In this document: positions 1 through 32,743 of the stretch, piece by piece
Layout of the letters: every line of letters starts with the position of its first letter
How positions within the stretch are numbered: position 1 is the first letter of the stretch
Assembly: GCA_023137195.1 (NCBI GenBank)
Contig: JAGLPV010000042.1
Span: 1-32,743 of the forward strand
DNA length: 32,743 nt
Direction: 5' to 3'
DNA from: Candidatus Aenigmatarchaeota archaeon
Lineage (GTDB): Archaea; EX4484-52
The notes under the pieces: model-generated
What the model saw: only the letters and a program-made list of their open reading frames with translations
Told to the model about the DNA's origin: nothing
The model's database searches: none
Program-made: the position numbers and the translations under genes

Positions 1-22
1 TAAGGCTCTTTTATGATTATTT

Positions 23-784
23 TCAAATCCCGTACACTTTTTCCGCATTTTTTATTATTTCCTTTAACAATGCATCCTCATCCATCTTCTTCATTCCTGC
101 AATCTTTTTAACAGACAGCAATGTATTCCAAGGCATATTTTTCCCGGTATGATTCGGGTCCAGATAAGGTGCATCTGTCTCTATCAGCATTTTTTCAACA
201 GGACAGTCCCGGGAAAGTTTTCTCAACAATTTAGAGAACAACATATTTGTAGAAAACGAGATATAATAACCATAAGACAAAGCCCTTTCCATCACAGGTC
301 TTTTGCCGCTAAAGCAATGCATAACAACATTTTGCATATTTTCCTCTTTCAATATAGTTACACAATCATCTTCCGCATCCCAGGAATGTATTACAACAGG
401 CTTGTCTATCCTTTTTGCCAGTCTCAAAAATTCAATAAACCTCTTCTTTTGAATCTCCCGTTTGCCTTCATCTTTTTCCCAATGATAATCCAGTCCAATC
501 TCCCCGACACCAACAATATTATCAACATTCTCTTCAATATATTTTAATTCCTCTTCAAATTCACTTTCGCTAAGTTTAACAGCATCAATAGGATGCAGAC
601 CAATAGTCGCATAAATAAGACCGGGATATTTTTTTGCCAGACCAATCGCATCGCGATTCCACTGCTTGTTTGCCCCGCTAACAATTGCAAACAAACATTT
701 TTCCTTCAACTCCCGGGAAAATTCTTCAAAATCATCCTTGTATTTCACATCCTGTATATGGCAGTGGCAGTCAATTGTTTTCAT
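23..784 (-). CDS. tatD: TatD family deoxyribonuclease
   Basis: Motifs IDCHCH, GLHP, VGEIGLDYHW, VIHS, MHCFSG and ETDAPY. Start placed at ATG 784 (MKTID); the ORF track extends to 814. Confidence 0.92.
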   Translation of the reverse strand: MKTIDCHCHIQDVKYKDDFEEFSRELKEKCLFAIVSGANKQWNRDAIGLAKKYPGLIYATIGLHPIDAVKLSESEFEEELKYIEENVDNIVGVGEIGLDYHWEKDEGKREIQKKRFIEFLRLAKRIDKPVVIHSWDAEDDCVTILKEENMQNVVMHCFSGKRPVMERALSYGYYISFSTNMLFSKLLRKLSRDCPVEKMLIETDAPYLDPNHTGKNMPWNTLLSVKKIAGMKKMDEDALLKEIIKNAEKVYGI

Positions 785-823
785 AATCATTATTATAACA
801 TTAAATCCCACCAATATTTTAAA

Positions 824-1417
824 TTAATCGCAGGGTCCTATAGCAACATCAACAATCCCTCTCCTTTTCAGCTCAAAAAAACATTTTACGCATGCTTCAA
901 CATCTGCCGCAGCATTGTGAGCATCTTCAAAGTCCTCATTAAATAGTATCTCATAGAGTTCAGACAATTTAGGCCATTTATATCCATGATATCCCGGAAG
1001 TTGGCAAAACTCTTTTGTTGTTTTCATTGTGCAAAATCGAGGTGTATCAAAAAGAGCACAGGACATATTTTCCCGGGTTAATTCAGCCCCGATAATTTTC
1101 TCATCAAAAGCAACATTATGCGCAATTATTATCTGAGCCTTATCCACAGCCTCGGAAAAATTCTTTAATGATGATTTTAACTCCACTCCATTTTTCAATG
1201 CATATTCTGTAGTTATCCCATGTATTTTGGAAGAATTAGCAGGAATAGTATATCCCTGCGGTTTCACAATATGATTTGATTCAAAAATAAGCTTCTCTTC
1301 CTCATTGTAGAGCGACCATGCCAATTGAACCATCCTGGGCCAATTATCTACATCTGTATGCGGAGCGTTATAATTAGCAGGCAACCCGGTAGTTTCAGTA
1401 TCAAAAAACAAATACAT
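824..1417 (-). CDS. DEDDh 3'-5' exonuclease (DnaQ/RNase T-like)
   Basis: ExoI FDTETTG, ExoII AHNVAFD and ExoIII HNAAADV motifs. ATG at 1417. Confidence 0.88.
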   Translation of the reverse strand: MYLFFDTETTGLPANYNAPHTDVDNWPRMVQLAWSLYNEEEKLIFESNHIVKPQGYTIPANSSKIHGITTEYALKNGVELKSSLKNFSEAVDKAQIIIAHNVAFDEKIIGAELTRENMSCALFDTPRFCTMKTTKEFCQLPGYHGYKWPKLSELYEILFNEDFEDAHNAAADVEACVKCFFELKRRGIVDVAIGPCD

Positions 1418-1450
1418 ATTTACCGGAAAACATAACAAAAAACATTGTTT

Positions 1451-1621
1451 TTACTCACAGACATCAAAAGGAATCTTGTCTTTTTTAAATTCTTCTTCGG
1501 CCTGGTTGATAGGATTCATCTCTTTTGTTTTCACAAGAGGCACTACACCTTTGGATAATTGAAATGCTCTTGCGCTTATGATTCTTGTTTCCTCGTATTT
1601 AGTATATTCTTTTTTTACCAT
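1451..1621 (-). CDS. rpoK: DNA-directed RNA polymerase subunit K (Rpo6)
   Basis: Not in the ORF track (56 aa). Translated by hand: MVKKEYTKYEETRIISARAFQLSKGVVPLVKTKEMNPINQAEEEFKKDKIPFDVCE, which matches the YTxYExxRIIxARAxQ signature. The ATG overlaps the eS6 stop (TAATG). Confidence 0.9.
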   Translation of the reverse strand: MVKKEYTKYEETRIISARAFQLSKGVVPLVKTKEMNPINQAEEEFKKDKIPFDVCE

Positions 1622-2019
1622 TAAGCTTCCTCCTTTTTAGCTTCTTCAAAAAAACTCTCTATTTTTGCACTGCCGTGTTTTGTTATTTTACAGTTTATCT
1701 GTGCAATATTTTCAGAAAGTGTTGAACCGCAAACCATTTTCCTTCTTCGGACACCGCTTATTTTCTCTCTCACTCCCTGTCCCTTGGAAATCAAAATCCT
1801 TTTTCTTTCCATGCCGATAACACCTTTTCTCATTGGAAATCCATCTTTGTCTGTGCCACCAGTTACCTGGAATTTGTAAGCAGGAAAGTCAATGACTCCT
1901 GCATCAAAAACAGAACCGATTTTATATCCTTTAAGCATCTTCTCTTTTTTTTCTTTCAATTCTTTTTGGTATGTTTTGCCTGTCTTTGGGTCAGATACAA
2001 CAATCTTTATACTAGCCAT
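1621..2019 (-). CDS. rps6e: 30S ribosomal protein eS6 (S6e)
   Basis: Motifs VVSDPKTGKTYQ, TGGTDKDGFPMR, RRRKMVCG and IAQIN. Confidence 0.95.
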   Translation of the reverse strand: MASIKIVVSDPKTGKTYQKELKEKKEKMLKGYKIGSVFDAGVIDFPAYKFQVTGGTDKDGFPMRKGVIGMERKRILISKGQGVREKISGVRRRKMVCGSTLSENIAQINCKITKHGSAKIESFFEEAKKEEA

Positions 2020-2068
2020 ATTCTTTATTTTCCGAAATGTTTATATATATATCATTATTTATTAGTTT

Positions 2069-2851
2069 ATGAGCTCTACCGCAGTTTATTTTAGTAAAAA
2101 ACCAAAGTTAACAAGTCCTGTAATGATAGAAGGACTGCCCGGAATCGGTTATATAGGCAAAAACGTTGTCGACTATTTAATAGATGAATTAAAGGCAGAA
2201 AAGTTCGGAGAAATACTCTCTTCTTATTTTCCCCCGCTTGTACTCATGAATCCTGAAAAAAACGGGCTGATAGAAGAACTGAAGAACGAGTTTTATTACG
2301 TAAAAAAAGGAAAAAACCTAAAGAATGATTTAATTTTATTGACAGGAGACACCCAGAGCATAGACATGCAGGGTCATTTTGTAATCGGCAGAAAAATAAT
2401 AGAAGTTGCCCACAGCTACGGAACAAAAAGAATAATAACACTGGGTGGTTTTTCCACAGGTGCTCTTTCTGAAAAAGATCCCAAGGTATTCGGGGCAGGA
2501 ACAGACGAGAAAATAATCAAAGAATTTGAAAAATACAATGTCGTATTCAAAAAATCACCGATTGGACAGATAATCGGGGCTTCAGGCATCTTACTGTCTA
2601 TTGCAAAGAGACACAATATGGATGGCGTCTGTCTAATGGGCGAGACCTCAGGAATTCTTTCATCAGACCCAAAATCAACAGAGGGCGTAATAAATGTTTT
2701 ATCCAGTTACATAGGTTTCAAAATAAATCTGGAAAAACTAGACAAGCGCGCAAAAGAGATGGATAAAATTATAAAAAAGCTGGAAAAAGTAAAGAAAGGC
2801 ATGGTTTCCGGCAAAACGCAAACCTCTGAACAATTAGGTTACATAGGATAA
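2069..2851 (+). CDS. PAC2 family proteasome assembly chaperone-like protein
   Basis: Motifs EGLPGIGYIG, TGDTQ, ITLGG, IIGASG and CLMGET, with a C-terminal LGYIG. Confidence 0.88.
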   Translation: MSSTAVYFSKKPKLTSPVMIEGLPGIGYIGKNVVDYLIDELKAEKFGEILSSYFPPLVLMNPEKNGLIEELKNEFYYVKKGKNLKNDLILLTGDTQSIDMQGHFVIGRKIIEVAHSYGTKRIITLGGFSTGALSEKDPKVFGAGTDEKIIKEFEKYNVVFKKSPIGQIIGASGILLSIAKRHNMDGVCLMGETSGILSSDPKSTEGVINVLSSYIGFKINLEKLDKRAKEMDKIIKKLEKVKKGMVSGKTQTSEQLGYIG

Positions 2852-2853
2852 AT

Positions 2854-3789
2854 ATGTTTGAAATCGTCGTGTTTTGGATTTTCACATTTATAGCAAGTTT
2901 GTTTGTTTTAATCAAATCAGCAGATATTTTTACTAAAAACGGGGAGAAGATAGGCACGTTCTTTAATATGCCCAGATTCATAATTGGCGTTACAATCGTG
3001 AGTGTCGGCACATCCCTGCCTGAACTATCTACTTCAATTGTTGCGGCATTGAAAGGTCAGACCGAGTTTGTTGCCGCAAATGTAATAGGTTCAAATATAG
3101 CAAATATTCTGATGGTATTAGGCATTGCTTTGATGGTGGCAAAAAAACTAAACATCACATGGGAAATAAGCCACGTAGACCTTCCTTTATTGATTTCATC
3201 CTGTTTTATATTTGCGATCATCATTTTTGACGGAATAATCGTATGGCAGGAAGCATTGATATTGCTGATAGGATATATTGTATATGTATTCTACACAATA
3301 AAAATAACCCAGCAAAGAGAACCGGAAGAAAATACAGAATTATTAAGTGCCAGGACAGTAGTATTGTTTATAATCTCTATTTTCCTCGTTTATTTCAGCG
3401 CTCTGTTTACAATTGAAAGTATAATCAAAATTGCAACTTTACTAAATATTGGAGTAGATATAATCTCAATGAGTGCTGTTGCAATAGGAACATCCCTGCC
3501 TGAGTTAGTAGTATGTATTGCCGCCGCCCGCATGGGAAGAGCAGAAATCGCAATAGGCAATATACTCGGTTCAAACATATTCAATACTTTTGTAGTGGCA
3601 TCAATCCCGGCTTTCATCACCCCTCTGGCAGTCTCACAGGTTACAGTGAATTTCGCCCTTCCGATAATGATCATAGCGACACTAATGTGTTATTTCATTA
3701 CACAGACAAAGCAGATGACACAATGGGAAGGAGCAATGCTTCTTTTGATATATATTCTATATATTGCCAAAGTTTTTGCAGTATTTTAA
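2854..3789 (+). CDS. Ca2+/Na+ antiporter (CaCA, YrbG family)
   Basis: Two alpha repeats (GTSLPEL...NVIGSN and GTSLPEL...GNILGSN) and about 10 hydrophobic segments. Confidence 0.92.
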   Translation: MFEIVVFWIFTFIASLFVLIKSADIFTKNGEKIGTFFNMPRFIIGVTIVSVGTSLPELSTSIVAALKGQTEFVAANVIGSNIANILMVLGIALMVAKKLNITWEISHVDLPLLISSCFIFAIIIFDGIIVWQEALILLIGYIVYVFYTIKITQQREPEENTELLSARTVVLFIISIFLVYFSALFTIESIIKIATLLNIGVDIISMSAVAIGTSLPELVVCIAAARMGRAEIAIGNILGSNIFNTFVVASIPAFITPLAVSQVTVNFALPIMIIATLMCYFITQTKQMTQWEGAMLLLIYILYIAKVFAVF

Positions 3790-3962
3790 AGTGATAAAAA
3801 TCCGCTTTTGTCAATATGTTTTTAAATATATTCCTTTTATTGTAAATAACAATGTATGTAGTGTATGATAGATAGTTACAACAATAAAAATCCCGTTACA
3901 ACCCACTGGATTTTATTGTAGAGCATATAAGTTAAAATTACAGGAAATCAATAAAAAAGAAT

Positions 3963-4430
3963 ATGAAAGCAAAATTTTCATTAAATTGGATATCAAGCAG
4001 TCAGAGACGAAAGCAAAGGAAATACAGGTATAATGCTCCTTTGCACATAAAAAGAAAGTTTATGAAATGCAACCTTTCGAAGTTTTTGAGAGGGGATACC
4101 AAAAGAAAAAATATAATTCCGATTAAAGGAGACAAGATAAGAGTTATGAGAGGCTCCTTTAAGAACAAAGAAGGTGTAGTAAGAGAAGTCAACTCAAAAC
4201 ACACAAAAATTTATGTTGAGGAAATAAAGAAAAAAGGAGAAAAAGGCAAAGATATTTTTGTGCCATTGGAACCTTCAAATATCCAGATTATAGAACTGAA
4301 TCTTAAAAATCCAAGAAGGATAAAAGAGACAGAAATTACAAAGACAAAGACCAAAGAGACAAAAAAAGAGACTAAAGAGACAAAAACAGAGACAAAACAA
4401 AAAGAAGAAAAGAAATCCGATAAAAAATGA
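3963..4430 (+). CDS. rpl24: 50S ribosomal protein uL24 with a K/E/T-rich C-terminal tail
   Basis: Motifs SQRRKQRKYRYNAPLH, KOW GDKIRVMRGSFK and PSNIQIIEL. Confidence 0.93.
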   Translation: MKAKFSLNWISSSQRRKQRKYRYNAPLHIKRKFMKCNLSKFLRGDTKRKNIIPIKGDKIRVMRGSFKNKEGVVREVNSKHTKIYVEEIKKKGEKGKDIFVPLEPSNIQIIELNLKNPRRIKETEITKTKTKETKKETKETKTETKQKEEKKSDKK

Positions 4431-4966
4431 TTAAAATGGGAGCAGCAGGAAAATATATCAGGGAATTATGGCTTAAGCCAAAGAAAACTCTTGGCAATGT
4501 ATGGAAAGAAAAATTAGTACTTTTGAGAAAAAACCCGGCAATAACAAGGATTGAAAAGCCGACAAGAATAGACAGAGCAAGAGCATTAGGTTACAGGGCA
4601 AAACAAGGATATGTTGTATTACAGGTAAGCGTTTCCAAGGGAGGAAGAAAAAGACCCAAGGATAGCATTCCAAAGGGAAGAAAGCCAAAAAATTATGGTT
4701 TTGTTCATTTCACTACTGCAAAATCAAAACAGCTAATGGCAGAGCAAAGAGCAAACAGGAAATACCCAAACATGGAAGTATTAAGTTCATATTATTTAAT
4801 AGAAGACGGGAAGCACAAATGGTTTGAAGTAATCATGGTCGACCCAACTCACATCCAGATAATGAGAGACAAGAAAATAAACTGGATTTGCTTAAGAACC
4901 CACACAAGAAGAGTTTACAGGGATCTTACAACTTCAGGCAAAAATATGAGAGGTTTGAGAAAATGA
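4427..4966 (+). CDS. rpl15e: 50S ribosomal protein eL15 (L15e)
   Basis: Motifs RIEKPTRIDRARALGYRAKQG, KYPNMEVLSSY and KWFEVIMVDP. Confidence 0.96.
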   Translation: MIKMGAAGKYIRELWLKPKKTLGNVWKEKLVLLRKNPAITRIEKPTRIDRARALGYRAKQGYVVLQVSVSKGGRKRPKDSIPKGRKPKNYGFVHFTTAKSKQLMAEQRANRKYPNMEVLSSYYLIEDGKHKWFEVIMVDPTHIQIMRDKKINWICLRTHTRRVYRDLTTSGKNMRGLRK

Positions 4967-5673
4967 GTGAGAAAAGCGGAAAAGACGAAAAGAAAAAAGA
5001 AGCAAACAAACCAGACAATGCCATATTCGATAAAACACACACACTTGGAGAAGCAATAAAACTAGCAAAAGAACACAACGGAAGTAAAAAATTCAAACAG
5101 ACAATAGATTTATGCATCACAACCAAGCAAATCGATTTCAAAAAACAGGAAAGCAAGATAAAAGAAATAATATATTTTAAGAATAATACAGGCATAAAGA
5201 AGATTGTTTATGTCATAGGAAAGAATATCTCAATAAATGCAAAAGACACAGCAGACAAAGTGTTCAATGAATCAGAATTCATCAAGCTCGAAAAGGACAA
5301 GAAGCAAATAAAAAGTTTTTCAAAGTCCTATGATTATCTAATAGCAGAGCCGGAATACATGCTTAGGATTGCAAAATCAATGGGTCGTATTTTAGGACCC
5401 CTGGGGAAGATGCCATCTCCTCTACCACCAACAGCAGACCCAAAACCAACAATCAAGAAATTAAGAAACAGCGTAACAGTGATTTCAACACAGAACAATG
5501 CAATTCAGATTGCATTGGGAAAAGAAGACACAGAGGAAAGCGTAATAAAAGAAAACTATCACACAATAATGAGTATGTTAAAAAACAAGTTTCCTCACGG
5601 GAGCCAGAACATAAAAACTATTTACCTCAAGACAACCATGGGAAAGAAGATAAAGGTTGAATCAAAAATCTAA
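4963..5673 (+). CDS. rpl1: 50S ribosomal protein uL1
   Basis: Motifs KFKQTIDL, GRILGPLGKMPSP and YLKTTMG. Start placed at the ATG overlapping the eL15 stop (ATGA). Confidence 0.9.
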   Translation: MSEKSGKDEKKKEANKPDNAIFDKTHTLGEAIKLAKEHNGSKKFKQTIDLCITTKQIDFKKQESKIKEIIYFKNNTGIKKIVYVIGKNISINAKDTADKVFNESEFIKLEKDKKQIKSFSKSYDYLIAEPEYMLRIAKSMGRILGPLGKMPSPLPPTADPKPTIKKLRNSVTVISTQNNAIQIALGKEDTEESVIKENYHTIMSMLKNKFPHGSQNIKTIYLKTTMGKKIKVESKI

Positions 5674-5688
5674 TTAAATAAGATTATT

Positions 5689-6045
5689 ATGAACATAATA
5701 GAAGAAAAGCTGACAACAAACACCCAAACATTAAAAATTTTAGAAGACCGGGAAAAAAATCAGGAAAATCCATTAAGCAGGATGCAGATGATAAGCCTGG
5801 ATTTTTTAAAAAAAGCAACAGAAAAATTAAAGGCAAAAGAAGAAAACGGAATAATAGAAAAATTAAAATCAGAAGTTCCGGTGCTTAAGGAAAATCACAT
5901 TATTGCCATTTTGAACTGCCCTCCAAAAGACGAGGAAGACGTAGATGTACTTTTTTCCAAGGAAAGACTTAGCCTCGAAAAAGATTCAGCAGCAAAAATC
6001 GTAGAAATCGTGAAGCCTTTTTTTATAGAGATAAAAAAGAAATAA
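5689..6045 (+). CDS. rpoF: DNA-directed RNA polymerase subunit F (Rpo4)
   Basis: Size and pattern (IIEEK.., LSxxQxxxLDF, IxNxxPxDxEDVxVLFSKER, KIVEIV) fit Rpo4, though the sequence is divergent. Confidence 0.75.
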   Translation: MNIIEEKLTTNTQTLKILEDREKNQENPLSRMQMISLDFLKKATEKLKAKEENGIIEKLKSEVPVLKENHIIAILNCPPKDEEDVDVLFSKERLSLEKDSAAKIVEIVKPFFIEIKKK

Positions 6046-6348
6046 TTTTTTAGTTTATGAAAAGTTTGCTCTTTGGCAAACTTTGACCGAACAAATTAAA
6101 GTATTTATCATAAAAAACACAGAAGTAACTAAAATACATTTCCTGTGAGTCATTCAATGAAAGCAAATGTGCAGAAAATCATAGAGATTTTCTTGTTGTG
6201 TATAAACAATATATCCTGTGCAAATTTAGACACAACACAATAAAAGAGTCTTACACCAAATACTTCTTTTAATATTGTACTCCGAGTATAATACGACACT
6301 TTCATACTTTGGGCACAATGAATAAATCCTACACATTATAAAAAGAAT

Positions 6349-6473
6349 TAAATCCGCAGGATTTTTGCTTGCATTATTACATCCAATCTTTTATTGATAA
6401 TCTCGTGAAAATCTGTGTTAATCTCGTGGATTAAACCAGTTCCTGTAGGTTCCGTGCGTTCCTGTGGATTAAA
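6349..6473 (+). repeat. Intergenic palindromic repeat family, copy 1
   Basis: AATCTCGTGAAAATCTGTGTTAATCTCGTGGATTAAA (6399-6435) followed by TTCCGTGCGTTCCTGTGGATTAAA. Degenerate left arm AAATCCGCAGGATT. Confidence 0.85.
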
Positions 6474-6479
6474 TGGGCT

Positions 6480-6695
6480 TTATTTTTTCTCTGCCTTCTC
6501 AACACTAGCTTTTTCGTTCAGAACAACAATATGCGCAATATTAGTTTTCTTAACTTTTGTATTCTCGCCTAATTTGTACGTAACTTCTACAAAATTATTA
6601 TCCAGTATTTTTGTTATCTCTCCTTTCATTCCTGCAAATCGACCAGCAAGTCGGACACAGATTCTGCCTGTTTCTGTTATTTTTGCTTCACTCAT
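6480..6695 (-). CDS. rpl14e: 50S ribosomal protein eL14 (L14e)
   Basis: KOW-type motif GRICVRLAGRFAG...ILDNNFVEV...NIAHI. ATG at 6695 preferred. Confidence 0.8.
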   Translation of the reverse strand: MSEAKITETGRICVRLAGRFAGMKGEITKILDNNFVEVTYKLGENTKVKKTNIAHIVVLNEKASVEKAEKK

Positions 6696-7914
6696 ATATC
6701 TCACCTTTTTGTTTCTTTTCTATTTTCTTTTGGGGTTTCCAGTTTGCTTTTTTGTATTCTTCTATAATTTTTTCATATGTTTTTTTCGTTGTACTGGCAA
6801 TAACATTCCAGTTATATAATGTATTTACCTTTAAAAAACCATTCTCTATCATATCGTTTTTCAATTCTTTATTTGTCAGGATACTTATGACGCCGTCTGC
6901 AATTTCATCAGAATTTTCTACAGCGACCTTGTATGCACACCCGTCAGCAACTTCACAAAGACCACCTGCGCTTGCAACCACGACCGGTGTCTTTGCAGCC
7001 ATCGCCTCCAGTGCAACAATCCCGAATGGCTCATATCTTGAAGGTACAACTACAACATCTGCAATACTGTAAAGAGCATCAACATCCTTATCATCCAGGT
7101 AACCGGAAAAATAGACTTTATCTCTTACCCCCAGACCATGAGCAATATCCATGCACTTGTTTTTCATATATCCTTTCCCGACAAATACAAATTTAGCTTC
7201 AGGAACTTTTGATATTATCTTTGGCGCGGCACCAATCAACAAGTCCACGCCCTTCTCCCAGACCAGCCTTCCCACGAACAAAACAATTTTCTCAAAAGGC
7301 ATTGCAAATTTCATTTTAACGCTTTCATAATCAAAACTCAAATCATATTTCTCAGGGTATATCCCGTTAGGGATTACATCTATTTTATTTTCCGGCGTGT
7401 GGAAGCAGCTGCATATCGAATTTTTCATGAAATAAGAGCAGACTATCGTTCTCCAGCTTTCATAGACTAATCTTCGCTCAAGATCATCAATAAGTCTTTC
7501 TCTGTCCTGACGTACAGCTCCCCGCCTTCCGATTTCCATAGAATGGATGGTTGCAACCATAGGCACGCGATACATATGCTTTATAGATATAGCACTTGTC
7601 GCAGAAAGCCAGTCATGGGTGTGCAGTAAATCTATTTTGAATTTGTCAAATATCTTTATAATCTGGTTCTCCATCAACAAGTTCATCTCAAGAACCCATG
7701 TAGGAAAATCCTCTGCAGGAATATTATCTGCATTGAACCTGAAAATATGCACCCCGTCTTTTTCTTCATATCCTTCCTTGCCACAAAAAGAACAGGTGAC
7801 AACAATAGGAGTTAACCCAACCTTTACCTGGGCTTTTGTTAAATCTTCAACATGCGCCGCAATCCCCCCAACTTTAAAAGGAGGAAATTCCCAGGTAAGA
7901 TGCAAAACATTCAT
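6688..7914 (-). CDS. GT4 family glycosyltransferase (glycogen-synthase-like)
   Basis: Motifs WEFPPxxVGG, HTHDW, FVGRLVWEKG and PSRYEPFGIVALEAMA. Confidence 0.9.
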   Translation of the reverse strand: MNVLHLTWEFPPFKVGGIAAHVEDLTKAQVKVGLTPIVVTCSFCGKEGYEEKDGVHIFRFNADNIPAEDFPTWVLEMNLLMENQIIKIFDKFKIDLLHTHDWLSATSAISIKHMYRVPMVATIHSMEIGRRGAVRQDRERLIDDLERRLVYESWRTIVCSYFMKNSICSCFHTPENKIDVIPNGIYPEKYDLSFDYESVKMKFAMPFEKIVLFVGRLVWEKGVDLLIGAAPKIISKVPEAKFVFVGKGYMKNKCMDIAHGLGVRDKVYFSGYLDDKDVDALYSIADVVVVPSRYEPFGIVALEAMAAKTPVVVASAGGLCEVADGCAYKVAVENSDEIADGVISILTNKELKNDMIENGFLKVNTLYNWNVIASTTKKTYEKIIEEYKKANWKPQKKIEKKQKGEIYE

Positions 7915-8034
7915 AATCAAAAATGAATGTTATATTTAAAAGCATATAGTTGAAAATCAAATCTACATTTTTCAAGTGCAGAGAAATACAAAACAGAATC
8001 AACTATTTTTAAACATTCAATACAATGAGTAACT

Positions 8035-8652
8035 ATGATATCAACACAGGAAATGTACAAAATAGACAGGCATATCCAGTCGCTTGGAATCCCCGCCCAA
8101 ATACTCATGGAAAACGCAGGAGCAAACTCAGCGAGAATAGTCAATGAAAGATACGATTTAAAAAACAAAAACATTCTGGTGTTCACAGGAACAGGCAACA
8201 ACGCAGGCGATGGATTTGTTTTCGCAAGACACGCCCAAAAATACGGCGCAAACGTAACAGTTTTTCTTGCAAAACCGCCGGAAAATATAAGAACAGAAGA
8301 AACAAGAACAAATTATAATATTGCAAAAAATATAGGAATAGAAATCTGCGTAAGCACAATTCCCCAAAACATATTAAACAACACAGATATTGCCTGTGAT
8401 GCATTACTGGGAATTGGATTAAAGGATAATGTAAAAGAGCCGTACAGGAAAATAATAGAAATTTTCAATAGTCTTGAATGTGCAAAAATATCTCTTGACT
8501 GCCCGAGCGGGATAAATGCAGATACTGGGAAAACGCGCGGTGTCGCAGTCAGGGCGGATATGACGATAACATTCTATGATGCAAAAAAAGGACTTGACAA
8601 ATCAAATTCCGGCGAAATTATAGTGACGGATATGGGAATAAGAAATGGTTGA
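8035..8652 (+). CDS. nnrE: NAD(P)HX epimerase (stand-alone YjeF N-terminal domain)
   Basis: Motifs LMENAG, GTGNNAGDG, DALLGIG and SLDCPSG. Confidence 0.9.
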   Translation: MISTQEMYKIDRHIQSLGIPAQILMENAGANSARIVNERYDLKNKNILVFTGTGNNAGDGFVFARHAQKYGANVTVFLAKPPENIRTEETRTNYNIAKNIGIEICVSTIPQNILNNTDIACDALLGIGLKDNVKEPYRKIIEIFNSLECAKISLDCPSGINADTGKTRGVAVRADMTITFYDAKKGLDKSNSGEIIVTDMGIRNG

Positions 8653-8665
8653 GTTGAATGGCGGA

Positions 8666-8805
8666 ATGTCATATAACATATACCGATCTGTGATGTTTGC
8701 CGAAGGCAAATTTGGATGGAGCGTAGTGAAATCGTATATCTGCTGTTATGTTCTCATCCGAAGGATGACGAGGAGCAAGCGACGAAGAGTCGGACGGAGG
8801 CGGAT
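8666..8805 (-). repeat. attC-like/dif-like hairpin site A
   Basis: On +: TTTGCCGAAGGCAAATTTGG stem-loop, the unit AAATCGTATAT-CTGCTG-TTATGTTCTCA (8729-8756), and GAGGAGCAAGCGACGAAG, which resembles the matching segment of site B. Confidence 0.7.
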
Positions 8806-10118
8806 TATCACTTTTATGGAAATTATTTTATTTCTTGAGAGATTTTTTCTCTTATTTTTTTAGTGCCTATGCTGAGTAAAGGTAATAAAATTATCAAAGA
8901 ACATATTACAATGAGAATTGAAATTAAATAAAGAGTTACAATTTCTAATTTAAATATTTGTGATAGAAGCAAAGCACTTAACACCCCCATACTTTGAACC
9001 ATCCAAAATAAAGCAGTCAAAAACTCAAGATTATATTCTGTAGTTACATCTCCGACCAAAGCATAAGTTATCGGTTTTATAATTGCCCAATTTAATGCAA
9101 GTAAAACAATACCTGAAATTAAAAATATGGTCTTTGATGAAAGAGATAAAAATACGAGGCCAATTAAAAGCAAAATATATGAAAAAATAATCATAATTCT
9201 CCTCCCTTTTATATCTGATAATTTTCCAAAATAATAGGAAAGAAAAAGGGGCAGAATATAGAATAAAGAAGATAGAACTCCAATATATGATATGCCAAGG
9301 ACATTTTTAATTTCAAGTGGGATTACACCAATCACAAGACCATAAACAAAAGTAGTAGCAAACCAAAGACTAGATAATTTCAATGCGGTTGTACTTGTAA
9401 TAGACTTTTTAATAAGTCTGAAATGGTTTATTTCTTGTTTTGCTTTTAAATCTCTCAACCCGAATAATAATAGAAAACCGAGTATGGGAAAAATAGAAAA
9501 AATTATAAAAGAGGCATTGAACAGAAAAACCGAGATAAAAACACCCAAAATAAAAACACCCAATGCAGAACCCAAAGATTGGAAAGAAGCAAAAAATCCT
9601 GAGTTTGTTCCATAGCAACTCTTATCACTCGCCCTTATCAAATAACTATTCTGTCCTGTCCAAAGTAAAGAGGCGGCAATACCAAGTAAAGAAGAACTAA
9701 AGTAAATCAAAACAGTAGATTTGCTCAATAATGAAAGGATAAATATCGAATAAAATACTGAAGATATAATCATACATCTCTTTGCTCCATATTTTGAAAC
9801 AAATAACGCAGATAGAGGATAAAACAAAATAAAAAACAGATAAATTAAAATTAAAGATTGAAAACCCAAATCAATTGCTCCGATATCAGAAAAGAATGTT
9901 GTAATATATTGTTGCACACCATTAAAACCAAGAAATATTAAAAGGAAGCTCAAACTTAATAATTTAACTTCTTTACTTATAGAAAATTTCATATTCATAA
10001 TTAAGATATTGATATTTTATATAATTTTCTAAATACCGCCGCCGTAGCCTGATTGAATATATTTGGTGTCCTGAGAAGTTTTTTCTGAAAAAAAATTTGG
10101 CGCAGCCTCTGGACATAA
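8677..10118 (-). mobile_element. Putative gene cassette A carrying the MFS gene
   Basis: The gene is followed by the hairpin site at 8666-8805. The cassette start on the minus strand, TTATGTCCAGA (10118-10108), matches the inner arm TTATGTTCTCA (8746-8756) at 8/11 positions. Confidence 0.55.
8823..9998 (-). CDS. MFS transporter (UNC-93-like)
   Basis: About 12 TM segments, MFS motif A-like GKLSDIKGRR, and LLWTGQNSY. Confidence 0.85.
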   Translation of the reverse strand: MNMKFSISKEVKLLSLSFLLIFLGFNGVQQYITTFFSDIGAIDLGFQSLILIYLFFILFYPLSALFVSKYGAKRCMIISSVFYSIFILSLLSKSTVLIYFSSSLLGIAASLLWTGQNSYLIRASDKSCYGTNSGFFASFQSLGSALGVFILGVFISVFLFNASFIIFSIFPILGFLLLFGLRDLKAKQEINHFRLIKKSITSTTALKLSSLWFATTFVYGLVIGVIPLEIKNVLGISYIGVLSSLFYILPLFLSYYFGKLSDIKGRRIMIIFSYILLLIGLVFLSLSSKTIFLISGIVLLALNWAIIKPITYALVGDVTTEYNLEFLTALFWMVQSMGVLSALLLSQIFKLEIVTLYLISILIVICSLIILLPLLSIGTKKIREKISQEIK

Positions 10119-10199
10119 TAGTATTATTACTTAAGTCATGATACCACACCAATACAGCACATTACACCAACATTTAATTACAATACACCAAACTAATTT

Positions 10200-10874
10200 T
10201 CACTTAATAAACCCCAAACATTTATCAATCCGTGAAGTCTCCGGACCGGTAGTCCTCCCGCCGGCAATATACATATTTGAATTTGCAACAAGACCAGCCT
10301 TCAAAAAAATACTCCCAAAATTCACACTCCCATAATCTCCTTTCAACCCGGATTCTTCCTCTACAAATTTAATATATTTTTCCTCTACATCATTAGAGCA
10401 CAAAAACCCTTTATTCGTAAGCACAAAAAACACAGCAGGAAGAACCCTGTCCTCAATATCAAGAACATATATTTTTGTCCCGAGAGCTTTCCCTATTTCA
10501 TTTTTTTTAGACTCCAAAACAGGACTAATAAACGTCACCTTATCATTAGTAAGTATCAGATTCCCAAGAGCATTTTCTTTAGTATAAAGAACATGAAGTT
10601 TTACGCCATCCGGCAGGTTCAATTTCAAATTATCTATTTCCTCATCCTCCATACCAGACGGAACAAGCAGACACTTAGAATTCCCTGCAAAAAAAAGCCC
10701 AATCAATGAAGTTTCATAAACACGTGAAAAAACTCTTTTTACTCCCAGCGATGAAACATCTATAGAATCATCCGGAACAATAACATATTTGTCTGTTGCA
10801 GTCAAAAACAGCCCGATATTTTCATTTCCCTGGTAAAATTCCGTATGCAGTGACGAAGAGTATTTTGCTTTCAT
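10200..10874 (-). CDS. eif6: Translation initiation factor aIF6
   Basis: Motifs NIGLF, LIGLFFAGNS, ALGNLILTND, GSVNFGS, GLVANS and TTGPE. Confidence 0.9.
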   Translation of the reverse strand: MKAKYSSSLHTEFYQGNENIGLFLTATDKYVIVPDDSIDVSSLGVKRVFSRVYETSLIGLFFAGNSKCLLVPSGMEDEEIDNLKLNLPDGVKLHVLYTKENALGNLILTNDKVTFISPVLESKKNEIGKALGTKIYVLDIEDRVLPAVFFVLTNKGFLCSNDVEEKYIKFVEEESGLKGDYGSVNFGSIFLKAGLVANSNMYIAGGRTTGPETSRIDKCLGFIK

Positions 10875-10991
10875 ATATTAAAAACAATTTGTTTTTTAAA
10901 TAATTATCTCATTTAGCAGTATATAAACCCCAAGAAAAAGGAAATAGATAAACCCGTGAGTTCTTTAAGTCCCATTCTTCCACCAAGAGAA

Positions 10992-11150
10992 TAATCTCGT
11001 AGTTATCCACAAGATTCTGGCGATTAACACAAGATTAAAATAAAAATAAAATCTCGTGAAAATCTGTGTAATCTGTGGATTAAACAAGTTCCCGTGTCTT
11101 CCCGTGCGTTCCGTGGATTAAACTAACTTTCCCATGTTTCCGTGGATAAA
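10992..11150 (+). repeat. Intergenic palindromic repeat family, copy 2 (longest)
   Basis: ATCCACAAGATT..TTAACACAAGATT, an A-rich loop, AATCTCGTGAAAATCTGTGTAATCTGTGGATTAAA, then two TTCCGTGGAT(T/A)AAA modules. Confidence 0.88.
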
Positions 11151-11217
11151 AAGAAAGAAAGCAAAAATATATAATATTCCAATCAAGAAATATATACTTT
11201 ATTTATAGGGGTATATT

Positions 11218-12468
11218 ATGGATACAAAAAAAAAAATTGATGAAATAAAAGAACTGTTAGGTGAACACAACATTTGGAGAAAAGAGGAATGTTTGAATTT
11301 AATCGCTTCGGAAAACACAACATCTCCCTCCGCGGACAATGTAGCAGTATCAGATTTATCTCACCGCTATGCAGAAGGAAAACCCCATCAAAGACACTAC
11401 CAGGGACTAAAATACGTAGATGATATAGAGGTCCTAACACAGGAACTCATGAAAGAAGTTTTCAAGGCAAAAAGGGTAGATTTGCGTATTTTAAGCGGAA
11501 CGCTCGCAAATGCCGTAGTATACAAAGGTCTCTTAAATCATGGAGACAACATAATTTCAAGTGCCATTCCAAACGGCGGTCACGTCTCCCACACAAGGCA
11601 CGGGATATGCAGTATAATGGGATTGACAGATTTTTCCTTCCCGTTCGACAATTACGAGATGAATATCGATGTTGACGAATCAATAAAAAAAATAGATGAA
11701 AAAGACCCGAAAATGCTATTGTTCGGAGCTTCATTGTTCTTATTCCCCCATCCCGTAAAAGAACTCGTCGATGCCGCAAAAGAACACGATGCTTACATAA
11801 TGTATGATGCCGCCCACGTGCTGGGCTTAATCGCAGGAGGGCAGTTCCAGGACCCATTAAGAGAAGGAGCAGACATAATGAGCGCATCAACACACAAAAC
11901 ATTTTTCGGTCCCCAGGGAGGCATTGTTTTTGGAGGAGAATCCATAGATGACGAAGAATGGAAAAATATAGAAAACGCAATTTTCCCATGCTTCATATGC
12001 AATCACCATCTTCACCGCCTGCCCGTTCTTGCCCAGGCAGCTTATGAATTCACGCAATATGGAGAGGATTACGCAAAGCAGACAATAAAAAACGCAAAAA
12101 CCCTTGGAGAAGAATTATACTCTCTCGGGCTGGACTGCATGGCAGAACACAAGGGCTTTACAGAGAGCCACCAGGTAGTTGTAAATGTAGAAAAAAACGG
12201 CGGCGGAAAACACGTTGCAGAAACATTAGAAAAAAACAACATCATCCTGAACAAGAACTTCATCCCCGGCGAAAAAGTAACAAAAGAAAACATGAACAAC
12301 CCCAATGGCATAAGAATCGGCGTTCAGGAAATGACAAGATGCAAAATGAAAACCGACGAGATGAAGCAGATTGCAGAACTGATAAAAAAAGTGGTTGTTG
12401 ACAAAAAGGATATAACAGAAGAAGTCAAAGAATTCAGGAAAAATTATACAGAAACAGGGTTTTGCTAA
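11218..12468 (+). CDS. glyA: Serine hydroxymethyltransferase (archaeal type)
   Basis: Motifs LIASEN, RYAEG, GGHVSH, YDAAHVLGLIAG, and the PLP lysine motif STHKTFFGPQGG. Confidence 0.96.
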   Translation: MDTKKKIDEIKELLGEHNIWRKEECLNLIASENTTSPSADNVAVSDLSHRYAEGKPHQRHYQGLKYVDDIEVLTQELMKEVFKAKRVDLRILSGTLANAVVYKGLLNHGDNIISSAIPNGGHVSHTRHGICSIMGLTDFSFPFDNYEMNIDVDESIKKIDEKDPKMLLFGASLFLFPHPVKELVDAAKEHDAYIMYDAAHVLGLIAGGQFQDPLREGADIMSASTHKTFFGPQGGIVFGGESIDDEEWKNIENAIFPCFICNHHLHRLPVLAQAAYEFTQYGEDYAKQTIKNAKTLGEELYSLGLDCMAEHKGFTESHQVVVNVEKNGGGKHVAETLEKNNIILNKNFIPGEKVTKENMNNPNGIRIGVQEMTRCKMKTDEMKQIAELIKKVVVDKKDITEEVKEFRKNYTETGFC

Positions 12469-12558
12469 GACATTAAGGCAATGAAGACTATTTGCAAACA
12501 CGTAAGCAAAAAACATATAAAGATAAGAAGATTATAATAAATATAATAAAAAAACATT

Positions 12559-13413
12559 ATGAAAATAATTGAGTTGTTGAAAAAACACAAAAGACGAGTC
12601 TTGTGGTCTCTGTTGTTGATACCTTTGAGCGGAATATTAAGTACTGTTTTGTATATTACAAGTTTTTCAATTTTTGAATTTAAAAAGGATTATTTCTTGT
12701 ATCTATTTATTCTGTTTATATCAGTTAATTATGGACTAACTTTATTAATAGATAAAATCAGTTCTTTTTTTGAAAGAAAAGGTTATAAAAAGATCCATAT
12801 AGTTATAGTAATTGCTCTGATTACAGTTGGTACATATGCTAGTGCTATTGTTATAATAATTAGTGATGTTCATTGTAGTGACGAAAAACCCGCAATATAC
12901 CTTTACCCAGAATCAGATTCTATGATCAGCGTCAAACTAGACATAAATGGAAAAATCATCAAAGATATCCCTCCATACAATAACGGATGGCACGTGTTTG
13001 CAACAAAGGACGGATTGATTGACGGACAATACGACTACCTGTTCTATGAAACAATTCAAAACAAGAAAGTAAAGCTAAATGATAAAGGCTGGATTGTCAA
13101 ATATCCCGAACTAGAAGAATGGTATGATATCACTTTACCTAAGCTTGGATTAAATGAAAAAGAAACAGACCAGTTTAAAGAATACTGGCTGGAGAGACTA
13201 CCGGAAGAAAATTATTATGAAATCAGACTGGTCGGGGAAAAATATCTGGAAGAGAATATCAAGCTTTTAATCAAACCTAAACCAGATACACTTATCAGAC
13301 TAACATTTTATTTTAAAGCAGTTGATGAACCAACCAATTTAGAAGAACCTCAAATTAAAACACCTGTAAGAAACGGTTTCACAGTTGTTGAATGGGGAGG
13401 AATTTTGGGTTAA
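12559..13413 (+). CDS. Membrane-anchored conserved hypothetical protein
   Basis: Three N-terminal TM segments followed by a soluble domain bounded by KPAIYLYP and VVEWGG. Function unknown. Confidence 0.75.
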   Translation: MKIIELLKKHKRRVLWSLLLIPLSGILSTVLYITSFSIFEFKKDYFLYLFILFISVNYGLTLLIDKISSFFERKGYKKIHIVIVIALITVGTYASAIVIIISDVHCSDEKPAIYLYPESDSMISVKLDINGKIIKDIPPYNNGWHVFATKDGLIDGQYDYLFYETIQNKKVKLNDKGWIVKYPELEEWYDITLPKLGLNEKETDQFKEYWLERLPEENYYEIRLVGEKYLEENIKLLIKPKPDTLIRLTFYFKAVDEPTNLEEPQIKTPVRNGFTVVEWGGILG

Positions 13414-13470
13414 AGAATATTAAGCGAATTTTTTTATGTGTCTAATCCAAAATTAAATTAACTAATGGTT

Positions 13471-14448
13471 TCACAATGCCGCCCCTTTATGCGAAATCCC
13501 CTTGTAAGTATCCACATCCATCAAAACCCTTTGGATTGAAGCCACAGTTTTATTCTTAACTTTAATCAAATCATCAGAATCAAGAAACGACTCACCAATT
13601 GCAACAAATTCCCCCTTCACACTCAAAATAGCAACATAATCTCCCTTTTTTATATCATCTGTAAATTTTACAACAGCAGGAGGATATAATGGAACCCCAT
13701 TGCATATACTGTAAATCGCCTTATCTCCCACAACAATCTTAGGTGTGTTCTTCAAGCCGTCTTCCATAGGCAGTATTATTTTTCTCAAATCCTTTTCATC
13801 TTTTGTTTTAATGTAATTTTGATATATTTTGTTTATTTCATCAAGGCAAAAAGAATCTTTCAACTCAAACGGTCCGGCTCTCGTTCGTATAAGTTTCCCC
13901 ATATTCGCCCCGCACCCGATTTGTTCTCCAACATCAGAACACAATTTTCTCATGTAAAAACCAGCTTCCACAGAAGCTCTGAAAAGCACATCCTTTTTTT
14001 TAATTTCAATAATTTTTATATTGTACACCCATCTATTTCTCCACTCTCTCTTTACTGCGCTTTTTACCGGCGGCATCTGCCTGACAACACCGACAAAATC
14101 AAGCAGGGCATTTTTTATCACCCTTTCGTTCTCTTCCTGGTGCAGGTGCATGACACAGACATATTGCTTTCCCTGCTTAGAGATAAGAGAAACCATTTTT
14201 GTAGCATTGTTCAGGGTTACCGGGAGAACCCCGCATACAATGGGATCTAATGTACCACTATGCCCTGCCTTTTCAACATTAAGAACCTTTTTCGTCAAAT
14301 CAACAATATCATGAGAAGTAGGACCATTGTGCTTGTTTACAACAACAATCCCGTTTTCAAGCAAATCTTCAATTTTCCTTTTATGAGGAAGACAGCCATA
14401 TTTCCAGTTCGTCTCTTCATTGGGTTTCTTTATAATCCATTTTTGCAT
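13471..14448 (-). CDS. cbf5: H/ACA pseudouridine synthase Cbf5
   Basis: Motifs GPTSH, GHSGTLDP, QMPPVKSAVKR and LIRTRAGPF, with a C-terminal PUA domain. Confidence 0.95.
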   Translation of the reverse strand: MQKWIIKKPNEETNWKYGCLPHKRKIEDLLENGIVVVNKHNGPTSHDIVDLTKKVLNVEKAGHSGTLDPIVCGVLPVTLNNATKMVSLISKQGKQYVCVMHLHQEENERVIKNALLDFVGVVRQMPPVKSAVKREWRNRWVYNIKIIEIKKKDVLFRASVEAGFYMRKLCSDVGEQIGCGANMGKLIRTRAGPFELKDSFCLDEINKIYQNYIKTKDEKDLRKIILPMEDGLKNTPKIVVGDKAIYSICNGVPLYPPAVVKFTDDIKKGDYVAILSVKGEFVAIGESFLDSDDLIKVKNKTVASIQRVLMDVDTYKGISHKGAAL

Positions 14449-14471
14449 AAAAAAATATGAGTTAAACGTTT

Positions 14472-16343
14472 TTAAATAAGTCTTACAGCATCAAGGTTTT
14501 TTGGGACAGAAGTTTCCACATTGTATTCCTTATGCACAAAAGAAGACAGATTGATGCTTTTCCCTCTCTCCCCATGGTTGAACATTATCTTTTTCGGGTT
14601 TGCAGTCAATTTTTCAATATACCTGCAAAGACCATTCCTGTCTGCATGACCGGAAATTCCTCTTATAGTAACTACATCCATTTTTATAGGAGTATATTTC
14701 ATATTTCCTCCCTTATCTTCCATAGGTATTTCAGAAAGCCCGCTCTGTATCTTGTTTCCAAGTGTTCCATCTGCCTGGTATCCGACAAATGCAAGAGTGT
14801 GCCTTTCATCGTCCATCATGTTCCTCAGATATTCCATTATGGGTCCCCCGTTCACCATACCCGAAGTTGCAATTATTACAGACGAACCGCCTTCATTTAT
14901 GACATCTTCTCTCTGGTTTCTTGTCTGCACTTTGCGGAACATCTCGTGTTCAAAAGGAGTGGAATTTTTAAACATTTTTTCCTGGAGTTTCTTTGACAAA
15001 AATTCAGGATAGGTAATGTGTATTTTTGTAACATCCCATATCATCCCGTCAAGATATACAGGAATGTCTATTTTTGCTTTAGGCAGAATTTTTGTCAGAA
15101 TAAGCATGATTTCCTGGGCCCGCCCCACGGCAAATGAAGGGATTACCACTTTACCTTTTTTCTTTATTGTTTCCTTTATTACATGCAGGAGGTTTTCTTC
15201 GGCATTTTCTTTAGGAGGGGTTTCATCCTGCCTTCCGCCATAAGTACTTTCCACAATCATAGTTTCTACCCTGTTGAAATGCGTATGCGCAGGGTCAAAC
15301 ATCCACGAAGTCATATTTATATCCCCTGTATAGAGTATATTGTATAGTCCTTCTCCTATATGTACATGGGTCTGCGATGAACCCAAAATATGACCTGCGT
15401 TTTGAAGAACAATACGCATATCTCCTGTTATATCACATACCTCATCATACTCCAATGTAATAGAGTGTTTTATCTGTTCCCTGATACTCTTTGTTGAATA
15501 AAATGGTTTTCCTTCTTTTTTCTGTATATCAAACATATCCAACTGCAACAGCGTCATGATGTCCCTTGTCGGAAGGGTTGAATAGACAGGACCCTTATAC
15601 CCGTATTCATACAGGTATGGCACAAAACCACTGTGATCTATGTGTGCATGAGATACAACAACAGCATCAAGCGTATCTATGTCAAATTCAGGAGCATCAA
15701 TAAATGGGTTGACCTCTTCTGTAGATTGCCCTACCCCGCAGTCAAAAAGCACACGAGACTCCTTTGTCTGCAAAAACAGGCACGACCTTCCAACTTCTCT
15801 TGAACCTCCAAGAAATGACATCCTAACCCATTCTTTTTTAGGTCCCTTGTTCAGCTGTATTTTTTTGCCTATGTCATTTAAAAATTTATACCTGTATTTT
15901 GCCTCCTCGTGAACAATATCTCTTGCCCGGTTTACAATAACAGATGCGTCTTTTGTAACTCTCTGGACATAAGGCATCCAGAAGATTGTTTTTTTTATTT
16001 TTTTGAACACATCCCCGGACTTTCCAATAATCAACCCTGGTTTTTGGGCGCGGATTATTATTTTTCCGAATTCAGGCTCAAAAAGAATATCCTCAACACC
16101 GGCATCTTTTGGAAGTATTTTTTTAAGATGCTCCCTTGCCTGTTTTTCCGGGCACATTATCAACTCATCAGGCATTATAATTATTCTTTTCCTGATTTTT
16201 GAAATAAGTTCCTTTAGTTTAGCCCCCCCTTCAAGGAAAAAATTCTTGTTTTTCGTGTACAGGACAACATCAGCCCCCTCGAAAGCAAACTTCGTAATCA
16301 TCGCATCCGATGGCAAATGCTCCAGTAATTCATTTTTGTCCAT
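14472..16343 (-). CDS. fttA: aCPSF1/FttA beta-CASP ribonuclease with KH domains
   Basis: N-terminal KH region (KPGLIIGK), plus LGGSREVGRSC, SHAHIDH, AGHILGS, ESTYG, FAVGRAQE, SGHAD and NHGE. Confidence 0.94.
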   Translation of the reverse strand: MDKNELLEHLPSDAMITKFAFEGADVVLYTKNKNFFLEGGAKLKELISKIRKRIIIMPDELIMCPEKQAREHLKKILPKDAGVEDILFEPEFGKIIIRAQKPGLIIGKSGDVFKKIKKTIFWMPYVQRVTKDASVIVNRARDIVHEEAKYRYKFLNDIGKKIQLNKGPKKEWVRMSFLGGSREVGRSCLFLQTKESRVLFDCGVGQSTEEVNPFIDAPEFDIDTLDAVVVSHAHIDHSGFVPYLYEYGYKGPVYSTLPTRDIMTLLQLDMFDIQKKEGKPFYSTKSIREQIKHSITLEYDEVCDITGDMRIVLQNAGHILGSSQTHVHIGEGLYNILYTGDINMTSWMFDPAHTHFNRVETMIVESTYGGRQDETPPKENAEENLLHVIKETIKKKGKVVIPSFAVGRAQEIMLILTKILPKAKIDIPVYLDGMIWDVTKIHITYPEFLSKKLQEKMFKNSTPFEHEMFRKVQTRNQREDVINEGGSSVIIATSGMVNGGPIMEYLRNMMDDERHTLAFVGYQADGTLGNKIQSGLSEIPMEDKGGNMKYTPIKMDVVTIRGISGHADRNGLCRYIEKLTANPKKIMFNHGERGKSINLSSFVHKEYNVETSVPKNLDAVRLI

Positions 16344-16501
16344 AGTTTTCTTTTCTTGCTTTTTTTTGATTTGAATAAACTTTATTTGTTATTTTAGAAT
16401 GTATTTACAATTCTTTTCTCATATACATTAAAATTAATTTAACGGAATAATAGTTATATTTATACGATATTTTTATAAGTATTATCTTATTAACCATATA
16501 T

Positions 16502-18649
16502 ATGAAGACAAAAACGATTTTTACGTTTCTTATTGTAGCGATTCTTGTTTTTCCCGGGTGTGTTCAACAAACAGACAACAATACCAATACACCGGACAAT
16601 TCCTATGACCTGCAACAACCAACAGGCGACCTGAAAAAATTCTCATCAGTTGCCGCCATAAAGGAGTTTCTGGAAACTTCCACCCAGTCTGCATCTTACG
16701 AAACTTACAGCAGAGGTACATGGGCTATGGAAAAAGGAGGAATGAGGCTGGACTCCATAGACATGGATTTTGCCGCTGAAAGCATATCAAATGCCATTGG
16801 CGCACCAACAGACAGCGCAACAGAATACTCCACAACCAACATCCAGGTAAAAGGCGTAGATGAGCCGGATTTTATAAAAAACGACAACAAATATATTTAC
16901 ATTATTTCAGGAGAAAAACTCGTAATCGCAGATGCATACCCTCCGGGAGAAGCAAAAATAATTTCAGAGACTCTTGTAGACGGCACCGCGGAAAACATAT
17001 TTATCAACAAAGACAGGCTCGTCGTATTCACCAGGAAATACGATACAGCCTATATTATTGACCAGTACGACTACATTCCAAGGTCAAGATCTGTCCAAAA
17101 GACACATGCTCTGGTATACGACATTTCCGACAAAGAGACCCCGGAACTAATCAAGGATTACAATCTGGACGGTCAGTTTTACCAGGCAAGGATGATAGAC
17201 AAATACATCTATTTCATTGTAAAGGAAAACACATATTATTATACTGATTTTATTAATGTCCCAATACTAAGAGAGCAGACAACTAAACTTATAACACCGG
17301 ACATATATTATTTTGACGACTGTTTTGAAGACAACTACGTATTCAACACAATCGCTTCATTCAATATATTTGACAATACAGATTCAATCAATGCAAAGAC
17401 ATTCTTGCTTGGCAATACCAACAATCTGTATGTATCAAAAGACAATATTTACATAACATACCGTAAGAACATGCCGTACAATTATCACAGGCATTCCAAA
17501 AAAGAAGCATTCTTCAAAGTCGTTGTGCCTCTTCTGCCAAAAAACATACAGGACGAAATAAACACAATAAACAACAAAGACGACCTTGACGACTATGAAA
17601 AATGGCAGGCAATATCAGAAAAACTACAGGATATGTACAATGAAATGGAAGACGAGAGCCAAAAATCCGCCATTGTAAAGGAAATAGAGGAAGCCCTTTT
17701 GGAATACGAGACAAAGCAGGAGGAAGAGCGGCAAAAAACAATCATCCATAAAATAAGTATAGACAAGGGAGAAATAACATACAAAACCAAAGGAGAAATC
17801 CCCGGAACTTTGCTCAACCAGTTTTCAATGGACGAGTACGATGAAAATTTCAGGACTGCAACCACCACCACTTTATGGATAAGAAACAAGGGGCAAGTAC
17901 AGTACAATAATGTCTATGTGCTTGACAAGGACATGAAAATTATAGGGGAAATAACTAATATCGCGCCGGACGAGAAAATATATTCCTGCCGTTTCATCGG
18001 AGACCGCCTGTACATGGTTACATTCAAAAGAATAGACCCTTTCTTTGTCATAGACCTCTCTGAACCAAAAAATCCAAAAATTTTAGGAGAGTTAAAAATC
18101 CCGGGTTATTCAGACTACCTCCACCCTTATGACGACAACCACATAATTGGCATAGGAAAAGAGACAGACACAAACCAATGGGGCGGAACATCCATAAAAG
18201 GCGTAAAAATAGCCCTTTTTGATGTATCTGATGTAGAAAACCCAAAACAGATAGACATGTATGAAATAGGAACTTCCGGCACTGACTCAGAGGCATTAAG
18301 AGACCACAAAGCATTTTTATTCGATAAAGGCAAAGACATTCTTGTTATGCCCATAACAGAAGTTGAGGGCGATGGCTACAGGAACAGAAACTATTGGTAT
18401 GGCGCTTATGTACTGGGGATTAGCCCGGAAGACGGCATAACCAAAAAAGGAAAAATAACGCATTTGGACTACACAGAATCCAAATACTACAATTACTATT
18501 CTCCATACAATGTGCGCAGGTCATTATATATGGACGACTACCTGTATACGATTTCATCAAAGAAAATAAAAATGAACAATATAGAAGATATTGAGGAAGA
18601 ACCCAATGTTATAGATTTGCCGTATAACGACAATAACAGGTATTGGTAG
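16502..18649 (+). CDS. Secreted beta-propeller domain protein (Beta_propel family)
   Basis: Signal peptide ending FPGC, plus YSTTNIQVKGVDEPD, GTLLNQFSMDEY, VTFKRIDP and ELKIPGYSDYLHP. Confidence 0.85.
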   Translation: MKTKTIFTFLIVAILVFPGCVQQTDNNTNTPDNSYDLQQPTGDLKKFSSVAAIKEFLETSTQSASYETYSRGTWAMEKGGMRLDSIDMDFAAESISNAIGAPTDSATEYSTTNIQVKGVDEPDFIKNDNKYIYIISGEKLVIADAYPPGEAKIISETLVDGTAENIFINKDRLVVFTRKYDTAYIIDQYDYIPRSRSVQKTHALVYDISDKETPELIKDYNLDGQFYQARMIDKYIYFIVKENTYYYTDFINVPILREQTTKLITPDIYYFDDCFEDNYVFNTIASFNIFDNTDSINAKTFLLGNTNNLYVSKDNIYITYRKNMPYNYHRHSKKEAFFKVVVPLLPKNIQDEINTINNKDDLDDYEKWQAISEKLQDMYNEMEDESQKSAIVKEIEEALLEYETKQEEERQKTIIHKISIDKGEITYKTKGEIPGTLLNQFSMDEYDENFRTATTTTLWIRNKGQVQYNNVYVLDKDMKIIGEITNIAPDEKIYSCRFIGDRLYMVTFKRIDPFFVIDLSEPKNPKILGELKIPGYSDYLHPYDDNHIIGIGKETDTNQWGGTSIKGVKIALFDVSDVENPKQIDMYEIGTSGTDSEALRDHKAFLFDKGKDILVMPITEVEGDGYRNRNYWYGAYVLGISPEDGITKKGKITHLDYTESKYYNYYSPYNVRRSLYMDDYLYTISSKKIKMNNIEDIEEEPNVIDLPYNDNNRYW

Positions 18650-18656
18650 TTGAAAG

Positions 18657-18730
18657 CGAGACTGGAGGGATTCGAACCCCCGACCTTATGGTCCGAAGCC
18701 ACACGCTCTAATCCACTGAGCCACAGTCCC
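18657..18730 (-). tRNA. tRNA-Arg (anticodon TCG)
   Basis: Minus strand folds as GGGACTG TG GCTC AGTGGATTA GAGC G TGTGG CT-TCG-GA CCATA AGGTC GGGGG TTCGAAT CCCTC CAGTCTC G. No intron and no encoded CCA. Confidence 0.96.
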
Positions 18731-18900
18731 AATTAAACAGGTATTGCAGATTTAAAAAGTTATACAAAACAGATCTCATCATAATCAATAATCAAAAGCC
18801 CACACGTTATTGTTTTTGTAAATCTGTTATGAAAGGACAATCGAAAAGTATATATAGTTATTCTTGTTTTATATAATGTTGATTATTTAAGTGTGATATC

Positions 18901-19434
18901 ATGCCGTCTAAAAAAGAAGAAATAAGATTAGAGAATACCGAAGATGATTATGAAAGAGTACCTGTTTATTCTTCAAGAAGGAGAAGAGCAGATAATAAAA
19001 CCGATGCTCATGAAAGTACAAATTACGCAAAAAAGATAGAATCGTTTACCGACAGAATGTTTGATATTACTGAATTGAATCAAAAAATTATAGATGATGT
19101 TGTTCGATCCAACCAATCCTTAAGAGAAGATCTTGCTGTGCTAATAGGTAAGATGGAAAATCTGACAAAAAAAATGGATGGATTTGTAGATTTGATGAAT
19201 CAGGCAATGGAGATTGACTCAGGTTCCAGCGCAAGCAAGGAAGTGATGGATGCTATTTCAAAGCCAATCGTAGAAAACATGAAAGCTCTTGTATCAAGCA
19301 ATCAGGAGACAAGCGAGACAATCGTACAATCTATGAATGACATGTCAAAAATGCTCAGGAGAATGCAACTTACCCACATATCTCCTCCTGCATCATCAGG
19401 CAGTAGCATTCTGTCAAGAAGAAGGGAATTATAA
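18901..19434 (+). CDS. Hypothetical coiled-coil protein
   Basis: 177-aa ORF with a heptad-like helical pattern and AT-rich TATA-like sequence upstream. Confidence 0.7.
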   Translation: MPSKKEEIRLENTEDDYERVPVYSSRRRRADNKTDAHESTNYAKKIESFTDRMFDITELNQKIIDDVVRSNQSLREDLAVLIGKMENLTKKMDGFVDLMNQAMEIDSGSSASKEVMDAISKPIVENMKALVSSNQETSETIVQSMNDMSKMLRRMQLTHISPPASSGSSILSRRREL

Positions 19435-19442
19435 ACAAAGTG

Positions 19443-19556
19443 ATGTGGATGGATTTAGACAAATTAGATAATACAAAAAAATTAGAAATATTATTTTTCA
19501 TTATAATGCTTGCAGTACTTATATTTGTGGCGCTGAAGTATCACAACATTATATAA
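19443..19556 (+). CDS. Putative small single-pass membrane protein (37 aa)
   Basis: Translated by hand: MWMDLDKLDNTKKLEILFFIIMLAVLIFVALKYHNII. Starts 8 nt after the upstream stop. Confidence 0.45.
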   Translation: MWMDLDKLDNTKKLEILFFIIMLAVLIFVALKYHNII

Positions 19557-19594
19557 AAATCCCCTTGTACGAGATGAATTTTAGGCAGTAATTC

Positions 19595-20188
19595 TTAATT
19601 CCTCTCAGTTTGTTTTTCTTTTCCCTTGCTCAAATCAACAATAGTTGAAGACTTAAAACTCATTTCATTTGCATTTCCAAGCACAATATAATCTACCTTT
19701 TCTTTCAGTTCTTTTTTAAGCGAACTAAGCCGTCTTAAGACCCGGGCATCTCCACTTATGTTTGCAGAAGTTGTTATGAAAGGGACCTTTGCTTTTGCTA
19801 TGATTTTTTGAATTTTTGTATCCAGCATTCTTACCCCTACAGTACTTCCCGATGCCGTTGCAAGAGACAGGAACGATTTGTCCTTTTTTTTCAGGATGAG
19901 CGTGTAAGGTCCGGGAAGGTATGTTTTTATTGCATTTTCCTGGAGAAATCCCTCGACCATGCAGTTTTCATATATCCACTCCACAGACGGGGCAATGACA
20001 GACACCGGTTTTGTCAACAGTCTTTTTTTTATTTCAAATACTCTCAGCACCAGATCTTCCCTATATGCATTGCATCCAATCCCGTAAACCGTATCTGTGG
20101 GATAAATAAGTATTTTAGATTCTACAATTAGAGGAGTCAACCCCGAGACAGTTACCACTACAGGATTTGCTTTTCTATTTTTTCCCAC
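19595..20188 (-). CDS. tsaC: L-threonylcarbamoyladenylate synthase (YrdC/TsaC domain only)
   Basis: Motifs YPTDTVYGIG, IKKR, LPGPYT, TTSANISG and STIVDL. Confidence 0.9.
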   Translation of the reverse strand: MGKNRKANPVVVTVSGLTPLIVESKILIYPTDTVYGIGCNAYREDLVLRVFEIKKRLLTKPVSVIAPSVEWIYENCMVEGFLQENAIKTYLPGPYTLILKKKDKSFLSLATASGSTVGVRMLDTKIQKIIAKAKVPFITTSANISGDARVLRRLSSLKKELKEKVDYIVLGNANEMSFKSSTIVDLSKGKEKQTERN

Positions 20189-20236
20189 AGATTATTTTGT
20201 TTTCAACGTATATAAACCTTTTCGCTTCTTTAGAAT

Positions 20237-20509
20237 ATGGGCAATAATTCAATAATCAAGCCGTGCGCCGAGTCAAATGTTTTTGAGATACATCAGAAGA
20301 AAAAACATAACTTAAATTTGGACAGCACAGCAGATTGCCTGAAAAAAAAGTACAAAATCATCGTAGTTACCCCACATCTGGCAGTTGTTGAACAGGAAAA
20401 CAAAAGAACAAACATTTTCAAAAACGGAAGATTGCTGATAAAAAACGTGGATGAGGGAGAAGCAAACAAAATAGCAAAAGAGATTGAAGCGTGTTTTTCA
20501 GATTCATAA
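20237..20509 (+). CDS. Hypothetical protein
   Basis: 90-aa ORF divergent from tsaC and filling the intergenic space. Contains IFKNGRLLIKNV. Confidence 0.65.
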   Translation: MGNNSIIKPCAESNVFEIHQKKKHNLNLDSTADCLKKKYKIIVVTPHLAVVEQENKRTNIFKNGRLLIKNVDEGEANKIAKEIEACFSDS

Positions 20510-20523
20510 AATAATTTTATAGA

Positions 20524-22374
20524 TTATTTCTTAAACACTTTATCATATGCAAAATTATGCGCTTTTATATAATTTTTCGACAAAATTTTCCAGTCAACAT
20601 TTTGCACAAGTTTTTTAGCAATGTATTTTTGCCCGACCCATTCTTTTTTAGGCATTTTGATGAAAGTCGAAAGCAGCTTATGCAGTTCTGAAGAAATGCT
20701 TTCTTCTGATTTATTGTTACAGTTAAGAACATAGATGCCTCCTTTTTGATTTCTTGTCTTGTTCAGGTATTTTCCATACCCACTAAAATTTGTTGTTATA
20801 GAGGTCAGCCCAAGAGCTCCTGCCTCAACCGGAGTATATCCCCATGGCTCGTAAAGAGACGGGAAAATCCCGCAGCTGCATCCAGTAACAATCTCATCAT
20901 AATCCATTGACAAAAGCCTGTCTGTGCTCGACAAATAAGCCGGGTAAAATATAACTTTAACCCTGTCTTCTTTCCGGTTCAACAGATTTTTATTTTTCAA
21001 AGTGCTAAGAATGGCATCACTGTCCGGGTTTCTTAAATTAAATGCACACAGTGGCGGTCTCCCATCGGGTCTTTTAAATGCAATTGCCTGTTTTTTTAGC
21101 GACTGTACTTTTGCCTGCATCAAAAATTCTTTTATCTCTTCGTCCGTTTCAGCCGGGTCGCTTTCGCAGAAAATATCCAGCAGGGTTTCCTTGAATTCAT
21201 CATACAATTGTTCAATGTCGTTTTCTATTATATTTATTTTTTCAACGCCGATTATAACTTCTTCTTTCTCAGATACAATATCTGCCGGCACAAAAATAAA
21301 TGCAAACACATCTGTATCTGATTTTTCTTTTTTCAACTCTTCATTGAGTTTTGCAAGGGCATTAATATAGAAGTGAATTCCTTTATTGGTAAATTCATAT
21401 CTGCCGGAAAGAAACAATAGTCGGGGGTCTTCTGTATTTATTTTATAGTATGGAAGGAAATATGCTTTTAAGAATTTTATGATTTCCTTTTTGCATTCTG
21501 TATGCTTTATTGCCATCTCTTCCATGCTCGGATAATTATCCAGGCTTAATCCGTTCGGAAGCAGAACATCTGCTTTTTTGCCAAGCATGTATTGTGCTTC
21601 ATCCCCTGTAACTTCTGAAACAGTGGTAAATGCATCAGCATATTTAGCGCAGTTGACTTCAGTCTGGTGCTTTGACGGCACCCTATATTTATATTCTTCT
21701 CTCTTAGGTAGAGTCTGGTGAGTTTTAAGAGCATCATACACTTTAGACTGGAAATTTTTATCGCAACTCGACATTGTCCGTCCAAGCATTGTCGCATGTG
21801 TAGTAAATACAGTGCCTATCTTTGCTTTCTGGTGTTTTAAGTACAACAGTCCAACACCGCTCATCCATTCATGGAATTGCGCAACTATTTTTTTTGTACC
21901 AAATGCCTTTGATTTGGCTATTTCTTCCAGCAACAAACCAACCGCCCAGCTCCAGCAGACAGGATCATCAAACCACCAGTCGCTTTCAATAGAATCAATA
22001 CCATACCATTCCCAGAGGCGTGATTTTATCTCATTTAGATGCGGCTTGAAATCTTCAACATCAAGAAGAATAGTCTTTGGTTTTTCCGGCATTGCCCATT
22101 CTCCGTAAAAGCATTTTATCCCGAGTTTTGCCAAAGAATAAAACGCGCCTTTAAATTCAGGAGGCGTCTTCGTCTGGATGAATTCATATCTCGCATTATT
22201 TTGGTTATAGAACCCAATCAAAAAATAATTATCTTTATAGTATTTTACCATTGAAGGAACCTTTGATTTAACAACAGTATAAATACCTCCAACCTTATTT
22301 GCGACTTCATAAGACGTTTCGAAGAAAACATCTGCTTTTGGTCTAATCTCTTTTGCAGAAACAGTAGAAACCAT
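20524..22374 (-). CDS. Glycogen synthase, GT3 (eukaryote-like) family
   Basis: Motifs FETSYEVANKVGGIYTV, QFHEWM, FTTHATMLGR, SGRYEFTNKG and FPSLYEPWGYTPVE. Confidence 0.92.
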   Translation of the reverse strand: MVSTVSAKEIRPKADVFFETSYEVANKVGGIYTVVKSKVPSMVKYYKDNYFLIGFYNQNNARYEFIQTKTPPEFKGAFYSLAKLGIKCFYGEWAMPEKPKTILLDVEDFKPHLNEIKSRLWEWYGIDSIESDWWFDDPVCWSWAVGLLLEEIAKSKAFGTKKIVAQFHEWMSGVGLLYLKHQKAKIGTVFTTHATMLGRTMSSCDKNFQSKVYDALKTHQTLPKREEYKYRVPSKHQTEVNCAKYADAFTTVSEVTGDEAQYMLGKKADVLLPNGLSLDNYPSMEEMAIKHTECKKEIIKFLKAYFLPYYKINTEDPRLLFLSGRYEFTNKGIHFYINALAKLNEELKKEKSDTDVFAFIFVPADIVSEKEEVIIGVEKINIIENDIEQLYDEFKETLLDIFCESDPAETDEEIKEFLMQAKVQSLKKQAIAFKRPDGRPPLCAFNLRNPDSDAILSTLKNKNLLNRKEDRVKVIFYPAYLSSTDRLLSMDYDEIVTGCSCGIFPSLYEPWGYTPVEAGALGLTSITTNFSGYGKYLNKTRNQKGGIYVLNCNNKSEESISSELHKLLSTFIKMPKKEWVGQKYIAKKLVQNVDWKILSKNYIKAHNFAYDKVFKK

Positions 22375-22458
22375 ACTATATATTTTGTAAACTATATTTA
22401 AATATGTTTGTTTTTCTTGGGCGTTAAACTTATATTATTTAACCAGTAATAATCCCTC

Positions 22459-24213
22459 ATGGACAATACAAATAAAATTTTTGCATTTTTTATGCTGATT
22501 GCAATTTTAATGACATCAGGATGCTCAGATAATTTGCAGGAAATAAAAGAGAAGATTGACGACTGGAAATATGATTCACAGGCAAGTTCAGATGGGATTT
22601 CAAAAGGATTGGGCGGACTAAGTAATATAGGTTCAATGAAGTCAATGGCTGTCTCAGAATCAATGGCTGCATCAGGAGGAAACCTGGGATTCTCAACAGG
22701 AGGCGCAAAAGACATCAACAATTTCCGACAAAACATAAACAACAGCTATCTGCCGATATCTACGGACATAACATACGAAGGCTTATTTTACGACTATTAT
22801 TTTGACACAGGTCAGACAGAAGAATGCACAGAATTATTCTGCCCTTCTTACACTTACTCAATTTCCAAAGACCCTTTTTCCAACAAGGAAGAATATTACC
22901 TGTCTGTTGGATTGAATTCAGGCATAAAAGAAAGTGATTTCCAAAGGAAAAAACTAAACCTCGTTATTGTACTGGACATTTCAGGTTCAATGGGTTCGTC
23001 TTTCAACAGGTATTATTACGACCAGTTCGGCAGTAGAAGGACAAACGAACAAACAGAAGAAGAGGACAACGAGGATTACCATAAAAACAAGATGCAGATT
23101 GCATCAGAAGCAGTTGTGGGACTCATGGATCATCTAAACGACGACGACAGGTTCGGTATGGTGCTTTTTGACAGCAGTGCAGAATTGGCAAAACCATTGA
23201 GTCTTGTAGGAGAAACAGACATGCAGAAAATAAAAGACCACATCCTGGAAATTCATTCAAGAGGCGGGACACAAATGTCTGCCGGCATGAAGATGGGCAC
23301 AGAACAATTCAACGAGTTGACAGACATAAACCCTGACGAATACGAAAACAGGATAATATTTTTGACAGATGCAATGCCAAACATAGGAGAGACCAGCGAG
23401 CAAGGTCTTCTTGGCATGACCAATAAAAATTCACAAAACGGAATTTATTCAACTTTCATCGGCATCGGTGTTGATTTCAACACAGAATTGATAGAATACA
23501 TAACAAAAATAAGAGGAGCAAATTATTATTCCGTGCATAGCGCAAAAGAATTCAAGACCAGGATGGATGACGAATTTGAATACATGGTAACCCCATTAGT
23601 ATTTAATCTCCAGTTGACTCTGGATGCAGACGGCTACGAAATCCAAAAGGTTTACGGCTCCCCCGAAGCAGATGAAGCAACAGGAGAAATAATGAAAGTA
23701 AACACATTGTTTCCTTCAAAAGTAGAAGAAAACCAGACAAGAGGAGGACTAGTATTGTTGAAGCTAAAAAAATTATCACCAGATGCAAGCCTGAACCTTA
23801 AAGCAAGCTACGAAGACAGGAACGGAAAACCCGCGAATAATGAAAAAATCATTGAACTCGGAGACGAGGAAGCAGATTTTTACGAAAACACAGGAATCAG
23901 GAAAGGAATCCTCCTCTCCAGGTATGCAGACCTTATGAAAAACTGGATAAATGATGAAAGGCAAAGCTATTCAGACCCGGAACCAATACCACCATGCGTC
24001 AACAGAGAAATAGGAATAATCATACCTATGCCAATTGATCCACAGCTCGGAAAATGGGAACGCCAGTCAGTTACTCTCCAGGTTTCACAGCATTACAGGG
24101 ACTTGTTTGATGAGTTTAGCATTTACTTTGAGGAAGAGATGAACGCTCTTGAAGACGAGACTCTAAATCAGGAACTAGATGTATTAAGAACCCTTGCTGA
24201 GTACAGCAGCTAA
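22459..24213 (+). CDS. Secreted von Willebrand factor A domain protein
   Basis: Signal peptide ending TSGC, MIDAS DISGSM, GGT and FLTDAMPN. Confidence 0.88.
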   Translation: MDNTNKIFAFFMLIAILMTSGCSDNLQEIKEKIDDWKYDSQASSDGISKGLGGLSNIGSMKSMAVSESMAASGGNLGFSTGGAKDINNFRQNINNSYLPISTDITYEGLFYDYYFDTGQTEECTELFCPSYTYSISKDPFSNKEEYYLSVGLNSGIKESDFQRKKLNLVIVLDISGSMGSSFNRYYYDQFGSRRTNEQTEEEDNEDYHKNKMQIASEAVVGLMDHLNDDDRFGMVLFDSSAELAKPLSLVGETDMQKIKDHILEIHSRGGTQMSAGMKMGTEQFNELTDINPDEYENRIIFLTDAMPNIGETSEQGLLGMTNKNSQNGIYSTFIGIGVDFNTELIEYITKIRGANYYSVHSAKEFKTRMDDEFEYMVTPLVFNLQLTLDADGYEIQKVYGSPEADEATGEIMKVNTLFPSKVEENQTRGGLVLLKLKKLSPDASLNLKASYEDRNGKPANNEKIIELGDEEADFYENTGIRKGILLSRYADLMKNWINDERQSYSDPEPIPPCVNREIGIIIPMPIDPQLGKWERQSVTLQVSQHYRDLFDEFSIYFEEEMNALEDETLNQELDVLRTLAEYSS

Positions 24214-24347
24214 TCAGGGATAAAAGAAGTTGCCGAAGGCAATTTGGAAAAATGCCGAGCTGAGACATTTCATTTTATCCCTTGTTATACGAGGGCGAGG
24301 AGCGATAGTGACGAAAGCACAGCGTCTCTTCAAGTAGCCAGACGGAT
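24211..24347 (-). repeat. attC-like/dif-like hairpin site B
   Basis: On +: TAA-TCAGGG-ATAAAAGAAGT, TGCCGAAGGCAATTTGG, TTTCATTTTAT-CCCTTG-TTATACGAGGG, then GAGGAGCGATAGTGACGAAAG. Confidence 0.8.
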
Positions 24348-24969
24348 TTAATTTTCACTAATTAACCAAAAACCGCCGCTTTTTTCTTTTCCATGATATT
24401 CCATGGCATCAATTAATTTTTTTAGTTCAACTTTTCTTAATTTAGGCACATCTTTTCCAGGATCTATTAAAGAAACAATATTATTTTCAATTCCTTGAAT
24501 CAAAGAAACATGTCCGCAATCTCCTTTTCCATACAATTTTTCATTATTGAAACATACAATAATGTCATTATTCTTTCTGATATTTGAAATAATGAATTCT
24601 TTGACATCAGAAATATCTTTGACAAAAAAATATATTTCTTTGAGATTAATATTATTTTTCTGAAAATAATTATTTATTGAATATTGTTTCTTTCCGACCT
24701 GTGTACCATATCCCTCAATTGGCTTTTTGCCAGTTCTGACTTTTGTGTAAAGATGTACCTTTTCTTTTGGAACAGTTAAACCAAAATCATATCCTATTTC
24801 ATCTTGTGTGCCATGGAATATTTTTCTTCTGTCTAAAATCATAGAAATGCATGTTGGAACACAACAATATGGTTTTTGATCAAGTGATTTGTAAGGCGGT
24901 TTTTGGTTCATGTCTATTTGAAATTATACTAAGTTTATATACATTTCGAGTGAGGACTATTTCGTATAA
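24214..24969 (-). mobile_element. Putative gene cassette B carrying the peptidase-like gene
   Basis: Hairpin site at 24211-24347 downstream of the gene. The far end ATTTCGTATAA (24959-24969) supplies the arm complementary to the inner arm TTATACGA (24285-24292). TAAT is present at both junctions. Confidence 0.75.
24348..24911 (-). CDS. Papain-like/C39-like cysteine peptidase domain protein
   Basis: Q-x3-CC nucleophile region (DQKPYCCVPTCISMIL), GHVSLI and LIDP give the Q/C/H/D order of C39-like peptidases. Confidence 0.65.
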   Translation of the reverse strand: MNQKPPYKSLDQKPYCCVPTCISMILDRRKIFHGTQDEIGYDFGLTVPKEKVHLYTKVRTGKKPIEGYGTQVGKKQYSINNYFQKNNINLKEIYFFVKDISDVKEFIISNIRKNNDIIVCFNNEKLYGKGDCGHVSLIQGIENNIVSLIDPGKDVPKLRKVELKKLIDAMEYHGKEKSGGFWLISEN

Positions 24970-24990
24970 TATCCTAGAGACAGAATCGTT

Positions 24991-25113
24991 TAAATCCACA
25001 AGATTCTTACGATTAACACAGATAAAGATAATCTCGTGAAAATCTGTGTAATCTGTGGATTAAAATCACTTTCCTGTTGGTTCCGTGGGTTCCGTGTTTT
25101 CCGTGGATTAAAA
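24991..25113 (+). repeat. Intergenic palindromic repeat family, copy 3
   Basis: TAAATCCACAAGATT..TTAACACAGAT, AATCTCGTGAAAATCTGTGTAATCTGTGGATTAAA, then TTCCGTGGGTTCCGTGTTTTCCGTGGATTAAA. Confidence 0.88.
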
Positions 25114-25148
25114 TGAATATATTTAAATGTTAACACAAAATAAGTTAT

Positions 25149-26000
25149 ATGAAAAAAACATACGTATTCACAATATTATCAATATTGCTTTTAACTTCAG
25201 GATGCACCACCACCAATGTAGTACAGACCCCGGGTGGCGTCGACATTCTTGATTTTTCTCCGCTCCCGGATACAGTCTATAGCGGCGAAGAAGCAAAGCT
25301 GATTTATGAAATCCAGAACAATGGAGCGTATGATTCCAATATTGAAGTATATCTTGAAAAAATAGACACAGACAAATGGAGTGCAACAGAGACATCCACA
25401 ACAATAAGCAGTCTTCCAAAAAAACAACAAAAGGTAGAAGGAGGAAAAGAAATAGGTTTTTTTAGCATAACCGCCCCGGAAATAGACAAGAATACAAGGC
25501 AGATATTCAATGCAGAATTGAAGATGTGTTATTTATACAAAACACAAACAGTATTCAAATACGACATTACAAACTCTTTTGAAAAACAAAAGAAAATAGA
25601 ACAGGGAACATACGCCAGAAAAATACCCTTTTACAGGAATTCCATATCTCCCTTGCTGGTAGAACCTCTTACAAAAGAGCCCCTTTACGGCGGGAAAGAT
25701 GAAGTGACGCTTTCATTCAGAGTAAAAGACCACGAGAGAGGAATGCTTATAAATTCAAACACATGCGTGCAAAACCCGGATGCAGGAGAATTCAATAATT
25801 ACCAGTATACTCTGACCTCACCGGATGCAGGTATTACAATAACATGCGATGAAGACACAGTCCGTCTGGTGGATGGCATCTCAATCTTTTACTGCACATT
25901 AAGCGGCATAAGCGGGAAAACTTCCGTTACCTTGACAATGACATCAGAGTATGCTTATTACCAGTCAAAGAGTACGAGAATAACTGTTAACGGGATTTGA
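25149..26000 (+). CDS. Secreted/surface hypothetical protein (beta-rich)
   Basis: Signal peptide ending LTSGC, beta-strand pattern (YEIQNNG, CYLYKT) and several cysteines. Confidence 0.75.
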   Translation: MKKTYVFTILSILLLTSGCTTTNVVQTPGGVDILDFSPLPDTVYSGEEAKLIYEIQNNGAYDSNIEVYLEKIDTDKWSATETSTTISSLPKKQQKVEGGKEIGFFSITAPEIDKNTRQIFNAELKMCYLYKTQTVFKYDITNSFEKQKKIEQGTYARKIPFYRNSISPLLVEPLTKEPLYGGKDEVTLSFRVKDHERGMLINSNTCVQNPDAGEFNNYQYTLTSPDAGITITCDEDTVRLVDGISIFYCTLSGISGKTSVTLTMTSEYAYYQSKSTRITVNGI

Positions 26001-26034
26001 TTAATTTTTAAGAAAATATAGTATATTAGATATT

Positions 26035-27825
26035 ATGGACAACATAAGAATTGCAGTAGTGAACAAAAAAAAATGCACCCCAAAAAGATGCGCCCACGAG
26101 TGTTATAATTTTTGTCCGAAAGTAAGAGCAGGAGCAAGCACAATAAAAGTAGGAACCAAATGCATTGAAATCACAGAAGACCTGTGCATCGGTTGCGGTA
26201 TTTGTGTAAAAAAATGCCCGTTCAAAGCAATATCCATAGTAAATTTATCATGCGACTTAGGCAGTGTCGTCCATCAATACGGCAAAAACACATTCAGGTT
26301 ATACAATCTTCCAATGCCCAGGAAAGGAGATATCGTCGGTCTGATTGGTCAGAATGCAATCGGAAAGACAACAACTATAGAGTTGTTTTCAGGAAGCGAA
26401 ATCCCGAACATGGGAGAATATGACCAAAAAACAACAAAGGAAGAAAAATACGACAAATTAATAAAAACATACAGGGCAAGTTCCCTGCATAATTTTTTTT
26501 CAGAACTCAAAAAAAATAAGATAACTTCCGCCTACAAACCCCAGAAAATAGACAGGTTGGTCGCCACATTTGACAGCAAAGACACAGTTGGAGATGTTAT
26601 CAAAAAAACAAAACTAAATGAAAAAAAAGTAATTGACTTGCTAAAGGACATAAACAATGATGATGCAGACAGCGATTTTCTGGATAAAAAAGCAAAGAAT
26701 TTGAGCGGTGGAGAAGTCCAAAAACTGGCAATTGCAATAACTCTTTGCAAGGACAGGGACATTTATTTTTTTGACGAACCCTCGTTATATTTAGACATCT
26801 ACAACCGATTAAGCGTTGCAAGACACATAAAAAAATTAAAAGAAAAAGATGCGTATTGTTTTGTCGTAGAGCACGACCTTGCAATCGTAGATTATATGTG
26901 CGATTATGTCCACATGTATTTTGGAAAGCAGGGAGTTTACGGCGCAGTTTCAGACCCATATTCAGCAAACCAGGGAATCAACACATACCTGAGTGGATAT
27001 TTAAAAGACAAGAATATCCGCTTCCGTGACAAGGCACTTGTCTTTGATTTCACTTCGCAAAAAACAGTTTCAGAAAAAGTTGTTTTCAAATATCCTTCAT
27101 TCACAAAAAAATACACAGGATTCAATCTCAAATGCGAGGGAGGAACACTTAACGAAGGAGAAGTTGTAGGAATTTTCGGCGCAAATGCGCTCGGGAAAAC
27201 CACATTCGCAAAAATACTTGCAGGAGTTGAAAAGAGCGACGAGAAAGTAAAACTAAAAACCAAGATATCCTACAAGCCACAATATTTAGAAAGCGATTTT
27301 AAAGGAAAAGTAGAGGATATAATTTATTCTTCGGACTGCCAGATGAAGGATTTCATGGAAATATCCCAGCACCTGAGAATCGGAGACATTCTTCAAAGGC
27401 AGGTCGCAACATTGAGCGGAGGAGAATTGCAGAGACTCGCAATCGCAATTTGCATGAGCAGGGATGCAGACATCTATCTCCTGGATGAGCCGAGTGCTTA
27501 CTTGGATGTTGAAGAAAGAGTCAGGCTGTCAAGAATCATAAGAGACATAACCCAGCTAAAACTAAAATCCACTCTGGTAATAGACCACGACATGATTTTT
27601 CTGAACTATACTGCCGACAAATCCATAGTATTTACCGGCAAGAGTGGAAAGAGCGGTTTTGCAGATAAACCAAAAGACCTTTATGCTGGATTCAACAGGT
27701 TTTTGAGCGAGTTAAACATAACCTTCCGGCTGGACAAGGAAACAAAAAGACCAAGAGCAAACAAGGAAAATTCCCAGAGAGATAGGACACAAAAAGAAAA
27801 AGGACAATATCTTGCTTTGGAATGA
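26035..27825 (+). CDS. abce1: Ribosome recycling ATPase ABCE1 (RLI)
   Basis: N-terminal Fe-S motifs (CxPxxCxxECxxxCP, CIGCGICVKKCP), two ABC domains, and C-terminal RPRANK. Confidence 0.96.
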   Translation: MDNIRIAVVNKKKCTPKRCAHECYNFCPKVRAGASTIKVGTKCIEITEDLCIGCGICVKKCPFKAISIVNLSCDLGSVVHQYGKNTFRLYNLPMPRKGDIVGLIGQNAIGKTTTIELFSGSEIPNMGEYDQKTTKEEKYDKLIKTYRASSLHNFFSELKKNKITSAYKPQKIDRLVATFDSKDTVGDVIKKTKLNEKKVIDLLKDINNDDADSDFLDKKAKNLSGGEVQKLAIAITLCKDRDIYFFDEPSLYLDIYNRLSVARHIKKLKEKDAYCFVVEHDLAIVDYMCDYVHMYFGKQGVYGAVSDPYSANQGINTYLSGYLKDKNIRFRDKALVFDFTSQKTVSEKVVFKYPSFTKKYTGFNLKCEGGTLNEGEVVGIFGANALGKTTFAKILAGVEKSDEKVKLKTKISYKPQYLESDFKGKVEDIIYSSDCQMKDFMEISQHLRIGDILQRQVATLSGGELQRLAIAICMSRDADIYLLDEPSAYLDVEERVRLSRIIRDITQLKLKSTLVIDHDMIFLNYTADKSIVFTGKSGKSGFADKPKDLYAGFNRFLSELNITFRLDKETKRPRANKENSQRDRTQKEKGQYLALE

Positions 27826-28031
27826 TTTTATTATTTTTAACTTCTTTTATCCATAATGTTAAATGAAATAATTTTTAGTGGCTCAGAATAGAAAGGGGGG
27901 CAATTCAAAAAAAACGGAGGGGCTAGTCCTAACAGACATTTACACTCACTTCGTTCGAAATCTATAAGGGTGTTCTTTAAAATAAAATCCTTTATAAAGA
28001 AGAGACAATATCTTATTTATGGGGCAATAAA

Positions 28032-29657
28032 ATGCATATAAAAGAAATCACAATTAAGAATTATAAATGTTTTAAAGGAACATTTCATTTAAAATTAAAT
28101 AAAAATACAAATATTCTTGTTGGAAATAATGAAGCTGGAAAATCAACAATTTTAGAAGCAGTTCATCTAACACTAACAGGGTTGATAAATGGAAAATACT
28201 TAAAAACAGAATTAACTCAACACCTTTTTAATAATGAAATTATTGAAGAATATTTAGAAAATATTAATAATACTAATTTGACTACAATACCATCATCACC
28301 CCCAGAGATTATAATAGAGCTTTTTATAGAAAGTGATGATTTATCTATTCTAGAAGGTAGCAAAAATAGTAAAAATAGAAAAGAATGTGGTTTATCATTC
28401 AAAATTAGTTTAAAGGATAATTTAAAAGAAGAATATGAGGAGTTAGTAAAATCGGGAAAAATTAAATCACTGCCCATAGAATATTATGATTTTTCATGGA
28501 CTTCCTTTGCAAGAGAATCTAAAACACCAAGAACAATACCTATAAAATCAGCATTAATAGATTCATCCAGTAATAGATATCTAAATGGATCAGACGTATA
28601 TATTTCTCGTATAGTTAAAGATTACTTGGATATTAAAGATATAATCAATATTTCTAAAGCTCATCGTAAATTAAAAGATGCTTTTTCAGAGGAACAGGCA
28701 ATTAAAGATATTAATAAAAAAATTCAAGATGCTTCAAAAATTTCTAATAAAAATATTGAATTGTCTGTTGACTTATCCACAAAAAATGCATGGGAAAATA
28801 GTTTAACAACTTATTTGGATAAAATTCCATTTCATTACATAGGTAAAGGAGAACAATGCATTATTAAAACTAATTTAGCTTTAAATCATAAAAAAGCTAC
28901 TGAAGCAAATATTTTATTATTAGAAGAACCTGAAAATCATTTATCTCACACTAAACTTAGTCAATTAATGAAAGATATTAAAGAAAAGAATGACAAACAG
29001 ATTATAATTTCTACTCACAGTAGCTATGTTGCAAATAAACTAGGATTAAATGAGCTAATTATTTTAAACAATCGTAAAACTACTTTATTGTCTAATTTAA
29101 GTAAAGACACACAATTATTCTTTGAAAAATTGTCTGGATACAATACTTTAAGATTTGTTCTTTGTAAAAAAGCAATTCTGGTTGAAGGAGATTCAGATGA
29201 ATTAATTGTACAAAAAGCATATCTGAATAGTAATAATGGAAGATTACCTATCGAAGATGAAATTGATGTAATATCCGTTGGATTATCTTTTAAGAGATTT
29301 TTAGAAATTGCACAGAAGATTCAACAACAAGTAAGGGTTGTTACTGATAACGATGGAAATTATGATGATAATATTACAAAAAAATATGAATCTTACAATG
29401 ATTGTCAATCAATTATGATCTGTGCTGATTCAGATAACTCATTAAATAGCCTTGAACCTCAAATCGTAGATATAAATGATTTAACTATTTTGAGAACGGT
29501 ATTAGGAATAACTTCTGAAAAATATCCAGATAAAAGTGCAATTGTGAAGTATATGGAAAACAATAAAACAAAATGTGCATTAAAAATATTTGATACTGAT
29601 GAAAATATAAAGTTTCCACAATATGTCTTGGATGCGATAAATGATGAATATGAGTGA
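28032..29657 (+). CDS. gajA: OLD-family ATP-dependent TOPRIM nuclease (Gabija GajA-like)
   Basis: Walker A GNNEAGKS, Walker B LLLEEPENHL, STHS, and TOPRIM motifs LVEGDSD and DND. Confidence 0.85.
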   Translation: MHIKEITIKNYKCFKGTFHLKLNKNTNILVGNNEAGKSTILEAVHLTLTGLINGKYLKTELTQHLFNNEIIEEYLENINNTNLTTIPSSPPEIIIELFIESDDLSILEGSKNSKNRKECGLSFKISLKDNLKEEYEELVKSGKIKSLPIEYYDFSWTSFARESKTPRTIPIKSALIDSSSNRYLNGSDVYISRIVKDYLDIKDIINISKAHRKLKDAFSEEQAIKDINKKIQDASKISNKNIELSVDLSTKNAWENSLTTYLDKIPFHYIGKGEQCIIKTNLALNHKKATEANILLLEEPENHLSHTKLSQLMKDIKEKNDKQIIISTHSSYVANKLGLNELIILNNRKTTLLSNLSKDTQLFFEKLSGYNTLRFVLCKKAILVEGDSDELIVQKAYLNSNNGRLPIEDEIDVISVGLSFKRFLEIAQKIQQQVRVVTDNDGNYDDNITKKYESYNDCQSIMICADSDNSLNSLEPQIVDINDLTILRTVLGITSEKYPDKSAIVKYMENNKTKCALKIFDTDENIKFPQYVLDAINDEYE

Positions 29658-30786
29658 AAACAAATTAATTATTGCTGCTGCGGGTTCTGGAAAAACCACT
29701 TTTATTATCAATGAAGCATTAAAACAAACAGATAATGTATTAATAACGACATTTACAGAAGCAAACGAAAAAGAAATTAAAAATAAAATTATTAAGATTA
29801 AGAAATGTATTCCAGCAAATATAACTATCCAAACATGGTTCTCATTTTTATTACAGCATGGAGTAAGACCATATCAAGATTCATTAAATTCCGAATTATA
29901 TCATAAAAAAATAGGATTTTATCTTACGGAAAGACCTTCAGGATATAGATTTACTAACAAATTCAAACAACCTGTTTATTGGGGAGAAAAAGATTTTTTC
30001 AATTATTATTTTGATAAAAAATTTAAAATATATTCAGATAAGATTTCTAAATTTATAATTGAATCAGATAAGAAAACAAATGGAAAAATATTTAATAGAA
30101 TTTCAAAAATATATAAACATATTTTTATTGATGAAGTACAAGATTTAGCAGGTTGGGATTTAGAAATTTTAAAATCATTATTTAAGATTTCATCTAATAT
30201 ACTCTTAGTTGGCGATCCAAGACAAGTTACTTACTTAACACATCATCCTAAAAAATATGCAAAATACAAAAATGGTCAAATTATTGATTTTATTAAAAAT
30301 GAATGCACAAAAGACATCTGCAATATAGATTTAGACAACCTAAATAAATCACATAGAAATAACAAGGAAATTTGTTATTATTCTTCAAAATTATTCCCTG
30401 ATTTTAATCCATGTTTAGCCTGTACTTGTGCTAAATGTAGGGAGCAAAACACAGACCATGAAGGTGTATTTTTTGTTAAAAAAGAAGATGTTGAAAAATA
30501 TTTTAAAAAATATTCACCAACGATATTGAAACCAAAATCTGCTATTTATCCTGAATGGAACTATGGAAAATCAAAAGGTTTAACTTTTGATAGAGTCCTT
30601 ATATATCCAACAAGTCCAATTATTAAATGGATTGGAAATAATGATGAAGATTTACCGCCAACAAGTCGCTCTAAATTTTATGTTGCTTTAACCAGAGCCA
30701 AACACAGTGTGGCAATAATTTATAATTATGTTAAGGAAGATAATCTTGACGGAATTCAGAAATGGGAGAATATAGAAATGAAATGA
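29650..30786 (+). CDS. gajB: UvrD-like helicase (Gabija GajB-like)
   Basis: Motifs AAAGSGKT, DEVQD, VGDPRQ, KGLTF and YVALTRAK. Overlaps the gajA stop. Confidence 0.85.
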   Translation: MSENKLIIAAAGSGKTTFIINEALKQTDNVLITTFTEANEKEIKNKIIKIKKCIPANITIQTWFSFLLQHGVRPYQDSLNSELYHKKIGFYLTERPSGYRFTNKFKQPVYWGEKDFFNYYFDKKFKIYSDKISKFIIESDKKTNGKIFNRISKIYKHIFIDEVQDLAGWDLEILKSLFKISSNILLVGDPRQVTYLTHHPKKYAKYKNGQIIDFIKNECTKDICNIDLDNLNKSHRNNKEICYYSSKLFPDFNPCLACTCAKCREQNTDHEGVFFVKKEDVEKYFKKYSPTILKPKSAIYPEWNYGKSKGLTFDRVLIYPTSPIIKWIGNNDEDLPPTSRSKFYVALTRAKHSVAIIYNYVKEDNLDGIQKWENIEMK

Positions 30787-30973
30787 TGTATTCAATAATT
30801 TAATAGAACGCCTTAAATGTTCTTTTAAAAAAAGAACCAAAAAGCCCCTCCTAAAAAACAAAAAAGAATTGTTCCCTAGACTTGTTCTTGCTGTGTCGCA
30901 TTCGCTCATTTGATAGAACGCCACTAAAAATTACTCTGCGGTTTGCTTCGCAAATCCTCAGGACGGCTTGCAG

Positions 30974-31076
30974 CCTTTCGTTTCGCTCACCCTTCTCATT
31001 TAATAAGGATTATGAGGAAAATCTGCTGTTCCCAATCGCCTACGGCGAACTTCTCATAATCCTGATTATACAAAAC
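30974..31076 (+). repeat. attC-like/dif-like hairpin site C
   Basis: TTCTCATTTAA-TAAGGA-TTATGAGGAAA, CCCAATCGCCTACGGCGA, then ACTTCTCATAA-TCCTGA-TTATACAAAAC. Confidence 0.8.
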
Positions 31077-31132
31077 TCTAACCCAATCTAAAAACAAATA
31101 TGTTTAAATAAATATGAGGATTTATCATAGAT

Positions 31133-31600
31133 ATGAAATACACAATAGAACAAATTGGGATAATCCACAGTCCATATAAAACAAAAGAGGAATGTCCTAT
31201 TCAAGGCAATGTAAATCCCGAAGGGAAAGGACAAATAGAATTATTTACAGAATATGAAGAAGGATTAGAAACAATTGAGACATTTTCACATATTATGCTG
31301 TTTTATATTTTTGATAAAGCCGGCGAAATAAAATTAGCCCGTCCAACATTTTTAGATGATTCTCCACATGGCGTTTTTGCTTCCAGGCATCCTTGTAGAC
31401 CAAACAGCATCGGCATCTCAATTGTAAAACTAGAAAAAAGAAACAAAACTATTATGGTAGTATCAGGAATAGACGTTCTCGACAAGACCCCTCTAATTGA
31501 TATTAAACCATACATCTTCAGATTTGATCATTTTGATAACGCAAATAACGGATGGGCAGAGACAAAAAAAATCCGTCCAAAACCAAAGGCAATAGAATAA
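31133..31600 (+). CDS. tsaA: tRNA m6t6A37 methyltransferase TrmO/TsaA family
   Basis: Motifs IGIIHSPY, GVFASRHPCRPNSIG and TPLIDIKPY. Confidence 0.9.
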   Translation: MKYTIEQIGIIHSPYKTKEECPIQGNVNPEGKGQIELFTEYEEGLETIETFSHIMLFYIFDKAGEIKLARPTFLDDSPHGVFASRHPCRPNSIGISIVKLEKRNKTIMVVSGIDVLDKTPLIDIKPYIFRFDHFDNANNGWAETKKIRPKPKAIE

Positions 31601-31604
31601 AACC

Positions 31605-31726
31605 AAGACTGTACTTTCACTCTATCACTCCGTTTACCCCCACCCTACAACAAAAGACAAATTACTTAAATCACAATTTCCCAATTATTCACTGCATTCA
31701 CAAAACACATTTTATCTCTGGGGTTA
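31605..31726 (+). repeat. Decayed hairpin site D downstream of tsaA
   Basis: CTGTACTTTCACTCTATCACTCC, TACAA-CAAAAG-ACAAAT, TTTCCCAATT and CATTTTAT-CTCTGGGG-TTA are collinear with the minus strand of site B. Confidence 0.45.
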
Positions 31727-31846
31727 AGGTTTTATTGTTCGTTGCTTGTAAAAAACAATTACAACAACCAAACTGTTGTTTAATACAACCCAGGAATTAA
31801 TAAATATAAAAAGCTACTTTCAAATAAACTTCTATGGGGTTGTAAA

Positions 31847-32650
31847 ATGGAAGAGAAAAAATTACTAAAAGCAATGGGATTAAACAATTACGAAACAGCA
31901 GTTTATCTCAAACTGGCAGAATTCAACACAGCAGAAGCCGGGAAATTATGCAAGGAATCAGGAGTTCCTTTCGGCAGAATCTACGAAGTATTGAACTCTT
32001 TGGAAAAAAAAAGTTTGGTCGACATAGAATATACAAGACCAAAAAAATACACAATCAAAAGACCAAAAACAGCATTCATCAACATACTAAAAAACAAAAG
32101 ACAGGCAATGGAAACAGAATTTCAAAAAACAGCAGAGACCATTTGCCGGATAGAAAACAAAATATTAAACCACGCACCCGAAGACACATTAAAAGAAAAA
32201 CCCCATTGGACAACAGCAGGAAAAGAGGAAATCGAAGAGATGACAATAAGCAATTTTGACGAAGCAAAAGAAAACCTTTTCGTAATGCTAAAAAACAACA
32301 CACCTGTAAAAATACAGGATCCCTTAAAACACACACTAATTGCATTGGCAGACGCCATAAAAAGAGGCGTTAAAGTAAGACTGCTCGTCGGCAATGGCTT
32401 TTCCATTCCAGAGGACAACATACAAAAAAAACACATAAAACAAGTATTCACCCACGCCGAAGTCAGATTCTACCACAGGATAAGATATTATTTTGACATA
32501 GCGGATATTGACAAGGTAATCCTAAAAATAAACAACCCCGTAAATGAAAGACAACTAATCGCCGCCATAAAAACCACAGACGCCGAGTTAGCAGGAGAAT
32601 TAAAAAAAAAATTTAGAGCGATGTGGATAAGAGCAAAAAAACTAAATTAA
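31847..32650 (+). CDS. TrmB family transcriptional regulator
   Basis: wHTH GLNNYETAVY...SGVPFGRIYEVLNSLEKK...RPKKY, followed by a PLD-like effector domain (KRGVKVRLL). Confidence 0.88.
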   Translation: MEEKKLLKAMGLNNYETAVYLKLAEFNTAEAGKLCKESGVPFGRIYEVLNSLEKKSLVDIEYTRPKKYTIKRPKTAFINILKNKRQAMETEFQKTAETICRIENKILNHAPEDTLKEKPHWTTAGKEEIEEMTISNFDEAKENLFVMLKNNTPVKIQDPLKHTLIALADAIKRGVKVRLLVGNGFSIPEDNIQKKHIKQVFTHAEVRFYHRIRYYFDIADIDKVILKINNPVNERQLIAAIKTTDAELAGELKKKFRAMWIRAKKLN

Positions 32651-32652
32651 AA

Positions 32653-32723
32653 AAATCCACAAGATTATGGCGATTAACACAAGATTAAAATAAAAATAAA
32701 ATCTCGTGGAAATCTATGTAATC
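32653..32723 (+). repeat. Intergenic palindromic repeat family, copy 4 (interrupted)
   Basis: 32655-32723 matches 11005-11073 at 66/69 nt by manual count, then the similarity stops abruptly. Confidence 0.9.
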
Positions 32724-32743
32724 AGGCTGTCCGATAATTCAAA

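Follow-up and report, generated by a model that had tools for sequence, protein, structure and literature searches.

Accessory genes stand among core archaeal genes, each followed by a hairpin-forming sequence, in a 32,743-nt stretch of Candidatus Aenigmatarchaeota archaeon (JAGLPV010000042.1, assembly GCA_023137195.1, forward strand, positions 1 to 32,743; hereafter the window). An earlier note on this DNA, made from the letters alone, read these units as circularisable cassettes inserted by a tyrosine recombinase encoded elsewhere. Are they gene cassettes of the integron type, and which enzyme would move them? With a probability of about three in four, we consider that the elements are integron-type gene cassettes; the enzyme can be named only with less confidence. 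The genome carrying the window (G000, a small archaeal genome, 85% complete) was analysed with its relatives in a set of 42 genomes, ten of which reach at least 90% completeness. Contigs are designated below as genome:contig.

A family of structured sites

Sites A, B and C of the window align with one another and form one family. As the earlier note had described, each lies 3′ of the last gene of its own unit, on the same strand as that gene, and all three share the motifs CTYTCGT..GCTC, an arm ending in TAAC or TAAT, CCMAAT with GCCTWCGGC and ACWTC, a second arm and TTA. In members of the family, the inverse core ends in AAC and the core begins with GTT or ATT; they also have a variable, covarying helix and a conserved centre (CCAAAT-hairpin-ACTTC). 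Along the gene strand, the predicted order is the inverse core (xxxxxTAAC), one unpaired A, a variable arm of 10-12 nt, one or two small hairpins about the CCAAAT...ACTTC centre, the matching arm, a spacer of 4-6 nt and a G.

The genome-wide scan suggested in the note, performed with a covariance model of the site family (R1) and with nhmmer, yielded 13 copies in G000 and matches at E ≤ 0.01 in 26 of the 41 genomes of the order; at the stricter threshold of E ≤ 1e-4, matches were found in 21 of 42 genomes. The conserved centre is common to eight families of one lineage, and the copies are frequently organized in same-strand arrays with a spacing of 400-1300 nt. AAC and GTT are present in 46 of 55 model matches, usually as (A/T)ATAAC or CTAAC and as GTTA. 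Sites B and C carry ATTA in place of GTTA, with A and not G preceding TTA, which counts against the cassette reading.

The arms do covary, as had been proposed: 79.0% of the cells are paired in an alignment of 58 copies versus 65.5% in shuffled alignments (none of 500 reached 79.0%), and 24-42% are paired when the alignment is slid. These copies were aligned by fitting to the model, which biases the alignment toward pairing. In the inner helix, both sides change in seven of seven pairs; A.C cells outnumber G.T cells (48 vs 11), 25 of the former coming from a single column, without which the counts are 23 and 11. This comparison bears on which strand folds, the bottom strand being the one that is folded and recombined in attC. 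Copies with a cognate outer helix fold into this outer helix (7-10 bp), an asymmetric loop (1 nt vs 2-5 nt), the inner helix (10-11 bp) and two triloop hairpins, with Z-scores of -4.1 to -6.4, both strands folding equally well. In place, sites B and C fold chiefly their inner helix, the outer one being absent in B and reduced to 4 bp in C.

Position of the crossover

The note had further claimed that each site is split, its first arm pairing poorly with the sequence now following TTA and well with the 5′ end of the same unit. We examined pairing at the crossover in 55 non-overlapping model matches from 20 loci, taking as neighbours the consecutive same-strand pairs at most 5 kb apart (n = 26). 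In 19 of these 26 pairs, the sequence after GTT agrees with the following site's inverse core at five or six of six positions, whereas it matches the site's own inverse core to this extent in only 4 of 26, and random inter-locus pairs do so in 12% of cases (permutation p < 1e-5). For instance, the fit in G000:C56 is between GTTATATTC in the upstream site and GAATATAAC in the downstream one, and a 9/9 match involves the start GTTATAATCAAT in G000:C5. The remaining 7 of 26 pairs are out of line with cassette logic and count against it. The split-site signature thus holds family-wide, and it fixes strand exchange between G and the TT behind it (written G/TT below), the G being replaced by A in sites B and C. 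With this crossover, the far half of the outer helix belongs, after insertion, to the downstream DNA, and the site's own half is found at the 5′ end of the cassette.

The signature also holds for the two window units in which it had been noticed. The arm partner of site B, TTATACGA, is located at 24962-24969 (minus strand), 51 nt upstream of the ORF start, and that of site C, TTAAATGA, at 27859-27866 (plus strand), 34 nt past the RLI stop codon; by eye, the circle junctions would yield helices of 8+10 bp and 9+11 bp, respectively. These 8-mers are not rare on their own (TTATACGA, 4 matches in the window vs 1.1 expected; TTAAATGA, 6 vs 5.8), so that the statistics rest on the family-wide neighbour test. 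A cassette unit would then be a segment opening with TTA-nnnn-(A/C)AAT and closing with a folded recombination site. We infer that such sites would act as single-strand hairpins mimicking a duplex site with an arm of about 11 nt, a spacer of 5-6 nt and an arm of 11 nt, and that the cassettes would move as circles, no circle junction or recombination product having been seen directly.

Organization of the window and of arrays in relatives

The window contains two short arrays and one single cassette, whose limits are all inferred from the junctions. Array 1, on the minus strand, consists of a dif-like leader, a decayed empty site (D) and an MFS cassette with site A. In the leader (10114..10174, minus strand), the 6-nt spacer CTTAAG separates an 11-nt arm from a second arm that has partly decayed; ATTATG comes next, at the point from which cassettes start in relatives. 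Site D (about 10046..10113, minus strand) is degenerate, lacks an ORF and was recognized by eye only, without a model score, from the helix TGTCCAGAG/CTCAGGACA and a centre in which CCAAAT (10095-10100) and ACTTC (10075-10079) flank a hairpin with a run of T; its core, aaTATATTCAAT (10052-10063), has decayed, and GGCTACGGC at 10041-10049 is additional evidence for this region. The MFS transporter gene (8823..9998, minus strand; PF07690, E 4.3e-29) is the cargo of a cassette extending from about 10062 to 8677. Site A (8670..8790, minus strand; R1 match at 8670-8752, E 2.3e-9) includes ACTCTTC (8784-8790), the inverse core GAACATAAC, the inner helix, CCAAAT-GCCTTCGGC-ACATC and the core G/TTATAT, with its G at 8677. 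Its 5′ half is 92% identical to G001:C66:1638-1711, whose 3′ half and neighbouring gene differ. The 5′ partner formerly assigned to site A (ACATAA/TTATGT) was misplaced: TTATGT near 10110 is the junction of the dif-like leader, and the decayed core at 10052-10063, which agrees by eye with the inverse core of A at eight of nine positions, is a better 5′ end for the MFS unit.

Cassette B (24214..24969, minus strand; 5′ end TTATACGAAAT from 24969 downwards) encodes a C39-like peptidase, identified from a weak match (ORF 24348-24911), and ends with site B (24205-24320; R1 match, E 1.6e-10). The TTA of its 3′ junction (24211-24213) is the TAA stop codon of a convergent VWA gene, and we infer a single cassette inserted in this codon.

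Array 2, on the plus strand, is composed of a half site, a Gabija cassette with site C and a TrmO cassette. The half site (27840..27858, plus strand; 19 nt), directly 5′ of cassette C, contains ACTTC, a stretch resembling a second arm and ATAATG; 14 nt are identical to the corresponding part of site B (blastn, positions 100-113 of B against 27839-27852), and it is missing from a related strain. Cassette C (27859..31065, plus strand; 5′ end TTAAATGAAAT) has a GC content of 25-30% versus about 36% in its surroundings and carries gajA (28032-29657) and gajB (29641-30786), followed by site C (30930-31074; R1 match, E 1.8e-8). The two genes are adjacent and full length against the PADLOC models (GajA, E 7.6e-208; GajB, E 3.1e-133), and Pfam detected AAA_15 and an OLD-like TOPRIM domain in GajA and UvrD in GajB, so that the definition of Gabija is met. 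The TrmO cassette (31066..31726, plus strand; 5′ end TTATACAAAAC) encodes a tsaA-like tRNA methyltransferase (ORF 31133-31600) present in 6 of 41 genomes, G000 included. Homology with G001:C34 is confined to 31066-31603 and opens at the TTA junction; the unit there begins with TTATACGAAAT in a different neighbourhood. The site suspected behind this gene does exist (31612-31726, plus strand), only in a degenerate form with ACTTTC, CAAC, CCCAAT and G/TTAAGG. The idea that all units are inserted singly applies to B alone, since C and TrmO form a two-cassette array and the MFS cassette stands behind a leader and a degenerate site.

Relatives contain longer series that satisfy the usual array definition (same strand, less than 4 kb between sites): four sites about 500 nt apart in G001:C82, further arrays in G001:C66, G029:C10 and G031:C188, and others in G010, G033, G027, G041 and additional genomes. 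Eight of ten cassette ORFs have no Pfam match.

Candidate recombinases

No recombinase is encoded in the window, in agreement with the earlier observation that no integrase is nearby, and only two tyrosine recombinases were found in the 85% complete G000, on contigs C1 and C45. The IntI and XerA searches that had been suggested gave opposite results. None of the 42 genomes passes the IntI cut-off (TIGR02249), and model positions 180-237, corresponding to the IntI-specific domain, were never matched in these genomes, the alignments running without the insertion. The four recombinases tested all pass the XerA model NF040815 and all fail TIGR02249 (187-225 bits vs a cut-off of 265); the nearest solved structure is XerA of P. 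abyssi (4a8e). Neither a Y1 transposase (PF01797), nor a serine recombinase, nor TnpB was detected in G000, at its 85% completeness.

XerA-like genes, for which there are no functional data, are divergent from nearby arrays at distances of 0.2 kb in G001:C50, 0.2 kb in G008:C40 (a fragment), 1.1 kb in G001:C82 and 1.8 kb in G041:C78, and four more loci have a recombinase 2.1-5.7 kb from an array. In G001:C50, a dif-like leader, TGGTATCATTA-CTTAAG-TCATGATACCA, lies between the recombinase gene and the array. With inverted arms of 11 nt on both sides of a 6-nt spacer, this 11-6-11 palindrome conforms to the definition of a dif-type site given in PMC8371274. The dif-like element occurs at two places each in G000, G001 and G003, with intact leader copies at G000:C45:33514, G001:C50:5363 (about 60 nt from the recombinase start codon) and G003:C21:1118, where it heads an array.

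Several observations speak against this reading. The cassette junction falls 6 nt outside the leader palindrome, after ATTATG, and not at its spacer. A clade-1 Xer gene is also located 1.7 kb from a site in G000:C45; G013 has two strong sites and no Xer match at E ≤ 1e-20; and G007 and G009 contain sites, but the recombinase sampled from each belongs to clade 1. The tree used here has 27 rows, some recombinases having been left out. The enzyme is probably a paralogue of the XerA family and not IntI, and in G000 probably the protein encoded at G000:C1:6574-7434, whose G001 orthologue stands head to head with a dif-like site and a cassette array; this inference rests on neighbourhood only. The tyrosine recombinase expected elsewhere in the genome thus has a candidate on another contig, though not of the integron type. 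We tentatively put forward, as a serious possibility on which we would not yet insist, an integron analogue without integron integrase, in which a duplicated XerA-type recombinase would capture and shuffle cassettes, the hairpins being folded dif mimics and the dif-like palindrome the entry site.

Could these be ordinary cassettes served by a canonical IntI, encoded in unassembled parts of the genome or acting in trans from the community, with the nearby Xer genes as bystanders? The anatomy and crossover of the sites are those of attC, G000 is incomplete, and, according to the available portion of Ghaly et al. (2022; PMC9668308), archaeal MAGs mostly contain integrase-less attC clusters and bacterial IntI1 recombines archaeal attC sites. 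However, the absence of IntI extends to the ten genomes that are at least 90% complete, the recombinases immediately adjacent to arrays resemble XerA and are without the insertion, and the conserved centre shared by eight families suggests a resident enzyme. We regard a canonical IntI as an unlikely explanation.

Empty sites and sites without cargo

Evidence for empty sites comes from Logan contigs of one study of cold-seep strains (runs X1-X4), placed at 90% likeness, and contig numbers are small: one for B and two for C and TrmO together. In an X4 contig, 24205 is linked to 24978 through 14 different letters that retain one TAA, the breakpoints falling at the predicted TTA junctions. The whole block at 27840..31751 (plus strand; half site, cassette C, TrmO cassette and about 25 nt) is also absent from related strains, 27839 being joined to 31752 with TCAC between, in X3 on a 446-nt contig (sides of 201 and 241 nt with 11 and 6 differences) and in X4 with a side of 74. 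The breakpoints lie 19 nt to the left of the TTA of C and about 25 nt to the right of that of TrmO, so that this loss is not a simple excision at the junctions; breakpoints at TTA, which had been proposed as a check, are thus observed for B only. Contigs from X1-X4 match from about 27856, the 5′ start of C, behind unlike sequence, which ends in ...CTG in four of the five consensus rows listed (6 of 8 contigs) and, with the common ATG, reads like the CTGATG end of another site.

Two features of G000 count against the cassette reading. A co-oriented gene is located just upstream of only 7 of the 14 copies examined, many copies thus being solo or without ORF, and permuted half copies (ACTTC-arm ... 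inverse core-arm-CCCAAAT) are present on C1, C45 and C56. The solo and ORF-less copies occur in mixed orientation.

Structured RNA signals at gene ends, such as terminators or stabilisers in 3′ UTRs with only a secondary link to gene gain and loss, would account for covarying helices, for the many copies just past stop codons and for compact hairpins with triloops. RNA folding cannot explain the complementarity between a core and the next inverse core, half of the examined copies do not follow a co-oriented gene, and the search at sites A, B and C matched no Rfam family (there are no RNA data either way); we consider this reading very improbable. Small non-autonomous repeats of the MITE or REP type, moving alone without neighbouring genes, would fit the solo copies and the half of site A shared with G001 in another context, but can be practically set aside, given that no terminal inverted repeats or target duplications were seen by eye, that Y1 transposase and TnpB were not found in G000, that gene and site are present or missing together, as whole units with their junctions at TTA, that the limits of gene-containing units match the site arms, and that cargo bounded at G/TTA in differing contexts is partly seen (TrmO, 5′ end of C).

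Comparison with known systems

The attC consensus comprises an inverse core RYYYAAC and a core GTTRRRY. The elements that we read as cassettes resemble those of integrons, as far as these are described in the available part of PMC9668308, in having a promoter-poor ORF and, behind it, an imperfect palindrome with an inverse core ...AAC and a core GTT..., a G/TT crossover with site halves exchanged between neighbours, same-strand arrays whose sites are less than 4 kb apart, a greater likeness of sites within than between lineages, and a cargo largely of unknown function. They differ from integrons in the lack of an IntI with its extra domain in all 42 genomes, in a CCAAAT-hairpin-ACTTC centre and three-way junction where attC has a free variable loop, in an extra conserved region upstream of the site (ACTCTTC and a GC hairpin), and in a leader that is dif-like where integrons have a known attI.

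CTX-type phages exploit Xer recombinases, a folded single strand mimicking dif. With these phages and with the pdif modules of Acinetobacter (PMC7399989), our system would share a Xer of the housekeeping type, the likely enzyme, together with a folded strand that rebuilds an arm-spacer-arm site and a dif-like sequence beside the inserted DNA. Unlike such elements, it has gene-sized cassettes in arrays with exchanged site halves, a junction 6 nt outside the dif-like palindrome instead of in the spacer, and a second Xer paralogue that appears dedicated to the system.

What is known of archaeal integrons consists mainly of attC clusters without an integrase, and the founding survey, judging from its available text, set single sites aside; the arrays of this lineage may already figure in the tables of Ghaly et al. 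(2022; PMC9668308). In bacterial genomes, integron cassettes insert outside att sites, at attG, in reactions catalysed by IntI, according to the accessible part of bioRxiv 10.1101/2022.09.11.507474. The dispersed single cassettes, placed between ordinary genes or at their ends, with B in a stop codon at a bare A/TTA target, recall the attG insertions described there, but they belong to an archaeon, and the 42 genomes yielded no IntI. What we observe here are single and short-array cassettes between core archaeal genes (eIF6, RLI, Cbf5 region), missing in natural strains, with a crossover fixed family-wide.

Defence systems occur in bacterial integron cassettes, and here a single recombination cassette of an archaeal chromosome carries Gabija. 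The sites, being short, conserved and well delimited, are suited to single-strand versus double-strand recombination assays. If the integron analogue without integron integrase is real, it would supply Gabija defence, transporters and even tRNA-modification genes to very small archaeal genomes. If the XerA paralogue and the dif-like leader hold, they would explain the trade in accessory genes, a complete Gabija included, among reduced archaeal genomes and would bear on the origin of the integron integrase from Xer recombinases: the analogue would represent a surviving intermediate of the proposed passage from Xer to IntI, or else the same solution invented independently.

Genome setting and spread of the site family

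The source genome (G000; 1.42 Mb in 57 contigs, 85% complete), of which the window is contig C37, was compared with 41 small genomes of relatives (G001 to G041; 0.5-2.2 Mb), making 42 genomes in all. The 'order'-level and 'phylum'-level sets consist of these identical 42 genomes, and all counts cover that lineage only. The window has a GC content of 35% and carries the archaeal core genes for eIF6, aCPSF1/FttA, Cbf5, RLI and TrmB, together with an ordinary tRNA-Arg (TCG) gene (18656-18730, minus strand) located between a beta-propeller gene and a 177-aa ORF. DNA of the window is contained in sequencing runs of cold-seep metagenomes, which stem from one main study, and no RNA data set is listed among them; a search of metagenome contigs with RLI detected no close relative (five loci, 23-31% identity).

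Sites A, B and C are present as described in the earlier note and can be aligned with each other, each being located 3′ of the last gene of its unit and on the strand of that gene: site A (8670-8790, minus strand) follows a MFS transporter gene, site B (24205-24320, minus strand) a gene weakly assigned to C39-like peptidases, and site C (30930-31074, plus strand) the genes encoding GajA and GajB, both confirmed by PADLOC (E = 7.6e-208 and 3.1e-133, respectively). The predicted partners of the first arms could be located at 24962-24969 for B and 27859-27866 for C, and cassette C forms a low-GC island (25-30%). Two further details have to be corrected: the site assigned to tsaA/TrmO is a degenerate copy, and the TTATGT attributed to the MFS unit is the ATTATG junction of a conserved leader (10114-10174) upstream of the MFS gene. 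A decayed site without ORF, site D (about 10046-10113), is also present upstream of this gene. Judging from the sequence, a more likely start of the MFS cassette is aaTATATTCAAT (10052-10063), a decayed core that agrees by eye at eight of nine positions with GAACATAAC, the inverse core (...AAC) of site A.

The system had been proposed to be dispersed, and a scan with a covariance model (R1, built from 11 copies with the site structure supplied by hand) identified sites A-C as members of a larger genome-wide family, additional copies of which were detected by nhmmer on other contigs of the source genome. At E ≤ 0.01, R1 has 13 matches in G000 and 14 in G001, and 26 of the 41 relatives' genomes contain matches. 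Read on the gene strand, the family plan begins with the motif ACT(C)TTC and with mini-hairpins that are rich in GC and have T(T/A)C triloops, followed by the inverse core ending in (T/C)(A/T)AAC, a single A and a variable arm. The centre comprises a small hairpin, YCCAAAT, a hairpin and ACTTC; the matching arm comes next, then 4-6 nt, often TGAT, and the core GTTA.....AAT at the 3′ end. The inner helix shows strong covariation, and the fold predicted for copies with a cognate outer helix is a three-way junction, whichever strand is considered (z-scores of −4 to −6). For sites B and C in place, it is mostly the inner helix that folds, with no outer helix in B and one of 4 bp in C. A Rfam scan of the window (E ≤ 1) returned only the tRNA-Arg and nothing at the sites, and RNAalifold predicted no pairs from a plain MAFFT alignment of the sites.

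A co-oriented upstream gene is present at only 7 of the 14 copies examined in the source genome, which also contains solo copies, copies without ORF and three permuted half copies that remain unexplained (G000:C1:692-790, minus strand; G000:C45:33840-33937, plus strand; G000:C56:39701-39736, minus strand). The half copies present the order ACTTC-arm, spacer, inverse core-arm, hairpin, CCCAAAT, end, and two of them lie directly downstream of a complete site; from their sequences, they resemble sites with a break in the central hairpin.

Reading the CTGATG stretch by eye as a hammerhead or C/D box was discarded because this stretch is missing from other copies, and guide pairing of the IS200/605 type was rejected because the pairing covers only 8-9 bp and no Y1 gene was found in the 85% complete genome.

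The core of one site mostly complements the inverse core of the next

If recombination cuts at G|TT, the bases following the GTT of the core (3′ end) of one site should complement the inverse core of the next site and not that of the same site. The 46 confident sites at 20 loci provide 26 consecutive same-strand pairs, a match being defined as 5-6 of 6 positions. A match to the inverse core of the next site was observed in 19 of the 26 pairs and to the site's own inverse core in four, with 12% matching in random inter-locus pairs (permutation p < 1e-5 for next-site complementarity). Seven pairs do not fit; in most of these, the two sites are separated by a long distance, within which further sites may have escaped detection.

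The rule holds at four places in the source genome, namely C56, C5, B and C. On C56, the upstream site ends with G|TTATATTC and the downstream one begins with GAATATAAC, with a 174-aa ORF in between; on C5, where the start is GTTATAATCAAT, nine of nine positions match. Cassette starts share the pattern TTA-nnnn-(A/C)AAT, e.g., TTATACGAAAT for B, TTAAATGAAAT for C and TTATACAAAAC for TrmO; the TrmO unit of G001 starts with TTATACGAAAT, which also fits.

Natural presence and absence of cassettes

Comparison of the window with G001-G003, which belong to the same genus, revealed no clean empty sites, as gene identity is only about 70-80% and synteny is broken. Presence and absence were scored on Logan contigs matching the window at 90% likeness, from four runs (X1-X4) that contain contigs of related cold-seep strains. 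Joints with sides shorter than 30 nt, e.g., 27883->30896, were left out, and probably reflect shared cassette ends or repeats.

The breakpoint expected at the TTA junction in a relative without the cassette was observed for B: in one X4 contig, from which this cassette is absent, 24205 is joined to 24978 with 14 other letters and a single TAA kept. On the minus strand, a single TTA remains at this empty site, the flanks of which are the same as in the window save for strain differences. The insertion of cassette B thus falls within the VWA stop codon.

The expectation failed for the block formed by C and TrmO. In a X3 contig (sides of 201 and 241 nt) and in X4, 27839 is joined to 31752 with TCAC in between, so that RLI adjoins the TrmB upstream region; the missing DNA comprises a half site, both cassettes (C and TrmO) and a further 25 nt or so. 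Because these breakpoints are close to the TTA junctions, not at them, it looks, as far as the sequence can tell, as if an entire landing pad had been lost or gained together with the cassettes it carries, and not as if one excision had taken place.

Contigs of X1-X4 match the window from about 27856, the 5′ start of cassette C, and are preceded by unlike sequence; of the five consensus rows listed, four (representing six of the eight contigs) have ...CTG at the end of this sequence. Together with the shared ATG, this reads like the CTGATG end of another site, which suggests that the start of cassette C is also present in a different array in these runs. TrmO itself is patchy (6 of 41 genomes), and its homology between the window and G001 is limited to 31066-31603, starting at the junction. 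Downstream of TrmO in G001 (G001:C34:3300-3600, locus L013), a different short repeat is present, with three copies of a unit ending in ...AAGACTCTTTTATTG at a spacing of about 70 nt.

In G003, a plus-strand member of the family immediately follows the stop codon of YjeF_N (G003:C25; locus L014, 2640-2730); the window site near the YjeF_N gene is on the opposite strand and part of the MFS unit. From these opposite orientations, the same intergenic spot appears to have been used independently in two species.

Relative to G003, the window also carries a 1-kb insertion (12467-13485) between the convergent SHMT and Cbf5 genes, with an ORF (12559-13413, 284 aa) that has no Pfam match. No recombination site of the family was found in this insertion; gene gain can therefore occur without such sites.

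A second, unrelated intergenic repeat family is present in both orientations at 6396-6473, 11005-11122, 24985-25100 and 32655-32723, with boxes like ATCCACAAGATT, AATCTCGTG and GTGGATTAAA. It is found in G001 and G003 too (85-92% identity), its copies are connected by assembly-graph joints (25058->32653), and one copy adjoins the 5′ flank of cassette B.

Candidate recombinases and a dif-like leader

As the earlier note supposed, no recombinase is encoded in the window. The source genome encodes two tyrosine recombinases, on contigs C1 and C45; no Y1 transposase, serine recombinase or TnpB was found in this 85% complete genome. An integron integrase, one of the two enzymes for which the earlier note suggested a search, is not supported: no match in the 42 genomes, those on C1 and C45 included, reaches the integron-integrase cut-off, and the IntI-specific region is never matched in any of their recombinase matches. 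The other one, XerA, fits better, both recombinases of the source genome passing the archaeal XerA model; among solved structures, P. abyssi XerA is the nearest. A scan of genome contigs with the recombinase alignment was dominated by bacterial Xer genes; among the matches listed, the best named ones come from Pacearchaeota and Woesearchaeota MAGs and, at 43-47% identity, hint at an affiliation at most.

A tree of 27 recombinases exhibits two clades, the first of which contains the single recombinases sampled from families without sites and also the C45 recombinase. The second groups the C1 recombinase with genes located head to head with arrays, at 0.2 kb (G001:C50) and 1.1 kb (G001:C82) or at 2-6 kb (G008:C65, G029:C16, G010:C28 and G000:C1). 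The head-to-head layout also occurs in G041:C78 (1.8 kb) and, for a gene fragment, in G008:C40 (0.2 kb), neither of which is in the tree. The link between recombinase and cassettes rests on neighbourhood only, with exceptions, and the enzyme is thus inferred.

In G001:C50, the recombinase start codon is separated from the first cassette by a near-perfect palindrome of two 11-nt arms flanking CTTAAG, which is followed by ATTATG|TTA. This leader element is also found at the head of the G003:C21 array and of the MFS array in the window, and on G000:C45 after purT, just before a site; G000, G001 and G003 have two occurrences each, and it was not found in G002, which also lacks sites. The element has the form of a dif site (definition in PMC8371274), with the cassette junction located 6 nt beyond the end of the palindrome. 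The second arm, ATTATG and the cassette start could together constitute an arm-spacer-arm site. The folded cassette sites would copy this geometry with two helices of about 11 bp each, one inner and one outer, separated by 4-6 unpaired nt, the cut presumably falling one base inside the outer helix. At the head of another array (G001:C82:12330-12400, locus L086), the first cassette starts with TTATACGAAAT, and an inverted copy of this sequence and GATG lie before it. Such a minimal duplex palindrome, consisting of the outer box and lacking the inner helix, is a possible alternative entry site.

Comparison with known integrons

The observation reported in the earlier note is real, and its reading as cassettes has the support of independent statistics and of natural empty sites; the enzyme and a single-strand mechanism are inferred. 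Archaeal integrons, mostly integrase-less clusters, have been described (PMC9668308). That survey left out single sites and counted only IntIs with the extra domain, and arrays of the present lineage may already be listed in it. Dispersed insertion of cassettes outside att sites has been described in bacteria (bioRxiv 10.1101/2022.09.11.507474). Within the limits of our literature search, no publication was found that describes archaeal cassette arrays served by an enzyme of the Xer type. The sites described here share their anatomy, crossover and organization in arrays with integron cassettes, but differ from known integrons by the absence of IntI from the 42 genomes, their XerA-like neighbours, the dif-like leader and a conserved three-way-junction centre. 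The classification that fits the system best is that of an integron variant.

Follow-up and report, generated by a model that had tools for sequence, protein, structure and literature searches.

The window, an entire contig (C37) of 32.7 kb, belongs to a MAG of 1.42 Mb that comprises 57 contigs and is 85% complete. Its housekeeping genes include those for ribosomal proteins, aCPSF1, Cbf5, glyA, ABCE1 and tRNA-Arg. Between ABCE1 (26035-27825) on the left and a TrmO-like gene (31133-31600; TrmO_N, 128 bits) on the right lies a low-GC block with a GC content of 25-28%, compared with ~35-39% around it. This block carries the two genes of a Gabija defence system on the + strand: gajA (28032..29657; GC 0.25-0.27), encoding an OLD-family ATPase/nuclease that matches PADLOC GajA over its full length at 689 bits and contains AAA_15 and OLD TOPRIM domains, and gajB (29641..30786), encoding a UvrD-like helicase that matches PADLOC GajB over its full length at 442 bits. 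The site that we interrogated, at 30993-31076, is located between gajB and the TrmO-like gene. Searching the window with Rfam at the gathering threshold returned tRNA-Arg as the sole match, and none at the site.

Anatomy of the site between gajB and the TrmO-like gene

The site consists of two inverted units of 11-6-11 letters, as the initial annotation had proposed and as direct reading, a repeat search and folding all bear out. Unit 1 (30993..31020, + strand) reads TTCTCATTTAA-TAAGGA-TTATGAGGAAA and is the cassette-proximal half and left arm of the inverted repeat, containing the outer box ATTTAAT (30998-31004), the spacer AAGGA and the inner box TTATGAG (31010-31016). Unit 2 (31049..31076, + strand) reads ACTTCTCATAA-TCCTGA-TTATACAAAAC and contains the inner box CTCATAA (31053-59), the spacer TCCTGA (31060-65), a predicted crossover at 31065|31066 and then TTATAC, which belongs to the next segment. 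The repeat search identifies 31001-31016 and 31053-31068 as inverted copies of 16 nt that are 94% complementary and 36 nt apart. Both units can be written with ATAA/TTA(T/A) borders, but the arms inside a unit are poorly symmetric, in contrast to the good symmetry between units. The units enclose a variable loop (31021..31048, - strand) with a mini-hairpin (31037-47) that reads CGCC-GTA-GGCG on the - strand, that is, a G-N-A triloop. When folded as ssDNA, the + strand reaches -13.0 kcal/mol (z -4.52, equalled by 0/200 shuffles) and the - strand, which is the proposed folding strand, -12.4 kcal/mol (z -3.42, equalled by 1/200 shuffles), indicating that this site has no stability advantage for the - strand.

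The stretch 30996-31075 has the layout of an integron attC site, with outer and inner boxes of 7 bp, spacers of 5-6 nt and a variable centre within 80 nt (the attC range is 55-140 nt). Its cores read AAT...ATT, not the AAC...GTT of attC, through changes of C to T and G to A that keep the pairing. The classical description of attC is itself that of two inverted "simple sites", and a folded attC imitates a core site. Thus, attC-like and dif-like descriptions of the site are not mutually exclusive, and we read it as attC-like in architecture and dif-like in its arms.

Cassette boundaries and their variation in the population

The Gabija cassette is predicted to have its right crossover at CCTGA|TTATAC (31065|31066) and its left crossover at ATAATG|TTAAAT (27858|27859). 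The left end of the insert (27840..27864, + strand) comprises a half site (AACTTC, the inner box TTTTATCC and the spacer ATAATG), the crossover and the cassette start TTAAAT, as seen by direct reading and by a BLAST match to the sister site. If the cassette is closed into a circle, A31065 joined to TTAAAT (27859-27864) yields ATTAAAT, which is perfectly reverse-complementary to the outer box at 30998-31004, whereas only 5/7 of that box pairs in the linear context. With these predicted boundaries, the site appears to close a mobile cassette of ~3.2 kb (27859-31065) that carries gajA-gajB, in agreement with the earlier view of such sites as cassette ends. A sister cassette (24214..24969, - strand) is composed of an ORF (24911..24348, 187 aa, with a weak Peptidase_C39_2 match) and its own site, and has its far junction at ATTTCGTATAA|T. 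Base pairing of its far end, TCGTATAA|T, with GTTATACGA (24284-24292) arises in the circular form only. The 8-mers GCGTATAA and TCGTATAA are not over-represented genome-wide (27 vs 55 expected and 45 vs 101 expected, respectively), and it is their positions alone that are informative.

We examined these boundaries in Logan contigs from four cold-seep metagenome runs of one study, one of which is possibly the source of the genome; the deletion joints described here rest on 1-2 assembled contigs from that one study, in strains that are ~95% identical. A contig from run X4 skips 24206-24977 (joint 24205->24978), and the 14 letters between the two sides are compatible with an empty site, ...GTAA|TACCC.... 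The strain represented thus lacks the sister cassette, with the break precisely at the predicted TAA|T, a crossover on the folding strand that equals A|TTA on the other strand. A second joint, 27839->31752 with 4 letters between, is present in X3 (a 446-nt contig with 201 nt on its shorter side) and X4 (74 nt). It delimits a variable region (27840..31751, + strand) that is absent from related strains and holds the Gabija cassette, its site and the TrmO-like gene. Since this joint begins 19 nt to the left of where the crossover is predicted (27858|27859), the half site 27840-27858 belongs to the variable DNA. No contig removing the Gabija cassette alone was found among the Logan contigs of the four runs. 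No significant fold (z -0.66) was obtained for 31600-31800, the 3' flank of the TrmO-like gene, and the covariance models described below find no site in it.

Between gajB and the site lies a conserved high-copy module of small GC hairpins (30896..30993, + strand), with a depth of 140 compared with ~14. Metagenome copies of this module then run into other sites beginning CATTTAAC. Loose ends are seen at 30993 in 4/4 runs and at 27856 in 3/4 runs, indicating that the module and the left end of the cassette also occur in other contexts. At the cassette with the MFS transporter gene, the far junction (~10003-10010) gave a partial match only. A different gene follows ABCE1 in both congeners that hold the end of this gene, and no empty junction can thus be read by synteny.

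A structured site family and its arrays in relatives

Using a motif scan and folds, we found that 8670-8753, 24204-24292 and 30993-31076 (- strand) are built on the same frame as sites of other contigs, with the succession outer box, spacer, inner box, GAAGTT, mini-hairpin, AATTTGG, variable part, inner box, spacer and outer box. RNAalifold applied to 8 sites of the MAG yields 19 pairs, 11 of them with compensatory changes. BLAST of intergenic sites against the same genome mostly returned matches to an unrelated dispersed repeat. At E<=1e-3, the covariance model R1 detects 11 sites in the MAG, a number that rises to 16 at E<=1. We also searched 41 other genomes of the same DPANN order (42 with the MAG under study, all of them MAGs, 10/42 being at least 90% complete) and detected sites at E<=1e-3 in 27/41, a count that, like all counts across this order, comes from related genomes and is not made of independent observations. 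In 49 sites from these other genomes, 92.5% of cells pair, compared with 67.2% after shuffling and 23-55% in slid controls, and 17/19 pairs are changed on both sides, in an alignment that is fitted to the model. The mini-hairpins of the loop co-vary as well, with 9/10 pairs changed on both sides.

A second model, R2, was made from the 49 other-genome sites only and includes none from the MAG. With filters off, it recovers in the window exactly three strong sites (8670-8753, 24204-24292 and 30996-31075) and one weak one (10053-10138). The site under study is matched as a whole at 30996..31075 on the - strand, with 62.5 bits in R1 and 41.4 bits (E 2.2e-6, filters off) in R2. The sister site at 8670..8753 (+ strand), which follows the MFS transporter gene (9998..8823, - strand; MFS_1), scores 63.3 bits in R1 and 56 bits in R2; the one at 24204..24292 (folding strand +), which begins at the stop codon of a vWA gene and also folds, scores 71.1 and 55 bits. 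The weak site at 10053..10138 (+ strand) is possibly decayed, at 26.4 bits (E 0.013) in R1 and 20.2 bits (E 0.064) in R2.

In ~47/49 of the relatives' sites, one end carries ..TAAC and the opposite end TGTTA, and the family consensus has canonical AAC...GTT cores within the attC box layout. Two statements of the initial annotation need revision in this light. Its A|TTA junction, in place of G|TT, stands for 30993-31076 and for 24204-24292, where the empty-site contig and the complementarity of the circular forms bear it out, but it is a local variant of these two sites and not a family trait. Its judgement that the sites are more like Xer/dif than attC does not hold, given the full attC layout, the conservation at the level of structure and the AAC...GTT cores of the family.

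The two strands of the family are not equivalent. The GAAGTT strand is the more stable one in 45/49 related sites (mean -15.0 vs -13.2 kcal/mol), one G.T pair is invariant in 49/49, and G-N-A triloops occur on the GAAGTT strand in 42/50 cases among the 49 related sites. These properties together indicate that the GAAGTT strand corresponds to the "bottom" strand of integrons. At 30993-31076 this is the - strand of the window, with the cassette ORFs gajA-gajB on the + strand, followed by their site.

Unlike the solitary sites of the window, those of relatives form same-strand runs with a spacing of 400-2000 bp. Arrays of 4 sites are found at G001:C82, G029:C16 and G029:C10, of 3-4 at G001:C66, and of 3 at G001:C50, G031:C188 and G021:C28. 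In tight arrays, each ORF lies opposite to the GAAGTT strand and has its stop 27-183 nt from the site. A mechanical count of ORF orientation over 34 sites is a weak indicator (19 opposite, 14 same, 1 none), and some of the "same" cases are spurious ORFs. Most of the array cargo in relatives (23/32 ORFs) is without a Pfam match, and the others include GNAT, PNPOx, Ntn hydrolase, GmrSD and DNA methylases. Defence cargo at sister loci comprises restriction-modification, GmrSD and a PDC-S37/Hhe-type helicase. At G001:C82 and G001:C50, recombinase gene and cassette ORFs diverge, as they do in integrons.

Recombinases, the host dif candidate and competing explanations

Two tyrosine recombinase genes are present in the MAG, on contigs C1 and C45, and we found no HUH (Y1) transposase or serine recombinase in this genome. 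Both recombinases pass the XerA_Arch model NF040815, with 257.7 and 224.5 bits (cut-off 220), and stay below the cut-off of the IntI model TIGR02249, with 215.9 and 186.7 bits vs 265. The initial annotation had pointed to a possible lack of intI in genomes with such sites, and indeed 0/42 genomes of the order have a recombinase over the TIGR02249 cut-off, in a search without a positive control. Across the 42 genomes, all matches to the IntI model are split and skip model positions ~180-237, and thus are without the IntI-specific insert. The C1 protein aligns with P. abyssi XerA (4a8e) in one piece, end to end (3e-50), and with IntI4/VchIntIA (2a3v) in two pieces, having 16 residues where IntI has 60. 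It contains the catalytic R, K, HxxR, H and Y motifs.

A site is located within 6 kb on the same contig for 7/37 full-length recombinase genes and for 1 fragment; in 5 of these 8 cases (fragment included), the distance is at most 2.4 kb and the order is site-then-gene. Contig ends lie within 1 kb of 14/37 full-length genes. In a quick tree, clade X stands apart from clades Y, Z1, Z2 and W. It comprises 13 rows with a single row from each genome, agrees with the taxonomy and contains the C45 gene. The recombinases next to arrays belong to clades Y (3), Z1 (1), Z2 (2) and X (1). Directly upstream of clade-Y genes in three genomes of the genus, we observed a compact hairpin of the form CATAAC-variable stem-(G/A/T)TTATAC and, behind it, a TTTTATA box. 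Several clade-Y genes whose upstream DNA is intact (e.g. G036:C58 and G031:C137) have no site detected within 6 kb. Sites are present in 14/15 genomes with a Y or Z paralogue vs 5/13 with X or W only, a co-occurrence among related, incomplete genomes that is only suggestive.

We lean slightly towards the clade-Y paralogue at C1:6574-7434 as the acting enzyme. A duplicated XerA paralogue beside arrays seems more likely in this role than the housekeeping XerA at C45. In the tree, W and X do not come together as one resolved group, and the division into a housekeeping enzyme and a cassette paralogue is therefore a reading and not a result. The earlier proposal of either the host XerA or a non-IntI recombinase is supported, in that no IntI was found in the 42 genomes, that both enzymes are XerA-type and that arrays lie beside XerA-type genes, with the housekeeping XerA as the less likely candidate.

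Scanning the whole genome for ATAA-N6-TTAT with inverted arms of at least 9/11 gave 5 matches, of which the sole one that is not of low complexity, ATTGCGTATAA-TATACA-TTATACGCAAA at C45:31060-31087, is directly upstream of the clade-X xerA. The same palindrome precedes the clade-X gene in G002 and G003, and thus in 3/3 genomes of the genus that have the gene, with 28/28 letters identical between the MAG (G000) and G003. A different palindrome stands ahead of clade-W genes (5/5). Xer/dif modules of this kind have been described for XerS and XerH and in some archaea (parts of PMC5357621). This dif candidate agrees with the E. coli K-12 28-mer in 21/28 positions. The E. coli arm named in the initial annotation, TTATGTTAAAT, occurs once in the yneL-hipA stretch of K-12, inside GGTGCGCATAA-TGTATA-TTATGTTAAAT, where the feature table has no dif label.

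The left arm of the dif candidate matches the crossover end of the MAG's own sites at no fewer than 8/11 positions in 7/16 and at least 9/11 in 4/16, against a background per 30-nt window of 0.035 and 0.004, respectively. Among same-genus sites, 8/12 match at 8/11 or better, two of them at 11/11. The exact 11-mer arm occurs three times in the genome: once in the dif candidate, once in the compact site that precedes the C1 recombinase and once at a cassette end. The Xer-like arms named in the initial annotation are where it had placed them, ATTTCGTATAA at 24959-24969, TTATGTTCTCA in the 3' box of 8670-8753 and TAATGTTAAAT at 27854-27864, and the first of these matches the dif-candidate arm at 10/11. 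The units of site 30993-31076 match the predicted dif at 16-17/28 (unit 2 at 17/28), compared with a mean of 8.65 for random 28-mers (P(16 or more) = 0.002). The comparison of host xerA and dif with the site arms, which the initial annotation had suggested, was thus positive, both for these units and for sister arms (up to 11/11). Unlike dif, which is expected as a single chromosomal copy, the family has 11-16 copies in the genome, at cassette ends.

We considered whether these are ordinary integron attC sites (a solitary attC or integrase-less clusters) with the outer box as their point of recombination, the true IntI being unassembled, lost or supplied by other organisms and the XerA-type genes mere bystanders. 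The canonical AAC/GTT cores and attC box layout of the family do leave room for an IntI acting in trans. According to parts of PMC9668308, archaeal attC clusters are without IntI in most MAGs and the bacterial IntI1 recombines archaeal attCs, and the MAG studied here is itself incomplete, at 85%. We nevertheless regard this explanation as improbable: the 0/42 result includes 10 genomes with a completeness of 90% or more, the arrays directly adjoin XerA-type genes with the compact site between, and the crossover arm copies the arm of the host dif candidate at up to 11/11. Moreover, the Aenigmatarchaeota attC printed in Data S9 of PMC9668308 is GC-rich and of a different type.

An equally improbable explanation, which takes the wording of the initial annotation literally, is that the units are double-stranded dif-like sites, as at modules bounded by inverted Xer sites, and are recombined by XerA as duplex, with the hairpin potential a by-product of the inverted arrangement. 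XerA does act on duplex dif, as parts of PMC2958812 describe, and the 11-6-11 form of each unit with its 16-17/28 likeness to the host dif candidate, the half site 27840-27858 that stands alone without a partner, and the lack of strand bias in the stability of site 30993-31076 would all fit. The pattern of conservation argues against it, as the halves co-vary with each other and not within a unit, the loop mini-hairpins co-vary in 9/10 pairs, a G.T pair is invariant and one strand is the more stable in 45/49 sites; the arms within a unit are also poorly symmetric. Finally, a structured repeat without mobility, such as a terminator, small RNA gene or REP-like selfish palindrome, is very improbable, as its fit with sites just after stop codons and with the high copy number of the module 30896-30993 is outweighed by a stable strand that is antisense to the upstream ORF in tight arrays and so is not the mRNA strand, by presence/absence variants that end at the boxes, by arrays beside recombinase genes, and by the absence of an Rfam match and of any HUH/RAYT-type gene found in the genome.

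We therefore favour, at a probability of roughly 0.7, the reading that 30993-31076 would be the recombination site of an integron-like cassette system run by XerA. A single-strand mechanism is probable too, with a little less assurance. One strand, the - strand of the window, would fold, so that its outer and inner boxes, once paired, would mimic a dif-like core site. A XerA-family recombinase, most likely the paralogue at C1:6574-7434 and possibly the housekeeping XerA at C45, would then cut after TATAA, at the border of arm and spacer, and exchange strands with a partner sharing TAA(T/C); replication would resolve the product. More broadly, and only tentatively, we propose that this may be a DPANN gene-capture platform derived from the chromosome-resolution module xerA/dif, in which a duplicated XerA without the integron-specific helix would recombine folded single-stranded hairpins that have a half-dif crossover arm, stacking and spreading cassettes, in this case one with a complete Gabija system.

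Relation to integrons and Xer-exploiting elements

Parts of PMC9668308 (Ghaly et al. 2022) report two Aenigmatarchaeota MAGs that carry 4-5 attC but 0 IntI, along with a total of only 6 IntI across 75 MAGs, and read archaeal attC clusters as integrons lacking integrases. We found no published link of such arrays to XerA-type enzymes or dif in open-access PMC and bioRxiv; what the 32.7-kb window adds is the comparison with the host dif and the population joints. The proposed system may account for the lack of IntI in most archaeal attC clusters. It also shows an exchange of defence systems among symbiotic archaea with very small genomes, with Gabija at this locus and others at sister loci. An integron is defined by its integrase, and the extra helix of this enzyme is held to be the innovation that enables recombination of folded single strands (parts of PMC7790495). 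If our reading is true, the IntI insert would not be needed for single-strand cassette recombination, and the same site architecture and array layout under plain XerA-type enzymes, with an arm from the host dif, would widen the definition of integrons. The system would also offer a possible route for integron origin, as either a living model of integrons arising from Xer or an independent second invention.

The features shared with integrons (IntI/attI/attC; parts of PMC9668308) are an imperfect inverted repeat with outer and inner boxes, short spacers, a variable loop, structure kept in place of sequence, and AAC...GTT in the family. The outer box of a site is made complete by the first 6 bases of the same cassette, and same-orientation arrays hold mostly ORFs of unknown function and defence genes, with the recombinase gene divergent and a site between. 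Unlike in integrons, no recombinase with the IntI insert was found in the 42 genomes and the neighbours are XerA-type, the crossover arm equals that of the host dif candidate, the site adjoining the recombinase gene is itself a hairpin, site 30993-31076 has AAT...ATT, and the loop has a conserved GAAGTT...AATTTGG frame with G-N-A mini-hairpins.

Among Xer-exploiting elements (IMEX), the nearest case is a filamentous vibriophage that folds its single-stranded attP into an imitation of dif. As there, a Xer-family enzyme without the integron insert would act here on a hairpin of two inverted dif-like halves, and integration would proceed via a short shared stretch at the border of arm and spacer. 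In contrast to IMEX in general (parts of PMC5357621), the mobile units are promoter-less cassettes, stacked at a dedicated platform that has a recombinase paralogue of its own, and the host is an archaeon; they do not consist of phages or islands integrated at the dif of the chromosome. The single modules xerS-difSL and xerH-difH and some archaeal xerA/dif modules share with this genome a 28-bp palindrome directly upstream of the recombinase gene (parts of PMC5357621). Those modules resolve chromosome dimers, whereas here the arm is copied into many cassette ends.

The pdif modules of Acinetobacter plasmids have inverted Xer-type duplex sites of 28 bp at both module ends and use the bacterial XerC/XerD. 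They resemble the cassettes in being gene modules bounded by inverted Xer-type sites, and the pdif arm quoted in the initial annotation resembles the arm at 24959, but they are without a long co-varying hairpin. The distinctive points of the system described here are the family of its enzyme and its dif-derived arm.

Repeats beside the hairpin site and elsewhere in the window

We examined the surroundings of the attC-like hairpin site at 30993-31076, which probably closes the Gabija cassette. A module of small GC hairpins lies upstream of this site, at 30896-30993. Its depth is ~10 times that of the genome in 4/4 metagenome runs, where different sites come after it, and tails resembling the module come after the sister sites, at 8754-8800 and 24293-24345. 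On the other side, an 11-6-11-like palindrome, ATTACAACAAC-CAAACT-GTTGTTTAATA, is located at 31758-31786, just right of the 31752 joint. The palindrome sits in DNA that is retained by the insert-less strains, and it is possibly a target site.

Unrelated to the hairpin sites is a dispersed intergenic repeat (...aatctgtggattaaaat..., with ttccgtgg units) at 6396-6462, 11005-11122, 24990-25110, and 32653-32723 of the window. This repeat is present at several contig ends (C28, C47, C57, and C22), its depth is up to ~1000 versus 13 among the metagenome contigs, and these contigs also contain a joint, 25058->32653.

Further candidate elements in the same genome

On contig C1 (L007), a direct repeat of ~200 bp is found on both sides of a gene for a PDC-S37/Hhe-type helicase of 1602 aa, at 640-840 and 6300-6500. 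The repeat carries inverted boxes of its own, CTCTTAACC ... GGTTAAGAG, together with G-N-A mini-hairpins, and probably represents a second cassette-site family. Neither copy is detected by R1 or R2, the covariance models of the hairpin site family.

Contig C45 (L009) contains an ORF of 1199 aa on the minus strand (6024-9623), between purT and purD, with no match in Pfam or PADLOC. The ORF lies within a site-flanked island, and its neighbors are two DNA methylase genes and another ORF read as a restriction enzyme. Separately, a motif count revealed a further repeated element, ATTATGTAATT.GCGTATAATGATTTCTAT.CATTAAAAG, that includes the core of the dif arm and occurs at C45:53144, C45:53219, C39:63296, and C7:55018 of this genome (G000).

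Surroundings of recombinase genes in relatives

In the contigs of relatives, 14 of 37 recombinase genes lie <1 kb from a contig end, a pattern that looks as if the assemblies were broken by repeats adjoining these genes. A conserved 28-bp palindrome, (A/G)TGTCGCATAA-N6-TTATGCGAC.., precedes all five clade-W genes (5/5; L107-L111, in G006, G026, G028, G024, and G018), ~15-70 bp upstream, and likely represents the xerA/dif module of the clade-W family.
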